64,000 nt of DNA, from positions 6,870-70,869 of the forward strand of contig CAYXSX010000001.1 in assembly GCA_964467925.1 (NCBI GenBank), given 5' to 3'. Both the position numbers and the translations under genes were made by a program. The notes beneath the pieces were generated by a model. It was not told where the DNA came from and did not search any database. It saw nothing but the letters and a program-made list of their open reading frames with translations. Numbering within the stretch: position 1 is the first letter of the stretch; the number at the start of each line of letters is the position of its first letter. This stretch comes from an uncultured Pseudobdellovibrionaceae bacterium (GTDB taxonomy: Bacteria; Pseudomonadota; Alphaproteobacteria; Micavibrionales; Micavibrionaceae). Positions 1-64,000 of this stretch are shown here, in pieces.

Positions 1-1
1 A

Positions 2-1612
2 CAGGCCGAAGAGGGAGAAGTTGTGATCATGACCGGGCGTCAGGATGACCGCGTGCGCGCCTTGGCAAAGCTTGGCAATTTTATCGACAGCTACCTTTTT
101 GTTGGCCGTATGGTCGATCCGAAAGTTCTTAACCACCTCGATCAAACGCGCGAGGCCGTTCAAGATTATGCACGGTTGCAGGAACGTTATTCTGGGCTTC
201 AGGTCGTAGTAACCATGATTTTCGTTGTTGTGGGCCTTTTGATGGTTCTGGGCGCGATTTGGTTCGGTTTGCTTCTCGCTCGCCAGCTGGTTACCCCTAT
301 CAGCACCTTGATTACCACCGCTGACCGTGTGCGGGCCGGTGATTTAACGGCCCGCGTGCCGGAACAGGAAAAGCTGGAGGAATTTGATTACCTCGCCCGC
401 AGTTTCAACCGCATGACCCATCAGATCGAGGAACAACAGGGCGAGCTGATCGCCGCCAACCGTCAGCTCGACCGCCGCCGCCGCTTCACCGAAACCGTAT
501 TGGCCGGAGTATCTTCCGGCGTTATCGGCGTGGATGAAAACGGCAATATCAGTCTGGCAAACAATTCGGCTCGCCAGCTTTTGGGCAGTGTCGAGGAAAA
601 TTTAACGGGCCGCCCGGTAAAAGAAATTTTCCCTGAGCTCGAACGTCTGATCGCCACGGCACATGATAAACCGCACCGCATTACGCAAGGAGAAATCCCC
701 GTTCACCGCGACAAAGAGGGGGAGCGCATTTTCCTCTTCCGCATTGCCGTGGAGCTTGTAGCCGAGGAAGACAAGGGCATGATTATTACTTTCGACGACA
801 TTACCGAGCTTCAATCGGCGCAGCGCAAGGCAGCGTGGGCGGACGTTGCACGGCGCATCGCCCATGAAATCAAAAACCCGCTCACCCCCATTCAGCTTTC
901 GGCGGAGCGTTTGAAGCGTAAATATCTTGGTGAAATCAAAAGCGATGCCACCACGTTTTCGCAATGCACAGATACGATTATCAAACATGTGGAGGATATT
1001 GGACGCATGGTCGATGAATTTTCCGCCTTCGCCCGCATGCCAGAACCGGTCATGAAGATGGATAATCTGAGCAAGCTGGTAAAAGATACACTCTTCCTGC
1101 AAAAACAAGCGCACCCCGATATTGAATTTCAGCTTCATGAGGAAGAAAATACGGCCCTGATGGTGCGCCTCGACGCTCAGCAGATCCGACAAGCCCTGAC
1201 TAATCTCCTGCAAAACGCCATTGATTCCATCCATATGCGCATTGAACGCGATAAAAAGTGGAAGTCCGGCAAAGCGGCTTCCGGTGCCATTAACCTTATG
1301 CTGGGCCGTAATCCGCAAGGGGAGTTTTTCATCAGCATCAGCGATAACGGCCTTGGCTTGCCCAAGGATGAAAACCCCGTCCACCTGACTGAACCTTATG
1401 TAACGCACAAAGCCAAGGGCACTGGCCTTGGCCTTGCTATCGTTAAGAAAATTATGGAGGACCATGAAGGCGAATTGATGCTCGAGGCCCCAAGCTGGAT
1501 AAAAACCATGAAAGACTGGCGCGATCTGGGCGGGGCCAATATAATCTTGTCTTTGCCCGCCACTGCGGCGGAAGCGGAAGCCGGAAACCCTAAAAAGAGC
1601 AAGAGTGCATAA
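2..1612 (+). CDS. ntrY: Nitrogen-regulation sensor histidine kinase NtrY (5' partial, frame open to window edge)
   Basis: TM segment then HAMP and PAS-like region. H-box HEIKNPLTPIQLSAERL and ATPase boxes (DNGLGLP, GTGLGLAIVKK). Followed 4 nt later by ntrX. Confidence 0.9.
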   Translation, partial: QAEEGEVVIMTGRQDDRVRALAKLGNFIDSYLFVGRMVDPKVLNHLDQTREAVQDYARLQERYSGLQVVVTMIFVVVGLLMVLGAIWFGLLLARQLVTPISTLITTADRVRAGDLTARVPEQEKLEEFDYLARSFNRMTHQIEEQQGELIAANRQLDRRRRFTETVLAGVSSGVIGVDENGNISLANNSARQLLGSVEENLTGRPVKEIFPELERLIATAHDKPHRITQGEIPVHRDKEGERIFLFRIAVELVAEEDKGMIITFDDITELQSAQRKAAWADVARRIAHEIKNPLTPIQLSAERLKRKYLGEIKSDATTFSQCTDTIIKHVEDIGRMVDEFSAFARMPEPVMKMDNLSKLVKDTLFLQKQAHPDIEFQLHEEENTALMVRLDAQQIRQALTNLLQNAIDSIHMRIERDKKWKSGKAASGAINLMLGRNPQGEFFISISDNGLGLPKDENPVHLTEPYVTHKAKGTGLGLAIVKKIMEDHEGELMLEAPSWIKTMKDWRDLGGANIILSLPATAAEAEAGNPKKSKSA

Positions 1613-1616
1613 ATAA

Positions 1617-3062
1617 ATGCGTGGCGATATTCTGATTGTTGATGACGAAGCCGATATCTGCAAACTTGTGCAGGGTATCTTGGAAGACGAGGGTTATGAA
1701 ACCCGTCTGGCATCGAATGCGCAGCAGGCAAGAGCAGCCATAGAGCAGAAACCACCCGCCCTGATTATTCAGGATATCTGGCTTCAGGGCAGCGATCAGG
1801 ACGGCCTGCAAATCCTTGAGACCGTAAAGGCCAAACATCCCTATATGCCCATCATTATGATCAGCGGTCACGGCACGATCGAAACCGCCGTGGCGGCGAT
1901 TAAAAAAGGCGCTTACGATTTCATCGAAAAACCGTTCAAGGCGGGGCGTTTGCTACTCATGGTCAGCCGCGCGCTGGAAACCGCCGAATTGCGCCGCGAA
2001 AACGAAATCCTGAAACAGCAAAAAGCTCCCGCCGTTCAGGAAATAGTCGGCAACTCCGATGCCACGAAAGCGCTGCGCCAGACGATTGAACGCGCCGCCA
2101 GCGTAAACAGCAGTGTGCTTTTGACAGGAGAGCCGGGCACAGGCAAGGACCTTGCCGCGCGCTCGATCCACAGTTTCTCGGCACGTAAAGACAAGCCTTA
2201 TATGGTTCTAAATTGTGCCACTCTTCATCCGGACAGAATCGAGGCTGAACTTTTCGGTGTTGAAAAAACGGCGAATAATCCGGGCCAGACAGGCATTCTG
2301 GAACAGGCCGATGGCGGCACTCTTTTACTGGACGAAGTCTGCGACATGCCGCTGGAAACGCAAGGCAAGATCGTGCGCGCCATTCAGGAGCAGCGCTTCC
2401 AACGCCTTGGCGGCGCCCCGTTCGTACAAGTGGATGTGCGTATCATTGCCTCTACCAATTACGATCTGGAGCAACGCATCAAGGAAGGCACGTTTCGGCA
2501 GGATCTTTATTACCGTCTCAACGTTATCCCCATTCACATTGCCCCCTTGCGTGAACACAGCGATGATATCGTAAAGCTGTCTGCGCATTTCATCAAAACG
2601 ATTTCGCAAGATTCGGGCCTGCCCGCCAAAGATCTGTCCAAGGACGCGCTTAAAATGCTGCAAAGCTATAACTGGCCCGGCAATATCCGCCAGCTTCGCA
2701 ACGTGCTGGAATGGGTCATGATCATGCATGGCGGGGAAAGCGAAAAAATTACGGCGGCGCAGCTTCCTCCCGACATTAAATCCACAGGGGCATATGATGA
2801 AACAGCAGGCGAAACTTTGTCAGGATTTGATTTTTCCGACATGCCACTGCGCGAAGCGCGCGAGTGTTTCGAGCGGGGATATCTGGCAGCGCAGATCAAG
2901 CAGTTCGAGGGCAATATTTCAAAAACCGCTAAATTTATCGGTATGGAACGCTCTGCCCTTCACCGCAAACTCAAATCGCTTGAAATACTGGGCCCCGAAA
3001 AACAAAACTTTTCCCCCGATGCCGATGCGCCGGAACAGGAAAATACGCGCAAAATTGCCTGA
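1617..3062 (+). CDS. ntrX: Response regulator NtrX (REC + AAA+ + HTH)
   Basis: REC domain (ILIVDDE, phospho-Asp context IIQDIWL). Walker A GEPGTGKD, GGTLLLDE, and a C-terminal Fis-type HTH. The GAFTGA loop is absent. Confidence 0.9.
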   Translation: MRGDILIVDDEADICKLVQGILEDEGYETRLASNAQQARAAIEQKPPALIIQDIWLQGSDQDGLQILETVKAKHPYMPIIMISGHGTIETAVAAIKKGAYDFIEKPFKAGRLLLMVSRALETAELRRENEILKQQKAPAVQEIVGNSDATKALRQTIERAASVNSSVLLTGEPGTGKDLAARSIHSFSARKDKPYMVLNCATLHPDRIEAELFGVEKTANNPGQTGILEQADGGTLLLDEVCDMPLETQGKIVRAIQEQRFQRLGGAPFVQVDVRIIASTNYDLEQRIKEGTFRQDLYYRLNVIPIHIAPLREHSDDIVKLSAHFIKTISQDSGLPAKDLSKDALKMLQSYNWPGNIRQLRNVLEWVMIMHGGESEKITAAQLPPDIKSTGAYDETAGETLSGFDFSDMPLREARECFERGYLAAQIKQFEGNISKTAKFIGMERSALHRKLKSLEILGPEKQNFSPDADAPEQENTRKIA

Positions 3063-3102
3063 AGATCGTTATAGTGCTTAAAAATAAAAAGAGGTCAAAC
3101 CT

Positions 3103-4479
3103 ATGAGAGTTATTATTTGCGGGGCGGGGCAGGTTGGATACAGCATTGCCGCCTATCTTTCGAATGAGGAAAACGACGTTACAGTCGTGGACCAAAACCC
3201 GCAGCTTATCGCACAAATCAACGACGACATGGATGTGAACGCGGTTGTGGGCCATGCCTCCAACCCTGATATCTTGAGTAATGCCGGCGCGAAAGATGCC
3301 GACATGATCGTAGCGGTGACTCAATCGGATGAGGTCAATATGGTGGCGTGTCAGATCGGCCACTCGCTGTTCGGCATTCCGAAAAAAATCGCCCGCGTGC
3401 GCGAGCAAGCTTATCTCGATCCCGCATGGTCGAATTTGTTCAGCCGTTCCCACATGCCGATCGACGTGATCATTTCGCCCGAGGTTATTATCGCTAACGA
3501 TATTTTCCAGCGTCTGTCCGTGCCTGGCACAACATTCGTGATCCCGTTGGCCGAAGGTCTGGCGCATATGGTGGGGGTTATCTGCGGTGAGGATTGCCCC
3601 ATTCTCAACACGCCGCTAGCGCAACTCAGGAACCTGTTCCCCGATCTGGCATTTGAAATTGTTGCTATTTTGCGCAATAACAAATCCATCATTCCCGACG
3701 GCACGGATCAGCTAGAGGTCGGTGACGAAGTTTATTTCATCGTCAACACCAAGCACCTGAACCGTACTATGGTGGCTTTCGGCCACGAAGAAACCAAAGC
3801 ACGCCGCATCGTGATCGCGGGCGGCGGGAATATCGGCAAGGTATTGGTCGAACTGATCCGTGAAAAATCCAAGGGCGTACAGATCAAAATCATCGAGGCC
3901 AATGAAGCGCGCGCGAATTACCTGAGCGAACAATTCGAAGACACTATCGTTCTACAGGGTAATTGTCTGGATAAAGACCTTTTGGAAGAAGCCTCCATCG
4001 ATACGGTCGAAACCTTCGTGGCTATCACCAACGACGACGAAAGCAACATTCTGGGCTCTCTTCTGGCCAAACAATATGGCTGCAAACGCGTGATTACGCT
4101 TGTGAATAATAACGCGTATTCGCCGCTTGTCGCGCCCATGGGCATTGATGCCATGATTTCACCACGCGCCACCATCGTTGCCCAGATCATGCAGCATGTG
4201 CGCCGCGGGAGGATCAAGGGTCTGCATAATTTGCGCGACGGTTTCGCGGAAGTGATCGAGGCGGAAATTTCCGAGAATACCAATATCGCCAATACATCCA
4301 TCGCCGATCTGGAATTGCCGCATGAGGTGATTATAGGTGCCGTGATCCGCGAAGATGATGTGATTATGCCGTATCCCGAGCTTGTCTTGCGGCCCGGTGA
4401 TGATGTGATCATTCTTGCCTCTCAGGCGCAGGTGCAAGAGGTTGAAAAAATGTTCTCCGTTCTAATGGACCTGTTTTAA
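3103..4479 (+). CDS. trkA: Trk potassium uptake system NAD-binding subunit TrkA
   Basis: Two Rossmann/RCK repeats (MRVIICGAGQVG and IVIAGGGNIGK); 458 aa, typical TrkA length. Confidence 0.9.
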   Translation: MRVIICGAGQVGYSIAAYLSNEENDVTVVDQNPQLIAQINDDMDVNAVVGHASNPDILSNAGAKDADMIVAVTQSDEVNMVACQIGHSLFGIPKKIARVREQAYLDPAWSNLFSRSHMPIDVIISPEVIIANDIFQRLSVPGTTFVIPLAEGLAHMVGVICGEDCPILNTPLAQLRNLFPDLAFEIVAILRNNKSIIPDGTDQLEVGDEVYFIVNTKHLNRTMVAFGHEETKARRIVIAGGGNIGKVLVELIREKSKGVQIKIIEANEARANYLSEQFEDTIVLQGNCLDKDLLEEASIDTVETFVAITNDDESNILGSLLAKQYGCKRVITLVNNNAYSPLVAPMGIDAMISPRATIVAQIMQHVRRGRIKGLHNLRDGFAEVIEAEISENTNIANTSIADLELPHEVIIGAVIREDDVIMPYPELVLRPGDDVIILASQAQVQEVEKMFSVLMDLF

Positions 4480-4482
4480 ACC

Positions 4483-5361
4483 ATGCCCGCTTTTGCCTAT
4501 GTTAACGGTCGTTACGTTCATCATCGCGATGCCGCCGTGCATATCGAGGACCGCGGTTTTCAATTCGCCGACAGCGTGTATGAGGTCATTGCCTGTATAA
4601 ATGGTACTTTGGCCGATGCGCCCGGACATCTCGACCGGATGGAACGCTCGCTCGGTGAATTGGCAATGGGCATGCCCTGTTCGCGCAAGGCATTGCTGCT
4701 GATCATCCGCAACTTGCTTCGTAAAAACAGGCTTTCCAGCGCCGCCGTGTATATTCAGGTCACGAGAGGGAGCGCCAAGCGCGATTTCAAATTTCCCTCT
4801 GCGGATACGCCGCAAACGCTTGTGATCACAACGCGCCCCTTTAATTTTGCACAAAACCCCTATATCGAAAAGGGAGCCAAGGCGATTACCGTGCCCGACT
4901 TACGCTGGGCGAGGCGCGACATCAAAACCACCGGGCTTTTGCCTCAGGCTCTTGCGAAACAGGCGGCCGCCGAGAAAGGCGCCCAGGAAGCCCTGATGAT
5001 TGATGAGGACGGCTATATCACCGAAGGATCCTCCAGCAATTCATGGATTTTAAAGGATAAGACCTTGTATACCCGCAACGCCGATCACATGATCCTGAAG
5101 GGGGTGACGCGCATGGCGGTCAACCATGTGGCGCAAAAAATGGGCCTTACAATAACCGAGCGCAAATTCAAACCCGAAGAAGCGCTAGAGGCCGATGAAG
5201 CCTTTAACACCAGCGCAACCGCCATGATCATGCCTATCGTGGAAATCGACGGCAAAAAGCTTGGCACGGGCAAGCCCGGCCCCGTGACACAGAAGATTTT
5301 CGAAGAATATAAAAACTATGTCTTCGGAAAATACGGCTCCCCGCTTACATGGAAATACTGA
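4483..5361 (+). CDS. Class IV aminotransferase (D-amino-acid / branched-chain family)
   Basis: 292 aa. The N-terminus (GFQFADSVYEV) and the DIKTTGLL and EGSSSN segments are typical of fold-type IV PLP enzymes. Confidence 0.8.
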   Translation: MPAFAYVNGRYVHHRDAAVHIEDRGFQFADSVYEVIACINGTLADAPGHLDRMERSLGELAMGMPCSRKALLLIIRNLLRKNRLSSAAVYIQVTRGSAKRDFKFPSADTPQTLVITTRPFNFAQNPYIEKGAKAITVPDLRWARRDIKTTGLLPQALAKQAAAEKGAQEALMIDEDGYITEGSSSNSWILKDKTLYTRNADHMILKGVTRMAVNHVAQKMGLTITERKFKPEEALEADEAFNTSATAMIMPIVEIDGKKLGTGKPGPVTQKIFEEYKNYVFGKYGSPLTWKY

Positions 5362-5365
5362 TCTG

Positions 5366-6034
5366 ATGAATTTGCCCGCAAGACTTCCCGAAACCATGAT
5401 TTTCGACTGGGACGGCACGCTGGCCGACAGTTTCGTATTCCTCAACCTCGCGCATAACCATGTACGCGATGTGTTCGGCATGGATCCCATGACGCACGAA
5501 GAGTTTAAATATTATTTCGGCAAGCCGCGCGAGGTGCTTTACAAGGTCATGTATGAAAGTCGCGCGGAAGAGGCCAAAACCCATTTTGAATCCTACGTGG
5601 TGGCCAATCATCACAAGCTCGAGCCCTTGGAGGGGGCGGGGGCACTGCTCCAGAGCCTGCACGAGGCTGGCGTGGTGATGAGTGTGGTGACCAATAAACG
5701 CAGCAAATTCGTAACCGCCGAGATCGAAAACATGGGCTGGGACGGGTATTTCGCTTCGGTCGTCGGGGCGGGTGAGGCCAAAGCCGACAAACCCGATACC
5801 GCGCCCTTACTGCTTGCGTTGGAAAAGGGCGGAATAGTTAATAATCCGGCCCATACATGGTTTATCGGTGATACCGATATCGACCTTCTTTGCGCCCGCG
5901 CCTTCGGCTGCCATGCCGTTTTAATCGGCGAAACGCCCGAAAGACAATCATGGATTGAGGATTATAACCCCATGATGGCGTTCAAAACCTTACCCGAATT
6001 TCATAAAGAAATATTACAAATAGCGGCAAAATAA
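5366..6034 (+). CDS. HAD-superfamily hydrolase (phosphoglycolate-phosphatase-like)
   Basis: HAD motif I at FDWDGTLADS, motif II at VVTNK, motif III at GDTDIDL. Start moved to ATG 5366 to clear the upstream stop at 5361. Confidence 0.75.
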   Translation: MNLPARLPETMIFDWDGTLADSFVFLNLAHNHVRDVFGMDPMTHEEFKYYFGKPREVLYKVMYESRAEEAKTHFESYVVANHHKLEPLEGAGALLQSLHEAGVVMSVVTNKRSKFVTAEIENMGWDGYFASVVGAGEAKADKPDTAPLLLALEKGGIVNNPAHTWFIGDTDIDLLCARAFGCHAVLIGETPERQSWIEDYNPMMAFKTLPEFHKEILQIAAK

Positions 6035-6042
6035 GTAAAAAT

Positions 6043-6058
6043 TGGCTTGCCGCCTGCC
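6043..6058 (+). promoter_or_regulatory. Candidate sigma-54 type -24/-12 element (TGGCTTGCCGCCTGC)
   Basis: GG (6044-6045) and GC (6056-6057) have the canonical 12-nt register; the element lies 66 nt upstream of the hfq ATG. Pattern match only. Confidence 0.25.
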
Positions 6059-6123
6059 GTTTTCTTGTTTAAGAAGCTGTAAAAAGCCTGCGTAATGCAG
6101 AAAAACAATAATTGGACATAAAA

Positions 6124-6384
6124 ATGGCAGATAAAATCCAAAACGTACAAGACGTGTTTCTGAATAAAATCCGCAAGGAAAAGATGTCGGTCACCGTCTT
6201 TCTCGTGAACGGGGTAAAACTTCAGGGTGTTATTACATGGTTCGATAATTTCAGCATGTTGCTGAGACGTGATTCACACGTACAGCTGATTTACAAGCAC
6301 GCCATCTCGACAATCATGCCGGGCGGCCCGCTTAGTCTGAATGACGAAGAAGACACCGAGAAAAAGGCCGACACAGACGCCTAG
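6124..6384 (+). CDS. hfq: RNA chaperone Hfq
   Basis: Sm motifs [39 protein letters not shown] and YKHAISTI. hflX lies immediately downstream. Confidence 0.95.
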
Positions 6385-6397
6385 CCGCAAAGACCAT

Positions 6398-7711
6398 ATG
6401 TTTATCAATTATAACCATCCCGCGCATAAAAAGCGGGACAGGGCACTTATCATTCACCCTGAGCTTCCCTCCCGCCCGCAAAGCCGGGATATGGAAGATA
6501 TTCTGGAAGAAGCCGAAGGGCTGGCCCATGCGATCGAGCTTGACGTTGCACACACGGAAACTTTGAAAGTTTCCGCCATTCAGGCCGGTGCCTTTTTCGG
6601 CAAGGGGCAGCGTGAGAAAGTCGCCGGAATTATAGAGGAAACCGATCCCGACATCGTTATCGTCAACAGCACGCTTTCGCCCGTGCAGCAACGTAACCTC
6701 GAAAAAGAATGGAACCGCAAGGTTATCGACCGTACCGGACTGATCCTCGAGATTTTCGGCGCCCGCGCTCAAACGAAAGAGGGGCGGCTTCAGGTCGATC
6801 TGGCCGCTCTGGAATATCAACGCTCCCGCCTCGTGCGCTCATGGACGCACCTTGAGCGTCAGCGCGGCGGGGCAGGGTTCATGGGCGGGCCCGGCGAGCG
6901 GCAGATCGAGCTCGACCGCCGCATCATAGACCAAAAAATCGTCCAGCTTAAAAAGGAACTGGAGCAGGTGATGCGCACGCGCCGCCTTGGCCGTCAGAAC
7001 CGCGAACGCGTGCCTTATCCCGTGATCGCGCTTGTCGGCTATACCAACGCGGGGAAATCCACGTTGTTCAATACCATTACCGATGCCGGAGTGTTTGCCG
7101 AAGACCTGCCTTTTGCCACGCTCGACCCCACCTTGCGCAAGATCACACTCTCCAATAATCAGGAAGCTATTTTGTCCGATACGGTGGGATTTATCTCCGA
7201 CCTGCCTACCCATCTTGTTGCCGCCTTCCGCGCCACGCTGGAACAAACGGTTCACAGCGACGTTCTTGTCCATGTCATCGACGTTTCGCGTCATGACTGG
7301 CAATCCCAGCGCGAGGACGTCATCCGCATCCTTCAGGACCTTGGCATCGAATATGAGCGCGATAACCGTATTATCGAGGCATATAACAAAATCGATGCCC
7401 TGCCGCCCGAAGAACGCGAAAGACTGAGCCATAAATTCCATGGCCGTGACGACGTTATTCTACTTTCCGCGCTAAAGGAGGAGGGGCTCGACAGGCTGGA
7501 TGAAAGCTGTATCGATATCCTCGCCGCCCGTCATGTGGATGTGAGCCTCACGCTACCCTATGCCGACGGGCGCTCGCTCGGCTGGCTATACGATCATGCA
7601 GATATTTTGAAGCGTGAGGACGGCGAAGAGGGGATCAAACTTTCCTTTCGCATCGATCCCGGAATGCTGGAAAAGTTCAAACAGGAAACTGGGTATAAGG
7701 TTAAACCTTAA
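6398..7711 (+). CDS. hflX: GTPase HflX
   Basis: G1 GYTNAGKST, G3 DTVGF, G4 NKID. Start set to ATG 6398, just after the hfq stop. Confidence 0.9.
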   Translation: MFINYNHPAHKKRDRALIIHPELPSRPQSRDMEDILEEAEGLAHAIELDVAHTETLKVSAIQAGAFFGKGQREKVAGIIEETDPDIVIVNSTLSPVQQRNLEKEWNRKVIDRTGLILEIFGARAQTKEGRLQVDLAALEYQRSRLVRSWTHLERQRGGAGFMGGPGERQIELDRRIIDQKIVQLKKELEQVMRTRRLGRQNRERVPYPVIALVGYTNAGKSTLFNTITDAGVFAEDLPFATLDPTLRKITLSNNQEAILSDTVGFISDLPTHLVAAFRATLEQTVHSDVLVHVIDVSRHDWQSQREDVIRILQDLGIEYERDNRIIEAYNKIDALPPEERERLSHKFHGRDDVILLSALKEEGLDRLDESCIDILAARHVDVSLTLPYADGRSLGWLYDHADILKREDGEEGIKLSFRIDPGMLEKFKQETGYKVKP

Positions 7712-8499
7712 GCGGCACGTTCTTTAGCTTTTTGCTCTTGCCATGCGGCTTCCATTTCCTCCAATGAAGCGTCCTTAATATCTTCACCTTTTACTTTAAA
7801 AATACCCTCTAAACCCTTAAACCTTCTTTCAAATTTATCATTTGTGTTTCGCAGTGCCGTTTCAGCATTTATATCGAACTGACGCGCCAGTCCGGCGACC
7901 ACGAACAGCACATCGCCCAGTTCTTCCGCCTTTTCTTCTATCGTACCTGAGGCGACAGCTTCGCGCAGTTCGGCCAGTTCCTCTTCCAGTTTATTCAAAA
8001 AACCATCAATGGATTGCCATTCAAACCCCACCTTGGCCGCCTTTTTTTGCAATTTCTGCGCCCGGAGCAGGGCGGGCAGGGCCTTGGCCACACCGTCAAG
8101 CGCACTGGCGCTTTCCGGCTTTTCCAGCGCTTTTTTCTCGTCCCAGATCGCGTTAACGTCCTCTGCGCTCCCCGCCGCGCGGTCGCCAAACACATGCGGG
8201 TGGCGGGAAATCATCTTTTCGGTGACGTCCTTGATCACATCTTCGATAGTGAAAAACCCTTCTTCCGATGCCATTTGAGCATGATAAATCGGCTGGAGGA
8301 GGAGATCGCCAAGCTCCTCACGCAAATCTTTCATATCGCTACGCTCGATAGCATCTAGGACCTCATAGGCTTCCTCAACCGTATAGGGGGCGATGGATTG
8401 AAAATCCTGCCCCAGATCCCACGGGCAGCCGCCTTCCGGATCACGTAACCGCGCCATGACTTTGATTAACTCTTCGATAGGGTGTTTTTGCTCGCTCAT
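7708..8499 (-). CDS. mazG: Nucleoside triphosphate pyrophosphohydrolase MazG
   Basis: Tandem MazG domains with EExxExxD-type motifs (EEAYEVLDAIE, EELGDLLLQ, EELGDVLFV). Confidence 0.9.
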   Translation of the reverse strand: MSEQKHPIEELIKVMARLRDPEGGCPWDLGQDFQSIAPYTVEEAYEVLDAIERSDMKDLREELGDLLLQPIYHAQMASEEGFFTIEDVIKDVTEKMISRHPHVFGDRAAGSAEDVNAIWDEKKALEKPESASALDGVAKALPALLRAQKLQKKAAKVGFEWQSIDGFLNKLEEELAELREAVASGTIEEKAEELGDVLFVVAGLARQFDINAETALRNTNDKFERRFKGLEGIFKVKGEDIKDASLEEMEAAWQEQKAKERAA

Positions 8500-8508
8500 T
8501 TTTTTCCC

Positions 8509-9954
8509 TTATCTACGCCAGTATTCCGACCGGAATAATACCAGCACCGTCATCATTTCCAAACGCCCGAAAAGCATTGCTGCGCATAACAGCCATTTCG
8601 CCGTATCGGGCAGTGAGGCAAAATTTCCAGATGGCCCTATGATATTCCCTATACCCGGCCCGACATTGGCAAGCGCGGTGGCCGATGCACTGATCGCGGT
8701 TTCAAAATCAAGGCCGAGCAGGCTCAGGGCAATAGCCAGCACCGCCGCAGAAATGGCAAAAACTCCTAGAAAACCCAGAACCGCGATTGCCATATTTGAA
8801 TCAATAGGCCGTCCCTGATAATGCAGGGTAAAAACACCGTGGGGGAAGAGCAAGGTTTTAATCTGACGCTGCGCCAGTTTAAGGGCAATCACCAGCCGCA
8901 TAACCTTCATTCCGCCAGCGGTAGAGCCCGAACACGCCCCCAAGAAGGTCAGGAAGAATATAAACGTCGCCGCAAATCCGCCCCATAACGTATAATCCGT
9001 CGTAGCAAAGCCGGTGGTGGTGATAATCGAAATCACGTTAAAAACTACGTAGCGCAGACTTTCCTCTACGCTGTAGGCTGAATTCAGCCATAGCCAACTG
9101 GTGAGAACAACGAAAAAACAAACCAGCATCACCAGAAGTGATCTGAATTGCTCATCCTTGAAAAACTCAAATTTTCCCTGAAAAAAGAACTTGATATAAA
9201 GCACGAAGGGAATACCGCCGCATAGCATGAAAAATGCTCCGGCATAGTGCAGGGCAGGCTCTTTGAAAAACCCGAAAGAGGCGTCATGCGTTGAGTATCC
9301 GCCGGTAGGGATGGTGGTTAGAGCATGATTGATCGCATCAAAAATATTCATACCCAGCACAAAAAATGTTGCAGCGCACGCAGCCGTCAAAATGGCGTAA
9401 ACCTTGAGCAGTGAAGCAACAAGATCGACTGTCCTTGGCATCACTTTTTCCGATTTATCCGATGATTCCGTGCGGAAAAGCTGCATCCCGCCAATGCGCA
9501 GAAAGGGCAGAATGACGATGGCAAAGGCGATAATTCCTATCCCGCCGATCCACTGCGTAATCGAGCGCCAAAGCAAAATCCCGCGTGACATGCCGTCCAA
9601 CCCGCTAAGAACCGTAGATCCTGTCGTGGTAACACCTGAAACGGACTCAAAAAATGCGTCCGTAAAAGAAAGATCGAGATCGGAGAAATAAAACGGAAAG
9701 GCGGCGAATACGCTCATCGCGAGCCAGCTCAGCACGGTGAGCATAAAGGTCTGGCGTAGATCCAGATTGTTATCATGCGCGTAATTTGAAAGTATTAACG
9801 CTCCGCCGAAGAACAGTGAAACAAGAGCACATTCCACAAATGCGGCAGAATTCATATGATCGTCGCTCATATCGACCAGCGCCGGTATAAATTCGGCCAC
9901 GCCGATAATCACAAGTAATATCCCGATCGTAAAACCGACGATTTGATGTTTCAA
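8509..9954 (-). CDS. trkH: Trk potassium uptake system membrane subunit TrkH
   Basis: 481 aa polytopic membrane protein with repeated selectivity-filter-like segments (TTTGF, GGYS, GVTTTGS). Confidence 0.9.
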   Translation of the reverse strand: MKHQIVGFTIGILLVIIGVAEFIPALVDMSDDHMNSAAFVECALVSLFFGGALILSNYAHDNNLDLRQTFMLTVLSWLAMSVFAAFPFYFSDLDLSFTDAFFESVSGVTTTGSTVLSGLDGMSRGILLWRSITQWIGGIGIIAFAIVILPFLRIGGMQLFRTESSDKSEKVMPRTVDLVASLLKVYAILTAACAATFFVLGMNIFDAINHALTTIPTGGYSTHDASFGFFKEPALHYAGAFFMLCGGIPFVLYIKFFFQGKFEFFKDEQFRSLLVMLVCFFVVLTSWLWLNSAYSVEESLRYVVFNVISIITTTGFATTDYTLWGGFAATFIFFLTFLGACSGSTAGGMKVMRLVIALKLAQRQIKTLLFPHGVFTLHYQGRPIDSNMAIAVLGFLGVFAISAAVLAIALSLLGLDFETAISASATALANVGPGIGNIIGPSGNFASLPDTAKWLLCAAMLFGRLEMMTVLVLFRSEYWRR

Positions 9955-10163
9955 AACAAGAATACCGTTTTAATTGCTCCGGCCCAAAAGGGCATCCTAG
10001 TTTTAAAAGATTCAGCCCCGAGTTGAAAGGTAAATATAGGATAGCAAAAGTGTGATAATGTATATTATGGAAATTAATATATACGGTTATCCGGGACTAG
10101 GCCGGAACTTACTCTTAGCGCTTTAAATTGGCGTTTGGCGTTAATAATGCGCTATTATAATAT

Positions 10164-10940
10164 ATGGGCATGAAATGGTTCCTGTTTCTTATTATCGCCT
10201 TTACGCTGCCGGCATTCAATACTGTGGCGGCTGATGGTTATGTTCCCCCTACATGTGATGCGGGTCTTTACAGGGCCATCACCACCAAAGCCCACCTTGA
10301 GAGCCAGCGCGAGCAAATGCTCAATTCCAATCTTTTGTTTAAACCTGACAGCGTTCTTGAATATTCCTGTTTTAATGCGGCGCTGAATTCCGATCTTGCG
10401 CCCAAGGATACGAATTTCAGTGAAAGCCATAAAACAATTGATTTACCGGGCGCTACAAACGAAATGCTTGGAACACCCGCCCAACAATACAACAGTAACA
10501 ATTTCGGCCATCCCGCACTTGGCGGCCATGGAAAAGATCCAGCTTCACCCGGTTCCAATTACACGAATTGCAACATGATGAACAATATATGGCGTCAGGC
10601 AAAATGCGGTGATTTTCAGCAAAATCTGAGTGAAACGGCTTTTCTCGAGTTCTCCGATTACGCTAACGGTGCCAATAAACGCGGTTTGCCTCAGGAATGC
10701 GCTCCCAAAGCGCCTCTGCCGTGGAAAGAAGCCATAGCAGCCGTTTATCCGCCCGGTAACCTTGATATGAATGAAGTTTATAAGAAACTGCAGCCCGGAG
10801 CCTGCGGCGATACTTATATCATTAGCACAGGCGTACCGCTGAAATATAAAACGCCTGATGGCGCCGGAGGCCTTAAGGAAGGTAAAATCTGCGCTGCGCC
10901 GGGCTGTTCCTTTAGCATATCGGGAAAATCCTGTAACTAG
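10164..10940 (+). CDS. Hypothetical secreted cysteine-rich protein
   Basis: N-terminal signal peptide (MKWFLFLIIAFTLPAFNTVAA) and 9 Cys in the mature part. I recognise no family. AT-rich upstream spacer. Confidence 0.6.
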   Translation: MGMKWFLFLIIAFTLPAFNTVAADGYVPPTCDAGLYRAITTKAHLESQREQMLNSNLLFKPDSVLEYSCFNAALNSDLAPKDTNFSESHKTIDLPGATNEMLGTPAQQYNSNNFGHPALGGHGKDPASPGSNYTNCNMMNNIWRQAKCGDFQQNLSETAFLEFSDYANGANKRGLPQECAPKAPLPWKEAIAAVYPPGNLDMNEVYKKLQPGACGDTYIISTGVPLKYKTPDGAGGLKEGKICAAPGCSFSISGKSCN

Positions 10941-11731
10941 GCGGTTTTGACCGTAATTTCTAAGCCATCATAAGCCGGCGCGTATCCATCAGTCAATTCG
11001 TTAACAAGCGTACGGTAATCCATGGAAATCGTCAGACTGGATAAATACACCTGATCCGCACCGATTTGTTCGTTCAGCGCGTAAATCGTTTCCAGATTGG
11101 CGTGAACAAGATTATCCGTGTGATGATATCCGGCGCCGTCCACAATCCATGTTTTCACGCCCGTAAGCGCCTCGATGGCTGGCGGATCGAGATTGACGAT
11201 ATCGCAGGAATAGCCGAAATCGCCAAAGCGGTAACCGACAGAGCGGCATGTCCCGTGATCCTGATCAAAGGGAATGAAATCTATATCCCCTACCCACATT
11301 GATTTACCGTAATTTTGCGGGCCAATCTCATGCGCTTCCAGCACAGGCGGATACAGAACGCTTTTCCCTCCCTCGAACAGATATTTGAACCGCCCCGTCA
11401 GATCGCCCAATGTTTCGGCGTTCCCGTAAATAGGCACCAATTTTTGCCCGCGAATGCGGATCATACGAAGGTCGTCGATGCCCATAATGTGATCGCTGTG
11501 AGCATGGGTATAAAGCACGGCATCGACATGGGAAATATCGGCCCGGTTCATCTGCGTACGAAAATCGGCCCCCGTATCAACAATAATCGTCGTGTTTTTA
11601 CTTTGCACGGCGATGGAGGAACGCAGGCGGTTATTGCGCGGCTCATGCGGGTCACACTTGCCCCAGTGATTGCCGATAGATGGTACCCCGGTCGAATTGC
11701 CGCACCCTAAAACTGTGATCTTCAGGGTCAT
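10937..11731 (-). CDS. MBL-fold metallo-hydrolase (PhnP-like)
   Basis: HxHxDH motif (THAHSDH) and N-terminal VLGCGNSTGVP. Conserved position next to tatD-metG. Confidence 0.85.
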   Translation of the reverse strand: MTLKITVLGCGNSTGVPSIGNHWGKCDPHEPRNNRLRSSIAVQSKNTTIIVDTGADFRTQMNRADISHVDAVLYTHAHSDHIMGIDDLRMIRIRGQKLVPIYGNAETLGDLTGRFKYLFEGGKSVLYPPVLEAHEIGPQNYGKSMWVGDIDFIPFDQDHGTCRSVGYRFGDFGYSCDIVNLDPPAIEALTGVKTWIVDGAGYHHTDNLVHANLETIYALNEQIGADQVYLSSLTISMDYRTLVNELTDGYAPAYDGLEITVKTA

Positions 11732-12522
11732 AAGCGCTGCGCCCGGTTGAACAGCGTATAGAAATTATCGGTGGTCGCTTTCGCAAGCGCCCCAATTTCT
11801 TCATGGCGCAGCCCAGCCAGAAACTCCCCGGTATGGCGCACATATTCCGGCCTGTTCGGTTTTCCCCGCAATGGCACGGGCGCAAGGAAGGGCGCATCCG
11901 TTTCCACCAGAACGCGATCAATCGGCACATCTTTGGCAATCTCCTGCAGCTCCACCGCTTTGGGGAAGGTCACAATGCCGGATAAGGAAATATAAAACCC
12001 AAGCTCAAGCGCCTGCTCCGCCAGCCAGCGCGAGCCGCTGAAACAATGCATAACCCCGCGAAGCCGCCCTGCGCCCTCTTCCTTCATAATGCGGATCGTA
12101 TCTTCCTCCGCATCGCGCGTATGGATGATGATCGGCAAATCCGTTTCAAGACAGGCGCGGATGTGTTTTCTAAAACTCTCCGCCTGATCGCCGCGCGGAG
12201 AATTATCGTAATAATAATCAAGCCCGCTTTCCCCGATGCCGATGATTTTGAGATCGAAATTTGCCAGTTTCACCAACTCTTCAAGCGTGACCGCTTTTTC
12301 CGTCTCCAGCCCGGAATCGTGCGGATGTGTGCCAACAGAGCACCAGATATTTTTATGCGCTCGCGCCAGTTCAAGCTGCGCCGGAAAATCACCATTAATC
12401 TGACACGAAATGCTGAGCACTCCATCGACACCATGCTCCATCGCCCCGTCGATAAGGCTTTGCGCACCAACGCCATCCTCATGATTTTTATGGGTCAGGT
12501 GACAATGCGAGTCGATCCACAT
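11728..12522 (-). CDS. tatD: TatD-family metal-dependent DNase/hydrolase
   Basis: IDSHCHL N-terminus, GESGLDYYY, HCFSG and ETDAPFL motifs. 4-nt overlap with the downstream gene. Confidence 0.9.
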   Translation of the reverse strand: MWIDSHCHLTHKNHEDGVGAQSLIDGAMEHGVDGVLSISCQINGDFPAQLELARAHKNIWCSVGTHPHDSGLETEKAVTLEELVKLANFDLKIIGIGESGLDYYYDNSPRGDQAESFRKHIRACLETDLPIIIHTRDAEEDTIRIMKEEGAGRLRGVMHCFSGSRWLAEQALELGFYISLSGIVTFPKAVELQEIAKDVPIDRVLVETDAPFLAPVPLRGKPNRPEYVRHTGEFLAGLRHEEIGALAKATTDNFYTLFNRAQRL

Positions 12523-12548
12523 AAGAAGCCTGCTTTCCTTGAAATACC

Positions 12549-14108
12549 CTATTCCGCGGCTTCCTGTGTCATTTCCAACCGCGGAAAGACGCCTTCGGGT
12601 TTGTCGATTTTGGTGCCCGGTTTCAACGCATGATCGGGTGACAAAGTTTCAAAGCTACGCGCATCTTCGCCGATCTTAAGTTGATCGAGCATACGCGCGG
12701 CGCTTTCCGGCGTCAGCGGCTGCATGATCAGCGCAAGGCACCGTATGGTTTCCGCCAGCACATAAAGTACCGTTCCCATACGCTCCGGATTATCATTCTT
12801 AAGTTTCCATGGCGCTTGCTGGTCGATATAGACATTGCCCTCATTCGCCACGCGGATGATTTTATCAATCGCCTTGTGGAAACGCTGTAAATCAAGCTCG
12901 GCCCGTACTTCGGCGATCATCTCGCGCCGTGCAAGATCCAAAAGCGCCTTATCCTCTGCAGTTAAATCTCCGGCTTTCGCAATAACACCGTCGCAGTTTT
13001 TGTAAATCATGGACAGGCTGCGCTGCGCCAGATTACCGATGCCGTTGGCAAGATCGGCGTTGATACGCTCCACTGCGCTTTGGTGTGAGAAATTACCGTC
13101 ATTGCCGAATGGTACTTCGCGCATCATGAAATAACGCGCCTGATCGACGCCGTAACGCTCCACCAGATCATGCGGGGCGATGACATTGCCAAGAGATTTC
13201 GACATTTTTTGCCCCTCGATCGTCCACCAGCCATGGGCAAAAACCCGTTTCGGCGGCTTCAGACCCGCGGCCATCAAAAATGCGGGCCAGTAAACGGCGT
13301 GGAAACGCAGAATGTCTTTGCCCACCATATGCAGATCGGCGGGCCAATATTTTTTAAAGCTTTCACCGTCTTTGTCCGGATATCCGGCGGCGGTGATATA
13401 GTTCGTCAGCGCGTCGATCCACACATACATGACATGCTCGTCGTCGCCGGGCACAGGAATACCCCAGTCGAAATTGGTACGGCTGATTGATAAATCCATG
13501 AGCCCGCCCTTCACGAAACTGATGACTTCGTTGCGGCGGGAATCCGGCATGATGAAATCGGGATGCGCCTCGTAAAATTCCAGCAGACGGTCCTGCCACG
13601 CTGACAACTTAAAGAAATAGCTCTCCTCCTCCACCCATTCGCATGGCGCGCCGGAAGGGGCAATTTTCGTGCCGTCCGGCCCGTCGGTCAGCTCATCTTC
13701 GCCGTAATATGCCTCATCACGCACGGCGTACCAGCCCGCATATTTATCGAGATAAATATCGCCGTTATCGGCAATCGCGCGCCAGAGTGCTTGCGCCGAA
13801 ATCTTGTGCCGCTCTTCGGTTGTGCGGATGAAATCGTCGTTGGAATAATTCATCAGCGGAGTAAGATCGCGGAAATTCTGCGAGACTTTATCCGTAAAGC
13901 TTTGCGGATCAATACCAGCCTTAGCCGCCGCCTGATGCACTTTCAGGCCGTGTTCATCCGTACCGGTCAGGAACATGACATCGAAACCGTCCAGCCGCTT
14001 GAACCGCGCCAGCACGTCACAGGCCACGCTTGTATAGGTATGGCCCAGATGCGGTTTGTCGTTCACATAGTAAATGGGGGTCGTGATGTAATACGGCTTT
14101 TGGGCCAT
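12549..14108 (-). CDS. metG: Methionine--tRNA ligase
   Basis: Class I signatures HLGH (PHLGHTY) and KMSKS (QKMSKSLGN); 519 aa. Confidence 0.95.
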   Translation of the reverse strand: MAQKPYYITTPIYYVNDKPHLGHTYTSVACDVLARFKRLDGFDVMFLTGTDEHGLKVHQAAAKAGIDPQSFTDKVSQNFRDLTPLMNYSNDDFIRTTEERHKISAQALWRAIADNGDIYLDKYAGWYAVRDEAYYGEDELTDGPDGTKIAPSGAPCEWVEEESYFFKLSAWQDRLLEFYEAHPDFIMPDSRRNEVISFVKGGLMDLSISRTNFDWGIPVPGDDEHVMYVWIDALTNYITAAGYPDKDGESFKKYWPADLHMVGKDILRFHAVYWPAFLMAAGLKPPKRVFAHGWWTIEGQKMSKSLGNVIAPHDLVERYGVDQARYFMMREVPFGNDGNFSHQSAVERINADLANGIGNLAQRSLSMIYKNCDGVIAKAGDLTAEDKALLDLARREMIAEVRAELDLQRFHKAIDKIIRVANEGNVYIDQQAPWKLKNDNPERMGTVLYVLAETIRCLALIMQPLTPESAARMLDQLKIGEDARSFETLSPDHALKPGTKIDKPEGVFPRLEMTQEAAE

Positions 14109-14124
14109 GGGAATTCCTCCGGTA

Positions 14125-15288
14125 TCAAGCAGCGCGCATCAAGGAAAATGCTTCCATGACCCCGTGGCGTTTATCCAGAGAGGCGCGGGAAACCTGATCA
14201 AAGTGCTCCCCTAGGTTTTCACAGATTTTGATCAGGCTTTCAAGGGAAGAGTTTTTCAGGATGCGCCCGAAGACTTCCAGATTAAGCGGTTCCGCAGCCT
14301 GCTCCTGCCCTCGTGCTTTGGCACGCGCCAGCTCATCCGCCAGCCATAGCATAAGTCCGGCAAAGGACTCATAAGACTTTCCGCGGTCAAGACGGGCAAA
14401 CTCATCGGCCATGGCATGAAGATCGGTTTGCTTCCAATCGGGGTATTGCTGGAAAATCATTAATATCCGCTCCAGTATCTCCAGCCCGCCTTCATCCAGA
14501 AATTGTAGCGCCTTGCCGATACTTCCTCCTGAAAGATGAAGAAGCCTTGTAATCTCTTGTTCTGTAATTCTTTCGCCGCGCCGCTGCATCAACGTTTGGA
14601 TATTCTCCTGGCTCAGCGGAGAAAAATCCACCACGCGGCTACGCGAGCGGATCGTCGGGATCAGCGCGCCGATCCGGTGTGTCACCAATATCAGCAGCGT
14701 ATCGCTCGGCGGCTCTTCCAGAATTTTCAAAAGGGCGTTTTGCGCATTGCGGTTCATCGTGTCGGCATCATCAATCACCACCACACGCCAGCCGCCATAG
14801 GATGCGGTCTTACGTAGAAACGGGGCGACTTTTCTCAACTGCTCGACATCAAGGCTGTTTTTCTGCGTTCCCTTACCCTCGTCTACCGCACGCTCCAACC
14901 CTAAAAGGTCGGGATGCGCGCCCGAAGCCACCAGCCGGAAAACCGGATCGTTCACATCCATATCCATGGATGATGGACTTTCTGCCGGAAGATCGTCGAA
15001 CATGCCTCCCTGCCCCGCATCTTCTTTTTCGGTTTTTAGAACGTGGCGGGCGAGGCGGTAAGCAAAGGTGGACTTTCCGATACCTTTAATGCCTGAGAAA
15101 ATAAGCGCGTGCGGGCACTTTCCTTGCTCCAAAAGCTTTAAAAGCTCTTGCTCTATTTTGTCATGCCCCAGACAAAACGACATCAGGCGCGGATGAACCA
15201 GCCCCTCCTCTTCTTGCACCAAAGGTGCCGGAGGAATGCTTGACGCCTCGAATTCTTCTTCCGCCGGTTCATCGCCAAACAAATCCAT
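14125..15288 (-). CDS. holB: DNA polymerase III subunit delta'
   Basis: Clamp-loader AAA+ fold (GIKGIGKSTFAYRLA, VVVIDDAD, LLKILEEPP, SRSR). TAATG-type overlap with tmk. Confidence 0.85.
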   Translation of the reverse strand: MDLFGDEPAEEEFEASSIPPAPLVQEEEGLVHPRLMSFCLGHDKIEQELLKLLEQGKCPHALIFSGIKGIGKSTFAYRLARHVLKTEKEDAGQGGMFDDLPAESPSSMDMDVNDPVFRLVASGAHPDLLGLERAVDEGKGTQKNSLDVEQLRKVAPFLRKTASYGGWRVVVIDDADTMNRNAQNALLKILEEPPSDTLLILVTHRIGALIPTIRSRSRVVDFSPLSQENIQTLMQRRGERITEQEITRLLHLSGGSIGKALQFLDEGGLEILERILMIFQQYPDWKQTDLHAMADEFARLDRGKSYESFAGLMLWLADELARAKARGQEQAAEPLNLEVFGRILKNSSLESLIKICENLGEHFDQVSRASLDKRHGVMEAFSLMRAA

Positions 15289-15965
15289 TACGCGCCCTCT
15301 TGGTTTTTATGCGCTTCCAGTCTTTCTTCCACGATCTTCAAAATCTGCGCTTCGATATCTTCTTTGCTTTGTCCGGCGTCGATAACCTGACAACGCTCAG
15401 GTTCCTTTTTCGCAATCTCCAGAAACCCGGCACGCAGTTTTTCATGAAAGGATAAATCCAGATTTTCATACCGGTCTTCGCTTTGGCTAAGCCCCAGTTT
15501 TTCAGAGGCTAACCTGCGTCCCGAACGCGACAATCCCTCGCGTGGATCAATATCCAGAATAAAAGTAAGATCGGGTGTGAAGCCATCCAAAACAATGTCG
15601 TTCAATTTATTGATTTTTGAAAGCTCCATGCCAAGCCCGTAACCCTGATAGGCGCGGGTGGAATCGGTAAACCTGTCGCTGATCACAATACGTCCGTCTT
15701 CCAACGCGGGTTTGATAATTTTATCGACATACATCGCTCTTGCGGCAAAGAACATCAGGCATTCCGCCATCGGACTCCAATTGCCGCCGTGACGTTGCAC
15801 CAGTAAATTGCGGATTTTTTCGCCTTCCGGCGTGCCTCCGGGCTCTCGCGCCGTAACAACCTTATATTTCTTCGCGGTCAGGGTTTCCGCAAGCCAGTTG
15901 ATCTGTGTAGTTTTACCGCCTCCTTCGCCGCCTTCCAACGTGATAAAGAAGCCCCGCTTAGCCAT
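15288..15965 (-). CDS. tmk: Thymidylate kinase
   Basis: P-loop FITLEGGEGGGKTT and DRF motif (ISDRFTDSTRAYQG). Confidence 0.95.
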   Translation of the reverse strand: MAKRGFFITLEGGEGGGKTTQINWLAETLTAKKYKVVTAREPGGTPEGEKIRNLLVQRHGGNWSPMAECLMFFAARAMYVDKIIKPALEDGRIVISDRFTDSTRAYQGYGLGMELSKINKLNDIVLDGFTPDLTFILDIDPREGLSRSGRRLASEKLGLSQSEDRYENLDLSFHEKLRAGFLEIAKKEPERCQVIDAGQSKEDIEAQILKIVEERLEAHKNQEGA

Positions 15966-17160
15966 TGATTGTTTTTTCCTTCAAATCACGGACGGGCGGC
16001 ACACCACCCTCATCGGCGGGCAATCTTGCCCGTGCAAAAAACAAACGTCTGGCTTTCGCAAACGTACGGGAAATCAGGCCCATTTTATTGACGTCCTGTG
16101 CGGCAACCAGAGGAACTTCGAAAGTCGAAAGCTGCGGCACGTCAATCGTCATAATACCCACCTGTTGCCCCTTTTGAACGGGCGCTATCAAAGGCTGCGT
16201 CATTCTCACCTGTATTTTCAAGCCCTGCCGGGAAAGGGTTGGCAACGTAACTTTTAAATCACGCCCCGTTACTGCGGCCACGCTTTTATCCTTACCCACA
16301 GCCACAGGAATATCGGCTACAGGTTCATCACCTTTCACAAGCTCCACATTCTGGAACCCGCGTAACCCCCACTCCAGCAATTTAGCAGCCTCTTTCGCGC
16401 GCGCCTGTTCGTCTTCCAGCCCGTTGATCACGAGCACTACGCGGCGGCCATTATGCACCCCCGATCCAATCAGACCGTATCCTCCGACTTCCGTATGGCC
16501 CGTTTTGATACCATCGGCGCCGATATTGCGGTAAAGTAGCGGATTGCGGTTGCGCTGGGTAATTTTGTTATAGGTAAATTCCTTTTCACTGTAATAATGA
16601 TAATAATTCGGAAAATCGCGAATCATCGCCACGGCAAGCGTCGTCAGATCGCGCGGCGTGGAATAATGATCAGGATCGGGCCAGCCGCTGGCATTCATGA
16701 AATTGCTGTCTTTCATACCAAGCTCCTTGGCTTTGGCCGTTAGCGCCTTGGCGAAATAATCTTCGGTCCCCGCTAAACCTTCGGCCAACACGATAGTTGC
16801 ATCGTTTCCGGACTGTACGATTACACCACGTACAAGATCCTCCACCTTAACGCTTTTATCCACCTCAACGAACATTTTGGACCCGCCCTTACGCCAGGCT
16901 TTTTCGCTAACCAAAAATTCATCGTTCAGCGAAATTTGACCACTTTTCAGAGCGTCAAAAACCACATACATCGTCATCACCTTGCTCATAGAAGAGGTTG
17001 GCATACGCGCATCCGGATTCTTTTCATACAGCACCATGCCGGTTTCAAAATCGACCATATAGGCGTGACTGGCCAGCGTCGGCGGTCGCTTTTGCGCATA
17101 GGAAGAAACGGGAGCGAACGCGATAAAAACAAAAAGAATGAGTGCAAGAATACGTGTCAT
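15958..17160 (-). CDS. D-alanyl-D-alanine carboxypeptidase (PBP5/6 family, S11)
   Basis: Signal peptide, SxxK (SMSKV), SGN (QSGND) and KTG (IKTGHT) motifs, plus the C-terminal PBP5 domain. Confidence 0.9.
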   Translation of the reverse strand: MTRILALILFVFIAFAPVSSYAQKRPPTLASHAYMVDFETGMVLYEKNPDARMPTSSMSKVMTMYVVFDALKSGQISLNDEFLVSEKAWRKGGSKMFVEVDKSVKVEDLVRGVIVQSGNDATIVLAEGLAGTEDYFAKALTAKAKELGMKDSNFMNASGWPDPDHYSTPRDLTTLAVAMIRDFPNYYHYYSEKEFTYNKITQRNRNPLLYRNIGADGIKTGHTEVGGYGLIGSGVHNGRRVVLVINGLEDEQARAKEAAKLLEWGLRGFQNVELVKGDEPVADIPVAVGKDKSVAAVTGRDLKVTLPTLSRQGLKIQVRMTQPLIAPVQKGQQVGIMTIDVPQLSTFEVPLVAAQDVNKMGLISRTFAKARRLFFARARLPADEGGVPPVRDLKEKTING

Positions 17161-17219
17161 AGAGGTACCTTCGCATCCCTTTAAACGCTAATCAAGGACC
17201 TGCTGGGGTGAAATAAAAA

Positions 17220-18260
17220 TTATTCTACAACAATAATTGCCTGCTTGTTACCAGCAGAGGCAAGCTCATCAAGAAGTTTGTCGGCCAACGACACATCGTT
17301 GGAGGGAATTCGTACACGGTAAAAAGACTGACCATTGATTTCCGCCGGGTATACGCCTGCTTTTCGGCCCAGTTTATTGGCAAAGGCTATCGCGTTTTCC
17401 TTATTGGTAAACGATCCCGCCTGCACGTAAATATTGGTGGGCGTAACGGGTAATTGCCTTACGACCGGATCGGGATAAAATTTTCCGGCATTGACGTGCC
17501 CTGCAACCTGTTGATCCGTTGAAGCAGAAACTGGAGTTAACCCTGATGGCGTAGAGTACCCCTCATGCGGCGGCGGTAAAAGATCGGCAGCAGGAAGGTA
17601 ATTATCATTACCGTCATTGGCGGCCATCATTTGCGCTTCACGCGCCAAAGCAGCTTCACGTTCGTTCAGGCCCGGCGGGTCCGGCAATAACGTACCCTCA
17701 TCGCGCACTTGCCTGTGCTCGTTCATCGCCACTTCATAGCCCTTGGTGTCCTCGCCTCGGCGCGCGGCGGCGGCTACCGCGCGGCTTTCCTTGGACAGAA
17801 CCTCGATCCGCACTTTCGCGGTACCCTTGGTTTTGACATCAAGTAAATCTGCGGCGCGGCTGGAAAGGTCGAGAACGCGCCCGCGCTTGAACGGACCGCG
17901 GTCATTAATCCGCACAATCACCGAACGTCCGTTTTCAAGATTCGTCACCCGTGCGATAGACGGCATCTGGAGCGTGCGGTGCGCCGCCGTTAGCTCGTTC
18001 ATGTCGAAAATTTCGCCATTGGCCGTGTAATTGCCGTGGAATTGCGGGCCGTACCAGGATGCGATTCCCGTTTCCACCAGATCGTATTGTTCTCTTGGAT
18101 AATATGTTTTGCCGAAAATGTCGTAAGGATTCCCGACTTTGAACTTTCCTTCGCTTTGTCCCGGACCGACCGTTTTTACAACATGAGAAGCCAGTTCGAC
18201 CTCTGAACAGCCGCTGATTAAAAGTGCCGAAAGCGACAATAAAAGAACTAAAAACCGCAT
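17220..18260 (-). CDS. rlpA: Septal ring lytic transglycosylase RlpA-family lipoprotein with C-terminal SPOR domain
   Basis: Lipobox LISGCS at the internal ATG 18260. DPBB domain (ASWYGPQFHGNYTANGE, VRINDRGP). SPOR-like C-terminus (YVQAGSF...FYRVRI). Confidence 0.85.
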   Translation of the reverse strand: MRFLVLLLSLSALLISGCSEVELASHVVKTVGPGQSEGKFKVGNPYDIFGKTYYPREQYDLVETGIASWYGPQFHGNYTANGEIFDMNELTAAHRTLQMPSIARVTNLENGRSVIVRINDRGPFKRGRVLDLSSRAADLLDVKTKGTAKVRIEVLSKESRAVAAAARRGEDTKGYEVAMNEHRQVRDEGTLLPDPPGLNEREAALAREAQMMAANDGNDNYLPAADLLPPPHEGYSTPSGLTPVSASTDQQVAGHVNAGKFYPDPVVRQLPVTPTNIYVQAGSFTNKENAIAFANKLGRKAGVYPAEINGQSFYRVRIPSNDVSLADKLLDELASAGNKQAIIVVE

Positions 18261-18273
18261 CCCACCTGCCTTT

Positions 18274-19242
18274 CTATTCTGCAATTGCATCGGCCAGCAA
18301 ACCCACGCTGGTGGCGAAATAGACCGATTTATTCCACCGCATAACGACACGGTAATTATGATACACTAGATAGGCCGGGCCGCCCAAGCCATCCGGTACA
18401 ACAACCGAGGCTTCCATATCTTCAGCCATCGGTAAATCACCACCGCCTGGAAGGCGAACGCCCGCCTTTTGCCATTCGCGCAAGCTCTTTTTAACATCAA
18501 CACCTGTCAAACTCTGAGAAAAACCGGCAGGAAGAGAGACCTGCCTGCCCCATCTTTCACCGTCATGCCACCCCGAACGGCTTAAATAATTCGCGGTCGA
18601 TCCGAACACGTCGGGCAAGCTACCCCAGATATCGCGCTTTCCGTCGCCGTTATGGTCCACCGCATAGGCATGGAAGCTGGAGGGCATAAACTGATTCTGG
18701 CCCATGGCGCCAGCCCATGAACCCTTCATATGCGCGGCGTCTACATGCCTTTCATCGATAATTTTAAGGGCATTGATAAGCTCCTTGCGGAAAAACGAAC
18801 TGCGCCGCCCATCATAGGCCAATGTGGCCAAAGAATCGACCACCTTGAAACCGCCTGTGTTATTTCCGTAGCTGGTCTCGATCCCCCACAGCGCGACAAT
18901 ATATTGAGATTGCACGCCGTATTTCGCGCTCACCGCCTCCAGTTCCGCCTTATGATCATACAGCATCTGGCGGCCTTGCTGGATGCGGGCGTTATTGATC
19001 ACACGCTCGCGATACTGCGCAAATGTCATCGTTCCTTCGGGTTGTTTGCGATCCAGTTCAATGACACGCGGAATCGGCTGCACGCCCGCAAAGGCTTCGT
19101 TCAACGTATGCTGCGAGATTCCTTCACTCGCCGCCTCTTGTTTGAAATTCATAAGCCAGGTTTCGAAGCTCTCGCTCGCCGCCCTGCTTTGCCCGGCAAT
19201 AAGGATGCACAAAAGTGATAAAAGGGTAAAAAATATTTTCAT
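18274..19242 (-). CDS. Lytic murein transglycosylase (MltB/Slt35-like)
   Basis: Signal peptide starting at ATG 19242. Motifs ALWGIETSYG, GAMGQNQFMPSSF and a C-terminal peptidoglycan-binding-like segment. Confidence 0.85.
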   Translation of the reverse strand: MKIFFTLLSLLCILIAGQSRAASESFETWLMNFKQEAASEGISQHTLNEAFAGVQPIPRVIELDRKQPEGTMTFAQYRERVINNARIQQGRQMLYDHKAELEAVSAKYGVQSQYIVALWGIETSYGNNTGGFKVVDSLATLAYDGRRSSFFRKELINALKIIDERHVDAAHMKGSWAGAMGQNQFMPSSFHAYAVDHNGDGKRDIWGSLPDVFGSTANYLSRSGWHDGERWGRQVSLPAGFSQSLTGVDVKKSLREWQKAGVRLPGGGDLPMAEDMEASVVVPDGLGGPAYLVYHNYRVVMRWNKSVYFATSVGLLADAIAE

Positions 19243-19345
19243 CCGCGGATTATGACTGATTTCCTCTGGACAGATAAGGGGGAAAGCCTTAATTATCACG
19301 AGATAAATTTTCAGCCCGCTATCTCATAGGCTTATCGTGCTTTAC

Positions 19346-19435
19346 GGAGGGGTGGCAGAGCGGTTGAATGCACCGGTCTTGAAAACCGGCGTGGGTTTAC
19401 GCCCACCGTGGGTTCGAATCCCACCCCCTCCGCCA
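19346..19435 (+). tRNA. tRNA-Ser: tRNA-Ser (anticodon UGA), CCA encoded
   Basis: Acceptor stem GGAGGGG/CCCCTCC. Anticodon stem CCGGT/ACCGG with loop CTTGAAA. Long variable arm (class II). T-arm GGGTTCGAATCCC. Confidence 0.95.
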
Positions 19436-19460
19436 ATCCTGCTTTCAGGCCCGAAAACCG

Positions 19461-19655
19461 TTATAACATATTGAATAAAAACGAATTTTTCGGGGCTCGA
19501 AACCCCGAATTACGGCAGTATACGAGCCTGTCCTCGAAGGCCACTTTCAGCAGGGTACGCCGCCTGTCCAAGGCACCGCTTTCCCATACCGAACAAGGGC
19601 TTGCGAACGCCGACAGGGTGAGTTCGAACACCTCGGCAAAACGCTTGCGCGGCGA
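19461..19655 (-). pseudogene. Probable relic of a serine-recombinase-family gene (C-terminal about 64 codons only)
   Basis: My own translation of this frame gives SPRKRFAEVFELTLSAFASPCSVWESGALDRRRTLLKVAFEDRLVYCRNSGFRAPKNSFLFNML*. It resembles recalled C-termini of island-borne recombinase-family proteins. A stop codon lies directly upstream in frame. The relic ends 25 nt from the tRNA-Ser 3' end. Confidence 0.4.
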
Positions 19656-19724
19656 TTAATTGCTCATCGGCATCATAGTTTTCATCTGCGGCCATATAGG
19701 TGTCTTAATTTTAAAGAAGAAGGA

Positions 19725-20012
19725 TTATTCAGCCTCTTTCTTGCTTCTGTATTCCTTCATCTTTTCCTTCATTTTTTCGCGGAAAGCTTCGGCTTCATCC
19801 TTGGAAAAATTACCATCGCCATCCGTATCCATTTTGGCGAAACGCGCTTCTGCCTCTGCCATAAACTCAGCCTTTGAAATCACGCCATCACCGTTTGTGT
19901 CATGTTTTTCAAACATATTGCCTTTGTGATGGCCTTCATGATCCTCGGCATGAGCCGCCGGTATGGCGATACACATGGCCAGCAGAATTGTCAGTGCGAT
20001 TGTCTTTTTCAT
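19725..20012 (-). CDS. Periplasmic EF-hand calcium-binding protein
   Basis: Signal peptide ending AHA. His-rich EDHEGHHKG. Two canonical EF loops, DTNGDGVISKAE and DTDGDGNFSKDE. Confidence 0.85.
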   Translation of the reverse strand: MKKTIALTILLAMCIAIPAAHAEDHEGHHKGNMFEKHDTNGDGVISKAEFMAEAEARFAKMDTDGDGNFSKDEAEAFREKMKEKMKEYRSKKEAE

Positions 20013-20097
20013 TAATTAAGCTCCTTTTTAATTTGGTTTGTCTACCTTGTAATACGTAAGAAAACTCAAAACCCTTCGCTGTTTTTAAATTTTTTCT

Positions 20098-21447
20098 TCA
20101 TAAAAAATCCAGAATGAAATCATTGCCGTTATCGCGCGTATTAATGCTGATCGTGCCACCATGAAGCTCCGCCGCCTTTTTCACGATAGACAAACCGAGG
20201 CCAGAGCCGCGTGCGCCCGTGTTCCCGGGTAATTTTTCAAACCGTTCGAATATCTTGATTTTATGCTCTGGCGGAATGGGCGTGCCGTAATCACGCACGA
20301 TGATTTTTTTTTCCGCCACAATCACCTCGACCGGCAATTTATCCGGCGTATGTTTCAACGCGTTCTCAAGCAGATTCAAAATCGCCCTGAACAAAGTATC
20401 TTCGTTTCCCATGATCACTTGGTCGTAACAAAGCTGCTCCAGTGATAATTCCTTCTCATGGGAAATAAACAGCGGCCCTATATCTTCACATGCCTTTTTC
20501 GCAATATCGTTCAGACTCACCTCCCCTTGCGGGCCGGCATCGGCCAGATCAAGGCGAGAAATATCGAGCATCTGGCTGATCAAGTGATTGATGTTACGCA
20601 AATCCTCATTCAGCATGAAAACTTCGCGTTCATTGCTAAGCGACGATATGCGCGCCTTCAAAATAGAAATTGGCGTCCGCAGTTCATGCGCGGCATTGGC
20701 GATGAAAAATTTCTGCGCTTCGGCCTTTTTCTCCAGTCGCGCAAGGCTGTTATTCACACTCTGGATAAGCGGTAAAATTTCCGCATGAACATTGCTCTCA
20801 TCCAGTCGCGCCGAAAGATTGTCGTATTTAATGTTTCGAGCCTCACGCGCCGCTGTTAATACGGGGCGTAACGCCTCTTTAAAAATCAAGACGATGACAA
20901 AGGCCTGCAGCAAAAGCAACGGTCCGCCCAGAAGAATAATATTGTTCAAAAAGTCTTTTTTTAGCGAGGCAATAAACTTCGTGAATTCATCAGCATACTC
21001 AATCACGTAAATAGGATAAATTTTCCCTTCAAACAGGTAGTCATACTTCAGACCTGCAAAAAACTTTCCGTCTTTCGTTTCGAAATTAAAATAGTGCTTT
21101 CCTGTTTTTTTCAGGGTGCCTTTGATTTTATCACTCATGAAATTATTGGATTGAAAAAGGATTCTCCCGCTCGCGTTCATCACCGCATATTGGTGATTAT
21201 CTGTGGGCTCCGCGTAATACTCTTCATAGCGGCGCGGGAAATCGACCTCGAACTTTCCCTTCCAGTCGTATTCAATGAAGGATGCGATCTTGCGGGCTTG
21301 CTCCAGCAACTCTTCCTGCTCTACCGATTTCGTAAGTGCTGTGATCTGCGAGAAAATCAACACCCCAAGCAACATCAGTATAACAACCGAAGTCAGGAAT
21401 ACATATAATACAACCCGCAAGCTGAGTGATTTGGGCATGAACTTCAT
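20098..21447 (-). CDS. Sensor histidine kinase (two TM, periplasmic sensor, HAMP, HisKA, HATPase)
   Basis: H-box AAHELRTPISIL and G-box GSGLGLSIVKK. Directly downstream of its response regulator. Confidence 0.9.
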   Translation of the reverse strand: MKFMPKSLSLRVVLYVFLTSVVILMLLGVLIFSQITALTKSVEQEELLEQARKIASFIEYDWKGKFEVDFPRRYEEYYAEPTDNHQYAVMNASGRILFQSNNFMSDKIKGTLKKTGKHYFNFETKDGKFFAGLKYDYLFEGKIYPIYVIEYADEFTKFIASLKKDFLNNIILLGGPLLLLQAFVIVLIFKEALRPVLTAAREARNIKYDNLSARLDESNVHAEILPLIQSVNNSLARLEKKAEAQKFFIANAAHELRTPISILKARISSLSNEREVFMLNEDLRNINHLISQMLDISRLDLADAGPQGEVSLNDIAKKACEDIGPLFISHEKELSLEQLCYDQVIMGNEDTLFRAILNLLENALKHTPDKLPVEVIVAEKKIIVRDYGTPIPPEHKIKIFERFEKLPGNTGARGSGLGLSIVKKAAELHGGTISINTRDNGNDFILDFL

Positions 21448-21449
21448 GC

Positions 21450-22130
21450 TTACACCTCTTTTTTGCTTTTGATCAGATACCCGATACCGCGCAGTGTTTT
21501 AATCTCGACATCACTACCCGCAACTTCCAGTTTTTTACGCAGGCGGTGCATAACGACTTCCACGGAGTTCTGCGACCCCTCTTCGCTATGACCATATAAA
21601 GCAGAGATAAGAGTGTCCTTATTAACCACCCGCCCCGGAAGCCGCATAAGCCGCTCAAGCGCATCACGCTCCTTGGCGGTTATTTCTGTGGGCTGGTCGT
21701 TTATCCTCACCAAACTTTGGGTCGGCACAAATTCTAGATTGCCCTGCTTAAGAACCGTATCGACCGCATCGGAAGGACGGCGATGAAGCGCATGAATGCG
21801 CGCGATCAACTCATCCATTTCGAACGGCTTGATCACGTAATCATCTGCTCCGCTATTTAGTCCGGCGACTTTGTCGCCCAACTCATCTTTGGCGGTCAGG
21901 ATCAGAACCGGAATTTTCACCCCGTCCTCTCGCAGGGTTTTAAGAAGATCAAGCCCCTCCATATCGGGCAAACCGCGGTCAAGGATGATCAGGTCATGAA
22001 CGCTTGCATCAATAACGTCCAAAGCCTGCTCACCGCTTACGGCGGTCTGGCACTTAATCCCGATCTTTTCGAGTTGGGCGGCGATCAGCGCGCTCAAATC
22101 TGCCTGATCTTCAACAATAACAATATTCAT
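21450..22130 (-). CDS. OmpR-family DNA-binding response regulator
   Basis: REC domain (IVIVEDQ, LIILDRGLPDMEG, KPF) plus winged-helix C-terminus (TLRGIGYLI). Confidence 0.95.
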   Translation of the reverse strand: MNIVIVEDQADLSALIAAQLEKIGIKCQTAVSGEQALDVIDASVHDLIILDRGLPDMEGLDLLKTLREDGVKIPVLILTAKDELGDKVAGLNSGADDYVIKPFEMDELIARIHALHRRPSDAVDTVLKQGNLEFVPTQSLVRINDQPTEITAKERDALERLMRLPGRVVNKDTLISALYGHSEEGSQNSVEVVMHRLRKKLEVAGSDVEIKTLRGIGYLIKSKKEV

Positions 22131-22151
22131 ACGGCCCCAGCCTATGCTTTG

Positions 22152-22628
22152 TTAATTCCTGTAATTAGCAATAGCATAGGATTCGCCGCCGTGAATATAA
22201 TTCATGATAAGCTCGTTTTCGTTTCTGACGTCCTCGAACGATTTCATCACGTCGCGGCCCAGATCGCGCATCGAAACGATACCGCGCAAACGGTTGCCCT
22301 CAAGAACGGGCATGTATTCCCATTGATAGGCAAGCATCGCCTCATAGGTTTCCTTAACGCTCTGATACACTTCCACATGCGGCGGGTTAAGCGCCATCGC
22401 CTCATAAAGCGAAGTTTCATCCGGATTAAGGTTTTGCCTGATCACGCTACGATTAAAATCGCCGCGGCTGAACACCCCTGCGAAATCGTCTTCACATTCC
22501 ACGCCGATAATATCGATTTCGTAAATGTCCATTATCCCCATCGCGGTCGTAACACTTACACTGCCTTGCAAGCAAGGTGTTCTATTGGCGGGAAGGACAT
22601 CACCGATTCTTTGAAACATCACACACAT
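22152..22628 (-). CDS. CBS-domain pair protein
   Basis: Two CBS-like repeats (GVFSRGDFNRSVI and GIVSMRDLGRDVM). Start at ATG 22628 with AAGGAG 6 nt upstream. Confidence 0.8.
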   Translation of the reverse strand: MCVMFQRIGDVLPANRTPCLQGSVSVTTAMGIMDIYEIDIIGVECEDDFAGVFSRGDFNRSVIRQNLNPDETSLYEAMALNPPHVEVYQSVKETYEAMLAYQWEYMPVLEGNRLRGIVSMRDLGRDVMKSFEDVRNENELIMNYIHGGESYAIANYRN

Positions 22629-22684
22629 TTTTTGTCTCCTTATGCTATTTGGCCTCACACTTTCATGGTCTCAGATTCACCTTG

Positions 22685-22698
22685 CACGAACCTTACAA
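22685..22698 (-). promoter_or_regulatory. Shared 14-bp motif TTGTAAGGTTCGTG (minus-strand reading), copy 1
   Basis: An identical 14-mer also occurs at 23190-23203. This copy lies 57 nt upstream of the CBS gene start. Confidence 0.3.
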
Positions 22699-22782
22699 AC
22701 GCATCTTTTTTCATTTAATTCCGATTAAGTTTTATCCTTTGTGGATAAGTTTTTTAATGCGCTACACCCTGAAACAATACAC

Positions 22783-22815
22783 AAAAAAATGGCCGATCCG
22801 TTGAAGGACCGGCCA
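22783..22815 (-). terminator. Rho-independent terminator of the 87-aa ORF
   Basis: On the minus strand: a 10-bp stem (one mismatch; TGGCCGGTCC/GGATCGGCCA), a 6-nt loop, then a T7 run. Confidence 0.6.
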
Positions 22816-22871
22816 AGGTTTGCGGGAGTCGGGACTAGAGAAATAAGTACATAGAGAAAAAAAGCTAGTAT

Positions 22872-23135
22872 CTAATGCGTGCGGATATCGATCCGTTCCA
22901 CGGAAAATCCATCGCGCTCTGCCTGATCTTTGAGGTTTTGAAGGTCCGTCACCAGATCATAAAGGTAAGTATCAAAACCACGGAATTCTGTTTCTTCCTC
23001 GCTGTAGGTATCAAGCACAAGAACATGCTCGTCGCACTTGCCAAGGCTCGCCTCGCTCTTCATATAGGCTTTACGCACCAGCGGGTGTGCGGCGGTAAGA
23101 TTGCCCTGATATCTTTCCAAATTTAGCATTTTCAA
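22872..23135 (-). CDS. Hypothetical small acidic protein (87 aa)
   Basis: Clean ORF with its own terminator and the shared upstream 14-mer. No recognisable domain. Confidence 0.55.
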   Translation of the reverse strand: MKMLNLERYQGNLTAAHPLVRKAYMKSEASLGKCDEHVLVLDTYSEEETEFRGFDTYLYDLVTDLQNLKDQAERDGFSVERIDIRTH

Positions 23136-23189
23136 ATCCTTTCACGTTGCTCGTTTTGTCTACGAATCAACTATCGCATCCGGAGCTTT

Positions 23190-23203
23190 CACGAACCTTA
23201 CAA
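23190..23203 (-). promoter_or_regulatory. Shared 14-bp motif TTGTAAGGTTCGTG, copy 2
   Basis: Identical to 22685-22698. This copy lies 55 nt upstream of the 87-aa ORF start. Confidence 0.3.
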
Positions 23204-23326
23204 GGAAGAAAGATTCCGGCTTGTTTTTTTGATTTTTTAAATTTGAATGAGGAGATAAACGGAAATACGCCGAGCGCGAAAATCACGGCTGCTCAAAATA
23301 TGTGAGATAAAGCCGTTCAATCCCCC

Positions 23327-24661
23327 TTACGCCCGCAGCGTCTCCCGGAACCTTACCGGTTTTCCGGCGGGTTTGCCGATCAGCTCGTCATCGCGCATAA
23401 CCGTGCGTCCGCGAATAATCGTCATCACCGGCCAGCCCGTGACCTTCATCCCGTCATAGGGGGTCCAGCCCGCTTTCGATTTTTGCTGCGCATTTGTAAT
23501 GGTCTGCTCTTTCTTCAAATCCACAATGGTAAAATCGGCGTCATAACCGCGTGCGATCCGTCCCTTACACGCGATCTGATGAATGCGCTGCGGCCCGTAA
23601 CACAAAAGGTCCACCAGCCGCTCTAAACTCAGCTTGCCGTTATTCACATGGTTCAACATGACAGGTATCAATGTTTGCACTCCCGGTGTTCCGCTCGGCG
23701 ACTTCGGATAGGTTTGCACCTTTTCCTCTAATGTATGAGGAGCGTGATCTGATCCCAAAATATCGACAGTTCCGTCATTTATCGCTTTCCACAGCGCATC
23801 CTGATGGTGTTTTTCCCTGATCGGCGGGTTCTGCTGCGCCTTCGAGCCCAGCTCTTTGTAGCAATCGGGTGCATGTAGCGTCAGGTGATTGGCCAGCACT
23901 TCCACGCTTGCCACATCCTTGTTCTGCGCCAGAAACTCCATTTCCTGCGCTGTAGTAATATGAAGCACATGAACCCGGCGCCCGTATTTACGCGCCGCCG
24001 TAACAAGACGCTTGGTCGCCTTCATGCATCCTTCTTCTGACCGCCAGATATGGTGCATCGCTACATCCGTGCTCTCGCCCAGAATTTTCTCCTGATTTTC
24101 GCGCATCATAAATTCGTCTTCGGCATGGGCCGCCAGCACGCGCTTACCGTGCGACAGCACCGCCTCCACCGCTTCGTCCGTGGCGGTCAGAAGATCGCCT
24201 GTGCTCGAGCCCATGAAAATCTTGATCCCGCAAACGCCGGGCAAGCTCTCCCATTCCGGCAGGTTTTTGGCGTTTTCCTGCGTCCCGCCGAAATAAAAGG
24301 CGTAATCGGTCCACGCGCCCTTGGCCGCGCGCGCCAGCTTGTCTTCAAGCGCTTCGGGCGTGGTTGTCAGCGGCTTGGTGTTGGGCATTTCAAATATCGC
24401 CGTAACCCCGCCCATGGCGGCGGCCATCATACCGGTCTCTAGCGTTTCCTTATACTCGCCCCCCGGCTCGCGGAAATGCACCTGCGTATCGATCGCGCCG
24501 GGCATGATATGCAGGCCCGAACAATCGATAACCTCGCCTCCATCCCCTGCCCCGAAACTGCCAAAAGCCTCGATCCTGCCGTCTTTAACGGCGATATCGG
24601 TCTGGATGATCCCTTGCGGCAATACGGTCGTGCCGTTTTTGAGGATAAGGTCGTAAGTCAT
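23327..24661 (-). CDS. pyrC: Dihydroorotase (amidohydrolase, long type)
   Basis: Metal-binding DTQVHFREPG and HAED; SDHAPH near the C-terminus; 444 aa. Confidence 0.9.
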   Translation of the reverse strand: MTYDLILKNGTTVLPQGIIQTDIAVKDGRIEAFGSFGAGDGGEVIDCSGLHIMPGAIDTQVHFREPGGEYKETLETGMMAAAMGGVTAIFEMPNTKPLTTTPEALEDKLARAAKGAWTDYAFYFGGTQENAKNLPEWESLPGVCGIKIFMGSSTGDLLTATDEAVEAVLSHGKRVLAAHAEDEFMMRENQEKILGESTDVAMHHIWRSEEGCMKATKRLVTAARKYGRRVHVLHITTAQEMEFLAQNKDVASVEVLANHLTLHAPDCYKELGSKAQQNPPIREKHHQDALWKAINDGTVDILGSDHAPHTLEEKVQTYPKSPSGTPGVQTLIPVMLNHVNNGKLSLERLVDLLCYGPQRIHQIACKGRIARGYDADFTIVDLKKEQTITNAQQKSKAGWTPYDGMKVTGWPVMTIIRGRTVMRDDELIGKPAGKPVRFRETLRA

Positions 24662-24788
24662 TGTAATGATCCGCTTCCTGCTCTATAAGCCTTGTGAATG
24701 AAGTTGTGGACAGGAGTATGACAACTGCGCGCCCCATCTTCAAGCATCAAAGCGGGGAATTTCGGCCCCGCGCAAATGCTTATATTTC

Positions 24789-24816
24789 TTGACACTCCTT
24801 AATAGATGTGTATATT
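24789..24816 (+). promoter_or_regulatory. Candidate sigma-70 promoter of rplU-rpmA (TTGACA-16-TATATT)
   Basis: Consensus -35 at 24789-24794 and -10 at 24811-24816; about 58 nt upstream of the rplU ATG. Confidence 0.45.
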
Positions 24817-24873
24817 TGCGCGACTTTGATATTAAAACACTTAATAAACACTAGAAATTTAAAGGTTAGAGCG

Positions 24874-25176
24874 ATGTTTGCAATCGTACGCACAGGCGGA
24901 AAACAATATAAAGTAGCCAAAGGCGATAAAATCGAGATCGAAAAGCTTGAAGGCAAAGCCGGCGACAAAATTAACCTGGACGAAGTGCTCTTCGTAGACG
25001 GTAAAATCGGCGCGCCGCTTGTTGCTGGCGCTTCCGTTGCGGCGAAACTGGTTGACCAGATCCGCGGCCCGAAAATCACGGTATTCAAAAAGAAACGCCG
25101 TCAGAATTACCGCCGCAAAAAAGGTCACCGTCAGGATCTGACACTGATCGAAATTACAGACATCAAGGCGGCATAA
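24874..25176 (+). CDS. rplU: 50S ribosomal protein L21
   Basis: [18 protein letters not shown] start and [16 protein letters not shown] tail. Confidence 0.95.
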
Positions 25177-25217
25177 GCCCCTCACTAGGTGAGAAAAGAA
25201 TTTAAGGAGAATATATT

Positions 25218-25499
25218 ATGGCCCATAAAAAAGCAGGTGGTAGTTCCAGAAACGGTCGCGACTCGGCAGGTCGCCGTCTCGGCGTCAAGAAATTCGGCGG
25301 CGAAATCGTTCTGGCCGGTAACATTATCGTGCGTCAGCGCGGTACGAAATATTCCGCCGGCACTAATGTGGGCATCGGCCGCGATCACACAATTTACTCC
25401 CTGATTGATGGTCAGGTCGTGTTTACAAAACGCGCCAATGACCGCCCGGTTGTAAACGTTCTTCCCGCCAATGATGTACAGGCACAGGCGGCTGAATAA
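25218..25499 (+). CDS. rpmA: 50S ribosomal protein L27
   Basis: [28 protein letters not shown]. Confidence 0.97.
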
Positions 25500-25513
25500 C
25501 CCAGACCCGGTAA

Positions 25514-27765
<2,252 letters not shown>

Positions 27766-27772
27766 ATAATAT

Positions 27773-27800
27773 TTGACATAATTTTATTTTGCTGTATTTT
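27773..27800 (+). promoter_or_regulatory. Candidate sigma-70 promoter (TTGACA-16-TATTTT)
   Basis: Located upstream of the 111-aa secreted ORF. Pattern match only. Confidence 0.4.
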
Positions 27801-27832
27801 CAGCTTCTCATTGGTTTGAACAGGAGAATGAA

Positions 27833-28168
27833 ATGAATTACCCATCATCAATTAGAGCAGGAGCACTTGCCCTAGCTCTCTCAAGCGCCGCACTCACACC
27901 CGCGCTTGCCCAGCACTCAAACCTCAACGTGACACAGAGCAACACCACTCAGCCCACCGCCAATGGAAATGGCGGCACGGGGACGGCCAGTTCCCATGGA
28001 GGTACAGCTGACAACTCGTCCATAACAAACAATCTTGAAGCACAGGCACAAAGAGCATGGAAAGCTATAGAAGCAATTATGAGAGAAAACAGAGATAAGA
28101 AATTACCCCCTCAGATGCATGATTGTGGCAAAACTGAAATCAATGATCCTGCGTGTACCGCCGATTAA
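27833..28168 (+). CDS. Hypothetical secreted low-complexity protein (111 aa)
   Basis: Signal peptide ending PALA-QH. N/T/G-rich region and two C-terminal Cys. GGAGAA RBS and its own strong terminator. Confidence 0.55.
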   Translation: MNYPSSIRAGALALALSSAALTPALAQHSNLNVTQSNTTQPTANGNGGTGTASSHGGTADNSSITNNLEAQAQRAWKAIEAIMRENRDKKLPPQMHDCGKTEINDPACTAD

Positions 28169-28196
28169 AATATATATAAGCCTATAACATTCGACC

Positions 28197-28239
28197 AAGC
28201 CCGCGAATTCTTTTCCAGTTTTCGCGGGCTTTTATTTTT
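28197..28239 (+). terminator. Rho-independent terminator
   Basis: 11-bp stem AAGCCCGCGAA / TTCGCGGGCTT, 13-nt loop, then a T-rich tail. Confidence 0.75.
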
Positions 28240-28260
28240 CTAAAACACCTTCAAAAAAAA

Positions 28261-28287
28261 CTCCGTGCTCTCCGTGTTCTCCGTGTT
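28261..28287. repeat. 9-bp tandem repeat x3 (CTCCGTGYT)
   Basis: CTCCGTGCT CTCCGTGTT CTCCGTGTT, ending 13 nt before the pepN ATG. Confidence 0.85.
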
Positions 28288-28299
28288 AGAATTACCGCC

Positions 28300-30966
28300 A
28301 TGAGAACCGACACACCCAAAACAATTTATCTGAAAGATTACAAACCTTATCCCTTCGCTATCGGGCATCTGGATTTAACGTTCCAGATTCACGACGGCCA
28401 TACGGATGTATCCGCGCGCAGCGCCATTCGTAAAACCGATCAGACGGCAACGGAAATTTTCCTCAACGGTGAAGATTTGGAGCTTCTTTCCATCGAGATA
28501 GATGGTCGGGAGATCAACGATTACCGCCGTGACGAACACGGACTTTACATCCCCTGCCCGGCGGAAGGCTTTACTCTGGAGATCAAAACCCGCATCAAGC
28601 CGGAGGAAAATACGCGCCTCGAAGGTCTGTATAAGTCCGGGGATACTTACTGTACACAATGCGAAGCCGAAGGGTTCCGGCGGATTACATTTTATCCCGA
28701 CCGCCCCGATGTGATGACCACATTCACTACGCGCATAGAGGCGGACAAAAAATTTCCCGTACTTCTGGGCAACGGCAACCGTGTGGATGGCGGAGAGCTG
28801 GAAAACGGGCGTCATTACACAATCTGGGAAGATCCCTGGCCCAAACCCTGCTACCTGTTCGCGCTGGTGGCCGGAGACCTCACCCATATTCACGATACGT
28901 ACAAAACCGCATCAGACCGTCTGGTCGATCTGTATATTTTCGTACGGCCCGGAGATGAAAGCCAGTGCGCCCACGCGATGGAATCGCTCAAAAAATCCAT
29001 GAAGTGGGACGAGGACACATACGGGCTGGTTTACGACCTTGACGTATTCAATATTGTCGCGGTCAGTGACTTCAACATGGGGGCGATGGAAAATAAGTCG
29101 CTCAACATTTTCAACACCGCTCTTGTATTGGCGCATCAAGACACCGCTACGGATCAAGATTTTATGCGCGTGGAAAGCGTGATCGCGCATGAATATTTCC
29201 ACAACTGGAGCGGTAACCGCGTGACCTGCCGCGACTGGTTCCAGCTTTCACTCAAAGAGGGTCTAACCGTTTTCCGCGATCAGGAATTCTCAAGCGATAT
29301 GAATTCCCGCGCCGTGCAACGCATCGACGACGTGCAGCATTTGCGCAAATTACAATTTGCCGAGGATGCCGGGCCGCTCGCCCATCCCATCCGCCCGGAC
29401 AATTATATCGAGATCAATAATTTCTATACCATGACGGTGTACGAGAAAGGCGCCGAAGTCATCCGCATGTTCCGCACCCTGATGGGGCCGGAAAAATACC
29501 GCAAGGCGACCGATCTTTATTTCTCCCGCCATGACGGCCATGCGGCAACCTGCGAAGACTGGATTAAATGCATGGAAGAGGCTTCCGGCTTTGATTTCAG
29601 CCAGTTTCGCCTGTGGTACAGCCAGGCTGGCACGCCCGAGGTCACATTCAAAGGCGTACACGACATTAAGAACGGCGTATACAGCATTGAACTTTCACAA
29701 AAAAATCCCGATACACCCGGTCAGAAGGACAAGAAGCCCATGCACATTCCCGTGGCCATCGGCCTTGTGGATGAACATGGGGAAGACGTTGTGGAAGATG
29801 TGCTTCATCTAACTGAAGAAAAACAGGAATTTAAATTCGAAAACATATCCACAAAGGTGGTGCCGTCGGTGTTACGGAATTTCTCGGCTCCGGTGAAGCT
29901 CCGTACGTCTCTTGAAAATGCGGAATTGTCGTTTTTGATGCTGCATGACAAAGACGGATTTAATCGCTGGGAAGCCGGGCAGCAATTATATTTGCACATG
30001 CTGAATAACATGATTGATTCCTCCCCCTCTCGTCATCCTGAAGGGTCGAAGACCCTGAAGGATCTTCCCTCAACCGAACGAGATTCTTCAGCGCAAGCGC
30101 TTCAGGATGACATGTATAAATTCATGGAGACGATCGGCAAATTGATCGAACAGGGCATGGAGGCTGAAACCGATAAGGCGTTGCTCGCCCGCTCCCTCAC
30201 CCCGCCCGATATCGCCGCGATCGGTCAGAGCCGGGACGAAGTCGATCCCGATGCGATTTACAAGGCACGCCAAAGCTTGCTCGCCGCGATTAAACGCGAA
30301 CACCGCAAGGCACTCGATAAATTATATACCTCGTGCGAAGATAAGGGCGACTTCAGTATTACGCCGGAAGCCATGGGTGCCCGGGCGCTGCGCGCCGCCC
30401 TGCTTCGCATTTTGACCGCCACGCACGGCACTGGTTGTGCCAAGCTTTCCAAAGCGCATTATGATAGCGCGGATAACATGACCGACCGTATCGCGGCGCT
30501 TTCCGTACTGACCGACATCAACCAGCCGCAGCGTGAAGAGGCTTTCGATGATTTTTATGGACGGTATAAAAACTACCCACTGGTTGTAGATAAGTATTTC
30601 TCGTTGCAGGCTGTAGCAGTGCGTTCAGACATCATAGAATGCCTTAACAAACTCAAACATCATCCTGATTTTAATATCAAAAACCCAAACCGTGTGCGCT
30701 CGCTATACGCCGCTTTTGCCATGAACAACCTAGTCGGTTTCCATGCTGTGGACGGATCGGGGTATAAGTTTTTGGGCGATGCGATTGTAGAGCTCAATTC
30801 TATCAACCCACAGATTGCCGCGCGGCTGCTTACCCCTCTTCGCGAATGGCGCCGCTATACGTCGGATCGCCGCGAAAAGATGCAGGCCACGCTGGAACGC
30901 ATTCTTGAAACACCGAATCTTAGTCCCGATGTCTTTGAAATCGCCAGCAAAAGCCTTAAATCCTGA
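28300..30966 (+). CDS. pepN: Aminopeptidase N (M1 family)
   Basis: GAMEN and HEYFHNWSGNRVT...LKEG zinc motifs; 888 aa. Carries an in-frame palindromic insert at 30031-30111. Confidence 0.95.
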   Translation: MRTDTPKTIYLKDYKPYPFAIGHLDLTFQIHDGHTDVSARSAIRKTDQTATEIFLNGEDLELLSIEIDGREINDYRRDEHGLYIPCPAEGFTLEIKTRIKPEENTRLEGLYKSGDTYCTQCEAEGFRRITFYPDRPDVMTTFTTRIEADKKFPVLLGNGNRVDGGELENGRHYTIWEDPWPKPCYLFALVAGDLTHIHDTYKTASDRLVDLYIFVRPGDESQCAHAMESLKKSMKWDEDTYGLVYDLDVFNIVAVSDFNMGAMENKSLNIFNTALVLAHQDTATDQDFMRVESVIAHEYFHNWSGNRVTCRDWFQLSLKEGLTVFRDQEFSSDMNSRAVQRIDDVQHLRKLQFAEDAGPLAHPIRPDNYIEINNFYTMTVYEKGAEVIRMFRTLMGPEKYRKATDLYFSRHDGHAATCEDWIKCMEEASGFDFSQFRLWYSQAGTPEVTFKGVHDIKNGVYSIELSQKNPDTPGQKDKKPMHIPVAIGLVDEHGEDVVEDVLHLTEEKQEFKFENISTKVVPSVLRNFSAPVKLRTSLENAELSFLMLHDKDGFNRWEAGQQLYLHMLNNMIDSSPSRHPEGSKTLKDLPSTERDSSAQALQDDMYKFMETIGKLIEQGMEAETDKALLARSLTPPDIAAIGQSRDEVDPDAIYKARQSLLAAIKREHRKALDKLYTSCEDKGDFSITPEAMGARALRAALLRILTATHGTGCAKLSKAHYDSADNMTDRIAALSVLTDINQPQREEAFDDFYGRYKNYPLVVDKYFSLQAVAVRSDIIECLNKLKHHPDFNIKNPNRVRSLYAAFAMNNLVGFHAVDGSGYKFLGDAIVELNSINPQIAARLLTPLREWRRYTSDRREKMQATLERILETPNLSPDVFEIASKSLKS
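30031..30111. repeat. Palindromic MITE/REP-like element, type 1 (GTCATCCTGAAG ends), inside pepN
   Basis: Perfect 12-bp terminal inverted repeats. Inner inverted repeat TGAAGGATCT/AGATTCTTCA. By eye, about three-quarters identical to the reverse complement of 47011-47089. Confidence 0.8.
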
Positions 30967-31654
30967 TTTTTCGCTAGAGGAGGAACTCGGCGTTCCCGTT
31001 TGCGGCATAGACGAGGTCGGGCGCGGGCCGCTAGCCGGGCCGGTTGTCGCCGCGTGCGTTTTCATTCCACCGGAGGTGCGCAAGTCGGAATGGGTCGCCC
31101 ATATCCGCGACAGTAAAAAGCTTTCCGAAAAGAAGCTGGAAATGTTATTCGAGGCCATCACCGCACATTGCGTCTACGGTATTGCCGAAATCGCTCCGCA
31201 AGAGATCGACAGGATCAATATTTTACAGGCGGCCTTAAAAGCGATGAGCTTTTCTTTCTCATCATTCCTGCGCATGCAGGAATCCATTTCAATCAACTCA
31301 CCAAGCTCATCCATGGATCCCGGCCTTCGCCGGGATGACATTGTGGCTTTAGTCGATGGAAACCGCTGTCCTGAATTACCCTGCCGAAGCATGGCCGTCG
31401 TTAAAGGCGACGGCAAATCGAAATCCATCGCCGCGGCCTCAATTATCGCCAAGGTCACCCGCGACCGGATCATGCGAAAATTAGCGACAGAATTCCCACA
31501 TTACGGCTGGGAAAGCAATGTTGGCTATCCGTCAAAGGCACACCGGGACGCCATTCTCATCCACGGTATTACGCCCCACCACCGCCGTTCTTTTGCTCCG
31601 GTGAAAAATTTTTTAACGGAACAGCCTCGAGTCGAAACCCTGACTCAGCCTTAG
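30929..31654 (+). CDS. rnhB: Ribonuclease HII
   Basis: GIDEVGRGPLAGPVV, DSKKLS, VDGNRCP, KGDGKS and HRRSFAPV motifs. Start uncertain (ATG 30929 overlaps the pepN end). Carries an in-frame palindromic insert. Confidence 0.9.
   Translation: MSLKSPAKALNPDFSLEEELGVPVCGIDEVGRGPLAGPVVAACVFIPPEVRKSEWVAHIRDSKKLSEKKLEMLFEAITAHCVYGIAEIAPQEIDRINILQAALKAMSFSFSSFLRMQESISINSPSSSMDPGLRRDDIVALVDGNRCPELPCRSMAVVKGDGKSKSIAAASIIAKVTRDRIMRKLATEFPHYGWESNVGYPSKAHRDAILIHGITPHHRRSFAPVKNFLTEQPRVETLTQP
31261..31339. repeat. Palindromic MITE/REP-like element, type 3 (TCATTCCTGCG...CGCCGGGATGAC), inside rnhB
   Basis: Hairpins CCTGCGCATGCAGG and CCCGGCCTTCGCCGGG near the ends. Inner inverted repeat GGAATCCAT/ATGGATCC. 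Same architecture as 32874-32990. Confidence 0.7.
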
Positions 31655-31739
31655 TTTTAAGTCGAAGACTCATCCATAGAGTCCTGACTCTGTTACAAGA
31701 ATCGTTATTTTCGTCTTGACGGCGAATCGGTTTTGACTC
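31629..31739. promoter_or_regulatory. Cluster of 8 GANTC (CcrM target) sites upstream of ccrM
   Basis: Sites at 31629, 31642, 31667, 31679, 31686, 31699, 31724 and 31735. Six lie in the 119-bp rnhB-ccrM spacer. Confidence 0.6.
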
Positions 31740-31743
31740 ATGA

Positions 31744-32856
<1,113 letters not shown>

Positions 32857-32873
32857 CCCTCTGCCTTTCCGGC

Positions 32874-32990
32874 GTCCCCGCGAAAGCGGGGATTATACTG
32901 CCGGAATCCAGAAAAGACAGCCAGCGAAGCTGGCTGACACGTGGATCCCGTTCGTGTAAGTTCTGCTTCGCAGAACACCAACGGGATGAC
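32874..32990. repeat. Palindromic element, type 3, long variant
   Basis: Ends GTCCCCGCGAAAGCGGGGAT ... CAACGGGATGAC. Inner GGAATCCA/GTGGATCC. Extra central hairpin CAGCCAGCGAAGCTGGCTG. Confidence 0.65.
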
Positions 32991-33001
32991 GAAGGAGTAT
33001 T

Positions 33002-33352
33002 ATGAACCGGATATTTATCAAGGAACTGGAACTTCAGGCCTCTATCGGCATTTATGAGCGCGAAAAACAAGCGCCGCAGCGCATTATGGTTTCCGTCTTT
33101 ATGGATGTCGAAAATGACCGTGCCGCCGAAAGTGACACTATAGAAGACACCGTGTCTTACGAGGAAGTCATCGACACGATTAAAAAAATCGCTGCCGCGC
33201 GGCATTACAATCTGGTCGAAAGCCTTGCCGAAGAAATTGCGACTGCCTGCCTTGCCGATAAACGTGTGTTAAATATAGAACTGGAAATCACCAAGCCCGA
33301 TATTTTCAAAGACGCCGCCGGAGTGGGAATAAAAATTGTAAGAAAAAATTAG
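33002..33352 (+). CDS. folB: Dihydroneopterin aldolase
   Basis: 116 aa. IFIKELELQASIGIYEREK and DTVSYEEV are typical FolB segments. Confidence 0.85.
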   Translation: MNRIFIKELELQASIGIYEREKQAPQRIMVSVFMDVENDRAAESDTIEDTVSYEEVIDTIKKIAAARHYNLVESLAEEIATACLADKRVLNIELEITKPDIFKDAAGVGIKIVRKN

Positions 33353-33374
33353 TGCCCTTAATGTACTTAGTGTT

Positions 33375-34436
33375 TCAAAACTTTTTAAGGCGCAAAACTT
33401 TCTTAAACAGCGTAGGAAAACCGACCACAGTCAAATCATCCACCGGATGCCAAAAATAATCGTCGCCGAACTCTTCTTTCGCCGCGCCTGATTGTAAAAT
33501 CAAGGTAAGATCAAAATGCGTAAAACTATGCAGCACTTTTTCCTGATGGGTTTTTAGCCCCGGCGGCGCGGCAAAACTTTCATGCGATTTACTCCAATCA
33601 CTCGTTGGAAATCCGGTCATCCCCCCTAACATTCCCTTTTCCGGTCGCCTGTGGAGAAGCACATTCCCTATCCCGTCCTCAATCCAGTATACCATCCCCT
33701 CTCGCTGCGGCTTTACGCCCTTGTCTTTCTTACGCGGCAGCTCTTCCGCAATGCCAAGCGCCCGCCCCTCGCAAAACTCCGCTACGGGGCAAAGCATGCA
33801 TTTGGGCGATTTAGGCGTGCAAATACCTGCCCCCATATCCATCAAAGCCTGCGCCAGATCACCCGGTCTCTCCGCATTTTCAAAAAACGGCCCCGCCAGT
33901 TTTTTCAACTCCGGCTTTATGTCCGGCAATGTGCCCTGCACCGCGAAAAGCCGCGCCATCACGCGCTCGATATTGCCGTCCACTACCGTCGCCCGCTCGC
34001 CAAAGGCAATGGCCGCAATCGCCGCCGAGGTATAATCGCCGATCCCGGGCAGTTTTTTTAACTCAGCCTGCGTATCAGGAAAAACGCCGCCCATTTCCCC
34101 CGCCACTACTTTCGCGCATTTATGCAGGTTCCGCGCCCGCGCGTAATAGCCCAGCCCCGCCCATTCGCGCATAACTTCCTCGGACGGCGCAGCCGCCAAA
34201 TCCTCCATCTTAGGCCAAAGCGTCAAAAACCTCAGAAAATAGGGAATAACCGCATTGACCACCGTTTGCTGGAGCATAATTTCCGAAAGCCATACCTTAT
34301 AAGGCTCCTGCAATGCCCCCGGCGCGGCCCGCCAGGGCAATTTGCGGTGCTCGCGGTCGTACCAGTCCAGAATTTTCCCATGGAAAGTTTTTATGGTATC
34401 ATCTGATGTCTTGAGCTTTGGGGCAGCATTTGCCAT
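33375..34436 (-). CDS. mutY: A/G-specific adenine DNA glycosylase MutY
   Basis: HhH-GPD (LPGIGDYTSAAIAAIAF) and the 4Fe-4S cluster loop CTPKSPKCMLCPVAEFC, plus a C-terminal NUDIX-like domain. ATG 34436 preferred over TTG 34454. Confidence 0.9.
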   Translation of the reverse strand: MANAAPKLKTSDDTIKTFHGKILDWYDREHRKLPWRAAPGALQEPYKVWLSEIMLQQTVVNAVIPYFLRFLTLWPKMEDLAAAPSEEVMREWAGLGYYARARNLHKCAKVVAGEMGGVFPDTQAELKKLPGIGDYTSAAIAAIAFGERATVVDGNIERVMARLFAVQGTLPDIKPELKKLAGPFFENAERPGDLAQALMDMGAGICTPKSPKCMLCPVAEFCEGRALGIAEELPRKKDKGVKPQREGMVYWIEDGIGNVLLHRRPEKGMLGGMTGFPTSDWSKSHESFAAPPGLKTHQEKVLHSFTHFDLTLILQSGAAKEEFGDDYFWHPVDDLTVVGFPTLFKKVLRLKKF

Positions 34437-34468
34437 GTTGCTTACTTCTATCAATAATCGAGGTTTTC

Positions 34469-34939
34469 ATGCGCCCATTATCAGAGGCATCCGCCCGCGT
34501 CGCAGGCCAGAACTTCAAGCGCAAATATGTCGCGCTGGGGCGCATCGTCAGCCATTGGTCAGATATAGTCGGCGAAGAGCTGGCGTGCAAGGCGCAACCG
34601 GTTAAAATCCACTACCGCAAGTACGAAAAATCCAAAGAGCCGCAGGCCTCCCTCGACATCGCCGTTTCCAGTGCCGATGCCACGCTGATGCACTACCGCA
34701 AAGACCTTATTCTCGAGCGCATTAATCAGATTTTCGGCGAACGCTGGATCTCCGCCATCCGCTTTATTAATACGCCCGCAAACCAGATAGCGGCCAAAGC
34801 CTTTAAAAAGCCGGAAAAACCGCTCAGCGATGATGAAAAACAATCGCTTAATTCCCTGCTGGAAAATATCGTGGATCATGATATAAAGGCGCGGCTTGAG
34901 AGCCTTGGCTCCGAAATTATCAAAGAAGACAGAAGATAA
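34469..34939 (+). CDS. DUF721 (DciA-like) domain protein
   Basis: The pattern W..IVGEELA...P....(basic)...L.I.V.S...A..L...K..I..RIN is typical of DUF721. Divergent from mutY, as in many alphaproteobacteria. Confidence 0.7.
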   Translation: MRPLSEASARVAGQNFKRKYVALGRIVSHWSDIVGEELACKAQPVKIHYRKYEKSKEPQASLDIAVSSADATLMHYRKDLILERINQIFGERWISAIRFINTPANQIAAKAFKKPEKPLSDDEKQSLNSLLENIVDHDIKARLESLGSEIIKEDRR

Positions 34940-34943
34940 AATC

Positions 34944-35510
34944 ATGAAAGTAACAGCGATCACCCTGCGTGCGGGACACGTCATTGAATATAACGGCAAG
35001 CTTTGCGTTGTCGTGAAAAACGAAATTATCCAGCCCGGCAAGGGCAACTCCGTAGCTCAGGTGGAACTCCGCGACATCCGCACGGGCAACAAAGATAACG
35101 TGCGTTACCGCACACAGGAAACCGTAGAGCGCCTGAGACTGGAACAGGATGAATACCAGTATCTGTACACCGATGCGGACGGCATCAACCTGATGCACCA
35201 ACAGACATTCGAACAGATTTCCATCAACCCCGAAGTTTTCGGTGATATGGCCGCCTATCTTCAGGAAGGGATGATCGTCGAGGTTGAAACTTTCGAGGGC
35301 GAGCCGCTTGGCGTTAAAATGCCCGACAGCGCGGTTTATACGATTGTCGAGGCCGAGCCCGTCGTAAAGGGTCAGACGGCAACAACTTCATATAAGCCCG
35401 CCATTCTTGATAACGGCGTGCGCATTATGGTTCCCCCGCATATCGAAAACGGTACGCGCGTAGTGGTGAAAATCGAGGAAGGCGTTTACGTCGAAAGAGC
35501 GAAGGATTAG
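34944..35510 (+). CDS. efp: Elongation factor P
   Basis: 188 aa. QPGKGNSVAQVELRDIRTG loop and three OB/KOW-like domains. Confidence 0.95.
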   Translation: MKVTAITLRAGHVIEYNGKLCVVVKNEIIQPGKGNSVAQVELRDIRTGNKDNVRYRTQETVERLRLEQDEYQYLYTDADGINLMHQQTFEQISINPEVFGDMAAYLQEGMIVEVETFEGEPLGVKMPDSAVYTIVEAEPVVKGQTATTSYKPAILDNGVRIMVPPHIENGTRVVVKIEEGVYVERAKD

Positions 35511-35515
35511 ATTTT

Positions 35516-36331
35516 ATGAGCGCTTCCACCTCCCCCAATATGCAGGTCATGATCAAGGCCGCCGAAAAAGCGGCCCGTTCGCTTGTCCGCGACTTTGGCG
35601 AGGTGGAGAATCTTCAGGTCTCTACCAAGGGCCCCGGCGATTTCGTCAGCGCAGCGGATAAACGCTCCGAAGAAATTATTTTCGAAGAACTTTCCCGCGC
35701 CCGCCCCGAACATGCCTTCCTGATGGAAGAAAGCGGAACCAAGGGGCCGGAAAACGCCAAGGGCCGTTTTATCATCGACCCGCTGGACGGCACGCATAAC
35801 TTCCTGCACGGCATTCCGCACTGGTGTATTTCCATCGCGCTAGAGGAAGGCGGCGAGGTCATTGCCGGACTGGTTTACGATCCCGTTAAAAACGACATGT
35901 TCACCGCCGAAAAGGGACAGGGCGCTTATTTAAGCCGCCGAAAGCGTTTAAGAGTTTCGGGCCGCACCGAGCCGCTGGCCTCCATCATCGCGTTGGGCGA
36001 GCCGCGCCGCACGGTCAAGGGCTCAGCTGATGTGTTCTTGAAAGAACATCTCGCCGTACAAAATACAGGCGCCAGCCAGCGCCGCTTCGGTGCTTCTGCG
36101 CTTGACCTGTCCTATGTCGCTGCGGGGAAATGCGAAGCCTATTGGGAACGCGCTCTTGCGCCGTGGGATATTGCCGCGGGTTGCCTTATTGTGAAGGAAG
36201 CGGGCGGGTTTGTCTGCGACATGGATGACGACCGCAAGAACCCGCTTGAAACGGGCAACGTTCTGGCCGGAAACGAAGCGCTTTACGGCCTTCTGAAAAA
36301 GGCGATCAGAGGCGTAAAACAGGCCGCCTGA
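35516..36331 (+). CDS. suhB: Inositol monophosphatase family protein (SuhB-like)
   Basis: Motifs FLMEESG, IDPLDGTHNF and WDIAAG. Confidence 0.9.
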   Translation: MSASTSPNMQVMIKAAEKAARSLVRDFGEVENLQVSTKGPGDFVSAADKRSEEIIFEELSRARPEHAFLMEESGTKGPENAKGRFIIDPLDGTHNFLHGIPHWCISIALEEGGEVIAGLVYDPVKNDMFTAEKGQGAYLSRRKRLRVSGRTEPLASIIALGEPRRTVKGSADVFLKEHLAVQNTGASQRRFGASALDLSYVAAGKCEAYWERALAPWDIAAGCLIVKEAGGFVCDMDDDRKNPLETGNVLAGNEALYGLLKKAIRGVKQAA

Positions 36332-36374
36332 GTCCGGTAATTCATTTGCCTGCGTAAAACAGTTTGAGGGGCTG

Positions 36375-37151
36375 ATGCTTATGATAAAGCTTTATACGGT
36401 ATTTTTGGCATTGCTGAGCATAGCTGTTTTTTCAGCAAGCTCCCCGTCTCTCTCCGCCGCGATGGATGAAGAAAGCGTTATCATCAATTTCGACGTTCTC
36501 GAAAACTTCCGCCAGCCTGCCGCCCCGCCGCCACTTGTTTCTGCTACTCCTGTAGAAGTAATAACCTTGCCACTTACGCCGCCTTTGCCCGCTCGTAAGC
36601 CGCTCTATACCCCTCCGGTCAAAAAAGCTCCTGTGCATGAGCCCGAAATTTCACGGCCCTCTCCAAGCGCGCAACCTAAAGAGCCTTCCGCTTTGCCCGC
36701 TCCTGCCCCCGCGCCCGCCGCGCCACCTCCGGTTCCCCAGCCCAAAGCCGAAGCGTCGCAGCCCGTGCCTGAAGATATAACCGCCAGACCCATGCCGAGC
36801 ACTACTGAAGCGCCGCAAGCGCCCGCAACGCCGCTCAATCTGGACACCGCGACCATCACATACCACGCCGGGGAAATCGCTCCGCCGCGCGGCGCGCAAG
36901 ACGTTATCACCGCGCAAATCCTGCCTCAGCTTCAGAACGACCCCGGTTTGCGTATGTCGATCACCAGCTACGCCAGCCCTGACGGCGAAGGCCAGAGCAG
37001 CGCACGGCGCATTTCGCTTGCCCGCGGCATTATGTTGCGCAAAAAGCTCATAGAGCTCGGCGTTGCCCCCAACCGGATCGACATTAAACCCCGCGGCGCG
37101 GAAGAACAGGAAAACCCGGTGGACAAAATCGAGCTTGAATTCATCCGCTAA
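36375..37151 (+). CDS. Proline-rich envelope protein with OmpA-like C-terminal domain
   Basis: Signal peptide and a long P/A-rich linker. C-terminus with SARRISLARGIMLRKKLIELGV, typical of OmpA_C. Confidence 0.7.
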   Translation: MLMIKLYTVFLALLSIAVFSASSPSLSAAMDEESVIINFDVLENFRQPAAPPPLVSATPVEVITLPLTPPLPARKPLYTPPVKKAPVHEPEISRPSPSAQPKEPSALPAPAPAPAAPPPVPQPKAEASQPVPEDITARPMPSTTEAPQAPATPLNLDTATITYHAGEIAPPRGAQDVITAQILPQLQNDPGLRMSITSYASPDGEGQSSARRISLARGIMLRKKLIELGVAPNRIDIKPRGAEEQENPVDKIELEFIR

Positions 37152-37281
37152 CCCTCTTCAAATCGCTTGCTGCCCGCCGTTTTCCATGTGTGGATAAACC
37201 CTTGCAAAGCGCTTGAATTCCTTGACATACAGCCCCTAAAACGTGCTTTATAGGCCCATACAAAAGATAAAGGACTTTTTC

Positions 37282-38076
37282 ATGAGCAAAAAACTGCGCC
37301 CGTGGCTTTTTACCCTCGCCGGACTGATCGTTCTTTCCGTCGGTTTTTACATGCTGCAAATGCGCGATAATGGCGGCATCGTTCAGGCACAAGATGGATC
37401 GCAAGCCTCACAAATGGCCCCCGCCGCCGGAGAAGAAGAGCAAGCAGAGACACCGGTAGAAACCCCCGCAGAGACACAAGCCGAACCGCAAACGGAAGCA
37501 CAAGCGACCGCTGCTGTCCCCTCCGCCGATCTGGAAAAAATGCTCAAACCCCGCATCATGGGCGACCAGACAGCGCCGATCCGCATTGAGGAATTCGCCT
37601 CCCTCTCATGCACCCATTGCGCCGATTTTCATGAAAAAACCCTGCCCGAAATCAAAAAAAATTATATCGATACCGGCAAGGCCTATATTGTGTTCAACGA
37701 TTTTCCGCTCAACGCATCCGCTCTTTACGGCTCTATGGCCGCGCGTTGCGTGCCCGAAGCCCGTTATTTCGACTTCATCAAATTGCTGTTCGAAAAACAG
37801 AAGGATTGGGCGTTTCAGGAAAATTTCGCTCAAATTCTGGGCCAATACACCAGTCTGCTCGGTCTTGGCAAGGATGAATACGAAGCCTGTCTGAATAACG
37901 AAGCCCTGCAAAAGGGCCTGATTGCCAATGTCACGGCGGCGCAGGAAAAATGGAAAATCAGCTCCACGCCCAGCTTCGTGATCAACGATAATGATGTGGT
38001 CAGCGGCGCGCAGGCCTATAAAACATTCGAAGAAAAATTCGAGGCTATCTTAAAAGCGAAAAACACCCCTGAGTAA
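37282..38076 (+). CDS. DsbA-family thiol:disulfide oxidoreductase
   Basis: TM anchor, acidic linker, CxxC active site (SCTHCADFH) and cis-Pro region (STPSFVIN). Confidence 0.85.
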   Translation: MSKKLRPWLFTLAGLIVLSVGFYMLQMRDNGGIVQAQDGSQASQMAPAAGEEEQAETPVETPAETQAEPQTEAQATAAVPSADLEKMLKPRIMGDQTAPIRIEEFASLSCTHCADFHEKTLPEIKKNYIDTGKAYIVFNDFPLNASALYGSMAARCVPEARYFDFIKLLFEKQKDWAFQENFAQILGQYTSLLGLGKDEYEACLNNEALQKGLIANVTAAQEKWKISSTPSFVINDNDVVSGAQAYKTFEEKFEAILKAKNTPE

Positions 38077-38082
38077 CCATAC

Positions 38083-41000
38083 ATGCTGCAATTCAAAAGC
38101 CTTAGATTAAACGGCTTCAAATCTTTCGTTGAACGCACAGAACTGGAAATCGCTCCGGGACTGAACGGCATTGTGGGGCCCAATGGTTGCGGCAAATCCA
38201 ACCTTGTCGAGGCCCTGCGCTGGATCATGGGCGAAAGCTCGGCCAAGAAAATGCGCGGCGGCGGTATGGAAGATGTAATCTTCGCCGGAACCTCCAAACG
38301 CGCGGCGCGCAATATCGCCGAAGTATCACTCTTGCTCGACAATTCCTCACGCAGCGCGCCCGCAGCCTATAATACCTCCGACGAGATTGAAATCATCCGC
38401 CGTATCGAACGTGATCACGGCTCATCATACAAGATCAACGGCAAAACCGCCCGCGCCCGCGACGTGCAAATGTTCTTCGCCGATACGGTAACCGGGGCCA
38501 ACTCCCCTGCCCTCGTTTCTCAAGGGCGCGTCACGCAAATGATCAACGCCAAGCCGCTCGACCGGCGCATGATTCTTGAGGAATCAGCGGGAATCTCCGG
38601 TCTTTACGCCCGCCGCCACGAGGCCGAGCTTCGCCTGCGCGCCGCCGATTCCAATCTGGTGCGTATTGAGGATGTGCTGGGCAGTATGGAAGAGCGTCTT
38701 TCCGGTCTGAAACGTCAGGCGCGTCAGGCCACGCGCTACCGCAATATCAACGCCCAGATCCGCCAGCTTGAAATCATGATTGCCGCGCTGGAATGGGCCC
38801 AGATCGAGGAAAAGCAAAAGGCCACACAGGCCCGCTTTAACGAAGCCGAAAGCAAGGTCGCCCTCCACCTTACAGCCGTAACCCAGCTCACCAAAACGCA
38901 AAACACCCAGACAGAGGAAATCGCCCCCCTGCGCAAGTCCGAAGCGGAAGCCGCCGCCGCCTTGCAACGTCAGACCCTCGCCCTGCAAAGACTGGAAGAC
39001 GAAGCCGCCCGCGCCGAGGATATGCTTCGCGAAACGCTCGATCAGATCGAACAGACCAAGGCCGATCACAAACACGAAAACGATATTCTGAGCGAAAGCG
39101 CTCGCATTCTTGAAAAACTCACCGCCGAGCTTGCCTCTATTTCCTCGCAGGAGGAAAACAAGGGTGACAGCCTCGAAACCAAGCGCAAGGCAAAGGAAGA
39201 GCTTGAAAGCAAAGTCCTGAAGCTGGAGGAACAATATAACGCCCTCATGCAAAGCGCCGCGGAATCCAAGGCCCGCCGTGCCTCGCTCGAGGGCCAGATC
39301 GCCCAGCATCAGGAACGCCTCGAAATCATGCGCGCCCGTAAAGACAAGGCGCAGGAAGAGCTGAAAGAATTTTCCGGCAACGATGAAAAGATAAAGGAAA
39401 TAGAAACCCTCGCCAAACAGGTGAAGGACCTGGAAGCGCAGGGCGAAACCCTTGGCGTCAACATCATCGGCGCGAAACAGAAAATCGAGGCCGCTGGCGA
39501 AAGCCTCGATCATGCGCGCGGCGAACTTAACGCCGCCCAGAACCGCCAATCGGAATGGCGCGCCGAAATCGCCATGCTGGAATCCTTCTTTAACGAGGAA
39601 GAAAACGAAAGCTTCACGCCCGTGCTGCAAGATATGCGCGTTGATACTGGCTTTGAAAAGGCACTCTCCCGCGCGCTTGGTGACTCTCTCATGGCCTCGC
39701 TGGATGAGGGCGCATCCGTATCATGGCGCAAGCGTGGCAATCTCGATAAACTTCCCGCCCTGCCCGGCGGCGTGCAATCTCTCCTGCCGCATGTAAAAGC
39801 GCCGGAACAGCTTAAACCCGCGCTCAGCCAAATTGGCTTTATAGACGATGAAGCAAAAGGCACCGAATTGGCCGCCGAACTTTTGCCCGGGCAATCCCTC
39901 GTTTCTGCCGCCGGAATCTATTGGCGCTGGGACGGTTTTACCATGACCGGACAGGCGCCCGACCGTCACGCCCAGCATCTTGAATACAAGAACAAGCTAC
40001 GCGCGTTGCAGGCCAAAGCCCCCGAAATTGAAAACGCCATTACAGCCGCGCAAAAAACGCTGGAAACCGCGCAGGAAAATAAAAAGCAAGCCGCCGAGGC
40101 GCTTGATAATTTGCAAAACGACCTGCTGAAAAACGACAATGCGCGCCGCACCGCTGAACAATCTCTCGCCCGTCTCAAGGAAGCGCAAGCCGGGGTGGAA
40201 GCGCAGCGCACCCGCCTGACCGAAACCATCAATATGGCCGGGGAAGACATCGCCGCCGCCGAAGAGCTTTTAAAATGGGACCGTGACCGTCTCGCCGCCT
40301 ATGAGGGTCAGGACAACGAGAAGCAATCAGAAGATACTGAAAAACTCCGCTCTGCATTGTTGGAGGCACGCGAGGCGCATCAATCCGCCGTCAGCGCCTT
40401 TGACGTGCATGAGGCGCAAGCCCGCAGCCGCGAAGCCCGCATTCAGGCCATCGGGGATGAACGCGTAAATGCTCAGAACCGTTCGATCCGCGCGAAAGAA
40501 CGTCTGAAAATGTTGGATGCCCGCGCCCAGAGTCTCGAGGAAAAGCGCAAGGAAATCGCCGATCAGCCAAAAACCTTCAAGGCCGATAAGGAAAAGCTCC
40601 TGACCCTGCTTTCCCAGCTCGAGGAAAAACGCAGCACCGCGGCCGAAAACCTCGCCTCCAAGGAAAGTGAGATCGCCGAAACCGGCAAAGCGCTCAAGCA
40701 GGCCGAAAGCGCCATGGGCGAGGCACGCGAAGCACGCGCCCATGCTCAGGCAACATTGAGCGCGCTGAACGATCAGATCGCTGACATGAAAGCGACCGTA
40801 GCCGAAAAATTCGACATGGAACCAGCCGCGCTTTCCGCTCACGCCGCCGCTGATCTTGAGAAAAACACTGAAGGTCTCGACGTCATTCGCGCCCGCAAGG
40901 ATAAGCTGGGCGGGGAGCGGGACAATATCGGCCCCGTGAACTTACGCGCCGACGAAGAAGCGCAGGAGCTTGAAAAGGAAGTCACCGCGCTTTTGAAAGA

Positions 41001-41589
41001 ACGCAACGATTTGCTTGAGGCGATTGCCGAGCTGCGTGGCGCGATCCGGAAAATCAACAGCGAGGCGCGCGAGCGCCTGAACACCGCGTTCGAGCATGTA
41101 AACGCGCATTTCCAGCGCCTGTTCGTTCAGCTTTTCGGCGGCGGGCAAGCACATCTGGCCTTGGTCGAACCCACACCGGATGGTGAGAACGCGGGCAATA
41201 AAAACGCCGCAGATCCGCTTTCCGCGGGGCTTGAGATTTTTGCCCAGCCGCCGGGCAAAAGCCTGCAATCCCTTTCTCTGCTTTCCGGCGGGGAGCAGAC
41301 ATTGGCCTCGATCGCGCTTATTTTCGCCATGTTCCTGACCAATCCTTCTCCTATATGTGTGCTGGACGAAATCGACGCTCCGCTTGATGATGCGAACGTG
41401 GAGCGTGTCTGCGACCTGCTTGATGATATTGCCGCGCGCGGCATGACCCGTTTCCTGATCATTACCCACCACCGTATGACCATGGCCCGCATGGACCGCC
41501 TGTATGGAGTAACCATGGCAGAGCGCGGCGTATCGCAACTGGTTTCCGTTGACCTGCAACAATCCTTCGAATTCGCCGAGGCTGCCTAA
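38083..41589 (+). CDS. smc: Chromosome partition protein Smc
   Basis: Walker A GPNGCGKSN, long coiled coils and hinge, signature LSGGEQ, Walker B ICVLDEIDAPLD; 1168 aa. Confidence 0.95.
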   Translation: MLQFKSLRLNGFKSFVERTELEIAPGLNGIVGPNGCGKSNLVEALRWIMGESSAKKMRGGGMEDVIFAGTSKRAARNIAEVSLLLDNSSRSAPAAYNTSDEIEIIRRIERDHGSSYKINGKTARARDVQMFFADTVTGANSPALVSQGRVTQMINAKPLDRRMILEESAGISGLYARRHEAELRLRAADSNLVRIEDVLGSMEERLSGLKRQARQATRYRNINAQIRQLEIMIAALEWAQIEEKQKATQARFNEAESKVALHLTAVTQLTKTQNTQTEEIAPLRKSEAEAAAALQRQTLALQRLEDEAARAEDMLRETLDQIEQTKADHKHENDILSESARILEKLTAELASISSQEENKGDSLETKRKAKEELESKVLKLEEQYNALMQSAAESKARRASLEGQIAQHQERLEIMRARKDKAQEELKEFSGNDEKIKEIETLAKQVKDLEAQGETLGVNIIGAKQKIEAAGESLDHARGELNAAQNRQSEWRAEIAMLESFFNEEENESFTPVLQDMRVDTGFEKALSRALGDSLMASLDEGASVSWRKRGNLDKLPALPGGVQSLLPHVKAPEQLKPALSQIGFIDDEAKGTELAAELLPGQSLVSAAGIYWRWDGFTMTGQAPDRHAQHLEYKNKLRALQAKAPEIENAITAAQKTLETAQENKKQAAEALDNLQNDLLKNDNARRTAEQSLARLKEAQAGVEAQRTRLTETINMAGEDIAAAEELLKWDRDRLAAYEGQDNEKQSEDTEKLRSALLEAREAHQSAVSAFDVHEAQARSREARIQAIGDERVNAQNRSIRAKERLKMLDARAQSLEEKRKEIADQPKTFKADKEKLLTLLSQLEEKRSTAAENLASKESEIAETGKALKQAESAMGEAREARAHAQATLSALNDQIADMKATVAEKFDMEPAALSAHAAADLEKNTEGLDVIRARKDKLGGERDNIGPVNLRADEEAQELEKEVTALLKERNDLLEAIAELRGAIRKINSEARERLNTAFEHVNAHFQRLFVQLFGGGQAHLALVEPTPDGENAGNKNAADPLSAGLEIFAQPPGKSLQSLSLLSGGEQTLASIALIFAMFLTNPSPICVLDEIDAPLDDANVERVCDLLDDIAARGMTRFLIITHHRMTMARMDRLYGVTMAERGVSQLVSVDLQQSFEFAEAA

Positions 41590-41975
41590 TGACAAACGAT
41601 AACCGCGACGATAAGCGACTGGACGCGCTTGAAGACAAACTCGAAGCCATACGTGCCAGGGAAAAAGCCGAAAACGACCGCGAGGCCGAACGCCAGAAGG
41701 ACGGCGAAAACATGGCCAACGGCATCCGCGCAGGCGCCGAACTGGTCACGCCGATCATCGCGGGCGGGCTGATCGGCTGGGGGCTGGATAACTGGCTGGC
41801 GACCAAACCCGCCTTTTTGATCATCATGTTGGTTCTGGGCGTTATCACCGGATTTTTCAACGTCTACCGCATCTCTATGAATATGGGCTCATCGGTTGGA
41901 TTTAGGGAGTTGCATCAGCGCGAAAAAAGCGCTACAAACTCGCCAGAAAAAACAGAATCAAGCGATGAGAGTTGA
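41589..41975 (+). CDS. atpI: ATP synthase protein I (AtpI/AtpZ family)
   Basis: Two TM helices after a charged N-terminus. Start overlaps the smc stop (TAATG). Precedes atpB. Confidence 0.8.
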   Translation: MTNDNRDDKRLDALEDKLEAIRAREKAENDREAERQKDGENMANGIRAGAELVTPIIAGGLIGWGLDNWLATKPAFLIIMLVLGVITGFFNVYRISMNMGSSVGFRELHQREKSATNSPEKTESSDES

Positions 41976-41985
41976 ATAAAGAGAC

Positions 41986-42732
41986 ATGGCTGACCCTATT
42001 CACCAGTTTGTGATCACCCCGATTATCCCTTTTCAGGCCGGTGGTATAGACCTTTCTTTCACCAATTCATCACTCTGGATGGCTATTGCCGTTATTTCCT
42101 CCGCTACTTTCTTAAGCGTCGCCATGCGCGACAAAGCCCTGATCCCCGACCGCCTGCAAATGAGCGCCGAAATGATCTATCAATTCGTCGCCAATATGGT
42201 GCGCGAAAATGTCGGCTCCAAGGGCCGTGAATATTTCCCGCTGGTCTTTACCCTCTTTATGGTGGTTTTGATGGGTAACATGCTGGGCATGATCCCCTAC
42301 TCCTTTACCTATACCAGCCATCTGATCGTCACGGCGTCGCTGGCTCTTGTAATTTTCCTGACCGTTCTGATTATCGGCATAGTGCGTCACGGCCTGCACT
42401 TTTTCGAGCTTTTCGTGCCCCCCGGCGCACCGCTCTGGCTGTTCCCGCTGATTATTCCGATTGAAATTCTGTCCTTCCTCGTGCGCCCCGTTACATTGTC
42501 TGTGCGTTTATTCGCCAATATGATGGCCGGCCACCTTGTTTTAAAAGTTTTCGCAGGTTTCAGCGTATCTATGATCGGCCTCGGCACAGCCGGGTTTTTC
42601 ATGGGCCTTGTGCCCGCCGCCTTTAATGTGGCACTGATCGCTTTCGAATTTCTGATCGCCTTCCTGCAAGCTTATGTTTTTGCCGTATTAAGCTGCATTT
42701 ATTTGAAAGACACCATTGAAATCGGTCACTAA
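41986..42732 (+). CDS. atpB: F0F1 ATP synthase subunit a
   Basis: Conserved Arg helix (LSVRLFANMMAGH) and polytopic profile. Confidence 0.95.
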   Translation: MADPIHQFVITPIIPFQAGGIDLSFTNSSLWMAIAVISSATFLSVAMRDKALIPDRLQMSAEMIYQFVANMVRENVGSKGREYFPLVFTLFMVVLMGNMLGMIPYSFTYTSHLIVTASLALVIFLTVLIIGIVRHGLHFFELFVPPGAPLWLFPLIIPIEILSFLVRPVTLSVRLFANMMAGHLVLKVFAGFSVSMIGLGTAGFFMGLVPAAFNVALIAFEFLIAFLQAYVFAVLSCIYLKDTIEIGH

Positions 42733-42805
42733 ATGTGTAGGATCGCGGCGATAAAGAATTAACCTTAAACCAAACGAGTAAACCAAAAGAAAAGGAACAT
42801 AAAAC

Positions 42806-43030
42806 ATGGAACTTGAAGCAGCAAAATTGATCGCAGCCGCCCTGGCACTTGTACCGATCGCCGGCGTTGGCGTTGGTCTTGGTATGATCTTCTCTTCCTA
42901 TAACGAAGCTGTTGGCCGCAACCCCAGCTCTACGGAAATTCTGGACAAGAAATTCTTCCTCAGCTTCGCGCTGACAGAAGCTCTTGCGATTTTCGCACTG
43001 GTTGTTTCCCTTATCATCCTGTTCGGCTAA
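42806..43030 (+). CDS. atpE: F0F1 ATP synthase subunit c
   Basis: 74-aa hairpin with the loop GRNP and the carboxylate helix (LTEALAIFALV). Confidence 0.95.
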   Translation: MELEAAKLIAAALALVPIAGVGVGLGMIFSSYNEAVGRNPSSTEILDKKFFLSFALTEALAIFALVVSLIILFG

Positions 43031-43063
43031 GACTTGGCCCTTACAAGGAAGAGCGGTTAACCC

Positions 43064-43690
43064 ATGCGTAAATTAAGCGCCATTATCACCATAGCCCTGT
43101 TAAGCAGCAGCGCGGGCCGCGTTTTCGCGGCTCCCCATGCTGCTGATGCTTCCGGTGCCGCTGCCCATCACGATGGCGGCGGTTCAGGTCTGCCACAGCT
43201 TGACCCGGCTAATTTCACATCCCAGATTTTCTGGATATTGGTGGCATTCGGCGTTTTATACGTATTTTTCTCACGCCGCACCCTGCCTGAAATCTCAAGC
43301 GTGCTGGAAAGCCGTCACGCCCATATTCAAAGCGACCTGACCTCTGCCGAGGAATTGCAACAGGAAGCCGAGGAAGTGCAGGAAGCCTACGAAAAAATCC
43401 TTGCCGATGCGCGTGCAAAAGCCGCACGCAGCTTTGCTCAGGCTGAAGAAAAAATCTCCGCCAAGATGGTCAAGGAATATCAGGGTTTTCAGGAACGCTC
43501 TACCAAAGCGATCGCGGAAAAAGAAGCCGCGATTGAAAAGGCCAAAAGCGAAGCGATCGAACAGATGAACGGTCTCGCCGCTGAAATCGCCCGCGAAGCC
43601 GCCGAGAAAATCATCGGCGTGGAAACCGACCTGAAACAAGCCAAAACGGTTGTAAAATCTCTTCACAGCGCCCGCGCAAAAGCCGCATAA
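43064..43690 (+). CDS. atpF2: F0F1 ATP synthase subunit b'
   Basis: Single TM helix then a long charged helix. First of the two b-type genes typical of alphaproteobacterial F0 operons. Confidence 0.85.
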   Translation: MRKLSAIITIALLSSSAGRVFAAPHAADASGAAAHHDGGGSGLPQLDPANFTSQIFWILVAFGVLYVFFSRRTLPEISSVLESRHAHIQSDLTSAEELQQEAEEVQEAYEKILADARAKAARSFAQAEEKISAKMVKEYQGFQERSTKAIAEKEAAIEKAKSEAIEQMNGLAAEIAREAAEKIIGVETDLKQAKTVVKSLHSARAKAA

Positions 43691-43702
43691 GGAATACATC
43701 CC

Positions 43703-44191
43703 ATGGAACTCTTTCATGATACTGGTATCTGGCTGTTAGCATCCTTCGCCGCATTTCTTTTCATTATGTGGAAATTCGCCTTTGGCAAGATTATCGCCAT
43801 GCTGGACAAGCGCATTCAAGACATTAAAAGTGAGCTTGAAACCGCTGAAAACCTTCGTATTGAGGCACAAGAGCTTCTGGCCCAGTATCAGCGCAAGCAC
43901 CGCGACGCTCTTAAAGATGCCGAAGACATCATAGCCAATGCGGCGGCGCAAGCCAAGCACATCCAGAAACAGGCCGAAACCGATTTGCATGAAACAATGA
44001 AGCGCCGTGAAAACCAGCTGGCGCAGCGCCTCACCCGTATGGAAGAAAGCGCAATTGCTGAAATCCAGAGCTATGCCGCCGACCTTGCCATGAACGCCGC
44101 GGCACAAATTATCGCCGATAAAATGGACAAAAAAACCTCCGACGATCTGGTTAAAAAATCCATCTCTTCCGTCTCCGGCAAACTGCATTAA
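43703..44191 (+). CDS. atpF: F0F1 ATP synthase subunit b
   Basis: N-terminal TM helix plus a charged coiled helix; 162 aa. Confidence 0.9.
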   Translation: MELFHDTGIWLLASFAAFLFIMWKFAFGKIIAMLDKRIQDIKSELETAENLRIEAQELLAQYQRKHRDALKDAEDIIANAAAQAKHIQKQAETDLHETMKRRENQLAQRLTRMEESAIAEIQSYAADLAMNAAAQIIADKMDKKTSDDLVKKSISSVSGKLH

Positions 44192-44203
44192 TTTTTCTTC
44201 CTA

Positions 44204-44287
44204 CGTCATTGCGAGGAGCGCCAGCGACGCGGCAATCTAGGATGACGCTTGTATCAGAAGATTGCTTCGCTTACGCTCGCAATGACG
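44204..44287. repeat. Palindromic MITE/REP-like element, type 2 (CGTCATTGCGAG ends)
   Basis: Perfect 12-bp terminal inverted repeats CGTCATTGCGAG/CTCGCAATGACG. Inner GCAATC/GATTGC. Homologous to 61378-61469. Confidence 0.8.
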
Positions 44288-44308
44288 AATGAAACAAAGT
44301 GTCCAAAA

Positions 44309-45580
44309 ATGAAACAAGCCTTTTCATCACCGCAAGAAATTATTCAGGAACTGGGCCGTAGCGCAAAGCAAGCCGCGCAAATCCTGTCCCGTACATCCGA
44401 AGATCAAATTAATGCCGTTCTGGCCGACATTGCCTCTGCCCTTAGCAAAAATGCTGCCGCCATACTGACGGCCAATGCCAAAGACATAGAAACGGCACAA
44501 AAAGCGGGTCAGAACGCAGCCATGATCGACCGTTTGAGGCTTGATGAAAAACGTATCGCCGCTATCGCCTCAGGCGTTGAAACCGTCAGAAACCTGCCCG
44601 ATCCTGTCGGACGTATTTTGTGGGAGCAATCCCGCCCCAACGGTCTGGAAATTCAGCGCATTGCCGTTCCCATCGGTGTACTGGGCATGATTTATGAATC
44701 CCGGCCCAATGTCACGGTCGATGCCGCCGCCCTGTGCCTCAAATCACGCAATGCGGTTATTTTACGCGGCGGTTCGGAAAGCCTGCACAGCTCGCTGGCG
44801 CTTCATAAAATTATTCAGGATGTGCTTACCGCCCATGCCCTGCCCGCTGCCTGCGTATCCATGGTCCCTACCGCCGACCGCGATGCCGTGGGCGCGATGT
44901 TGGCCGATCATAAACATATAGACGTCATGATCCCGCGCGGCGGCCGCGGCCTGATCGAACGTGTGATGAACGAGGCCCGCATGCCAGTTTTCGGTCATCT
45001 GGAGGGTCTGTGCCACATTTACGTCCACCCGAGTGTCAAACCCGAAATCGCCCGTACCGTTCCGCTCAACGCTAAAATGCGCCGTACCGGTATCTGTGGT
45101 GCTATGGAAACCCTACTCCTTGATGCCGCGCTTGATCCTGACCTTGCGAGAGAAATTCTGGGTGGCATTCTGGATGCGGGCTGTGAAATCGTGGGCGACA
45201 AGCTCGCGCAAAATCTCGACCCTCGTATCGGCGCGGCCACCTCGGAAGACTGGAGCACCGAATATCTCGACAGCAAGCTAAGCGTGGCCGTGGTCAATGG
45301 CGTTGAGGAAGCCGCCGCCCACATTAATTCCTACGGCTCGCATCATACCGACAGCATTCTGGCCGAGGATAAAGACGCCGTTTCCTGGTTCCTGTCGGTG
45401 GTCGATAGTGGCATCGTCATGCACAATGCCTCCACGCAATTCGCCGATGGCGGGGAATTTGGAATGGGCGCTGAAATCGGTATCGCGACCGGAAAAATGC
45501 ACGCCCGCGGCCCCGTCGGGCTGGAACAATTATGCACCTATAAATATCTGGTGCATGGTTCCGGCCAAACCCGCCCATAA
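44309..45580 (+). CDS. proA: Glutamate-5-semialdehyde dehydrogenase
   Basis: Aldehyde-dehydrogenase fold with catalytic Cys region (TGICGAMETLL) and HTDSI. Start set at ATG 44309, outside the repeat. Confidence 0.95.
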   Translation: MKQAFSSPQEIIQELGRSAKQAAQILSRTSEDQINAVLADIASALSKNAAAILTANAKDIETAQKAGQNAAMIDRLRLDEKRIAAIASGVETVRNLPDPVGRILWEQSRPNGLEIQRIAVPIGVLGMIYESRPNVTVDAAALCLKSRNAVILRGGSESLHSSLALHKIIQDVLTAHALPAACVSMVPTADRDAVGAMLADHKHIDVMIPRGGRGLIERVMNEARMPVFGHLEGLCHIYVHPSVKPEIARTVPLNAKMRRTGICGAMETLLLDAALDPDLAREILGGILDAGCEIVGDKLAQNLDPRIGAATSEDWSTEYLDSKLSVAVVNGVEEAAAHINSYGSHHTDSILAEDKDAVSWFLSVVDSGIVMHNASTQFADGGEFGMGAEIGIATGKMHARGPVGLEQLCTYKYLVHGSGQTRP

Positions 45581-45587
45581 CAAACAT

Positions 45588-45703
45588 GTCATCCTGAGTG
45601 GAGCGACCCCGGACTTTGATCCGGGGGAGCGCAATCGAAGGATCTCATAAAACCGTAAGGAGATCCTTCGACTTCGGCACTCCGTGCCTGCGCTCAGGAT
45701 AAC
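45588..45703. repeat. Palindromic element, type 1 long variant (GTCATCCTGAG ... CTCAGGATAAC)
   Basis: Imperfect terminal inverted repeats. Arm hairpins CCCCGGACTTTGATCCGGGG and GGCACTCCGTGCC. Central inverted repeat CGAAGGATCTC/GAGATCCTTCG. Confidence 0.75.
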
Positions 45704-45747
45704 ATTGTTAGGTTGCTTATGCCTAAGCGGGATGCAAATATGATCCG

Positions 45748-46398
45748 ATGAGCATATTTACAAAACCCCATCTTCTGAATTCGCCGCGCTGGAAGGGAAA
45801 GCGCGTGGGATTGCTGGGCGGTTCATTCAACCCGCCGCATGAGGGGCATTTGCATATTTCATTGGCTGCACTAAAGGGTCTGAAACTTGATTGCGTCTGG
45901 TGGCTGGTCAGTCCGCAAAATCCGATCAAGGCGGACAAGCCCTTGCCGCTGGAAACACGCATGGAGTTGTGCGAAAAACTGGTCGATCATCCACAAATCC
46001 TGATCAGCGATATAGAAAAGGATCTGGGCACCACCATTACCTATTACAGCGTCAAAGAACTCAAGAAACGTTTTCCGGCTACCGAATTCGTCTGGATCAG
46101 CGGCATGGACAACGCGCTTTCCTTACATAAATGGAATTACTGGCGCGAGCTTCTAGGCGAAATTTGCATGGTCCACCTTACCCGCACGCCGGCGAAAACA
46201 CTGGTGACCAAAAGCCCGCTGAGAATGTACGCGCGCCAGAAACATGTTTTCATAGATCATGCGCAGCGCCTACCGCTCGATTCGGGCACGACTTACTGGA
46301 TGATGCAGAAAAAAATGGTGAATATCTCGTCCACGGAAATACGTGAAAAAATGGCGGAAAACAACGTTTCACGTGAAACATTGGGAATTTATTCATAA
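45748..46398 (+). CDS. nadD: Nicotinate-nucleotide adenylyltransferase
   Basis: GGSFNPPHEGH nucleotidyltransferase motif and ISSTEIR near the C-terminus. Confidence 0.9.
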   Translation: MSIFTKPHLLNSPRWKGKRVGLLGGSFNPPHEGHLHISLAALKGLKLDCVWWLVSPQNPIKADKPLPLETRMELCEKLVDHPQILISDIEKDLGTTITYYSVKELKKRFPATEFVWISGMDNALSLHKWNYWRELLGEICMVHLTRTPAKTLVTKSPLRMYARQKHVFIDHAQRLPLDSGTTYWMMQKKMVNISSTEIREKMAENNVSRETLGIYS

Positions 46399-46611
46399 AT
46401 AACAATATTTTGGCCTTTGCGCCTTTTACAAAACGTTATATAATGGAAGTATGAGATTAATGATTAGTCTTCATAAAGGCGAAAGGGAATAGATGGAAAG
46501 AAAAGCCATCTTACTTTTGCAAAATACTGCCAGAGAAACTGGAATTTACAGGTCTGAGCCTTGAAAAGGGTTCGGGCTTTTTTATTTTAACAAAGAGAAA
46601 GGAGAACCAAC

Positions 46612-46998
46612 ATTCTGACATACAACCCCAAAGGCGAGCTTACTCCCCTTGAAATCAAAACTCTTATCGAGCAGTCATTGGACGCAGATAAGGCCGCAGA
46701 CATCCTCACCATAGATTTAAACGATCAGACCGCGCTGGCAGATTACATGATCATCGCTTCAGGCACGTCGTCACGCCATGTCGCGGCGCTGGCCAGCAAG
46801 CTTAAGGACCGCCTGAATGCGCGTGGCGTTAAAGAAATACGCATGGAAGGCATGACCCAGGCAGACTGGGTGGCGATGGATGCGGGCGATGTGATCATTC
46901 ACCTGTTCCGCCCGGAAGTGCGCGAGTTTTATAACATCGAGAAAATGTGGTGCGCGTACCAGCCCTCCTCCTTCCTTGACGGACAGGTTCGGGCCTGA
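46612..46998 (+). CDS. rsfS: Ribosomal silencing factor RsfS (start uncertain, probably non-ATG)
   Basis: DYMIIASGTSSRHV and DWVAMDAGDVIIHLF motifs. Homology-like sequence (TPLEIKTLIEQS) extends upstream of the TTG at 46678. AAGGAG at 46599-46604 precedes in-frame ATT 46612 / CTG 46615. Confidence 0.8.
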   Translation: MLTYNPKGELTPLEIKTLIEQSLDADKAADILTIDLNDQTALADYMIIASGTSSRHVAALASKLKDRLNARGVKEIRMEGMTQADWVAMDAGDVIIHLFRPEVREFYNIEKMWCAYQPSSFLDGQVRA

Positions 46999-47010
46999 TT
47001 TTCTTTAGCT

Positions 47011-47089
47011 GTCATCCTGAAGCGCTTGCGCTGAAGGATCTCAAGCGATTGAAACTAGATCCTTCAGGGCTAAAGCCCTTCAGGATGAC
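47011..47089. repeat. Palindromic MITE/REP-like element, type 1
   Basis: Perfect 12-bp ends GTCATCCTGAAG/CTTCAGGATGAC. Inner TGAAGGATCT/AGATCCTTCA. Inverted orientation relative to the pepN copy. Confidence 0.85.
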
Positions 47090-47142
47090 AACAATCAAAA
47101 AAACCCGTTCCCCAAAGCGGCAAACCCTGCTCTAATACCCCT

Positions 47143-47583
47143 ATGTTAAAAGTCGATATTATCGCCGTCGGGCGTTTGCGCCGCGGCCCATATTTTGAAT
47201 TATCCGAAGAATACCGGAAGCGTATCCGCTGGAACCTTGCCGTCCATGAACTGGAGGCGGAAACGCAGGAAGCGGAAATTGCAAAGATCGCCGCGCGCCT
47301 TGATAACAATGCCTTTATCATCGCCATGGACGAACGCGGAAACGGCCTGAAAAGTCTGGATTTCGCCGACACTCTAAGCAAGTTGCAGGATGGCGGCACG
47401 GACCATATCCAGTTCATAATCGGCGGACATGAAGGTCTGACAGACGAAATCCGCAACCGCGCCAGCCTTCTTTTAAGCTTCGGCCAGCAAACATGGCCGC
47501 ATATGATGGCGCGTATCATGCTTCTGGAACAGGTTTACCGCGCCCAGCAAATTATCGCCGGACATCCGTATCACAGGGAATAA
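47143..47583 (+). CDS. rlmH: 23S rRNA (pseudouridine1915-N3)-methyltransferase RlmH
   Basis: SPOUT fold with the FIIGGHEGL motif. Conserved position after rsfS. Confidence 0.9.
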   Translation: MLKVDIIAVGRLRRGPYFELSEEYRKRIRWNLAVHELEAETQEAEIAKIAARLDNNAFIIAMDERGNGLKSLDFADTLSKLQDGGTDHIQFIIGGHEGLTDEIRNRASLLLSFGQQTWPHMMARIMLLEQVYRAQQIIAGHPYHRE

Positions 47584-48782
47584 TGAAATACGTTTTACCA
47601 TATTTTTTACTTTTATTCCTTCTGGTCGTTAACCCGCTTGCAGGATACGCCTCCACGCCGCCCATTCCCAAAAATAAAAACGAAGCCATCGGCACGTTAA
47701 ATGAAAAGCTGGAAGCCGAGAAAAAGCGCAAAGAGGCGCTGGCGGAAAAAATGAAAGCGCTTCAGGGCGATCTGGACAGCACGCGCGAAGAACTTGTGCG
47801 CGTCGGAAAATCCATGCGCCGTAACGAAGATACGCTGCAAACTCTGGAAAGCCGGATCACCGAACTGGAGGCAAAACGCAAAGAGGTTCAGGAAACCCTG
47901 CAATCGGACCGTGCTTCTATCTCCCGGCTTATACTCGCGCTGCAACGCCTGCGCCGCCTGCCGCCCGAGGCGATTATAGCGCGGCCCGGCGCGCCGCTTG
48001 AAACCGCGCAAAGCGCAATGTTACTGCAAGAAGTCATTCCGGCGCTCAATAATCACGCCAAAGATTTGCAGAAAAACCTTGCCGAACTGGCATCCATTTC
48101 CGACGAATTGCAAAACAAGCGCGAAAAAGTTCTGGCCACCACCGAAGAATTACAGGACGAACAGCAAATGCTTTCCGGCCTTCTGGAAAAACGCGAAAAA
48201 CTTTATACCTCCACCCACAGCGATTACAAACAACGGGAAAAAGCGGTAAAGGAAATTTCCGCCCAGGCCAAAAACCTTCAGGACCTTGTTGCCAAGCTGG
48301 AGGAAGACCGCAAACGCGCCGAAGCACGCGAAGCGGCAAACCGAGCCCTGCAGGCACAAGGAACCAACGCGCCGCCGCCCGTAACCGATTTCCCAAAAAC
48401 GGGAGAAGGCCAGCTTCCGGTATCGGGGATTATCACTATCGCATACAACCAGCCGGACGATTTCGGCGCACCCAGTCAGGGCATTACCATTACGGGCCGC
48501 CCGGGCGCAGTGGTCGTGGCACCAATGGGCGGGATTGTGCGTTTTGCCGGACCGTTTAAGGGCCACGGGAAAATGGTCATTCTGGAGCACAAAAAAGGTT
48601 ACCATAGCCTTATTGCAGGATTGGAAAAAATTGATACAGTGGTCGGGCAAAGCCTTAAAGCGGGAGAGCCTCTCGGCCTTATGAAAGAAGCACAAGACAA
48701 GCTTCGCCCGAGGCTTTATTATGAATTGCGGCACAACGGAAAACCGGTTAATCCGTCGCAAAAATTTGCTGAGTTGGGATAG
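47583..48782 (+). CDS. Coiled-coil M23 family murein endopeptidase/activator (EnvC-like)
   Basis: Signal peptide, long coiled coil and a C-terminal LytM domain (HGKMVILEHKKGYHSLIAGL). ATG overlaps the rlmH stop. Confidence 0.85.
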   Translation: MKYVLPYFLLLFLLVVNPLAGYASTPPIPKNKNEAIGTLNEKLEAEKKRKEALAEKMKALQGDLDSTREELVRVGKSMRRNEDTLQTLESRITELEAKRKEVQETLQSDRASISRLILALQRLRRLPPEAIIARPGAPLETAQSAMLLQEVIPALNNHAKDLQKNLAELASISDELQNKREKVLATTEELQDEQQMLSGLLEKREKLYTSTHSDYKQREKAVKEISAQAKNLQDLVAKLEEDRKRAEAREAANRALQAQGTNAPPPVTDFPKTGEGQLPVSGIITIAYNQPDDFGAPSQGITITGRPGAVVVAPMGGIVRFAGPFKGHGKMVILEHKKGYHSLIAGLEKIDTVVGQSLKAGEPLGLMKEAQDKLRPRLYYELRHNGKPVNPSQKFAELG

Positions 48783-48876
48783 GTTGTTATAACCGCCGCC
48801 TTATATAATTCGGGTTAGCCCGTGTTTAGGCTGTGAAAAAACGAAAAGACAAAATAAAAGTCAGGACTTTAGTTAC

Positions 48877-50247
48877 ATGCGCAAATTCTTCATCACCACT
48901 GTTATGACCATCGCTCTTGTTTCCGGCACTTTGCATGCGCCGGTTCAGGCACAGGAGCCCCGCACGGCCGGAACCCAGCCGGAAGCGGAGGATGAAGAAG
49001 CCCGCAGCTACAGCGACACATACCGCCAGCTCAATTTATTCGGCGATGTTTTCGAGCGGGTTCGCGCGCAATATGTAGACGAGCTGGAAGACAAGGAGCT
49101 GGTTGAAAAGGCGATCAACGGGCTTTTGTCCGGCCTCGATCCGCACTCCTCATACCTCGACGAAGAGCATTTCGCCGATATGCAGATTCAAACCAAGGGC
49201 GAATTCGGCGGCCTTGGTATCGAAATCACCATGGAAAACGGGCTGGTCAAGGTCGTTTCTCCCATTGACGACACGCCCGCCTTCCGTGCCGGGATCGAGG
49301 CGGGCGACCTGATCGTTGAAATCGACGGCGAGCCTGTCATGGGCCTGACCTTAAGCGAGTCGGTAGAAAAGATGCGCGGCAAGGTCGGTACGGATATCGA
49401 TATCGTCGTGCGCCGCGAAAGCGAGCCGGAGCCTCTGGAATTTACCATTACGCGCGACATCATCCATATCCGCGCGGTGCGTCACCGTGTGGAAGGCAAC
49501 GCCGGATATATCCGTATCACCACCTTTAACCAGAACACCGAAGAAGGCGTGGAAAAAGCCATCGAGGAAATCAGGGAAGAGCTTGGCGATAAGCTAGTCG
49601 GCTATGTGATCGATCTGCGTAACAACCCCGGCGGATTGTTGGATCAGGCGATTGCGGTATCCGATGCGTTCCTTGATCAGGGGGAAATCGTTTCAACGCG
49701 CGGGCGTCATAAACGCGACACCAAACGCGATAACGCCCATAGCGGCGATCTGGCAGAAGGCTTGCCTCTGGTCGTGCTGATTAACGGCGGATCGGCTTCG
49801 GCATCCGAAATTGTTGCTGGAGCTCTCCAAGACCATAAACGCGCGATTGTTTTAGGCACGAAATCTTTCGGCAAGGGATCGGTACAGACCGTTATTCCGC
49901 TGCCCGGACATGGCGCGATGCGCCTGACGACCGCGCGGTATTATACTCCGTCCGGGCGTTCCATTCAGGCGACTGGCATCGAACCCGATATCATCGTTGA
50001 ACCCGCCAAGGTGGAGACGATCAAGTTCAAGCGCCTGAGCGAAAACGATTTGCGCGGCGCACTGGACCGTAAGGAAGAAGACGAGAAGCCGAAAAAAGAT
50101 GAAGGCAAGAAAAAGCCCAAGAAAGGCGAGGTGGAAGTTTCCGTTACTGAAGAAGAGCCCGTGGATTATCAATTATCCCGCGCGCTAGATCTTCTGAACG
50201 GATTGTCACTTTATAAAGGCAATATTGTCGAACATTCCGAACCCTAA
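48877..50247 (+). CDS. ctpA: Carboxy-terminal processing protease (S41)
   Basis: PDZ domain (GGLGIEI, PAFRAGIEAGDLIVEIDG) and catalytic GSASASEI ... KSFGKGSVQ. Confidence 0.9.
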   Translation: MRKFFITTVMTIALVSGTLHAPVQAQEPRTAGTQPEAEDEEARSYSDTYRQLNLFGDVFERVRAQYVDELEDKELVEKAINGLLSGLDPHSSYLDEEHFADMQIQTKGEFGGLGIEITMENGLVKVVSPIDDTPAFRAGIEAGDLIVEIDGEPVMGLTLSESVEKMRGKVGTDIDIVVRRESEPEPLEFTITRDIIHIRAVRHRVEGNAGYIRITTFNQNTEEGVEKAIEEIREELGDKLVGYVIDLRNNPGGLLDQAIAVSDAFLDQGEIVSTRGRHKRDTKRDNAHSGDLAEGLPLVVLINGGSASASEIVAGALQDHKRAIVLGTKSFGKGSVQTVIPLPGHGAMRLTTARYYTPSGRSIQATGIEPDIIVEPAKVETIKFKRLSENDLRGALDRKEEDEKPKKDEGKKKPKKGEVEVSVTEEEPVDYQLSRALDLLNGLSLYKGNIVEHSEP

Positions 50248-50261
50248 ATGATCGCAGCTTC

Positions 50262-51521
50262 ATGGACATAAATGGTGTAAAATCAAAGATCGACATGACC
50301 GCGTTTTTGCAAGGGACGGTTGCCGTTCTCTTGATATGGACCGGGATTATCATTTATGCCTTTACCCAAAGCGGCGCGGTTAAAGAGGAAATGCAAAGCC
50401 GGATGCCCGTGCGCACTGTCTTGATCGAAGCGGTAAAGCCCGCCGTTTCTGTTGCAAGGGTTGAGGCTTATCCTCCGACCGATATTCCGCAGACACCTGG
50501 AGTAGCCTCTCCCGGAATGCCGGAAGCCGTGCCCTCGCCCGATGTGAATATGCCTGTGGTTCTGGAGGGGTTGCGCTCTTCCCCGATAGAGGGACTGGTG
50601 GAAAATACCCCGCAAGGACCCTTGCCGCAAAAACGCGAATATGACGGCATGACGCCATTTAACGCCTATAAGCGCCCGTATGATTTCGCCGACGATACGC
50701 CGCTCGTGGCTTTGCTGGTGAAGGATTTCGGCCTGTCGCAAAATCTTTCGCGCGAGGCGATGGCCAAGCTGCCGGCGGAAATAAGTTTTCTCGTTTCGCC
50801 CTATAGCGACGATATTCAGGGAATTTCGACAGCCGCGCGCAATCACGGTCACGAGACATGGCTGGAAACGCCGATGGAAAATCGCGGCTTCGAAGAGGCA
50901 GACCCCGGCCCCACGATTATCATGAGTCGCAGCAGCCTTAAGGATAACGAGGTTGTTCTTCGCAAACTTATGGCGCTGTTTCACGGCTATGCGGGTATTG
51001 CCGGATTTGTCGATAACAGCTTCAATAATTTCGCCGCAACAATGATGGACGCACTGATCGGAAATGCTTTTGAGCGTGGTATCGGCTATATCGATCTGAA
51101 CCCTGATGCGCCGCCGCTAATGCCGCGTCTTGCGTTTAACTATAGCGCGCCCTATGCGCGGGCGGATAAACAGGCCGATGATCTTGCCGCGCTGGAGGCG
51201 CTGGAGAAAAAAGCGTCGGAAAACCGTTTCGCGCTCGGCACGATCCAGCTCACGCCCTATAATTTGAAAACGATTGTGAGTTGGATTCAATCCTTAAAAG
51301 AAAAAAATATCACACTTATTCCAGCTTCCGCGATAGCCGACGCCCCTACCCGCCTGATGGGTTCTATGGCCGCCCCGCCGCCGGAGGAACCTGCGGCGCC
51401 GGCAAATGAAGATGAAGCGGAAGAAAGCGCAGAGCATTCCGAGAGTAAAACGCATGCAGAGCCTGAAACGCCTGCCGAACATTCCGAAGCCCCGCATCCA
51501 AAAGATGAGACCCACCATTAA
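50262..51521 (+). CDS. Divergent polysaccharide deacetylase family protein (YibQ-like)
   Basis: TM anchor and proline-rich linker. Conserved core (LSFLVSPYS, GHETWLETPME). Acidic C-terminal tail. Confidence 0.8.
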   Translation: MDINGVKSKIDMTAFLQGTVAVLLIWTGIIIYAFTQSGAVKEEMQSRMPVRTVLIEAVKPAVSVARVEAYPPTDIPQTPGVASPGMPEAVPSPDVNMPVVLEGLRSSPIEGLVENTPQGPLPQKREYDGMTPFNAYKRPYDFADDTPLVALLVKDFGLSQNLSREAMAKLPAEISFLVSPYSDDIQGISTAARNHGHETWLETPMENRGFEEADPGPTIIMSRSSLKDNEVVLRKLMALFHGYAGIAGFVDNSFNNFAATMMDALIGNAFERGIGYIDLNPDAPPLMPRLAFNYSAPYARADKQADDLAALEALEKKASENRFALGTIQLTPYNLKTIVSWIQSLKEKNITLIPASAIADAPTRLMGSMAAPPPEEPAAPANEDEAEESAEHSESKTHAEPETPAEHSEAPHPKDETHH

Positions 51522-52005
51522 CAGCGCGAACAAAAATCCCGAAACGCTGCCTTACCGGCCCTGCGTCGGTATCGCCCTGTTCAATGCAAAGGGAGAGGTG
51601 TTCGTCGGCGAGCGTATCGATACGCCCGGCGCATGGCAGATGCCGCAAGGCGGGATCGACGAGGGGGAAGATTTAATTCCCGCCGCGAAACGCGAACTGC
51701 GCGAGGAAGTGGGATCGGATAATATCGAAGTGATAAGAGTGTTCGGCCAAACCGTGAAATATGACGTACCGGAAGATTTGCGCCAAAGACTATGGAACGG
51801 GCAATATCGCGGGCAGGAACAATTCTGGGTCGCGGCACGGTTTTTGGGCAAAGATGAGGATATAGACATCGAACACCATCCCCTGCCGGAATTCAGCCGG
51901 TGGAAATGGGTGAAGCTGGAGGAAACGGTGGAACTGATCGTGCCGTTTAAACGCGACGTTTATAAACAGATCATAGCAATGTTCAAAGATATCCCGGGCT
52001 CATAA
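51505..52005 (+). CDS. rppH: RNA pyrophosphohydrolase RppH (NUDIX)
   Basis: LPYRPCVGIALFN and the Nudix box GGIDEGEDLIPAAKRELREEVG. Start at ATG 51505. Confidence 0.9.
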   Translation: MRPTINSANKNPETLPYRPCVGIALFNAKGEVFVGERIDTPGAWQMPQGGIDEGEDLIPAAKRELREEVGSDNIEVIRVFGQTVKYDVPEDLRQRLWNGQYRGQEQFWVAARFLGKDEDIDIEHHPLPEFSRWKWVKLEETVELIVPFKRDVYKQIIAMFKDIPGS

Positions 52006-52050
52006 ACATTCAGGGAATGCCCTATCCGCCATTTCGGATCATAAAAAATT

Positions 52051-52151
52051 TCCCCTCCCTAAGGGAGGGGATCAAGGGGAGGGTTTAGAATCGGTGTTTA
52101 AAGGCAACATACAACACCCCCACCCTAACCCTCCCCCTCAAGGGGGAGGGA
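52051..52151. repeat. G/C-tract palindromic element (CCCCTCCC / GGGAGGGG hairpins)
   Basis: Hairpin TCCCCTCCCTAAGGGAGGGGA at the left and CCCTCCCCCTCAAGGGGGAGGG at the right. AAGGGGAGGGTT pairs with AACCCTCCCC. Lies between the convergent rppH and tolB. Confidence 0.75.
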
Positions 52152-52175
52152 AAAGTTATAATGCCCACTCAAACC

Positions 52176-53495
52176 TTACGGATTAACCGGTGACCAGGTG
52201 GGGTCGGAGCCGTCACGCGGGGTCGATAACTGGCGTTCGTTAAATCCGGTAATGTCGATCGTATAAAGCTTGGCTTCGCGCCCTTCGCGCCGCGCGCCGA
52301 CCGGATTTTCCTTGAAGTAAACCAGCACGCGCCCGTTGGGAGACCAGCTTGGCGCTTCCACGTGATAGGCGTTGGTGATCAAACGCTCACCGCTGCCATC
52401 CGGGCGGATCACGCCGATATAGAACTTGCCCTCATAGATACGGGTAAAGGCGATCAAATCGCCGCGCGGCGACCAGACGGGCGCGCCGTAACGGCCCTTG
52501 CCGAATGTAATACGCGTGGCGGTATCGCCGTTTGCATCCATCACGTAAAGTTGCTGAGAACCGCCGCGGTCGGATTCAAACACGATTTTCTTACCGTCGG
52601 GCGAATAGGATGGTGATGTATCAATCGCCGAATTATTCGTCATACGGCGGGAACGGCGGGAAGCCAGATCGAGTTCGTAAATATCGGTATTGCCGCCTGT
52701 GGCAAGGCTCATGACGACCTTTTTGCCATCAGGCGAGAACCGGGGGGAGAAGGTCATGCCGGGAAAATCGCCCAGCACTTCGCGGCGCCCCGTATTGATG
52801 TCGTAGAGATAAACGCGCGGTTTATTACGCTCGTAAGACATATAGGCAATCGTCTGCTGGCTTGGTGAAAAACGCGGCGTCAACACAAGCGCGTTGCCAT
52901 CGGTCAGATAACGGTGGTTCGCGCCGTCTTGATCCATAATCGCCAGGCGTTTTACACGCTGGCCGGTCGGACCGGATTCGGAAATATACACGATACGCGA
53001 ATCGAAATATCCCTCCTCGCCCGTCAGGCGCTTGTAAATCTCGTCCGAAATAATATGCGCGATACGCCGCCAATTGGCATCGGTCGTTACATAAGCAACG
53101 CCGGAAAGTTGCTTTTCTGAGAACACATCCCAAAGACGGAATTCCACACGGGAACGCCCGTCCGCTTGCTGGGTTACGTTTCCGGTAATAAGCCCCTGCG
53201 CATTAATAGCACGCCATTCCCCGAAACGAACGCCGTCTTGATAAACGGAAGCAGAAGACTGCACAAAAGCCTTGGGGTCGATCGGCTTGAACAGGCCGGA
53301 ACGTTTAAGGTTCGCGGAAATAATTTCGGGAATTTGGGCTGCGATGTCTCTCGGTGCGCCCTCATCAGCATAAAACGGGCTTACGGCCACGGGTATGGGT
53401 TCGGATACGCCGCGCGTAATGTCAATTTTAATCTCGGCCCGCGCGCTAAGCGGGATGGACAGGGCAATTACAAGGAATAGGAGAATCTGTTTCAT
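52176..53495 (-). CDS. tolB: Tol-Pal system beta-propeller protein TolB
   Basis: Signal peptide and repeated P.FSPDG / P.WSP blades; 439 aa. Confidence 0.95.
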
Positions 53496-53531
53496 AATGT
53501 CTTATACCACCTCTTTTAGAGCATTTCACTT

Positions 53532-54458
53532 TTAAAGCATTTCACGCGGATCAAATCTTATGACGGTGACCTTCCAGCTTTCATATTTATCCGGCGGCAA
53601 GGCCAAGGGCGAACAACGGGGATTACGCAGAGCCCGCAAAGCCGCATCGGCGGCAGCGCGGTAATGCGGGTTGGCGGCGTTCAACCCCTCGTTAATCACG
53701 CGGGCGGAATTTACCGTGCGGTCGGGATTAACGATCACGCGAACCTCGACCACCAGATTTTCGGCGTATTTTGCACCGGCCAGAACGTTCCAGCATTTTG
53801 CCATCTGCGCGCGCAACGCCTCTTCCTCACTCACCGTAATACGGGCGGCCACGGGTGCCTGCGGCGAAGGTTTATCGGGCTGCGATTCCAGTTCCGGTGA
53901 ATCGTTTTTCGCAACTGATTCATCTAGGTTCGGCGTCAGGTTTTTCAACAGCGTCTGGAAATCATTCGCTTTCTCTTTCGGCTTTTCCGGTTTTTTGGTC
54001 GCCGGCTTTGGAGCGGGCGGGGGCGGTTTTTTCTGCTCTTCCGGTTTCTTTATATCTTTTCGCTCAAGCGGTTCAGGCGCGGGCGGCGGCGGCACATCCT
54101 CCACCGCTTCGGAAGCATCGGGAGCCTTGGGCGAGCTTAAATCGGGAGGCGCCTCCGCGGTCATGGGCGGGGGCTTATACGCCTCGGGCGGTGGCGGTTC
54201 CGTTTCTTGCGGCGGTTGTTCTTTGGGCATTTCGGTGAATGACGGTACGCGGTCGGTTTGGGTAAGCTCGTCAATATCGGCGATTTCCACGCTGATCGGA
54301 TTTGAAATAGTCATAGGTTCTTTTTTGACAAAGGGCATGCCCATGGCAAAAACCAGAACGATAAAAAGGTGAAAGACGCCCGAGCCGAGCAAAGCCTTTA
54401 GCGAAAAATTCGGAGCTTCTCTTAAATCGAGACGAGATCTGAGCGCCGGGGCGTGCAT
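53532..54458 (-). CDS. tolA: TolA-like protein (TM anchor, P/K/E-rich linker, TonB_C-like domain)
   Basis: Position between tolR and tolB. Single TM helix, proline/lysine-rich spacer and a C-terminal globular domain. Confidence 0.8.
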   Translation of the reverse strand: MHAPALRSRLDLREAPNFSLKALLGSGVFHLFIVLVFAMGMPFVKKEPMTISNPISVEIADIDELTQTDRVPSFTEMPKEQPPQETEPPPPEAYKPPPMTAEAPPDLSSPKAPDASEAVEDVPPPPAPEPLERKDIKKPEEQKKPPPPAPKPATKKPEKPKEKANDFQTLLKNLTPNLDESVAKNDSPELESQPDKPSPQAPVAARITVSEEEALRAQMAKCWNVLAGAKYAENLVVEVRVIVNPDRTVNSARVINEGLNAANPHYRAAADAALRALRNPRCSPLALPPDKYESWKVTVIRFDPREML

Positions 54459-54465
54459 TTGCGGC

Positions 54466-54915
54466 CTACCTTCCGCCCCCGGGTTCAGAGATCAGGGCGA
54501 CCTTGTTAAACCCGGCCCCATTTACGGCGCCGATAACCTGCATCACCATGCCGTAGGAAATGGCCTGATCACCGCGGATATAGATGCGCCGGTCCACCTG
54601 CCCTTGCGTCATCGCGGCCAGAAGCGGCACAAGGCGCTCGCGCTTGACCTCGCTTTCGCCGATATAAATAACGCCATCAGCCGTAACAGTAATCTCGATG
54701 GGTTTGTTGTCTTCGTCGCTGATCGCCTTGGCTTCGGTATTGGGAAGATCGACAGGAACTCCGGCGGTCAAAAGCGGCGCTGCCACCATAAAGACGATCA
54801 AAAGCACCAGCATCACATCGACAAACGGGGTGACGTTGATCTCCGCCATCGGACGGTAAGAACCGCCCGAACGCCGCCCGCGTGATCGCGTTTTTGTGGT
54901 GAGTGTCGCCGCCAT
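54466..54915 (-). CDS. tolR: Tol-Pal system protein TolR (ExbD family)
   Basis: MAEINVTPFVDVMLVLLIVFM motif with the conserved Asp. Confidence 0.9.
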   Translation of the reverse strand: MAATLTTKTRSRGRRSGGSYRPMAEINVTPFVDVMLVLLIVFMVAAPLLTAGVPVDLPNTEAKAISDEDNKPIEITVTADGVIYIGESEVKRERLVPLLAAMTQGQVDRRIYIRGDQAISYGMVMQVIGAVNGAGFNKVALISEPGGGR

Positions 54916-54919
54916 TTAT

Positions 54920-55669
<750 letters not shown>

Positions 55670-56080
55670 TTACGTTTCCAGAAATTGTTCAAATTCGTTT
55701 TTGACCTTTTCCGGTAACCGCACCGGCTTTAAGGTTTTACTATCTACGCATACGATAACGACCTGCATGTCACAAATGACCTCGCCGTCGCGCTCCAGGC
55801 ATTGATGCATGATGAAACTAGTATTTTTCAGGGCGGAAATCGAGGTCTTTAATGAACATAAATCATCTAAATGCGCGGTCTTAAGATAATCGATTTCGAC
55901 ATGGCGCACTACGAAAATCATTCCCAGTTCTTTTGAAAGCGTGGAATTTTCATGACCCAAGCTGCGCAAGAACTCGGTGCGGCCACGCTCGGCGAATTTC
56001 AGGTAATTAGCATGGTACACGACGCCGCCGGCATCGGTATCCTCGTAATATATGCGTACGGGAAGGGTGTGGGTGGTCAT
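55670..56080 (-). CDS. ybgC: Tol-Pal-associated acyl-CoA thioesterase YbgC
   Basis: Hot-dog fold with N-terminal [19 protein letters not shown]. Confidence 0.9.
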
Positions 56081-57111
56081 TCGTCAAACAAATTTTCTTG
56101 AGAATTCACTTTAACTTCGATCCCTAAATATTTGAAACCTTTAGAAGAAATACATCTGCCGCGAGGGGTTCTTTGCACCAATCCCTGCTGCATCAAATAA
56201 GGCTCTATCACGTCTTCGATCATATCGCGTTGCTCCGATAACGCGGCGGCGAGGGTTTCGACACCCACGGGCCCGCCGCCGTAATTTTCAGCGATACAGG
56301 CCATGTAACGCCGGTCCATCGAATCGAGGCCGCTGGCATCGACATCAAGACGGCGCAGGGCCTCATCGACTTTTTCTTTTGTGATCTCGCCCGATCCGGA
56401 TGAGAAATCACGAACACGCCTTGTCAAACGCCCGGCGATACGGGGAGTTCCCCGCGAGCGTTTTGCCACTTCAAGCGCGCCCTCTTCGCTGAGGTTCATT
56501 TTCAAAATTCCGGCGCTGCGCTTGACGATAAGAGCGAGCTCCGCATCTTCGTAAAACTCGAGCCGCAAGGGAATACCGAAACGATCACGCAAGGGGTTGG
56601 TCAAAAGGCCGGAACGCGTGGTTGCACCCACAAGCGTAAAGGGCACGAGGTCGATCTGGACAGAGCGGGCCGCAGGCCCCTCCCCGATAATCAGGTCGAG
56701 CTTGCGGTCCTCCATGGCCGGATACAGGATTTCCTCCACCGCCGGATTGAGGCGGTGAATTTCATCAATAAAGAGAACGTCATTCGGCTCCAGATTGGTC
56801 AGCAGAGCGGCCAGATCGCCGGACTTCGCGATAACGGGGCCTGAAGTGGCGCGGAAACCGACGCCGAGTTCCTTGGCGACAATCTGCGCTAAGGTGGTTT
56901 TACCAAGGCCGGGCGGGCCGAAAAGCAGGACGTGATCCATTGCCTCGCCGCGGGACCGGGCGGCCTCCACGAAAACACGCAAATTCGCGCGCAAACCCTC
57001 CTGCCCGATAAAGGCATCAAGCGTATCAGGGCGCAGAGGGTTTTCCTCCACCCCCTCGAATTCATGAGGTTCGCGATCAAGGTCGGTGTTTTTCATTGGC
57101 TCAATACTCAT
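56077..57111 (-). CDS. ruvB: Holliday junction branch migration helicase RuvB
   Basis: Walker [10 protein letters not shown], Walker B LFIDEIH and the sensor region. Confidence 0.97.
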
Positions 57112-57728
57112 GCACTTAGCTCCTTGAGCGCGGCGCGGATAATATCTTGCAAATTATCATTGGCCCTTGCTTTCGCCGCCATGACGGCCTGAAACGCCTG
57201 CGCGCGCGGGTAACCGAGATTGATGAGGGCGGAGACGGCGTCCTGATCGACGCTGCCCGCCTCCTCATTTCCGGCGGCGATGTCCTTGTACGAAACCGGA
57301 GCGGCAGCACCCTGCCCCATGGCAAGGCTTCCGGCCTTGTCTTTAAGCTCGGTCACAATGCGCACGGCCAGTTTGGGTCCGACGCCATCGGCCTGACGGA
57401 TCGCGTTCTGATCCTGTGAGGCGATAATCATCGGCAGCTTATCCGCCGGGCACACGGCCAGAATAGCCAGCCCGGCCTTCGCGCCCACCCCCTGCACGGA
57501 TGTAAGAAGTTTAAACCATTGCTGCTCGGCGGCGTCGGCAAAACCGTAAAGTGTGATCGCATCTTCGCGCACCTGCGTTTCGATCAAAAGACTGGCCGGG
57601 TCGCCCTTTTGCCCGATGCGGCCCAACGTCCGGCGGCTGGCATGCACCAGATAGCCCACCCCGCCGACATCGAGTATCAGATGCCCGTCCGCGAAAGAAT
57701 CAATAATGCCGGAAAGTTTGCCAATCAT
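57108..57728 (-). CDS. ruvA: Holliday junction DNA helicase RuvA
   Basis: MIGKLSG start and HhH motifs ([31 protein letters not shown]). Confidence 0.95.
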
Positions 57729-57755
57729 TTGTGTCTTATGATAAACGATTTCCCC

Positions 57756-58559
57756 ATGATGTTAAGTACTGAGTTCAATCCGACTGCAGATATTCAAAAG
57801 ATTTTGAAGGAAGCCCCCTTTTGCACCAGAAATTCCTTTAGAGTATTGTTGGCACAAGCTGACTGGACACATGAGCGGCAGACAAGAATAATCCATCTTT
57901 CGGGCGATGGAAAATGGGCTATCAAGATTTTTTCCGCCGCACAGCGATATCATGAGGGAGAATTTGCTCGGTTTTGTCAACAAGCCCCCTCTGCGATTGC
58001 GTCGCCGCATATCGTAAAAGTTCCATACATTGGCCGTCTTCAGGGCGGCGATTTCTTTATGGTAATGGAAGCATTGGAAGCTCTGGACGCGCTTCATCGT
58101 AGATCCAGCCTGCACAAAACCGTTAGAGATATCCAAACAGCATATGGCGATGAGGTTTATGATTCAAAAAGCCAAAAGTATAAAACGCCGTCCACTTCGG
58201 AACGGCGCGACATTTTAGAACAGTTGGACAGCAACCATCCTGCGCTCATGGAGGCTTTTCGCGCTATATTACGGCATGCCGCCATGCAATTTTTTCACAA
58301 TAGATACGGGCCGCGGAAATGTGTAATGCCGTATCTGGATTTAAAATTAGACAACGTTATGAAACGTAAAAACGAAAACGGTTCTTACGACCTGGTCTTC
58401 ATAGATCAGTTTTTTGGCGGCGGCATCCAAATACTCGCCCCTTTCGTACAGGAAACCTGGAAGATTTTCGGCATTGAACTTGACGATATCTGGAACAATC
58501 CTCCCCCTTTAATAGTGCAGGCACGGCAAAACAGGTTTTTACCTGAACCTGCTTATTGA
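57756..58559 (+). CDS. Orphan protein with protein-kinase-like motifs (267 aa)
   Basis: Kinase-like order of motifs: SGDGKWAIKIF (beta3 Lys), HEGEF (alphaC Glu), FFMVMEAL (hinge), YLDLKLDNVM (catalytic loop D-x-K-x-x-N), VFIDQFFGG (DFG-like). AT-rich with several AGA/TTA/ATA codons. Opposite strand to the ruv genes. Confidence 0.6.
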   Translation: MMLSTEFNPTADIQKILKEAPFCTRNSFRVLLAQADWTHERQTRIIHLSGDGKWAIKIFSAAQRYHEGEFARFCQQAPSAIASPHIVKVPYIGRLQGGDFFMVMEALEALDALHRRSSLHKTVRDIQTAYGDEVYDSKSQKYKTPSTSERRDILEQLDSNHPALMEAFRAILRHAAMQFFHNRYGPRKCVMPYLDLKLDNVMKRKNENGSYDLVFIDQFFGGGIQILAPFVQETWKIFGIELDDIWNNPPPLIVQARQNRFLPEPAY

Positions 58560-59017
58560 TGATGCGCATGGGTAATGGCCACGGCGAGCGCATCCGCCTC
58601 GTCTTCGCTGGGGCGGCCGGAGGCGGGAAGCAGAGTTTTAATCATCATGCCGATTTGTTCCTTGCCCGCATGGCCCGTGCCGACGATGGATTTTTTGACC
58701 TTGTTGGCAGAATATTCCCCCACTGCAAGTCCGTAAAGCGCCGGAACACTAAGAACCACGCCGCGCGCCTGCCCCAGTTTCAAGGCAGATGCCGGATTCT
58801 GGTTGACGAAAGTTTCCTCCACCGCCGCGCTATCGGGATTGTGCAGTTTAATTACATCCGCAAGTCCGGCGTGCAGCGCGGCAAGGCGCGCAGGCAAAGG
58901 GTCCGCAGCGTTTGTTTTGACCAGCCCGCACGCCACGAATTGCAGCCTGCTCCCTTGTGAAATAATTATCCCCCAGCCGGTTTTTTGCAGGCCGGGATCA
59001 ATGCCGAGAATCTTCAT
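58553..59017 (-). CDS. ruvC: Crossover junction endodeoxyribonuclease RuvC
   Basis: MKILGIDPGL start with catalytic acidic residues (EETFVN, DEADALAVAI). Confidence 0.95.
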   Translation of the reverse strand: MKILGIDPGLQKTGWGIIISQGSRLQFVACGLVKTNAADPLPARLAALHAGLADVIKLHNPDSAAVEETFVNQNPASALKLGQARGVVLSVPALYGLAVGEYSANKVKKSIVGTGHAGKEQIGMMIKTLLPASGRPSEDEADALAVAITHAHHQ

Positions 59018-59074
59018 GTGATTAATGTAACAAAGTTATTGCAAAAAACAGAATTAATGATTATCTTTTAAATT

Positions 59075-59332
59075 ATGACAAAGAAAATTTCAGTCGGCGA
59101 TCTTGTTCTGATTAAAGCTAGGTTTAGAGACCACAAATCTAGCTCACAGCGTCCGGATCTTAATTTTAGATTAGCTTTTAAAGTTATTGCCACCGACGAA
59201 GAAGGCATCTTGCACATTGCCAACCCCGGGGAAGTTTTATTACAGCAGGACTCTAAAGAACCCATTTCTGCAGGCTTAGGGGCAGTAGAAAAACTAGATT
59301 TTCAAGGTTTAGAAATTATAGGCCACGCCTAA
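59075..59332 (+). CDS. Hypothetical AT-rich orphan (85 aa)
   Basis: Clean ORF in a visibly AT-rich spacer between ruvC and yebC. Rare codons (AGA, TTA, CTA, ATA). No recognisable domain. Confidence 0.45.
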   Translation: MTKKISVGDLVLIKARFRDHKSSSQRPDLNFRLAFKVIATDEEGILHIANPGEVLLQQDSKEPISAGLGAVEKLDFQGLEIIGHA

Positions 59333-59361
59333 CCAGCCGCCATCCCGTCTTCGCCTTTCGG

Positions 59362-60117
59362 CTAGGACGCGGCGAGCAATTTTTCCATCACTTCGTCATC
59401 AAGCTCGAGATTGGCTGTAACGGTCTGAACGTCGTCATCTTCTTCGAGGGTGTCGATTAGTTTTAGAATCGTTTCCGCCTGTTCCTCGCTTACTTCGGAC
59501 ATTACATTGGGTTTCCAGATAAGGCCCGCCTTTTGCGGCTCGCCATATTGTCCCTCAAGCGCCTTTTGCACGGCGGCGAAATCTGTAACCTCGCAAGTAA
59601 TAATGTGATCTTCCTCGTCACTTTCAACATTTGTGGCCCCAGCTTCGAGAGCGGCCTCAAACATATCTTCATCGCTGGCGACGGATTTGGGGTAAATGAT
59701 TTCGCCGATGCGGTCGAACATGAAATTCACGCTGCCGCTTTCACCCAGATTGCCGCCATTTTTGGTGAAAATGGAGCGAACCTCTCCGGCCGTGCGGTTA
59801 CGGTTATCGGTCAGAGCTTCGACGATAATCGCCACGCCGCCGGGGCCGTAGCCTTCGTAACGGACTTCCTCGTAATTCTCTCCCTCGCCGCCGCCGATGC
59901 CCTTTTGGATGGCCTTTTCAATACCGTCTTTGGGCATGGATTGCCCGCGCGCGGTGGCAATGGCAAGGCGCAGACGCGGGTTCATATCAGGATCGCCACC
60001 ACCCAGTTTGGCCGCCACATATATCTCGCGCCCCAGTTTGGAAAATTGTTTGGCGCGCACCGCATCGGCGCGCCCTTTTCTATGTTTGATGTTTGCCCAT
60101 TTGGAATGACCGGCCAT
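59362..60117 (-). CDS. yebC: YebC/PmpR family DNA-binding transcriptional regulator
   Basis: [15 protein letters not shown] start; 251 aa. Confidence 0.95.
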
Positions 60118-60261
60118 CGTAATTTATCCTTTTAATGTGTAATCAAGCGGGCACACTATACAAATTCCCCCGCATAATGGAAATATGAAATAATTGCGCC
60201 TAAGCTATGAAAAAATATGCTAAAATCGACATAACGACACTAAGACGGCCCTGTAAATTTT

Positions 60262-60831
60262 ATGAGCTATACATTCGACCATCTCAACGTTCTTGTCATT
60301 GAAGACAACAAGCCGGTTCTGGATCTGGCCAATTCGATATTGCTGGCCTTTGGCGTGGGCGAGGTTTTGACCGCGCGCGACGGCAAAACCGGGTTCGAGG
60401 TGTTTTGTGAAAAAAACCCGGATATCGTCATTTCGGACTGGATGATGCAGCCCATCGACGGTATTGCCCTGACCCGGCTCATAAGGGAAGACGCGGCATC
60501 GCCCAACCGTTTCGTGCCCGTGATTTTGATGACGGGCGTAAGCGAGCGCGACAAGGTCATGCATGCGCGCGATGCGGGCGTGACGGAATTTTTGCTTAAA
60601 CCGTTTAACGCGCGAGAAATGTACCGCCGGATCGAGCAAGTCATCGAGCGCCCGCGCCAGTTCGTGCGCACGGAAGAGTTTTTCGGCCCCGACCGCAGAC
60701 GGCTGCGCGGCAATCCGTACCCCGGAGACAAACGACGTTTTACCGACGTGCCGGAAGAGCCGTTCCGCCGGAATATCGATTTCAATACGGATTTGAAAGT
60801 CAGACCGCCGGAAGACCGGACAAAACGATAG
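60262..60831 (+). CDS. CheY-like single-domain response regulator with Arg-rich C-terminal extension
   Basis: REC motifs (VLVIEDN, IVISDWMM, MTGV, LLKPF) followed by about 60 aa containing FFGPDRRRLRG and KRRF. Confidence 0.9.
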   Translation: MSYTFDHLNVLVIEDNKPVLDLANSILLAFGVGEVLTARDGKTGFEVFCEKNPDIVISDWMMQPIDGIALTRLIREDAASPNRFVPVILMTGVSERDKVMHARDAGVTEFLLKPFNAREMYRRIEQVIERPRQFVRTEEFFGPDRRRLRGNPYPGDKRRFTDVPEEPFRRNIDFNTDLKVRPPEDRTKR

Positions 60832-60837
60832 GGATTT

Positions 60838-61368
60838 ATGATGGCAGAACAGGGACATTTCAACAGAAAGCCAAGACGCAGAGCAGAATTTATCCGCCCG
60901 CCGCATCCGCTGAAGGCCAAGGTAGGATCGGGCGGATTGAGCGAGGAGATTATTTCCAAGGCGCAAAAATTGCTGGAGAGCAGCGCGGCCGACTTTGCTC
61001 CATTGGCCAACGCGCATCTGGACGATCTAACCAAAGCCATGCAGATCGCACGTGAAAATAACGACCCGGCAAATAACGAAGCCTTGATTGAAGGCATTCT
61101 TTACCCCGCGATGCAGCTTAAGGCCAATGGCGGGCTATTCAACTTTCCGCTTGTGACAAGAACCGCCAAAGGGATGGTGGAGTTCCTCGAGGTTATCGAT
61201 GTACTCGATGCCGAAGCGATCGAGATTGTCGCCGGGTTTCATGCCACCATCAAGGCGGTCATCATGGGCCGCATTTCCGGCGACGGCGGGGAAAAAGGCC
61301 GCGAACTGGTCGATACGTTCGACAAGGCTTGCCGCTGGTATTTCGAGAAACAGAAGAAGCAGCGGTGA
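60838..61368 (+). CDS. Hypothetical helical protein, Hpt-like but lacking the canonical His
   Basis: The segment LIEGILYPAMQLKANGGLFNFPLVTRTAKGMVEFLE mirrors the Hpt pattern aHxLKGxaxxxGxxxlxxxaxxlE, with Met at the His position. 7 nt after the REC gene, with an AGGGA RBS. Confidence 0.55.
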   Translation: MMAEQGHFNRKPRRRAEFIRPPHPLKAKVGSGGLSEEIISKAQKLLESSAADFAPLANAHLDDLTKAMQIARENNDPANNEALIEGILYPAMQLKANGGLFNFPLVTRTAKGMVEFLEVIDVLDAEAIEIVAGFHATIKAVIMGRISGDGGEKGRELVDTFDKACRWYFEKQKKQR

Positions 61369-61377
61369 TGTTTTTAC

Positions 61378-61469
61378 CGTCATTGCGAGGCCTGTTAAGG
61401 CCGAAGCAATCTAGGGATACAAACGCTATTTCTGGATTGCTTCGTCGGCTTCGCCTCCTCGCAATGACG
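61378..61469. repeat. Palindromic MITE/REP-like element, type 2
   Basis: Ends CGTCATTGCGAGG/CCTCGCAATGACG. Inner AAGCAATC/GATTGCTT. Lies between convergent genes. Confidence 0.85.
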
Positions 61470-61472
61470 AAC

Positions 61473-62291
61473 TCAAGAAATCTCCGGCATTGCCTGTGAG
61501 AGCAAACCGCCAAGACGGATGGGCTGGATGTTTTTGGCAAGGCCGGTTTTATCGCTGGTTTCAATATAAACGCCGCACATCGTTCCCTCACCCTTCGCCG
61601 GAGTCATGCGCTCTCCCGGGACTTTTTTCACAAAGCGGTGAACGCCGATATCCTTGCGCACGCCGATCACGCTGTCAAAATCTCCGCTCATTCCCGCATC
61701 GGCCATAAAGGCCGTGCCGCCAGTCATGACATGATAATCTGCTGTGGGAATATGGGTATGCGTGCCGATCACGGCGGAAACGCGCCCGTCCAGATGATGG
61801 CCGAGCGACATTTTTTCTGACGTGGCCTCGCCGTGAAAATCGACGAAAATTGCGCTGACGTCACGGCCCAGTTTGTAATTTTTCAACAGCGCATCCATCG
61901 CGGCAAACGGATCGTCGATAGGCTCCATGAACAGGCGAGTCAGAAGATTGACGATCAGGATTTTCTGCCCCGCCTCGGTCTGAAATATATAAGAACCGTT
62001 GCCCGGCGTGGCTTGCGGGTAATTCAGTGGACGAATGAGTTTTTGATCGCGGTCGATATAGGGGATGATTTCGCGCTGGCTCCAAGTGTGATTGCCGAGC
62101 GTAATACAGTTCACTCCTGCCTCATAAAGCTGGGTGCAGATTTTTTCATTAATGCCCGCGCCGTTTGCCGCGTTCTCACCATTGACGATCACGACATCGG
62201 GATCAAGGGCGGCACGAATTTTCGGCAAGTGCTTTTCCACCGCCTCGCGCCCGCTGCGCCCCATCACATCGCCGATAAATACTATTTTCAT
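61473..62291 (-). CDS. ymdB: YmdB-family metallophosphoesterase (2',3'-cyclic-nucleotide phosphodiesterase-like)
   Basis: MKIVFIGDVMGRSGR, NGENAANG, GNHTW and DFHGEATSEK motifs. Confidence 0.9.
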   Translation of the reverse strand: MKIVFIGDVMGRSGREAVEKHLPKIRAALDPDVVIVNGENAANGAGINEKICTQLYEAGVNCITLGNHTWSQREIIPYIDRDQKLIRPLNYPQATPGNGSYIFQTEAGQKILIVNLLTRLFMEPIDDPFAAMDALLKNYKLGRDVSAIFVDFHGEATSEKMSLGHHLDGRVSAVIGTHTHIPTADYHVMTGGTAFMADAGMSGDFDSVIGVRKDIGVHRFVKKVPGERMTPAKGEGTMCGVYIETSDKTGLAKNIQPIRLGGLLSQAMPEIS

Positions 62292-62861
62292 TTATTGCTT
62301 TCTAAAATCATAAATCCGTTCCGGCGTCACAGCCATATTAAGACGCTGATCATGCGCCTCCAACGGCAGGTCAGACAAGCATGCCTGCGCCTCATAGGCA
62401 AGCCCGATCGCGAGTATCTCTTTTTTGGCGCGTAAATCGGCGAGCGTGGCGTCATAATATCCACCCCCCTGCCCCAGCCTTGTTCCGGTCTGATCAAAAG
62501 CAAGCAAGGGAACGATAACAATATCGGGCACAAGCAATTCCCCGCTTTCGGGATAAAAGACGCCGTGCGGTCCTTCGGCAAGCTTGGTTTCTTTCGTCCA
62601 TTTGCGAAAACTCAACACACGCCCTTCCTCCGTAATGACAGGCAGGCAGCAGCGAAACCCGCGTTGCAGCGCTTCCTCCATCAAAGGGGTAACATCGAAT
62701 TCGGAACCCGAAGGCCAGTATCCGGCGATAATGGTGGGAGAAACCGGATTAACATGGGCAAAAAACAGATCGCGCGCGGTCGTGAAAAGTGAGGGATCAT
62801 GGCCCTGCTCCGTCCGCTTGCGCCGCGCCTCTTGTCGCAATGTTTGTTTTGAATTGGTCAT
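62292..62861 (-). CDS. ygfA: 5-formyltetrahydrofolate cyclo-ligase
   Basis: 189 aa with LRQEARRKR at the N-terminus and the GQGGGYYD motif. Downstream of the putative 6S RNA, as in E. coli. Confidence 0.85.
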   Translation of the reverse strand: MTNSKQTLRQEARRKRTEQGHDPSLFTTARDLFFAHVNPVSPTIIAGYWPSGSEFDVTPLMEEALQRGFRCCLPVITEEGRVLSFRKWTKETKLAEGPHGVFYPESGELLVPDIVIVPLLAFDQTGTRLGQGGGYYDATLADLRAKKEILAIGLAYEAQACLSDLPLEAHDQRLNMAVTPERIYDFRKQ

Positions 62862-62889
62862 GATATGTGCCGCCCCTTTGCGAAGAAAG

Positions 62890-63083
62890 AGTGCCGCGAA
62901 GCCGTGTAGAGTGGTATCCGCGTGAAGCCCGGTAATACCAGGTGGGTGCCGTATACTTCAGAAATCCACCGCACAATCCCCGCTAGGGGCAGCATTGGGA
63001 TATTCAAAGCAGGGACAGATCCCTAATGCGAATGCATCGGCCTCCGGGATAAAGTTTCTATCACGAACTTCGCAGCAAGGGTG
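62890..63083 (-). ncRNA. ssrS: Putative 6S RNA (boundaries approximate)
   Basis: 247-bp ORF-free spacer between zapA and the cyclo-ligase gene (the classical zapA-ssrS-ygfA synteny). The 5' segment GCUGCGAAGUUCGUG can pair with the 3' segment CACGGCUUCGCGGC as a closing stem. TATAGT/TATAAG -10-like hexamers at 63084-63096. Confidence 0.6.
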
Positions 63084-63108
63084 CTTATATACTATAATCT
63101 GAAAAAAC

Positions 63109-63438
63109 TTAAGCTTTTTGAATACGTCCGGCGATGGCGTTAATACGCTCGGCCAGATAATCGATGCTCTCGGCGATCGCCTTTTCGTCTTCGGCAGAAT
63201 AACCGTTGGCGGCGGGAGCGCTTACAGCGCCGCCCTCGCGCAGTTCAAATATTTCATCGGCCAGTACCAGCCCGGCCAGTACCAAAAGATGCGATTCGTT
63301 AGAAGCCGCCCCGGCGCGGGCGATTTCACCGATACGGTTATCGACATATTGGCCGAGGTCGATCACGCGCTGCTCCTGCCCGTCTTCGCAGGAGATGCCG
63401 TAATTGCGTCCGTTAATGGTAAGGGTGACTTCGGCCAT
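63109..63438 (-). CDS. zapA: Cell division protein ZapA
   Basis: VTLTINGRNYGISCEDGQE and LLVLAGLVLADE, typical of ZapA. Confidence 0.9.
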   Translation of the reverse strand: MAEVTLTINGRNYGISCEDGQEQRVIDLGQYVDNRIGEIARAGAASNESHLLVLAGLVLADEIFELREGGAVSAPAANGYSAEDEKAIAESIDYLAERINAIAGRIQKA

Positions 63439-63444
63439 ATACTC

Positions 63445-63702
63445 TTATGCCTCTTCTTCTTCCTGCAAAAGCTCTTCGACCTTGTTAATGGCAAAATCGA
63501 GACGGCGGGCAATGGCCTGTGCATCCGGAAGAGAACTGACAATCGGGCCTTTCGGACGACCATCTGCATCAAGCGCCATATCGGGCCCGCCGAACATATC
63601 GCGCTGGGTTCCTGTATGACGCGCATCGAGCGTGTCCATGGCACCTTCCAGATTATCCACGACCTGTTCGAGTTTACGCAAAGATTGAATTACTGCGGCC
63701 AA
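63445..63702 (-). CDS. Small coiled-coil protein (DUF4164-like) upstream of zapA
   Basis: Coiled N-terminus (IQSLRKLEQVVDNLEGAMDTLD). TTG 63702 preceded by GGAAAAGGAAG. The longer ORF reaching 63810 has no RBS. Confidence 0.55.
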   Translation of the reverse strand: MAAVIQSLRKLEQVVDNLEGAMDTLDARHTGTQRDMFGGPDMALDADGRPKGPIVSSLPDAQAIARRLDFAINKVEELLQEEEEA

Positions 63703-63903
63703 AAGCGTCTTCCTTTTCCAGAGGTTAGGTATAACATTTAATGAATGGCCTGACGTTAGCAGTCCGCCTTGAATGCGGTCAAGCACCCGCAAGCATTTTT
63801 TACAAAACAATCACAATTTAAGTAAAAACCCTTACTTGACCTGAGCGCCGCGGCTGAGGCATTGTAGCGGTGAATTTTACCGCCCATAGATAAAGGAATA
63901 AAA

Positions 63904-64000
63904 ATGAGTATAGAAGCCGTGCGCGCCGATAAAAACCTTTCCCCTGCTCTGGATTTGAAACAAATGGCCAACGCCATTCGCGCCCTCGCCATGGATGCTG
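63904..64000 (+). CDS. tkt: Transketolase (3' partial, N-terminal 32 codons only)
   Basis: MSIEAVRADKNLSPALDLKQMANAIRALAMDA matches the transketolase N-terminus pattern (ANAIRxLxMDA). Confidence 0.75.
   Translation, partial: MSIEAVRADKNLSPALDLKQMANAIRALAMDA

Follow-up and report, generated by a model that had tools for sequence, protein, structure and literature searches.

CGTC-tagged REP-like hairpin doublets in a Micavibrio-like genome, two of them in frame within pepN and rnhB

REPINs are doublets of GTAG-tagged REP sequences that go with RAYT, an HUH tyrosine transposase. CGTC-tagged REPs were described by Di Nocera, De Gregorio & Rocco in 2013 (PMC3733652) as four families (CGTC-1 to -4) of hairpins with 8–9-bp stems and 4–5-nt loops, for which these authors found no association with a transposase. 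Neisseria dRS3 falls within CGTC-1, Micavibrio aeruginosavorus is explicitly listed among the CGTC-1 hosts, and CGTC-1 and CGTC-4 correspond to RPE-6 and RPE-4 of Rickettsia, respectively (PMC3733652). The Rickettsia palindromic elements (RPEs; Ogata et al. 2000, as summarised in PMC10969869 and PMC3733652) form a further point of comparison. Chenal et al. 2025 (PMC11893778), whose main text contains none of the terms 'RPE', 'MITE' or 'in-frame', reported that the NTS/SRM hairpin is cut as single-stranded DNA (ssDNA) by small GIY-YIG nucleases, Ssn. Cleavage is ssDNA-specific, takes place upstream of GTC and requires the GTC, and binding requires the trailing C; an NTS role in transformation was demonstrated in N. 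meningitidis, and the demonstrated role of Ssn in Neisseria is the restriction of transforming ssDNA (PMC11893778).

All eight palindromic elements that an initial annotation had placed in the stretch of DNA analysed here (64,000 nucleotides; hereafter, the window) were recovered at the same coordinates, and all fold as ssDNA well beyond chance (z = −4.1 to −8.9; none of 200 dinucleotide shuffles equalled any element). Seven of them each consist of two hairpins, one per strand, with the tags facing outward and the format (C/T)GTC-AT..stem-loop..AT-C. In each half the CGTC or TGTC tag stays unpaired, A-T and T-A pairs open the stem, the G+C-rich tip is variable, with compensatory changes, and a C directly follows the stem. 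Given that the halves lie on opposite strands with outward tags, each doublet acquires an apparent GTCAT...ATGAC terminal inverted repeat (TIR), and two tagged stem-loops fit the elements better than the annotated arrangement of a TIR, a GC hairpin and an inner inverted repeat. Perfect 11–13-nt TIRs starting from GTCAT were found at 30032/30111, 44205/44286, 47011/47089 and 61379/61468; in the remaining GTCAT..ATGAC pairs of the window, the match is confined to the 5–6 nt that define the search. A half-element detector (GTCAT, then the 5-nt closing complement, then C) found 13 sites in the window versus 1.5 ± 1.1 in shuffles, 10 of the 13 inside the claimed elements; the three detector sites at 1–30 kb of the window were not convincing. 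The seven elements contain 10 strict and 4 decayed halves with tags, AT-opened stems and a trailing C.

Pairwise similarity relative to shuffles upheld the annotated types 1 (elements at 30031 and 47011, z = 15) and 2 (44204 and 61378, z = 12.5) and the assignment of the 45588 element as a long type-1 variant (z about 6.7). The two copies of type 3 are only weakly alike (z = 3.5), and similarities between types reach z = 3–5. Type-3 doublets are composed of two unlike hairpins that have only GTCAT(Y)C in common. The single superfamily of eight that had been proposed holds for these seven elements but not for the two G/C-tract hairpins between convergent genes at 52051..52151, which we rejected as a member (z about 0 against all other elements). 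The left hairpin of this pair precedes a T-run when read on the minus strand and gave the top terminator-like match; judged by its sequence, the element looks like a terminator.

The statement that co-directional or convergent genes flank most of these GTCAT-ended, REP-like repeats was supported for six of the eight elements and failed for those at 30031 and 31261, which are inside coding sequences. Open reading frames run through both, an in-frame placement that the initial annotation had missed. The type-1 doublet in pepN (30031..30111, identified by fold, detector and open reading frame) reads as RHPEGSKTLKDLPSTERDSSAQALQDD and comprises hairpins at 30032–30064 (+; tag CGTC) and 30082–30111 (−; tag TGTC). 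The host gene (28300..30966, +) encodes an aminopeptidase N of 888 aa (E = 2.5e-253 to Escherichia coli PepN structures) versus about 863–866 aa in orthologs, with an insert of 33 residues where relatives have 8–9 (net +25). The type-3 (CGTC-1-like) doublet in rnhB (about 31260..31339, identified by the same means and likewise in frame) has a left hairpin at 31264–31283, whose tag has decayed to CATC (the related genome L001 has CGTC), and a right hairpin at 31316–31339 (−) with the tag TGTC, an 8-bp stem, a 4-nt loop and the tail CCA. Its host, RNase HII (241 aa; 30929..31654, +; assigned through homologs and orthologs), carries the insert between the KAM helix and the ALVDGN strand, with 33 residues versus 12 in relatives (net +21). 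For both proteins, solved homologs and orthologs show the element segments as insertions. In the AlphaFold2 model of RNase HII, which has a core pLDDT above 90 and averages of 57 and 76 for blocks 121–130 and 131–140, the enzyme is predicted to keep a confident core, with the insert as a low-confidence loop.

The intergenic members include a composite doublet between ccrM and folB (32874..32990; fold and detector), in which a decayed NTS-like left half, GTC-CCCGCGAAAGCGGGG-AT, is joined by a right half at 32944–32990 (−; tag CGTC) that contains a further, nested hairpin. Both the ccrM stop codon (TGA) and, 7 nt ahead of the folB ATG, a Shine–Dalgarno sequence (AAGGAG) come from the inserted block; in the relative L202, which is without the element, ccrM and folB overlap (ATGA). 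Type-2 doublets with CGTC on both hairpins lie between atpF and proA (44204..44287; hairpins at 44205–44237 (+) and 44260–44286 (−)) and between convergent genes (61378..61469; hairpins at 61379–61411 (+) and 61435–61468 (−)), the latter flanked by a gene at 60838–61368 (+) and a ymdB-like gene at 61473–62291 (−). The long type-1 variant between proA and nadD (45588..45703; fold and detector) has a left half at 45588–45644 (+; tag TGTC, nested hairpin) and a decayed right half (GTTAT) at about 45661–45703 (−). The type-1 doublet between rsfS and rlmH (47011..47089; hairpins at 47011–47040 (+) and 47058–47089 (−), both TGTC) is the same heterodimer as that in pepN, in the opposite orientation.

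We consider it likely that in each of the seven elements two CGTC-tagged REP hairpins form a head-to-head dimer, of the family that also goes under the names Neisseria dRS3/NTS, SRM and Rickettsia RPE-4/RPE-6, and that the doublet is a recently active, non-autonomous selfish repeat that is kept where it is harmless and may be copied through an Ssn-type enzyme. Their sequence features assign them to the CGTC-tagged REPs (PMC3733652), with which they share the unpaired CGTC/TGTC tag, the A-T/T-A stem opening, a short tail beginning with C, short-spacer head-to-head dimers downstream of open reading frames, alphaproteobacterial hosts (Micavibrio included) and occasional in-frame intragenic dimers that encode 20–30 residues. 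The type-3 halves have the 8-bp stem, 4-nt loop and CCA tail of CGTC-1. Unlike CGTC REPs, types 1 and 2 are two-tier hairpins of 11–13 or more pairs, each with either a tandem G.A/A.G mismatch or an internal loop, and with a G+C mini-hairpin that is variable; their tail is C-T-N, not CCA; they are outside the published stem and loop lengths, which counts against our preferred reading. As in NTS/SRM (PMC11893778), GTC is immediately 5′ and C immediately 3′ of the palindrome, copy number is high in symbiotic or predatory Proteobacteria and a hairpin–ssn–hairpin layout occurs, which L035 and L117 show with the identical type-1 hairpin. Unlike NTS/SRM, only 1 of the 14 halves—the right half of the rnhB doublet, the sole match in the window—fits the published SRM regex in its strict form, and ssn is absent from the window and the retrieved relatives. 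The elements also resemble RPEs, as summarised in PMC10969869 and PMC3733652, in being palindromic repeats in frame in unrelated housekeeping genes that add a peptide in a tolerated loop, a likeness at the level of description; they differ in their host, a 52% G+C Micavibrio-like bacterium and not Rickettsia, and in length (78–117 bp versus about 150 bp for RPE-1).

The elements inserted recently in this Micavibrio-like alphaproteobacterial genome. L202, which is 88–91% identical over window positions 20.9–41.4 kb, is without all three elements of that region (pepN, rnhB and ccrM–folB) and has its own doublet at rplU–rpmA, where the window has none. The pepN element was found neither in L202 (88% identical) and L001 nor in any other aligned PepN ortholog, and empty sites are seen at proA–nadD (an orthologous gap of only 16–25 nt in L121 and L136) and at rsfS–rlmH (about 0 nt in L121). 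None of the seven elements is bordered by a direct repeat of ≥3 nt. At four of four polymorphic sites, 24–36 nt of target sequence were replaced, not simply interrupted, which neither a clean cut-and-paste nor a copy-in model predicts; this counts against the preferred explanation, as does the presence of the rnhB element in the more distant L001 and its absence from the closer L202. The type-1 heterodimer, with CGCTTGCG as its left tip and GGGCTNAAGCCC as its right tip, is found again in other Micavibrio metagenome-assembled genomes (MAGs), where the flanking sequence is unrelated, and we took these copies as different loci; the whole doublet would spread as one unit. A genome scan found copies in at least 119 stretches from many phyla, many Micavibrio MAGs among them. 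The distribution of the exact type-1 hairpin, which sometimes flanks GIY-YIG genes, is very broad, and its phyla far outnumber the five given for CGTC REPs in 2013 (PMC3733652).

Retention mainly for a host function at the RNA or DNA level—as mRNA 3′-end stabilisers, attenuators between operon genes or NTS-like marks by which Ssn, as in Neisseria, would restrict or modulate incoming ssDNA—is unlikely. Five of the seven elements follow closely on a stop codon, with co-directional or convergent genes on either side, the folds are strong, the transformation role of NTS offers a precedent (PMC11893778) and the rnhB hairpins of two genomes agree at 53 of 55 positions, with about 75% identity between the rnhB genes. 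However, this last conservation could just as well stem from insertions that are young and independent, at a hot spot, none of the seven has a following T-run or a terminator-like call, and genomes that differ by only about 10% have gained and lost sites, so that no individual copy is conserved; the pepN and rnhB copies, being within coding sequence, cannot be terminators. Mobilisation as REPINs by RAYT, an IS200/IS605-like tyrosine transposase, is very improbable, even though two inverted hairpins and a spacer, a non-autonomous doublet as the spreading and replicating unit, the lack of target-site duplications and extragenic positions on the 3′ side of genes all match: the tag is CGTC or TGTC and not the GTAG that defines RAYT-associated REPs, CGTC REPs have no transposase association according to Di Nocera et al. 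(PMC3733652), and the genes flanked by the type-1 hairpin encode GIY-YIG nucleases, not Y1 (HUH) transposases. Least probable, and already largely refuted, is the reading of the elements as classical MITEs, IS deletion derivatives moved by a DDE transposase via GTCAT TIRs, for which the perfect 11–13-nt TIRs, the size, the several copies and the lack of a nearby transposase (non-autonomy holds as far as the window goes) would speak, but which is contradicted by the missing target-site duplications, by TIRs that are a by-product of two inverted tagged hairpins, by type-3 doublets of two different hairpins, by 97 of 125 hairpin copies in other genomes without a same-type inverted partner within 160 nt (making the hairpin, not the TIR pair, the conserved unit) and by the absence of a parent IS with these ends from about 1.5 Mb of retrieved loci.

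Under the preferred reading of a selfish CGTC-tagged doublet, an Ssn-type GIY-YIG nuclease, with its gene elsewhere in the genome, would recognise the hairpins as ssDNA and nick them a few nucleotides 5′ of the tag. Driven by this enzyme, or by repair of its nicks, the doublet may be copied into new sites, in analogy to the RAYT–REPIN pair. The exact type-1 hairpin lies on both sides of small GIY-YIG genes (PF01541) in L035 and L117 and adjoins such genes in L070 and L044; no GIY-YIG gene was found in the window or in the retrieved Micavibrio-like or related loci, and a search with an Ssn homolog returned 6,208 relatives, of which none could be assigned to this lineage. We know of no demonstration that Ssn mobilises the repeats. 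The repeat family is already described (PMC3733652, PMC11893778), and the elements of the window add members and variants to it. Copies would survive only at harmless positions: downstream of a gene, in the gap between two convergent ones or, with the reading frame kept, in protein surface loops that tolerate them, as may be the case for PepN and RNase HII in the window.

The GTCAT elements of the window very probably belong to an already described family, the CGTC-tagged REPs (tagged-hairpin repeats), here in a new host genome and with two longer hairpin variants. All eight palindromic elements listed in the initial annotation were present at the coordinates given there, and each folded as single-stranded DNA more stably than its 200 dinucleotide shuffles (z −4.1 to −8.9; no shuffle was as good). 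Global alignments scored against shuffles gave z 15 for two type-1 copies in opposite orientation (30031–30111 and 47011–47089), 12.5 for the two type-2 copies (44204–44287 and 61378–61469), about 6.7 for the long copy (45588–45703) against type 1, 3.5 for the two type-3 copies (31261–31339 and 32874–32990) and 3–5 between types; the G/C-tract element (52051–52151) scored about 0 against any other element. These z-scores group seven elements in a single superfamily and leave out the eighth, so the proposed superfamily of eight holds, with similarity above shuffled controls, for the seven GTCAT elements (pairwise z 3–15) and loses the G/C-tract element. Perfect GTCAT-starting inverted termini of 11–13 nt were found at four elements, and the remaining GTCAT..ATGAC pairs in the window had only the 5–6 search-defining bases in common. 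An Rfam search returned no family for any GTCAT element, at gathering or at E ≤ 1.

The G/C-tract element lies between convergent genes and contains the hairpins CCCCTCCC-TAA-GGGAGGGG and CCCTCCCCCT-CAA-GGGGGAGGG. On the minus strand its left hairpin is followed by a T-run (AATTTTTTAT) and gave the top terminator-like match in the region; the element is most simply a terminator region. The window also contains a 6S RNA gene (62887–63081, minus strand; Rfam RF00013, 52.6 bits) and a tRNA-Ser(TGA) gene (19346–19435, plus strand). At 49771–49889 on the minus strand, Rfam gave a match to Rickettsia sRNA47 below the gathering threshold (30.5 bits against 60, E = 2.6e-4); it falls within a long plus-strand ORF (48877–50247) and probably reflects chance or conservation of a coding segment.

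The informative unit of the GTCAT elements is the half-element, a single tagged hairpin that reads (C/T)GTC - AT(Y)(S)C ... G(S)(R)AT - C on its own strand: an unpaired tag, a stem starting A-T, T-A and a C directly after the stem. A looser half-element detector, which replaced the strict published SRM regular expression, found 13 sites across the window, where shuffles gave 1.5 ± 1.1; 10 of the 13 were within claimed elements, and none of the three at 1–30 kb was convincing. All ten strict halves read GTC-AT...AT-C. The tag is CGTC in 30031L, 44204L/R, 61378L/R and 32874L/R (L and R, left and right halves) and TGTC in 30111R, 47011L/R, 45588L and 31339R, and it has decayed in two halves, to CATC at 31260 (CGTC in the relative L001) and to TGTT at 45703R. 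All seven elements have a plus-strand half on the left and a minus-strand half on the right, tags outward (head-to-head dimers), separated by about 15–50 nt. It is because the halves lie on opposite strands with outward tags that a terminal inverted repeat appears; the GTCAT ends described in the initial annotation are confirmed, and the inverted repeat is a by-product of two tagged hairpins rather than the unit. Type-3 halves have an 8-bp stem, a 4-nt loop and a CCA tail (ATTCCTGC-GCAT-GCAGGAAT and ATCCCGGC-GAAG-GCCGGGAT). Hairpins of types 1 and 2 have two tiers: an outer ATCC/GGAT or ATTGC/GCAAT stem leads through an internal loop or a tandem G.A/A.G mismatch to a short G+C mini-hairpin. 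Every tail starts with C; the full CCA is found in both halves of the rnhB element, within the 32874 element (in its GGAATCCAG motif) and at 61435 (minus strand), and tails elsewhere are CTT, CTC or CTA.

With genes assigned by Pfam, five doublets (pairs of halves) are intergenic (ccrM-folB, atpF-proA, proA-nadD, rsfS-rlmH and one convergent pair), and the ten adjoining ORFs searched against Pfam are housekeeping genes. The earlier placement of the elements mostly between genes is correct for these five; those at 30031 and 31261 lie in coding sequence. The former is within an 888-aa ORF for aminopeptidase N (E = 2.5e-253 to Escherichia coli PepN structures) and the latter within the RNase HII gene (rnhB). 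The reading frame continues through both, and in comparison with solved structures and orthologs each appears as an insertion; the repeats encode 21–25 extra residues in PepN and RNase HII. An AlphaFold2 model of RNase HII has a confident core; the insert, mostly residues 121–140, directly precedes the strand with the DGN motif, with average pLDDT of 57 and 76 in its two 10-residue blocks and values below 50 at residues 126–129. In other genomes, in-frame copies of the same superfamily were found in LeuRS, MnmE and GuaA. The gene between the rnhB element and the ccrM-folB element encodes a CcrM-type N6-adenine methyltransferase (N6_N4_Mtase and RAMA domains; 31774–32856). A CcrM/GANTC link was dropped: GAATC or GATTC is present in the 30031 type-1 copy and in type 3, and no GANTC site is present in the 47011 copy or in type 2. 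A terminator role was also rejected, as no GTCAT element was called terminator-like, which weakens the reading that a host function, in RNA or DNA, is the main reason for their retention.

The best comparator, a 1.13-Mb scaffold (L202; ENA ERZ23486764), aligned to window 20.9–41.4 kb with 88–91% identity and perfect synteny and lacks all three elements located there. At the pepN site it has 27 nt (EGSKDVCPR) against 102 nt in the window (30019–30120), at the rnhB site 36 nt against 99 nt (31247–31345), and at the ccrM/folB site an overlapping ATGA against about 148 nt (32857–33001). This last block replaces the overlapping stop/start ATGA, taken as ancestral, brings a TGA stop for ccrM and supplies an AAGGAG Shine-Dalgarno sequence 7 nt 5′ of the folB ATG. 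The rplU-rpmA site has 93 nt in L202, including a doublet of its own (L202 4255–4347), against 27 nt in the window, with both flanks 100% identical. Across the four polymorphic sites, 24–36 nt of empty-site sequence are replaced and the sequence beyond is 88–100% identical, a target replacement for which a simple insertion model gives no explanation. In more distant, syntenic relatives (L121 and L136; ProA 61–67% identical), the proA-nadD gap is 16–25 nt against 168 nt in the window, and in L121 the rsfS-rlmH gap is about 0 nt against 139 nt. Empty orthologous sites, one sign of mobility that the initial annotation had named, were therefore found in L202, L121 and L136; target-site duplications, another, were absent, the longest flanking direct repeat at the seven elements being 0–2 nt, with none of 3 nt or more at any of them. 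The reading of the elements as classical MITEs, from which they differ in this respect, is accordingly the weaker one.

The tagged-hairpin doublets extend beyond the window, as the initial annotation had supposed: their subtypes were also found at other loci in related Micavibrio MAGs. The same heterodimer (left tip CGCTTGCG, right tip GGGCTNAAGCCC, spacer about 16–21 nt) occurs in other Micavibrio MAGs with unrelated flanks, and these copies are taken, from their sequence context, as different loci; on this recurrence, it is the doublet as a whole that spreads. A 2.6-kb Logan contig (L201; SRR15635858) was 100% identical to the window. CGTC hairpin clusters of mixed types were observed in Micavibrio sp. 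UBA5703 (L094, 6737–7503, against window 56056–56158) and MAG OFTM68 (L091, 2926–4370, against window about 62292); with three to six hairpins where the window genes abut or overlap, they are further presence/absence differences at greater divergence. The 10–15 nt 5′ of the tags are pyrimidine-rich (TCCTCCCCCTCT, TTTCTTTCTC, CCCTCTGCCTTTCC; window 30019–30030, 31250–31259 and 32857–32873) and, because the empty sites lack them, seem to travel with the element; at an unrelated locus in L094 (about 7320–7331) the sequence is tccctccccctt|GTCATCC. Such a flank could be an Ssn cut region (Ssn, a small GIY-YIG single-stranded DNA nuclease) or a target preference. Reading the C/T-rich left flank in pepN as an inverted copy of ancestral GAGGGGAG was rejected as over-reading, since it hinges on the relative chosen as ancestral.

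The rnhB element is common to the window and L001, in which the gene is about 75% identical and the hairpins match at 53 of 55 positions, and is absent from L202, although L202 is the closer relative. Among 20 aligned RNase HII orthologs, the same loop contains type-1-like, type-2-like and several 'SSRAxSRDL...RDD' forms, and three orthologs are empty. Two PepN orthologs (P0028 and P0037) have independent in-frame insertions at other positions. Judging from these alignments, repeated insertion into the loop, or replacement of an element already there, would fit better than simple vertical descent, and the presence of different repeat types in one RNase HII loop in many orthologs offers a lead on how the repeats move.

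CGTC-tagged REPs were defined by a CGTC, TGTC or CCTC tag, stems opening with AT and a CCA tail, with stems of 8–9 bp, loops of 4–5 nt and mostly head-to-head dimers with spacers of about 20–100 bp (Di Nocera, De Gregorio and Rocco 2013, PMC3733652). Their hosts are mainly Alphaproteobacteria, Micavibrio aeruginosavorus being named; CGTC-1 is the Neisseria dRS3, and in Rickettsia conorii CGTC-1 and CGTC-4 are the Rickettsia palindromic elements RPE-6 and RPE-4, respectively (PMC3733652). Intragenic dimers encode 20–30 residues, and a dedicated transposase was then unknown (PMC3733652). The window elements share the tag, the A-T/T-A stem opening and the head-to-head dimers, and number seven doublets in 64 kb. 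Type-3 halves also fit in stem and loop lengths, whereas types 1 and 2 are longer and two-tier with internal mismatches; the CCA tail is present in some halves and its first C in all. Since PMC3733652 equates RPE-6 and RPE-4 with CGTC-1 and CGTC-4, the elements are also linked to the RPEs, whose in-frame phenomenon is summarized in a 2024 review (PMC10969869); as in RPEs, the insertions in pepN and rnhB add a peptide without disrupting the fold. The initial annotation came close in its interpretation and overlooked the coding-sequence insertions and this existing literature. Mobilization as REPINs by a RAYT transposase is a weaker reading, as the window tags are CGTC or TGTC and not the GTAG of those REPs.

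The hairpin of the CGTC-tagged REPs was renamed NTS/SRM by Chenal et al. (2025), who found it genomically associated with small cd10448 GIY-YIG genes (ssnA) and remarked on an IS-like NTS-ssnA-NTS arrangement (PMC11893778). Ssn enzymes bind it only as single-stranded DNA and cut a few nucleotides upstream, with cleavage dependent on GTC and binding on the trailing C; 'RPE', 'MITE' and 'in-frame' are all absent from the main text (PMC11893778). The SRM search motif of that study, HGTCWYN(0-2)YYVSBRHN(0-5)WNVSBRGN(0-2)RNCYNB, matched once in the window (31313–31340, minus strand; 0.32 expected in shuffles), the other 13 halves being too long or bulged. The determinants themselves, GTC just 5′ and C just 3′ of the palindrome, are present in the window halves.

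We scanned one genome per GTDB species with a type-1 half (GTCATCCTGAAG-N6-16-CTGAAGRATC) and obtained at least 119 stretches. The matches listed include Acidobacteriota, Omnitrophota, Planctomycetota, Bacillota, Bacteroidota, Fibrobacterota, Patescibacteria, Aquificota, Chloroflexota, Gemmatimonadota, Nitrospinota and Gamma- and Alphaproteobacteria, with many loci from Micavibrio MAGs. The inner segment, free in the query, had a mean of 1.8 contiguous closing pairs against 0.57 when shuffled (maximum of 500 shuffles, 0.87), and C-G, G-C, A-T and T-A pairs swap at the same positions. A same-type inverted partner lay within 160 nt for 28 of 125 matches among those listed; in Micavibrio-like genomes nearly all copies are doublets. 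The pattern did not rise above background in 511 kb from more distant alphaproteobacterial relatives (80 loci). An identical 22-base hairpin frame, found from candidate-phyla-radiation (Patescibacteria) lineages to Acidobacteriota and sometimes beside GIY-YIG genes, is a lead on movement. A Coprothermobacterota MAG has a tandem array, not dispersed copies, of the type-1 hairpin (L016, 4222–4468): three copies at intervals of 108 nt, identical both in the hairpin and in the 5′ flank.

A small GIY-YIG gene (PF01541) was present in 4 of the 119 loci listed, with identical type-1 hairpins on both sides in L035 and L117 and adjoining a type-1 hairpin in L070 and L044. No GIY-YIG motif was found in the window translated in six frames, and phmmer with a GIY-YIG protein from the fetched loci gave no match in the window or in the Micavibrio-like and related loci examined. 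A protein search with an Ssn homolog returned 6,208 relatives, with no Micavibrio name among the matches listed. The best 120 of these 6,208 are mostly on very short contigs (0.5–5 kb), as would happen if the gene, together with the hairpins around it, were multi-copy and broke assemblies. Alongside the recent gain and loss of tagged-hairpin doublets, the lack of target-site duplication, the target replacement, the in-frame tolerance and the association of the identical hairpin with GIY-YIG genes in other genomes, we set a tentative mechanism. An Ssn-type nuclease encoded outside the window would recognize each half when single-stranded, at replication forks or in incoming DNA, and nick 5′ of its tag; as the halves lie on opposite strands with outward tags, the nicks would bracket the doublet, and copying or repair would place it, with a few pyrimidine-rich flanking bases, into new sites. 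Ssn-driven spread of doublets is a serious possibility, held at somewhat less than even confidence. We consider it unlikely that the fuller reading is correct as a whole, namely that types 1 and 2 are an undescribed two-tier CGTC/SRM branch with a variable G+C tip, its 22 fixed bases kept across many phyla, and that they spread by Ssn-started nick-and-repair, homing-like and not by transposition. Such a process would replace 24–36 nt of target and would repeatedly strike the same protein loops, such as the RNase HII loop with doublets of different types in many alphaproteobacterial orthologs.

Because the family is already described, the main value of these results is correct annotation: blocks of 80–120 bp should not be called small ORFs, sRNAs or MITEs. 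The gain/loss differences, the RNase HII loop and the shared 22-base frame also connect earlier writings on RPEs and CGTC-REPs with the 2025 work on Ssn nucleases. The four gain/loss differences between genomes about 10% apart form a clean series of recent events that can be dated and, with the replacement signature and the RNase HII hot spot, provide leads on how CGTC/SRM repeats move. If true, the homing-like reading would be a mechanistic explanation of the 25-year-old puzzle of in-frame RPEs.

Follow-up and report, generated by a model that had tools for sequence, protein, structure and literature searches.

The pepN insert and related elements in the window

The host gene pepN, encoding aminopeptidase N, occupies positions 28300-30966 on the plus strand of the window (the whole 64-kb stretch of DNA analyzed here). 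Its full-length ORF matches the NCBIfam model pepN_proteo with 1194 bits (cutoff 718), and the product matches E. coli PepN structures with E = 1e-253. The first-pass annotation had described an 81-nt in-frame insert bounded by perfect 12-bp terminal inverted repeats at positions 30031-30111 of this gene, CGTCATCCTGAAGGGTCGAAGACCCTGAAGGATCTTCCCTCAACCGAACGAGATTCTTCAGCGCAAGCGCTTCAGGATGAC, and both the frame and the ends were confirmed. Despite the insert, pepN is a single intact ORF of 888 amino acids without a stop codon or a frameshift, and the inverted repeats lie at positions 30032-30043 (GTCATCCTGAAG) and 30100-30111 (CTTCAGGATGAC). Including the flanking tag bases, the element spans positions 30031-30112 (C + 80 nt + A) and carries the tags CGTC at the left and TGTC (reverse complement of GACA) at the right; the sequence of one of its halves is TGTCATCCTGAAGCGCTTGCGCTGAAGGATCTC. 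The plus strand of pepN reads it as RHPEGSKTLKDLPSTERDSSAQALQDD, residues 578-604 of the protein. In the canonical orientation, with the CGCTTGCG hairpin first, the element is on the minus strand, where the covariance model R1 recognizes it with 85.1 bits (E = 3.9e-20). We refer to elements of this kind as family A.

A second, intergenic copy in inverted orientation had been proposed at positions 47011-47089, and it is indeed located between rsfS and rlmH. With its tag bases, it spans positions 47010-47090 on the plus (canonical) strand, starts 11 nt past the rsfS stop codon and is matched by R1 with 97.6 bits (E = 1.9e-23). The two copies are in opposite orientation and 85% complementary over 60 nt. 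The predicted RNA folds have energies of -39.3 kcal/mol for the pepN copy (z = -5.4 versus shuffled sequence) and -49.2 kcal/mol for the rsfS/rlmH copy (z = -8.6). Allowing for at most one mismatch, the 12-mer of the inverted repeat occurs five times in the window versus 0.18 expected, a number reached in none of 100 shuffles.

Altogether, seven such palindromic elements are present in the window. A longer, A-like variant of 116-118 nt in the proA/nadD spacer (positions 45587-45704), beginning 6 nt past the proA stop codon, is built on the same outer GTCATCCTGAG / CTCAGGATAAC ends and the same inner GAAGGATCTC / GAGATCCTTC stem, but its side hairpins are larger; it matches R1 partially (E = 0.001). 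Two elements form family B. One, CGTCATTGCGAG...CTCGCAATGACG, is located in the atpF/proA spacer (positions 44204-44287), 12 nt past the atpF stop codon, and matches R1 over its full length with E = 0.02; the other, with 13-bp perfect arms and a match of E = 2e-7, lies between convergent genes (positions 61378-61469), whose stop codons are 9 nt and 3 nt away. A single CGTC-tagged REP hairpin (CGTC-ATCCCGTTGGTGT...ACACGAACGGGAT-CCA) is found on the minus strand at positions 32942-32991, downstream of a ccrM-like methyltransferase gene. Thus, four of the five intergenic elements begin 6-12 nt past a stop codon.

The remaining element is another in-frame insert of 81 nt, in the RNase HII gene rnhB (positions 31260-31340). 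It is a head-to-head dimer of CGTC-1-type REPs with 8-bp stems and 4-nt loops, whose halves are ATTCCTGC-GCAT-GCAGGAAT-CCA and TGTC-ATCCCGGC-GAAG-GCCGGGAT-CCA. The encoded segment reads ...SSFLRMQESISINSPSSSMDPGLRRDD..., and the window RNase HII is approximately 20 residues longer than the E. coli enzyme. According to the supplement of an earlier survey (PMC3733652), the insert peptide DPGLRRDD is encoded by CGTC-1 repeats. The insert is present in one relative (L001) and absent in two others (L002 and L033).

Distribution, fold and reading frame of family A

The same ends together with the inner stem GAAGGATC were found at 30 loci in a collection of genomes that did not include the window's own genome and at 26 metagenome loci, i.e., in ca. 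55 public copies with perfect ends. Together with the second window copy and the covariance model matches (E = 1e-20 to 1e-23), this bears out the earlier proposal that the repeat exists at the nucleotide level. Conservation of the core motif YGTCATCCTGAAG ... GAAGGATC extends across phyla. Every family-A copy is a head-to-head dimer, and the side hairpins differ from copy to copy yet remain paired. In helix 4, changes on both sides were seen in three of three pairs, and the observed covariation score was reached by none of 500 shuffles. As single-stranded DNA, each half consists of a tag, a stem, a 2x2 loop and a hairpin. Because GTC of the tag was fixed by the search pattern, only the preceding base is informative; of 28 intergenic copies, 25 have T and 3 have C there, and on the 3′ side the element is followed by A in 20 copies and by G in 5.

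Only 4 of 32 perfect-ended genome copies lie within real genes. In-frame copies that use the same reading frame as the pepN insert were found in ileS (L011), truB (L024) and uvrA (L029), and further in-frame copies are present in pepN at residue 166 (L033), in pepN at residue 509 (L034) and in rnhB (L034). The family-A frame, HPE...LKDL...LQDD, is constant in related genomes, and the inserts encode 23-30 residues. The perfect-ended in-frame copies in window pepN, ileS, truB and uvrA are 80, 77, 77 and 83 nt long, all 2 modulo 3, so that one additional tag base brings the length to a multiple of three. In the coding frame, the common intergenic hairpin ACCTTTAGGT gives a TAG stop codon; coding copies bear GGGTCGAAGACC-type hairpins. 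An EGSK motif had been considered as a sign of homology-guided insertion, but this reading was set aside, since the uvrA copy encodes EGSK as well and the motif is thus part of that element subtype. At least 7 of the 28 PepN orthologues inspected carry inserts, which were acquired independently at four or more sites; unusually long sequences were overrepresented in this set. In addition, one RNase HII loop has been struck by two different element families, and one IleRS contains three repeat-derived inserts.

No matches to the 30-residue insert were retrieved by phmmer among 1.84 billion representative proteins, and a literature search for the string GTCATCCTGA returned unrelated primer matches only. 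When Rfam was searched with gathering thresholds, none of the elements matched, and a permissive scan yielded chance matches to microRNA hairpins far below threshold; the element is thus not a described RNA family. A hammerhead-type or other ribozyme, which the multi-helix junction had brought to mind, finds no support in Rfam. A role as intrinsic terminators was rejected as well: the elements are not called as such, and the T-rich flank is upstream of the hairpin rather than downstream.

Site, junctions and neighborhood of the insert

PepN proteins of the closest relatives, P0002 (85% identity) and P0020 (86%), as well as all other orthologues examined, have no insert at this site. It follows that the DNA of the insert was acquired and that the encoded segment is not ancestral, in agreement with the first-pass annotation. 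The alignment with orthologues that it had suggested as a way to find the empty site gave a divided answer: the site without the element does exist in relatives, but the junctions are untidy. The same locus contains 24 nt in relatives versus 99 nt in the window pepN, and since the flanking loop sequence differs too, the window gene is longer there by a net 75 nt, rather than by 81, in comparison with the closest relatives. At the junction, a 12-nt tract, TCCTCCCCCTCT, matches no identified source, and no target-site duplication was seen in comparison with the relatives. More generally, three comparisons of filled and empty sites, those for pepN, for rnhB and for the L002 rplU-rpmA spacer, revealed untidy junctions throughout and neither a clean empty site nor a target-site duplication. 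On either side of the insert pepN is colinear and in the same frame with its orthologues, and the gene order obg-proB-pepN-rnhB-ccrM is conserved.

The flanks of the insert had been assigned to the C-terminal helical domain, and modeling had been suggested to see whether the insert maps to a surface loop. In the AlphaFold model, which is of moderate quality (mean pLDDT 74, poor in the catalytic domain), the insert is placed, as a low-confidence loop with pLDDT below 50 at residues 579-587, between helices one and two of that domain (residues 553-573 and 591-618). The insert is thus predicted to add a floppy, largely disordered surface loop of 27 residues to PepN. The length of the host loop varies across orthologues.

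Genes that might mobilize the element were looked for in the window and around the genome loci. No transposase was found in the window, where ca. 60 of 65 long ORFs were scanned; every ORF that could be identified is a housekeeping gene, and for a few Pfam gave no match. When the ORFs up to 2 kb away from the 30 genome loci were compared all against all, the only recurrence was one syntenic glyA region. A parent insertion sequence was likewise not found in the window or in the genome fragments searched.

Affiliation and origin of the element

The first-pass annotation had named the Rickettsia palindromic elements (RPEs) as the precedent for an in-frame palindromic insert. The precedent is valid: copies of these palindromic repeats sit in frame in many unrelated housekeeping genes, where they encode a conserved peptide at presumably fold-compatible sites, and intergenic copies are known as well (Ogata et al. 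2000 Science 290:347; 2002 Genome Res 12:808). In the same manner, the elements described here are inserted in frame into the unrelated genes pepN, rnhB, ileS, truB and uvrA with a constant element frame, and the PepN site is a low-pLDDT loop. However, RPE-1-type elements measure ca. 100-150 bp and are restricted to Rickettsia, whereas the host in our case is Micavibrio-like and not an obligate intracellular bacterium. In Rickettsia guanylate kinase, the neutrality of an insert has been examined by comparing the activities of the wild-type and deletion proteins. The link of the window elements to RPEs is indirect; it runs through the assignment of RPE-4 to the CGTC-4 and of RPE-6 to the CGTC-1 repeats (PMC3733652) and not through alignment with RPE consensus sequences.

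A closer precedent is provided by the dimers of CGTC-tagged REPs. This superfamily, which includes RPE-4 and RPE-6 and has been reported in Micavibrio, occurs mainly in Alphaproteobacteria (Di Nocera, De Gregorio and Rocco 2013, BMC Genomics 14:522; PMC3733652). Its families have stems of 8-9 bp, loops of 4-5 nt, a CGTC tag (variants TGTC and CCTC) and the tail consensus CCA. The repeats form mostly head-to-head dimers, often hetero-dimers that can fold as one larger hairpin, are located within 20 bp of ORF 3′ ends and have no dedicated transposase. Intragenic dimers encode 20-30 residues in genes that include uvrA and truB, and no intragenic elements were reported in Micavibrio (PMC3733652).

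Family A shares with this superfamily the terminal unpaired CGTC/TGTC tag (both forms in the pepN copy), an AT stem start in every copy (GTC|ATCCT...AGGAT|CT), a short tail with C as its first base, head-to-head dimers, placement after stop codons, inserts of 23-30 residues and the lack of a recurrent transposase neighbor. It differs in the tail sequence, which is CTN instead of the consensus CCA (the rnhB dimer and the 32942-32991 singleton do have CCA), and in the 12-nt arms of its halves, which combine 5 bp, a 2x2 GA/GA loop and an inner hairpin of 4-6 bp, whereas the published stems are plain. The family-A peptides (HPE..., ...LQDD) are also absent from the published list of intragenic elements (PMC3733652). 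Since its halves depart from the plan of 8-9 bp stems and 4-5 nt loops, family A is none of CGTC-1 to CGTC-4 and could at most represent an additional family within the superfamily; the rnhB insert, in contrast, follows this plan and is a textbook CGTC-1 dimer. Judging by the tag, the AT stem start, the dimer organization and the placement, and not by sequence identity to a published consensus, we consider it likely that the pepN element belongs to the CGTC-tagged REP superfamily, as a family with longer, interrupted stems.

Inverted pairs of REP hairpins separated by a short spacer are known as replicating units in the REPIN/RAYT system, where GTAG or GTGG serves as the tag (Bertels and Rainey 2011; Nunvar et al. 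2010). Family A likewise consists of two inverted hairpins, is non-autonomous and intergenic and has a conserved 5′ tetranucleotide. Its tag is YGTC, however, and no single-copy, REP-flanked RAYT gene (Y1 HUH transposase) was found among ca. 60 of the 65 long ORFs of the 64-kb window or near the 30 loci. On balance, the pepN element is in all likelihood a REPIN-like, head-to-head pair of (C/T)GTC-tagged REP-type hairpins that landed and survived in pepN.

The element could instead be an ordinary MITE, derived by deletion from an insertion sequence and mobilized by a DDE transposase that recognizes the 12-bp terminal inverted repeats. MITEs inside genes are known in bacteria, e.g., ERIC, Correia, the Coxiella QMITE and Anabaena MITEs (reviewed in PMC10969869), and they resemble family A in being short, having terminal inverted repeats and fusing occasionally in frame with host ORFs. 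The perfect 12-bp repeats and the element length of ca. 80 bp fit this origin, as does the fact that the halves pair perfectly with each other while each half alone contains the GA/GA mismatch; in a metagenome subfamily the inverted repeats are even 6 nt longer. MITEs usually have target-site duplications and a traceable parent insertion sequence, but no duplication was seen at any junction examined and no parent element or transposase in the window or at the 30 loci. The YGTC tag, the AT stem start, the head-to-head hetero-dimer and the post-stop placement are those of REPs, and a MITE is, in our opinion, unlikely.

An artefact is hardly credible. The window is apparently assembled from a metagenome and the exact PepN protein is on record once, so that a wrong join driven by the repeat or a decaying pepN pseudogene had to be considered. 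Yet colinearity with orthologues is kept on both flanks, as are the frame and the gene order, the full-length protein scores 1194 bits with a pepN equivalog model, and analogous in-frame copies occur in independent assemblies. Co-option, either of the extra loop as a new property of PepN or of the mRNA structure (ca. -39 kcal/mol) for regulation of pepN translation or mRNA stability, would account for perfect ends and intact hairpins within a coding region, and REPs are known from the literature to affect mRNA stability and translation. However, the insert is present in a single sequence and absent in the nearest relatives, the central stem of the pepN copy already has a mismatch and the PepN loop is predicted to be disordered. 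The presence of the family in unrelated proteins and at other PepN sites points to tolerance rather than to a specific function, and we regard co-option as quite improbable. Most likely, the PepN insert is a neutral or slightly deleterious passenger.

Beyond what is established for the pepN insert, i.e., its repeat nature, its absence in relatives, its location in a loop and the recurrence of the same frame in other genes, the following course of events may be proposed for a REPIN-like pair. A small, non-coding structured DNA repeat would have been copied into pepN. Its halves are built alike: an unpaired (C/T)GTC tag is followed by an ATCCT/AGGAT stem, which a 2x2 GA/GA internal loop separates from a short hairpin that varies, and the tail is CTN. 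The two halves also base-pair, which results in a four-helix junction. Copies are usually located a few bases past stop codons. A copy within a gene would survive only if the added length is a multiple of three, if the gene is read in register with the element's sole stop-free frame (HPE..LKDL..LQDD) and if the site is a surface loop that tolerates ca. 27 hydrophilic residues. In PepN, the insert would presumably be translated as an extra loop that joins helices one and two of the C-terminal domain.

By analogy with REP/RAYT, the element may be moved in trans by an enzyme that recognizes hairpins in single-stranded DNA. We know of no enzyme for CGTC REPs. The conservation of the core motif across phyla suggests that a trans-acting enzyme may serve these 'orphan' repeats. 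How CGTC REPs move was left unresolved in the 2013 study (PMC3733652), and we found no later answer in the literature; pairs of filled and empty sites in close relatives provide material for this question.

The inserts lengthen annotated proteins by 20-30 residues, give rise to spurious families of peptides, HPE...LQDD and DPGLRRDD among them, and can lead alignments and phylogenies astray; at the same time, they flag insertion-tolerant loops in PepN, RNase HII, TruB, UvrA and IleRS. Palindromic repeats inside genes have already been documented outside Rickettsia. It is conceivable, though we propose it only tentatively, that Micavibrio-like and Bdellovibrio-like bacteria are a second, undescribed hot spot of the Rickettsia kind, with several REP families active, or recently so, that repeatedly colonize surface loops of core proteins. 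The element shows that selfish palindromic DNA inside essential proteins, where it is presumably translated, is not peculiar to Rickettsia. Such DNA is common in a lineage of free-living predators, although no mobile elements were reported for the type genome of this lineage (PMC3189940).

An in-frame palindromic insert in pepN

The open reading frame at 28300-30966 (+ strand, 888 codons, unbroken) encodes aminopeptidase N, as judged by a match to the NCBIfam pepN_proteo equivalog (1194 bits, cutoff 718) and to E. coli PepN structures (E = 1e-253). An 81-nt insert at positions 30031-30111, CGTCATCCTGAAGGGTCGAAGACCCTGAAGGATCTTCCCTCAACCGAACGAGATTCTTCAGCGCAAGCGCTTCAGGATGAC, supplies 27 of its codons (peptide RHPEGSKTLKDLPSTERDSSAQALQDD, residues 578-604), and the 12-bp ends of the insert, GTCATCCTGAAG and CTTCAGGATGAC, are perfectly complementary. 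A second copy, in the opposite orientation and 85% complementary over 60 nt, is located at 47011-47089, flanked by rsfS and rlmH. The window contains five occurrences of the terminal 12-mer with at most one mismatch, where 0.18 would be expected (none of 100 shuffles reached five), and both copies fold as RNA far better than shuffled sequences (z = -5.4 and -8.6). The first-pass annotation had described the in-frame insert and its inverted intergenic copy from the sequence alone; its observation is confirmed, and the feature is real.

PepN homologues were searched for among 5.8 billion proteins, where the window's own PepN (P0001) is represented by one record. Its closest relatives are P0002 (863 aa, 85% identity) and the partial P0020 (86%); hundreds of orthologues of ca. 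864 aa come next, with 63-73% identity, and some of them bear the names Micavibrio, Alphaproteobacteria or Rhodospirillales. None of the 27 other sequences in the protein alignment has an insert at this site. In DNA from L001 and L002, the loci of the two closest relatives, the site reads GAT/GAAGGCAGCAAGGATGTCTGTCCG/AAATTC, while in the window it reads GAT/TCCTCCCCCTCT-C[80 nt]A-TGTAT/AAATTC. The comparison therefore gives a net gain of 75 nt, with 33 codons standing for eight ancestral ones (EGSKDVCP), and reveals no target-site duplication. The 12-nt pyrimidine tract TCCTCCCCCTCT at the left junction (30019-30030) has no counterpart in the relatives; the right junction occupies 30113-30117. 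As had been proposed, the segment was thus acquired and is not ancestral, since the site is empty in L001 and L002 and the insert is missing from all other aligned proteins. EGSK appears in the translation of the element and in the ancestral loop alike; this is probably a coincidence, because a copy in uvrA encodes EGSK too.

In L002, a related element (2820-2891) separates rplU from rpmA; the corresponding spacer of the window is just 27 nt long (25177-25203). The coding flanks are near-identical, and the junctions are untidy here too. The pepN of L002 (6001-8554) is called as two genes, of 683 and 162 aa, due to either a frameshift or pseudogene formation, or else an assembly error.

An AlphaFold2 model of PepN was built from a 28-sequence alignment (mean pLDDT 74, mostly 80-95 in the C-terminal domain; the catalytic domain is modeled poorly). 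The insert region lies between helices 553-573 and 591-618, joined by coil 574-590; pLDDT falls below 50 at residues 579-587 and 592-594. A disordered loop is thus predicted for the first half of the insert; in the second half, the model lengthens the next helix at its N-terminus, with low confidence. This agrees with the earlier assignment of the flanks to the C-terminal helical domain. The site aligns with the E. coli PepN loop at ca. 582-592, between helices 1 and 2 of domain IV, and the length of this loop differs among orthologues.

Architecture and classification of the element

In 185,579 genomes, each representing one species, we searched for both 12-mers spaced 45-70 nt apart and retrieved 30 loci; a metagenome scan yielded 26 more. 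Copies from Micavibrio MAGs, Pseudobdellovibrionaceae MAGs and an alphaproteobacterial MAG have one architecture in common, referred to here as family A: GTCATC-CTGAAG-[hairpin 1]-CTGAAG-GATCT-[13-21 variable nt]-AGATC-CTTCAG-[hairpin 2]-CTTCAG-GATGAC. Hairpin 1 is mostly CGC-TT-GCG, and hairpin 2 is ACC-TAAA-GGT, GGC-TTAA-GCC, GCA-TT-TGC or alike; the sequence of these side hairpins varies from copy to copy, with pairing kept. In hairpin 2, all three pairs show both-sided changes, 98.8% of cells are paired, and none of 500 shuffles reached the observed covariation score. No variation is seen in the outer and inner stems, for the former partly because of the search pattern. Among 28 intergenic copies, the element is preceded by T in 25 and C in 3 and followed by A in 20 and G in 5; by these counts, the true ends are YGTC...GACR. 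As isolated single strands of DNA, both halves adopt one shape: YGTC stays unpaired, ATCCT/AGGAT forms a 5-bp stem, a 2x2 internal loop (GA/GA) leads to a hairpin of 4-6 bp, and the tail is CTN. Folded jointly as DNA, the halves form a four-helix junction (-30 kcal/mol, z = -8.5).

A metagenome subfamily (L035-L060, mostly from sample Ga0164241) keeps the four-helix layout with longer side hairpins (ca. 86 nt), and in many of its copies the inverted repeats are 6 nt longer (aatgatGTCAT...ATGACatcatt); none of these copies lies inside an ORF. The core GTCATCCTGAAG...GAAGGATC...GATCCTTC...CTTCAGGATGAC also occurs as simple isolated long hairpins in distant phyla (Desulfurella, Granulicella, Fibrisoma, Chloroflexota and Calditrichota; L003, L009, L013, L023, L026, L028). 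Five copies of it are present on one 8.2-Mb metagenome chromosome, OW818698.1 (L004/L007/L017/L031/L032).

A superfamily of REP hairpins tagged with CGTC (variants TGTC and CCTC) was defined by Di Nocera et al. in 2013. Its members, which lack a dedicated transposase, are found mainly in Alphaproteobacteria, Micavibrio aeruginosavorus being named among them; the stems open with AT and are followed by a short tail (PMC3733652). They mostly form head-to-head dimers, often hetero-dimers able to fold into a larger hairpin, and are situated no more than 20 bp past the 3' end of ORFs; now and then a dimer lies inside an ORF and contributes 20-30 residues, with uvrA/B/C/D, recBCD and truB as notable cases (PMC3733652). 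The pepN element resembles these repeats in its tag, AT start, dimer layout, placement and intragenic behavior. However, the four published families have stems of 8-9 bp and loops of 4-5 nt (PMC3733652), which the pepN element does not; it is therefore treated as a further family, A, of the superfamily. The Rickettsia palindromic elements (RPE), invoked earlier as a precedent, are a correct analogy, RPE-6 and RPE-4 of R. conorii being CGTC-1 and CGTC-4 (PMC3733652); the CGTC-tagged superfamily is the more exact address.

Related elements in the window and in other genes

In total, the window contains seven such elements within 64 kb of otherwise housekeeping genes, two of them in frame. A scan with R1, a covariance model made from 20 family-A copies, gave high scores for the two family-A copies only. 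Two intergenic elements of family B, CGTCATTGCGAG...CTCGCAATGACG, matched R1 over the full length (44204-44287, E = 0.02; 61378-61469, E = 2e-7), the center of a longer intergenic A-like variant (45587-45704) was also matched, and a direct hairpin scan detected a single intergenic CGTC REP (32942-32991). Four of the five intergenic elements, including three of these last four, begin 6-12 nt past a stop codon. The only Rfam matches of the window at the gathering threshold were a 6S RNA (62887-63081, - strand, 52.6 bits versus a gathering score of 46.4) and a tRNA gene (19346-19432, + strand).

The second in-frame insert is in the adjoining gene, rnhB (ORF 30815-31654). By its hairpin layout, it is an 81-nt head-to-head CGTC-1 dimer (31260-31340) with textbook 8-bp stems, 4-nt loops and CCA tails, encoding ...SSFLRMQESISINSPSSSMDPGLRRDD... 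/ ...RMQESISINSPSSSMDPGLRRDD...; DPGLRRDD is listed as a CGTC-1-encoded peptide (PMC3733652, supplement). The insert is common to L001 and absent in L002 and L033, which have a plain RNase HII loop; the E. coli enzyme is ca. 20 residues shorter at this point. The same loop in L034 (gene 4671-5366) carries a family-A insert, CHPEAFTLKDLDSSGQALQND (4984-5045), so two repeat families have used it in two lineages.

Of 32 perfect genome-derived family-A copies (two in the window, 30 at the scanned loci), four lie in real genes, whose identities were confirmed by NCBIfam: pepN of the window, ileS (L011), truB (L024) and uvrA (L029). TruB of L024 contains a segment that E. coli TruB lacks. The four in-gene copies share one reading frame, HPEG..LKDL..DPSAQALQDD, and have lengths of 2 mod 3, which one tag base brings to a multiple of three. 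The TGA in the CTGAAG repeats blocks the other frames. A TAG stop would arise in the coding frame from ACCTTTAGGT, the hairpin common in intergenic copies; the coding copies have GGGTCGAAGACC-type hairpins. IleRS of L011 (2-2683, a Pseudobdellovibrionaceae MAG) contains three separate repeat-derived segments: the family-A insert, ...ILRFAQDDK... (R1 match at 249-313) and ...PLPIGERG...SPLWGEGRGEG..., which derives from another palindromic repeat type.

Longer PepN orthologues contain further independent REP-derived inserts. In P0118, a family-A copy in the other orientation at residue 166 was verified in DNA (L033 2000-2067, R1 E = 2e-16); P0028 has a family-B peptide at residue 170; P0037, P0072 and P0113 have inserts at residues 499-501, and P0104 at residue 509 (L034 3032-3120). 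Residues 166-170 have thus received two independent inserts and residues 499-509 four, the latter with differing peptide signatures (HPERSEGS, DPGLRRDD, FPRESGG and A-like CHP...LQDD). Such repeated use suggests permissive loops or insertion hot spots.

Persistence of in-gene copies and standing of the family

The best-supported account of the in-gene copies is a filter. The repeats would be spread by a trans-acting activity and pile up just after genes; a copy landing within a gene would persist only if its length preserves the frame, if its one open frame agrees with the register of the gene, and if a surface loop at that position tolerates it. The peptide that it encodes is hydrophilic, as suits a loop. 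A plausible means of mobilization, judging from REP/RAYT and IS200/IS605 systems, is an HUH enzyme that reads tag and hairpin in single-stranded DNA; this would also explain the lack of target-site duplications. A scan of ca. 60 of the 65 long ORFs of the window revealed no candidate enzyme, all identifiable ORFs being housekeeping genes, and no protein recurred near the 30 genome loci.

The interpretation put forward in the first-pass annotation is supported: the pepN element is a REP/RPE-type palindromic repeat, arguably of a new family, that would be translated inside a housekeeping protein. Intragenic Micavibrio elements are absent from the 2013 survey (PMC3733652), and the Micavibrio type genome was reported to lack mobile elements (PMC3189940). 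The spread of in-gene repeats in Micavibrio-like and Bdellovibrio-like genomes has seemingly gone unreported so far.

Follow-up and report, generated by a model that had tools for sequence, protein, structure and literature searches.

A Probably Acquired, In-Frame CGTC-1-Type REP Dimer in the RNase HII Gene of a Micavibrio-Like Bacterium

Introduction

How does a gene for RNase HII come to be read in frame through a palindromic repeat, and does it still encode a full-length enzyme? The question is raised by a locus in a stretch of 64,000 nucleotides (hereafter the window) from the metagenome-assembled genome (MAG) of a Micavibrio-like alphaproteobacterium. An initial annotation, made from the DNA letters alone, had reported an unusually long loop in this protein, and alignment with the E. 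coli structure 7uwe bears it out, the distance from KAM to LVDGN being 34 residues here versus 14 there. It had also described two hairpins (CCTGCGCATGCAGG and CCCGGCCTTCGCCGGG) with an inner GGAATCCAT/ATGGATCC repeat, all of which are found in place. About 26 codons do coincide with the palindromic element, although the peptide string quoted for them was shifted by one residue.

We consider it very probable that two CGTC-1-type REP arms, joined as an inverted dimer, make up the segment, and that it was acquired by rnhB and has survived in frame in a working gene. Why the insert lies in this particular loop is a separate matter, to which the orthologues speak.

The genes at the locus are pepN (28300-30966), rnhB (30929-31654), a ccrM-type methylase gene (31774-32856) and folB, an order that is syntenic with several related contigs. 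The rnhB ATG is at 30929, so that the gene overlaps the 3' end of pepN by 38 nt, as it does in the orthologues. The nearest named relatives of the protein are from Micavibrio sp. MAGs. The features needed below are the following.

30031-30112, plus strand: in-frame pepN element SRHPEGSKTLKDLPSTERDSSAQALQDD, CGTC/TGTC-tagged, of a different family, its stems with tandem GA bulges
30929-31654, plus strand: rnhB (RNase HII), 241 aa, intact; Pfam PF01351 RNase_HII, E = 5e-39; 100% match to protein P0001
31250-31259, plus strand: pyrimidine-rich leader TTTTCTTTCT, common to the L002 copy and absent from the empty L001 site
31260-31287, plus strand: left CGTC-1-type REP arm, cATC-ATTCCTGC-GCAT-GCAGGAAT-CCAT
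31288-31312, plus strand: spacer, 25 nt, encoding ISINSPSS
31313-31340, minus strand: right CGTC-1-type REP arm, inverted, ATGG-ATCCCGGC-CTTC-GCCGGGAT-GACa
32868-32991, no strand assigned: composite CGTC-type element between ccrM and folB, its left arm degenerate

Structure of the Element

Read directly from the sequence, positions 31260-31340 consist of two hairpin arms, each of 27 nt, that stand inverted to one another on either side of a 25-nt spacer. The left arm has the degenerate tag CATC (CGTC in the orthologous locus L002), an 8-bp stem ATTCCTGC/GCAGGAAT, the loop GCAT and the tail CCA(T); the right arm has the tag TGTC, the stem ATCCCGGC/GCCGGGAT, the loop GAAG and again the tail CCA(T). 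Both stems are paired at 8/8 positions, the tags face outward, and the arms differ from each other by compensatory stem changes, which makes the pair a heterodimer. A single degenerate 27-nt pattern fits both arms, one on each strand, with a chance expectation of 0.01 matches in the window. Of 200 shuffles, 199 fold less well than the element region (z = -2.8). Translated in the frame of rnhB, the 26 codons at 31262-31339 read SFLRMQESISINSPSSSMDPGLRRDD.

The sequence TTTCTTTCTC lies directly upstream of the element in both the window and the L002 copies of rnhB, and from such sequence comparison the pyrimidine-rich leader is probably part of the inserted unit. Among 166 arms taken from the genome matches listed (described below), the eight positions outside the tag are C-rich (31-46%) and G-poor (10-19%). 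The downstream flank is purine-rich, is read as xEWHA, and tends to recur in the insert-bearing orthologues.

Family Identity and Distribution

CGTC-tagged REPs were defined by Di Nocera, De Gregorio and Rocco (2013, BMC Genomics 14:522; PMC3733652). According to that paper, a CGTC-1 unit opens with the tag CGTC (TGTC and CCTC being variants), followed by a stem of 8 bp whose first bases are AT, a loop of 4 nt and the tail CCA; the units mostly form inverted dimers with 20-100-bp spacers, and heterodimers occur. The same paper equates CGTC-1 with Neisseria dRS3 and Rickettsia RPE-6, places the family mostly in the Alphaproteobacteria with a record in Micavibrio aeruginosavorus, and describes intragenic REP dimers that encode 20-30 aa, many of them in genes for DNA synthesis and repair; it reports no dedicated transposase for CGTC REPs. 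The rnhB arms have every one of the structural hallmarks, that is, the tag, the AT-started stem, the 4-nt loop, the CCA tail and the inverted dimer. As for the tag, the right arm has TGTC and the left arm CATC, which is CGTC in L002, and position -1 is C in 66% and T in 30% of the 166 listed-match arms.

A scan with the arm pattern over 185,579 species genomes matched at least 120 stretches, and the matches listed span the Alpha-, Beta- and Gammaproteobacteria, Chloroflexota, Nitrospirota, Planctomycetota, Gemmatimonadota, Cyanobacteria and others. The stems of the 166 arms from these matches are TCCCGC/GCGGGA in 79, CCCCGC/GCGGGG in 22, TCCGGC/GCCGGA in 21, TCCTGC/GCAGGA in 19 and CCCGGC/GCCGGG in 14. 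Watson-Crick stems are kept in about 158 of the 166 across these five variants, the two free stem positions covarying. The matches listed also include 19 complete inverted dimers of 66-141 nt with unrelated spacers of 12-87 nt. At least 120 viral or prophage contigs in IMG/VR contain the 27-nt arm pattern as well (L210-L289 and further loci), some in several copies or as complete dimers, and such contigs could be the vehicle by which the arms spread across phyla.

Two of the matches display unusual arrangements. In a Nanoarchaeota MAG (L046:965-2716, minus strand, GC 0.37) a frame of 584 aa includes two arms read as MDSCFRRND...VIPAQAGIQ, which may be an in-frame copy far outside the Proteobacteria or a contamination of the bin. 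Flavobacteriaceae bacterium GF1 (L079:6602-7830) has five same-strand arm matches spaced every ~300 nt, unlike the usual inverted dimers. Long open reading frames across arms in GC-rich genomes from the same scan were Arg/Pro-rich, looked spurious and were set aside.

Within the 64-kb window there are three strict arms, and self-BLAST finds no second close copy of the rnhB element there. A loose tag-plus-hairpin scan gave 33 hits versus ~20 in Markov controls, barely above them, and perfect matches alone were used. Rfam searches, by gathering thresholds and by E-value, found no family or intron signature for the elements, and a hit of the intergenic element to RsmY (E = 0.9) was rejected as a chance match. 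Elsewhere in the window Rfam matches a 6S RNA at 62887-63081 (minus strand, 52.6 bits) and a tRNA at 19346-19432 (plus strand).

The rnhB Loop in Orthologues

That the extra loop segment was acquired, as the initial annotation had proposed, agrees with the closest orthologue (protein P0002 of locus L001, 83% aa identity), which lacks the palindrome and whose loop, ERAYQACGKFDHA, is a plain 13 aa long. With 13 aa in this protein and 14 aa in E. coli, a loop of the same length in palindrome-free orthologues is not borne out. A second species (protein P0003, locus L002) has the element at the identical position of rnhB and in frame.

A census of the loop drew on the 117 best parsable RnhB homologues. 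The loop measures 13-15 aa in 82 of them, while about 20 have inserts or remnants of inserts, and orthologues without a repeat-derived insert have loops of 12-19 aa. In an alignment of 107 sequences all internal inserts of at least 6 aa fall at consensus columns 113-119. The inserts are of at least five peptide or DNA kinds: SSR...RDD; SFL(R/H)MQES...MDPGLRRDD (the window and L002); SLRGAERRGNP...SRNDD; CHPE/CHSEG...LQD(G/N), which belongs to the family of the pepN element; the solo arm DPRFRGDD; and an unrelated type, SPFRERVDRAARGQGEG. Five further filled loci whose DNA was inspected (L003 and L204-L207) contain palindromes bounded by (C/T)GTCAT...ATGAC, some in degenerate form.

The insert-bearing proteins are scattered over the tree, and about 12 of the 20 have a nearest relative whose site is empty. 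Examples of such filled and empty pairs are P0005/P0006 (87% identical), P0055/P0091 (87.5%) and P0024/P0073 (83%), and the sisters P0014 and P0019 (85%) differ in their inserts. No such insert is present in any of 51 more distant RnhB genes, taken from the metagenome matches listed at 40-47% identity. Where filled and empty loci are compared (L204 with L208 and L205 with L209), the loop codons were replaced rather than cleanly interrupted, and remnants of second right ends are present. In P0043 (L205:834-968) eight codons are tandemly duplicated beside the insert (NGNRGWPALI / NGNRGWHALI), and P0045 has two successive right ends (RND...LRDD); both suggest that events at the loop happened in series.

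The history of the window's own insert is not simple. At 81.6% nt identity, the window's rnhB resembles the empty L001 gene more than the filled L002 gene (72.8%), and yet the element is shared with L002, which would imply a loss, two gains or an exchange of alleles. Compared with L002, the window matches at 53/54 positions in the arms (98%), at 15/24 in the spacer (62.5%) and at 430/591 in the rest of rnhB. Arms at 98% in a gene at about 73% identity point to selection on the arms or to conversion. That is, either the arms are selected as DNA or RNA hairpins, or they are kept uniform by conversion from other copies.

These patterns would suit an explanation in which CGTC-type REPs are directed specifically to this loop, guided by some feature of the local DNA or by a nuclease of the Ssn type, or in which the insert is kept because it is useful, for example as an mRNA or single-stranded DNA hairpin regulating rnhB, as a recombination boundary or as a peptide that modulates RNase HII. 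The clustering of inserts of so many kinds in one loop of Micavibrio-like orthologues, the palindromic or degenerate DNA of the further filled loci, the empty nearest relatives, the insert-free distant genes and the conservation of the arms within a gene diverged by 27% all speak for it, as do the enrichment of REPs in repair genes and a case of REPs at the same site of recB (PMC3733652). However, the three empty sites L001, L208 and L209 have no target motif that we could see in common, the pepN inserts of the same clade lie at two different sites (see below), and a compact enzyme of 200 aa may simply offer one permissive loop. We therefore hold targeting or usefulness to be possible but unlikely. 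The same applies to its most specific form, a rather doubtful one, in which the helix-to-strand loop of RnhB would be a preferred landing site for CGTC-type repeats, hit about ten or more times independently and sometimes serially, with the arms selected as nucleotides. The clustering and the conserved arms may reflect either targeting or function, or else a small, dispensable enzyme that has no other permissive loop, in genomes that are compact and rich in repeats.

A candidate for a shared motif, namely that the DNA coding for ALIDG mimics the CCTC-AT start of an arm, is true for L208, false for L001 and L209, and was rejected. No target-site duplication was found around the 19 complete dimers, and none is visible in the printed flanks of the window elements; a search for a motif at the target gave no hit either.

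The Gene Product

The initial annotation had placed the palindromic repeat in frame within rnhB; direct reading of the arms and the frame confirms this, and the gene is intact. The catalytic DEDD residues are present, D28, E29 and D143 being invariant and D161 nearly invariant among the 107 aligned orthologues. Outside the insert, the window and L002 genes are 82% identical at codon positions 1 and 2 and 55% identical at position 3, and this excess of third-position divergence indicates purifying selection. An AlphaFold2 model of the protein, made with the 107-sequence alignment, has a mean pLDDT of 90; it matches E. coli RNase HII (7uwe_C) with a TM-score of 0.87, normalised to the target, and its fold also matches the structure of T. 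maritima RNase HII. In the model the native helix is prolonged over residues 112-121 (pLDDT ~93), and a low-confidence coil follows at 122-134 (pLDDT ~65) before the ALVDG strand. From the sequence and this model, rnhB is predicted to still make a full-length RNase HII with the insert in it.

The description of rnhB as an essential-type gene was too strong, since rnhB is dispensable in E. coli. It is reportedly dispensable in M. smegmatis as well (PMC4300193). Such dispensability in several bacteria, together with the metagenomic assembly from which the locus comes, leaves some room for the idea of a pseudogene or assembly artefact, in which the insert would mark an inactivated or chimeric gene. 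This is very unlikely: besides the intact frame, the retained DEDD residues and the pattern of purifying selection, a second species (L002) likewise carries the insert in frame, the identical 241-aa protein is encoded in a second, independent assembly (Logan), and the model is confident. The variant considered at the outset, a pseudogene with a second intact copy elsewhere, fails on the same grounds, and rnhB is the only gene of its kind in the 64-kb window.

It is extremely unlikely that the element is removed after transcription or translation, as an intervening sequence or mini-intein, to leave a mature enzyme without it. Its stable hairpins could be substrates for an RNase III-type enzyme, but neither an Rfam nor an intron signature was found, 26 aa are far too few for an intein, and PMC3733652 cites reports that RPE-derived peptides are expressed in Rickettsia. 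Finally, an ordinary lineage-specific coding loop that is palindromic by chance, for which one might point to the variable loop length in orthologues without a repeat-derived insert, is effectively refuted by the chance expectation for the two arms, by their match to a family found in hundreds of unrelated genomes, and by arm DNA that is more conserved than the surrounding coding sequence.

Other Elements in the Window

The initial annotation was right that there is a second in-frame insertion nearby. The pepN element (30031-30112) is absent from the pepN genes of L001 and L002, and also from those of L204 and L207. Its relative in reverse complement, 85% identical over 60 nt, lies at 47011-47089 between rsfS and rlmH. 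In the pepN gene of L204 (372-3038; the P0005 genome) there is a different in-frame insert, DISHCFPRESGGLGPEKDPRLRGESS, at alignment columns 500-524, which from its peptide looks like a CGTC-1-type dimer, so that the pepN inserts of the Micavibrio-like clade (window and L204) occupy two different sites.

A related copy of the rnhB element had been reported 1.5 kb downstream. The element at 32868-32991 is not a close copy, with no similarity to the rnhB element detectable by BLAST, but it does belong to the same superfamily: its right arm has CGTC, an AT-stem and a CCA tail, with a 27-nt loop that contains a nested hairpin. It sits in a 145-nt spacer between ccrM and folB (32857-33001), two genes that overlap in L001 (12222-12225). 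Relative to L001, whose PepN is 92% identical, the window has thus gained three elements within 3 kb.

Four further palindromes of the form GTCAT...ATGAC are found at 44205-44286, 45588-45700, 47011-47089 and 61379-61468. The first three lie just 3' of the ends of open reading frames, between an atpF-like gene and proA, between proA and nadD, and between rsfS and rlmH, respectively. The density of elements in the window is about 1 per 9 kb.

Two in-frame copies so close together had suggested that the elements are selected to be translatable, possibly to the point of being free of stops in all six frames. The results do not agree with this suggestion. Two of the six frames are open in the pepN element, three in each of the rnhB and ccrM-folB elements, one in each of those at 44205-44286, 45588-45700 and 47011-47089, and two in that at 61379-61468, so that none of the seven has more than three and most frames contain stops. 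In the intergenic relative of the pepN element 5/6 frames are closed, and the conserved ATGAC end itself puts a TGA into one frame. The mean is 1.86 open frames for the seven window elements versus 2.23 in composition-matched (dinucleotide-type) shuffles, and 2.58 versus 3.25 for the 19 complete dimers from other genomes, whose lengths modulo 3 are distributed 7/5/7. With fewer open frames than in shuffles and even lengths modulo 3, there is no sign of selection for translatability, and the in-frame state is better explained by the purging of disruptive insertions than by a built-in property.

Proposed Origin

The following course of events would account for the locus. The dimer, together with the short pyrimidine-rich leader, would have entered the DNA for the loop that leads from the long helix (NILQA.LKAM) into the ALVDG strand with its catalytic Asp, and would largely have replaced the ancestral loop of 13-14 codons. 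The copy is by chance free of stops in the rnhB frame and the net change is a multiple of three, so that RNase HII would still be made at full length, about 21 residues longer than before. In the model the added residues form a three-turn extension of the helix and a flexible surface loop. The in-frame state would then be a matter of survivorship, disruptive insertions having been purged, while the arms would be constrained as nucleotides, as hairpins or protein-binding sites, and the spacer would drift. Survivorship alone leaves unexplained why all the inserts in the 107 aligned orthologues share one loop.

How the element moved can only be inferred, and the most likely route would be through single-stranded DNA intermediates or recombination between copies. 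No RAYT or transposase-like gene was present among the open reading frames inspected around the elements. In the literature, arms of this kind are partnered by Ssn, a GIY-YIG nuclease that binds the hairpin when single-stranded and cuts a few bases outside it. A search by regular expression and tblastn, covering the window and ~135 kb of Micavibrio-like loci, found no Ssn-like GIY-YIG gene. In the sample of arm-bearing loci, an Ssn-like protein is encoded in 9 of 241 (1.96 Mb), in one case 47 nt from an arm; in this sample Ssn-like genes are enriched near arms.

Significance

If the loop is a landing site, then integration would be site-directed, or a hairpin function would be retained in a DNA-repair gene, rather than insertion being random and followed by filtering. 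A loop with many independent inserts and empty sister sites is in any case a compact natural test bed for how CGTC/NTS repeats move, Ssn having been described only in 2025, and for why genes of replication and repair apparently gather such repeats. It also serves as a warning for annotation, in that 'insertions' of 20-30 aa in conserved enzymes of these lineages are repeat-derived.

Comparison with Known Systems

Two well-known kinds of mobile repeat do not fit. The element resembles REPIN/RAYT systems in that two inverted REP hairpins form a larger palindrome and in being non-autonomous and without target-site duplication. However, its tag is CGTC/TGTC and not GTAG, and PMC3733652 gives no RAYT association for it; membership was rejected on the tag and on the lack of a transposase-like gene among the open reading frames inspected around the elements. 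A MITE was rejected because no target-site duplication flanks the 19 complete dimers or is visible beside the window elements, and no parent IS was found.

The likeness to the Neisseria repeats is closer. NTS is a 28-nt extension of dRS3, CGTCATTCCCGCGMAVGCGGGAATCYRG (PMC11893778; Nat Commun 2025, 16:2388), and SsnA, a single-domain GIY-YIG nuclease whose genes are typically flanked by NTS-type repeats, binds NTS only as single-stranded DNA and cuts a few bases upstream, the upstream GTC and a C after the palindrome being needed for cleavage and binding (PMC11893778). By analogy, the rnhB arms would correspond to NTS in the ATyCC-N8-GGrAT core, in the GTC (right arm, and left arm of L002) and in the C after the palindrome. 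They differ from CGTCATTCCCGCGMAVGCGGGAATCYRG in stem and loop bases and in the last base of the tail. Moreover, the Neisseria repeats form intergenic arrays (NIMEs) and not in-frame inserts, and no ssnA gene was found in the window.

The Rickettsia palindromic elements (RPE) offer the nearest parallel in behaviour. Ogata et al. in 2000 reportedly described them in frame in genes for conserved proteins, where they are said to be tolerated at surface positions. Both cases involve an in-frame palindrome in a conserved open reading frame, absent from orthologues, in an alphaproteobacterial host with a compact genome. Here, however, the host belongs to a Micavibrio-like predator lineage and not to the Rickettsiales, and the insert is a short REP dimer and not the longer RPE-1. 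The link to RPE-6 comes from its equation with CGTC-1 in PMC3733652. The peptides DSRFCRND and VIPAKAGI given there for CGTC-1 of R. conorii match frames seen here.

CGTC-1 REPs themselves are the best match. As described in PMC3733652, they share with the rnhB insert the tag, the AT-started 8-bp stem, the 4-nt loop, the CCA tail, the inverted heterodimer and intragenic copies of 20-30 aa. The differences are that the window's left arm has a degenerate tag (CATC), that the list of intragenic copies in that paper does not include RNase HII or Micavibrio, and that a clade-wide hotspot at a single loop is not among the cases described there, the closest being recB, with insertions at the same site in two Xanthomonas species. 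In conclusion, the rnhB insert adds one case to the documented in-frame REP and RPE insertions, which include repair genes. The type of event is a known one, but by their sequences the relatives of this bacterium appear to have taken up different repeats at exactly this loop many times.

Follow-up and report, generated by a model that had tools for sequence, protein, structure and literature searches.

Gene arrangement at the ccrM locus

The analysed window, a stretch of 64,000 nucleotides, belongs to a Micavibrionales MAG of 1.98 Mb. On its forward strand, rnhB (30815-31654 as longest open reading frame) is followed by ccrM (31774-32856). The first gene was identified as RNase HII by Pfam (RNase_HII, 5e-39) and NCBIfam (ribonuclease HII). 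The second codes for an orphan beta-class GANTC N6-adenine DNA methyltransferase of 360 amino acids with a DPPY motif. Its initial annotation as ccrM holds, the product is a true CcrM orthologue: Pfam recognized the domain N6_N4_Mtase (3.8e-65) and the C-terminal DNA-binding domain RAMA (1.9e-17), Caulobacter CcrM 6PBD matched end to end (residues 10-359, E = 1.7e-152), and the best NCBIfam model was CcrM, whose score of 602 bits falls short of the model's narrow cut-off of 830 bits. No cognate restriction enzyme adjoins ccrM, the neighbours are rnhB, folB and mutY, and in many relatives the 3' end of rnhB likewise lies upstream of ccrM. The genome possesses a complete gcrA (GcrA, 143.5 bits), ctrA (NF045991, 418 bits) and mucR. 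The region 31500-31800 contained neither a CtrA box nor a TTAACC half-site. This confirmed the initial observation that ccrM has no TTAA-N7-TTAA box, the sole match with one mismatch being located at 31602 inside rnhB. In four relatives with two closed and two nearly closed genomes, the distance from ccrM to dnaA spans 64-85 % of the replichore. In the genome studied here, dnaA lies away from any GC-skew switch and the gene-strand bias is weak; the GC-skew minimum was located on another contig (C2, ~78 kb), which also has a DnaA-box cluster at 110.6-111.2 kb.

A singular cluster of GANTC sites

Eight GANTC sites begin at 31629, 31642, 31667, 31679, 31686, 31699, 31724 and 31735, exactly as initially annotated. 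The first two fall within the last nine codons of rnhB, a poorly conserved stretch. The other six are inside the 119-bp spacer between the rnhB end at 31654 and the ccrM ATG at 31774, and a gap of 35 nt separates the final site from the start codon. The local enrichment exceeds the first estimate: the eight sites compare with an expectation of 0.17 per 111 bp, not of about 0.4. GANTC is 2.5-fold under-represented in this genome, with 3122 sites observed versus 7690 expected from base composition and a density of 1.58 per kb; the window holds 95 sites versus 267 ± 15 in dinucleotide shuffles. A genome-wide count ranked the cluster first, followed by clusters of 7, 6, 5 and 5 sites, and a Poisson estimate predicts 2e-6 clusters of eight sites per genome by chance. 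Six of the eight sites read GASTC, versus 18 % across the genome (P = 7e-4). No second copy of the stretch is present in the genome, which rules out a repeat element as source of the cluster. The suggestion that the cluster titrates the enzyme is implausible, because it comprises only 8 of the 3122 genomic sites.

The ccrM core promoter

A promoter scan of 31450-31850 identified a single sigma-70-like promoter, composed on the forward strand of the -35 element TTGACG (31716-31721) and, after a 17-bp spacer, the -10 element CATGAT (31739-31744); 9 of 12 positions match the consensus. Transcription would start near A31751. A Shine-Dalgarno-like GGGAGAG (31762-31768, forward strand) ends 5 nt ahead of the ATG. 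Two GANTC sites are built into this core. Site A (cGAATCg, 31724-31728) is situated in the spacer between -35 and -10 with its centre at about -25, whilst site B (tGACTCa, 31735-31739) is centred at about -14; its last C serves as base -12 within the -10 element, next to the A at -11. The six other sites are placed at about -50 to -120 relative to the putative start. Nearest is site U (aGAATCg, 31699-31703), 17 nt 5' of TTGAC at about -50, followed by site D1 (cTGACTC, 31686-31690), 30 nt 5' of TTGAC at about -63. Farther upstream are the fourth site (aGAGTCc, 31679-31683, about -70), the third (aGACTCa, 31667-31671, 49 nt 5' of TTGAC, about -82) and, inside rnhB, the second (tGACTCa, 31642-31646, about -107) and the first (cGAGTCg, 31629-31633, about -120). 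A further core site, C, is decayed: positions 31742-31746 read GATCG instead of the TGATTC(G/T) found in 19 of 28 relatives, the same-genus genome among them. The cluster is best explained as the promoter region of ccrM.

The T-rich tract gttattttcgtc (31704-31715, forward strand) directly precedes the -35 element, and the consensus before TTGAC in the alignment of relatives is ATTTTTTTC. In our own reading, the tract may be UP-element-like, or its TATTTT (31706-31711) may serve as the -10 element of a second, weaker promoter farther upstream. This candidate, CTGACT (31684-31689)-16-TATTTT, agrees with the consensus at 8 of 12 positions and stayed under the scan threshold. Several other signals were considered and rejected. 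A weak terminator-like hairpin at 31710-31726, overlapping the -35 element, was dismissed because its left arm is not conserved. The letters of a LexA-type direct repeat GTTC-N7-GTTC, which has the same 11-bp period as sites A and B, do not fit, and a sigma-32-type reading of CTTGAC...CTCATGAT fits poorly. A search for structured RNA in 31400-31900 gave no Rfam match (E ≤ 1).

Conservation in the Micavibrionales

The ccrM upstream regions of 28 relatives from at least eight families of the order, a comparison proposed with the initial annotation, have the same core with GANTC sites at fixed positions. In the alignment the TTGAC of the -35 element is invariant across the order. Site A is occupied in 28/28 relatives, B in 26/28, D1 in 24/28, C in 19/28 and U in 13/28. 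The positions conserved throughout the order cover four of the eight sites found here, A, B, D1 and U, and the conservation of the other half is limited to genus or subfamily. The first site is kept in the same-genus genome only and the second within the genus. The offset of the third (-48/-49) is reoccupied in several genera (L002, L010, L011, L016, L036), that of the fourth is occupied in L011 and L036. Around this core, the relatives carry 3-10 GANTC sites, with a median of 5; given these numbers and the loss of the third core site, the initial idea of a stronger switch in this organism finds no support.

The middle base of the sites proved to be free. For site A it is A in 16, G in 6, C in 3 and T in 3 relatives, with G, A, T and C of GA..TC constant, and all four middle bases occur at D1, with a 5' T in 21 of 24. 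Site B reads TGANTCA in every one of the 26 relatives. A free middle base between fixed GA..TC letters speaks for selection on the CcrM target as such. Conceivably, the letters belong to ordinary regulator sites or to the promoter, and they resemble the CcrM target incidentally or by chance. The 3' CA of the constant TGANTCA belongs to the -10 element, and the fourth and fifth sites together form the 14-bp palindrome AGAGTC-CT-GACTCT. However, this palindrome is not conserved among the relatives and was ruled out as a regulator site, whereas the free middle base is found at A, B and D1 alike. In the 4144 bp of the relatives' ccrM promoters, 163 GANTC sites were counted versus 20 CTNAG, 14 TCNGA and 28 AGNCT, a 6- to 12-fold excess over these same-composition controls. 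Moreover, the motif precedes the one gene encoding its recogniser in at least three orders. Together with the chance expectation of 2e-6, these data leave an incidental match close to refuted.

Another explanation assumes a MucR-type protected, persistently under-methylated cluster, hence an epigenetic switch or a bound regulatory region without a function as cell-cycle sensor. In Caulobacter and Brucella, MucR keeps CcrM away from GANTC clusters (PMC10925313), mucR is present here, and the cluster region has a G+C content of 44 % versus 52 % for the window. This AT-richness is mild, however, and the sites fall within the core promoter, fixed to the base pair relative to -35 and -10, which argues for an interplay with RNA polymerase and against an H-NS-like binder of AT-rich DNA. 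We consider MucR protection very improbable as the function of the cluster.

Distribution in the Alphaproteobacteria

The core TTGAC-N3-GANTC-N6-GANTC-A usually occurs a single time per genome, ahead of ccrM. With the relaxed pattern TTGAC-N2-4-GANTC-N5-7-GANTC, 33 of 41 genomes were positive, mostly with one match each directly 5' of ccrM; the reversed motif as control gave 7 matches in total. Outside the order, the core is found in Azospirillum, Magnetospirillum and Sphingomonadales; of 80 named alphaproteobacterial loci, 40 have it 5' of ccrM. The gap between the end of TTGAC and site B is 14 nt in 39 of these 40 loci, the base after B is A in all of them and a T stands at -7 in 34; the -10 pattern CAnnnT is retained class-wide. 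Upstream of ccrM, the core and CtrA boxes or TTAACC half-sites tend to exclude each other (Fisher P = 1e-4), and loci with CtrA-type boxes ahead of ccrM lack the core. A published description of this promoter layout was not found in the literature searched. The fixed positions, the free middle base and the near uniqueness of the core motif in each genome make a strong case that the sites have been retained as CcrM targets in what appears to be the promoter of ccrM itself. In the genus studied here, the rsmH/dcw cell-division promoter has the same core layout as the ccrM promoter.

A proposed self-methylated promoter with negative feedback

With sites in the promoter of its own gene and a layout common to many alphaproteobacteria, self-control of CcrM is very probable, and we infer that CcrM controls its own production via marks on this promoter. 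The reading we prefer, with a rough probability of 0.55, is a promoter whose own methylation state is sensed and exerts a negative feedback on ccrM, with sigma-70 and GcrA as putative readers. CcrM would methylate the promoter that drives CcrM, and the output would be set by the un-, hemi- or fully methylated state. Passage of the replication fork would leave the promoter hemimethylated and ccrM would fire; re-methylation of both strands by CcrM would then turn the promoter down. The expected outcome is one pulse of methylase per replication round in a promoter without CtrA box. RNA polymerase with sigma-70 may read the mark directly at site B, where m6A would be placed at -15 and -13, the upstream edge of the bubble. 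GcrA is the probable reader at site A and, in relatives, also at site C.

The sign of the methylation effect and the reader, sigma-70 or GcrA, are predictions of this model. GcrA is mainly an activator, while sites A and C have GcrA-type flanks, which speaks against a negative sign; a dcw promoter with a ccrM-like layout would fit a common activator as well. Findings in other bacteria bear on the model from both sides. The cluster sites are presumably methylated in this organism; indirect hints that its CcrM methylates GANTC in vivo are the genomic under-representation of the motif and the methylated GANTC of another Micavibrionaceae MAG with a CcrM homologue (PMC9296519). Full methylation represses the gcrA promoter of A. 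tumefaciens, which has 6 GANTC sites within 250 bp; E. coli shows this repression too, suggesting that RNA polymerase reads the mark directly (PMC11514494). In Caulobacter, ccrM was described as 'most probably' controlled by the GANTC sites it carries (PMC3973325; PMC10925313), but their effect was called minor (PMC10925313), and in Caulobacter ftsZ a GANTC site between -35 and -10 activates transcription when methylated (PMC3708114).

With the opposite sign, the methylated sites would be GcrA boxes and ccrM, here together with dcw, would be part of a methylation-stimulated GcrA/CcrM regulon, with transcription maybe starting partly at the upstream promoter. Such a positive control draws on the flanks of the sites. 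Site A in 18 of 28 relatives and site C in 18 of 19 match the GcrA motif YGAKTCK, versus a background of 17.5 %; site A of the present genome (CGAATCG) fits as well, and gcrA is complete. The form of site C in 13 relatives, TGATTCG, is the top GcrA motif of Caulobacter (PMC4647560). The misfits are site B (0/26) and D1 (1/24), and site C is lost here. GcrA boxes work at about -20, about -30 and +2 to +30 (PMC9976885). Relative to TTGACG-17-CATGAT, the site centres at -25, -14 and -7 are half a turn off -20, in a region almost without sites in the GcrA promoters of Caulobacter (PMC9976885, PMC4647560). Counted from CTGACT(31684)-16-TATTTT(31711), D1 and U would lie near -31 and -18, and A and B near +7 and +18, which are working GcrA-box windows in Caulobacter, but this is the promoter below the scan threshold. 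The shared core layout of the rsmH/dcw promoter suits an activation, as Caulobacter division genes are activated by methylation and GcrA (PMC3708114). On the other hand, positive feedback would make the production of an essential methylase bistable, and ccrM is not among the GcrA targets reported in the literature examined. Overall, we regard positive control via GcrA as unlikely, albeit a serious competitor of the negative feedback.

If the negative feedback applies, the rigid self-target promoter would be a concrete and testable answer to the timing of CcrM in one window per cycle without CtrA. The timing of CcrM is, to our knowledge, understood almost only in Caulobacter, where it is driven by CtrA; many other Alphaproteobacteria do not use CtrA as master regulator of the cell cycle. 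The layout is common to Micavibrionales, Rhodospirillales-type genera and Sphingomonadales. Tentatively, the TTGAC-N3-GANTC-N6-GANTC-A promoter may represent the ancestral, CtrA-independent timing of CcrM in the Alphaproteobacteria, a self-contained epigenetic pulse generator that is switched on by hemimethylation at the fork and off by its own mark; Caulobacterales and most Rhizobiales would have swapped to CtrA later, and in the present genus the promoter would also drive the rsmH/dcw operon. If this were true, the division of an obligate predator would be tied directly to the replication of the rsmH/dcw locus. As a methyltransferase gene that would bear the enzyme's mark in its core promoter, at positions defined to the base pair, the locus offers a clean natural case for studying effects of m6A at -15 and -13 on sigma-70 and GcrA.

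Comparison with known systems

Methylation targets overlapping core promoters are known from Dam-sensitive promoters with GATC in the -10 region, e.g., the IS10 transposase promoter pIN and dnaA P2, and from restriction-modification systems with their own site in their own promoter, e.g., CfrBI. The overlap ties transcription to replication-coupled hemimethylation or to the activity of the enzyme itself. Unlike ccrM here, these cases concern another enzyme family, another site and other organisms, and we know of none that is the promoter of a conserved housekeeping cell-cycle methylase. Promoter PG of A. tumefaciens gcrA is also a GANTC-rich promoter of a cell-cycle regulator, repressed by full methylation and proposed to be activated by hemimethylation (PMC11514494). 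The ccrM cluster, with 8 sites in 111 bp and 0.17 expected, shares its strong local excess of GANTC. PG drives the reader and not the writer, thus it forms no self-loop, and a fixed core layout was not reported for it (PMC11514494). The GcrA/sigma-70 methylated promoters ctrA P1, ftsZ, mipZ and csM share with the ccrM promoter the sigma-70 type and GANTC sites less than 40 bp from the putative start (PMC4647560, PMC9976885, PMC3708114). The gcrA gene in the genome fits this group, and the YGAKTCK flanks fit it in part, at site A and, in relatives, at site C. Their boxes, usually one each, are centred at -20 ± 1, -30 ± 2 or +2 to +30, in contrast to centres of about -25, -14 and -7 in the conserved ccrM promoter, and ccrM is no reported GcrA target. 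The ccrM promoter of Caulobacter crescentus was reportedly the subject of work by Stephens, Zweiger and Shapiro in 1995 (J Bacteriol 177:1662; cited in PMC3973325 and PMC10925313). There, the same gene reportedly has GANTC sites of its own, and their methylation is proposed to help silence ccrM late in the cycle, but the promoter is driven by CtrA via TTAA-N7-TTAA, and the two sites are in the leader and have an effect described as minor. The ccrM promoter described here has no CtrA box and has eight sites, none in the leader, with those of the core promoter at fixed positions. The idea of a self-methylated ccrM promoter is known from Caulobacter; the layout found here is a different one.

GANTC enrichment upstream of ccrM

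The window, C1:6870-70869 of a 1.98-Mb assembly with 52.6 % G+C in 13 contigs, contained 95 GANTC sites against 267 ± 15 in shuffled sequences, and the whole genome 3122 against 7690 expected from base composition, a 2.5-fold under-representation. The eight sites reported in the initial annotation directly upstream of ccrM (31629, 31642, 31667, 31679, 31686, 31699, 31724 and 31735) were all located exactly. Six of them lie, as described there, in the 119-bp spacer between the end of rnhB (31654), the gene for RNase HII directly upstream, and the start of ccrM (31774), the other two within the final codons of rnhB. At the genome rate, 0.17 sites are expected in a span of 111 bp, and a Poisson model predicts 2e-6 eight-site clusters in the entire genome. 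Comparable clusters, regarded in the annotation as counter-evidence, turned out not to be common: this cluster ranked first genome-wide, followed by clusters of 7, 6, 5 and 5 sites, thus five clusters with at least five sites were present vs. 0.09 expected (Poisson), an excess of about 50-fold. Neither a second copy of the stretch in the genome nor an Rfam family match to it was found. GASTC made up six of the eight sites vs. 18 % of those genome-wide (P = 7e-4); this form is much rarer (570 GASTC, 2552 GAWTC).

The ccrM ORF encodes a full-length orthologue of the GANTC methyltransferase CcrM with N6_N4_Mtase and RAMA domains; it matches Caulobacter CcrM from end to end (6PBD, E = 1.7e-152) and has CcrM as the top NCBIfam model. 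It is an orphan gene in the neighbourhood of rnhB, folB and mutY. Among named sequences, those nearest to it come from 'Micavibrio sp.' and unclassified alphaproteobacterial MAGs, which places the organism in the Micavibrionales. The genome also encodes CtrA (NF045991, 418 bits, cut-off 350), GcrA, MucR and DnaA. A titration of the enzyme by the cluster, as had been proposed, is implausible, since the eight sites represent only 0.26 % of the genomic GANTC. A stronger regulation of ccrM through more sites, by way of a sharper threshold, is conceivable, but one core site (site C, see below) has in fact been lost here.

Core promoter architecture and conservation

Scanning of positions 31450-31850 revealed a single sigma-70-like promoter, TTGACG (31716-31721) and CATGAT (31739-31744) separated by a 17-bp spacer. 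Assuming the usual spacing, transcription would start near A31751, and the leader from this predicted start comprises 23 nt with a GGGAGAG ribosome-binding site. Two GANTC sites are part of the core promoter: site A (GAATC, 31724-31728) is centred in the spacer at about -25, and site B (GACTC, 31735-31739) at about -14, its final C being the -12 base, followed by the -11 A. The remaining six are centred at about -50 (site U), -63 (site D1), -70, -82, -107 and -120.

The ccrM loci of 40 relatives, covering 24 genera within the family as well as seven further families, were collected, 29 upstream regions were aligned, and 28 anchorable promoters were used for site counts. The consensus reads ...ACTGACTC-N8-GAATC-N3-ATTTTTTTC-TTGAC-GGC-GAATC-GGTTTT-GACTC-ATGATTCG. 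Site A was present in all 28 promoters (middle base A16, G6, C3, T3) and site B in 26, always as TGANTCA (C14, T7, A5). Site C, a TGATTC over the -10 element, occurred in 19 promoters; in the genome under study it has decayed to GATCG. D1 was found in 24 promoters, with all four bases in the middle, and U in 13. Across these sites the letters G, A, T and C do not vary and the middle base drifts, a pattern predicted by selection for the CcrM target and not the one expected of a conventional regulator's half-site. The 28 promoters (4144 bp) held 163 GANTC, in comparison to 20 CTNAG, 14 TCNGA and 28 AGNCT as controls of the same composition. The density per 145 bp ranged from 3 to 10 sites with a median of 5, the genome under study having 8 and its congener 10. 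Extra distal sites were retained only at the level of genus or subfamily; a GANTC 48-49 nt upstream of TTGAC was found again in several genera. The conserved device is therefore a core promoter containing two or three sites, accompanied by one or two more further upstream.

Distribution of the two-site motif

The motif TTGAC-N2-4-GANTC-N5-7-GANTC was detected in 33 of 41 genomes of the order, usually as exactly one copy whose coordinates match the region upstream of ccrM; with the pattern reversed as a control, all 41 genomes together gave seven matches. The genome under study has two copies. The second, TTGACC-N17-CATAAT (C1:593344-593321), is located about 80 bp upstream of rsmH, the first gene of the dcw cell-division cluster, which has no mraZ ahead of it. 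Its core, TTGACC-gcc-GATTC-gcatg-GACTC-ATAAT, has the layout of the ccrM promoter, and the region (C1:593321-593398, outside the window) is the third-densest GANTC cluster with six sites in 78 bp. The congener G001 has the same arrangement, while in five other genera without mraZ ahead of rsmH the promoter of this gene is of another type, though likewise rich in GANTC (GCGACTC..GGATTCATTGACGAWTC). In the relative G016, whose ccrM promoter has lost site B, a full two-site motif exists only once, in antisense orientation over the 3' end of lon (G016:C1:2306780-2306803, minus strand). Lon is the protease degrading CcrM in Caulobacter; the antisense motif may be due to chance.

In a class-wide sample of 80 named alphaproteobacterial ccrM loci, the two-site core was present within 280 bp upstream of ccrM in 40, among them Azospirillum, Niveispirillum, Magnetospirillum, Reyranella and many Sphingomonadales, and TTGAC with site A only in 10 more. 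The two-site core was not found upstream of ccrM in Oceanicaulis, Hirschia, Hyphobacterium, Tepidicaulis, Bosea, Aureimonas, Nitratireductor, Roseibium and others. The gap separating TTGAC from site B measured 14 nt in 39 of the 40 two-site promoters, the base following B was A in all 40, and T occupied -7 in 34; site A floats by one or two bases. Thus, the position of B is fixed relative to the -35 and -10 elements. A GANTC cluster under MucR-type protection is very improbable as an alternative and does not account for the base-pair-exact placement of the sites. CtrA boxes or TTAACC half-sites lay upstream of 18 of 30 loci without the motif vs. 6 of 40 with it (Fisher P = 1e-4), so that two alternative kinds of ccrM promoter appear to exist.

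Chromosomal position and other GANTC clusters

In four relatives with closed (two) or nearly closed (two) genomes, ccrM is situated at 64-85 % of the replichore from dnaA. This distance would suit a late-S-phase trigger, an argument we do not rely on. In the genome under study, dnaA (C3) lies in a stretch of uniform skew and not at a GC-skew switch, and strand bias is weak; the cumulative GC-skew minimum (about 78 kb) and the only cluster of DnaA-box-like sequences (C2:110654-111190) are both on C2, hence the origin probably does not adjoin dnaA.

The second-densest cluster (C2:213990-214099, outside the window) has seven GAWTC in 110 bp within a 1.27-kb intergenic region of 42 % G+C, between genes for a CheY-like single-domain response regulator and a large cadherin-like/Big_9/DUF5801 surface protein; it recalls the MucR-shielded sites near a Brucella autotransporter. 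Five GANTC are intergenic between enolase and pdhA (C6:105769-105871, outside the window), and intragenic clusters of four to five occur in a 1023-aa ORF (window 38571-38651), dnaA (C3:77674-77777) and a PrmC/HemK-type methyltransferase gene (C1:167630-167701). The 300-bp upstream regions of gcrA, dnaA and mucR contain one, no and no GANTC, respectively. The roughly 300 bp upstream of ctrA (C1, ctrA match 457759-457989) contain a single GANTC (aGATTCc) beside TTAA-rich repeats (TTAATATTTGTTAAT), reminiscent of the methylation-sensitive P1 promoter of Caulobacter ctrA.

Proposed regulation of ccrM by its own mark

Because of published precedents and the promoter anatomy, we hold with high confidence that the ccrM promoter would sense the mark written by its own product. 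We commit ourselves to a negative sign of this feedback, which we infer from logic, precedent and geometry. Passage of the fork would leave a hemimethylated promoter and an active ccrM, and full methylation would turn the promoter down; this is the sole logic giving a self-limiting pulse together with a restoration of methylation after a shortfall, and the precedents of Caulobacter and Agrobacterium agree. If methylated, site B places its m6A at -15 and -13, where sigma-70 regions 3.0 and 2.4 contact the duplex bordering the bubble on its upstream side. GcrA uses the -20 position on the DNA face away from RNA polymerase, and sites A (-25) and B (-14) are half a helical turn off this position.

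A GcrA-dependent activation of the ccrM promoter is the main rival, which we consider rather unlikely. GcrA, a sigma-70 cofactor, favours methylated YGAKTCK boxes whose centres lie around -20, around -30 or from +2 to +30; at the -10 element such boxes are very rare (PMC4647560, PMC9976885). Such boxes were matched by 18 of 28 A sites and 18 of 19 C sites (genomic background 17.5 %), but by none of 26 B and one of 24 D1 sites, counts that are not phylogenetically independent. GcrA would also fit the layout shared by the dcw promoter, as well as a weaker candidate upstream promoter, CTGACT(31684)-16-TATTTT(31711), relative to which D1, U, A and B would come to lie near -31, -18, +7 and +18, positions that are all permissive for GcrA. 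Alternatively, GcrA could read the mark in a repressive arrangement.

The idea that ccrM regulates itself by way of GANTC sites is old. In the literature searched, no description was found of the core-promoter layout, of its occurrence nearly once per genome, of its spread over several orders or of the mutual exclusion with CtrA-type boxes. In Brilli et al. 2010, GANTC sites in front of cell-cycle genes were counted, but no conclusion was drawn. GANTC methylation has been observed in one Micavibrionaceae MAG (PMC9296519). Caulobacter ccrM is driven by CtrA, with GANTC sites 'most probably' contributing to its regulation (PMC3973325), an effect also called 'minor' (PMC10925313), and ftsZ is activated when a GANTC located between -35 and -10 is methylated (PMC3708114). 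The repression by full methylation preferred here has a precedent in the A. tumefaciens gcrA promoter with six GANTC in 250 bp: full methylation represses it even in E. coli, which suggests a direct reading of the mark by RNA polymerase (PMC11514494).
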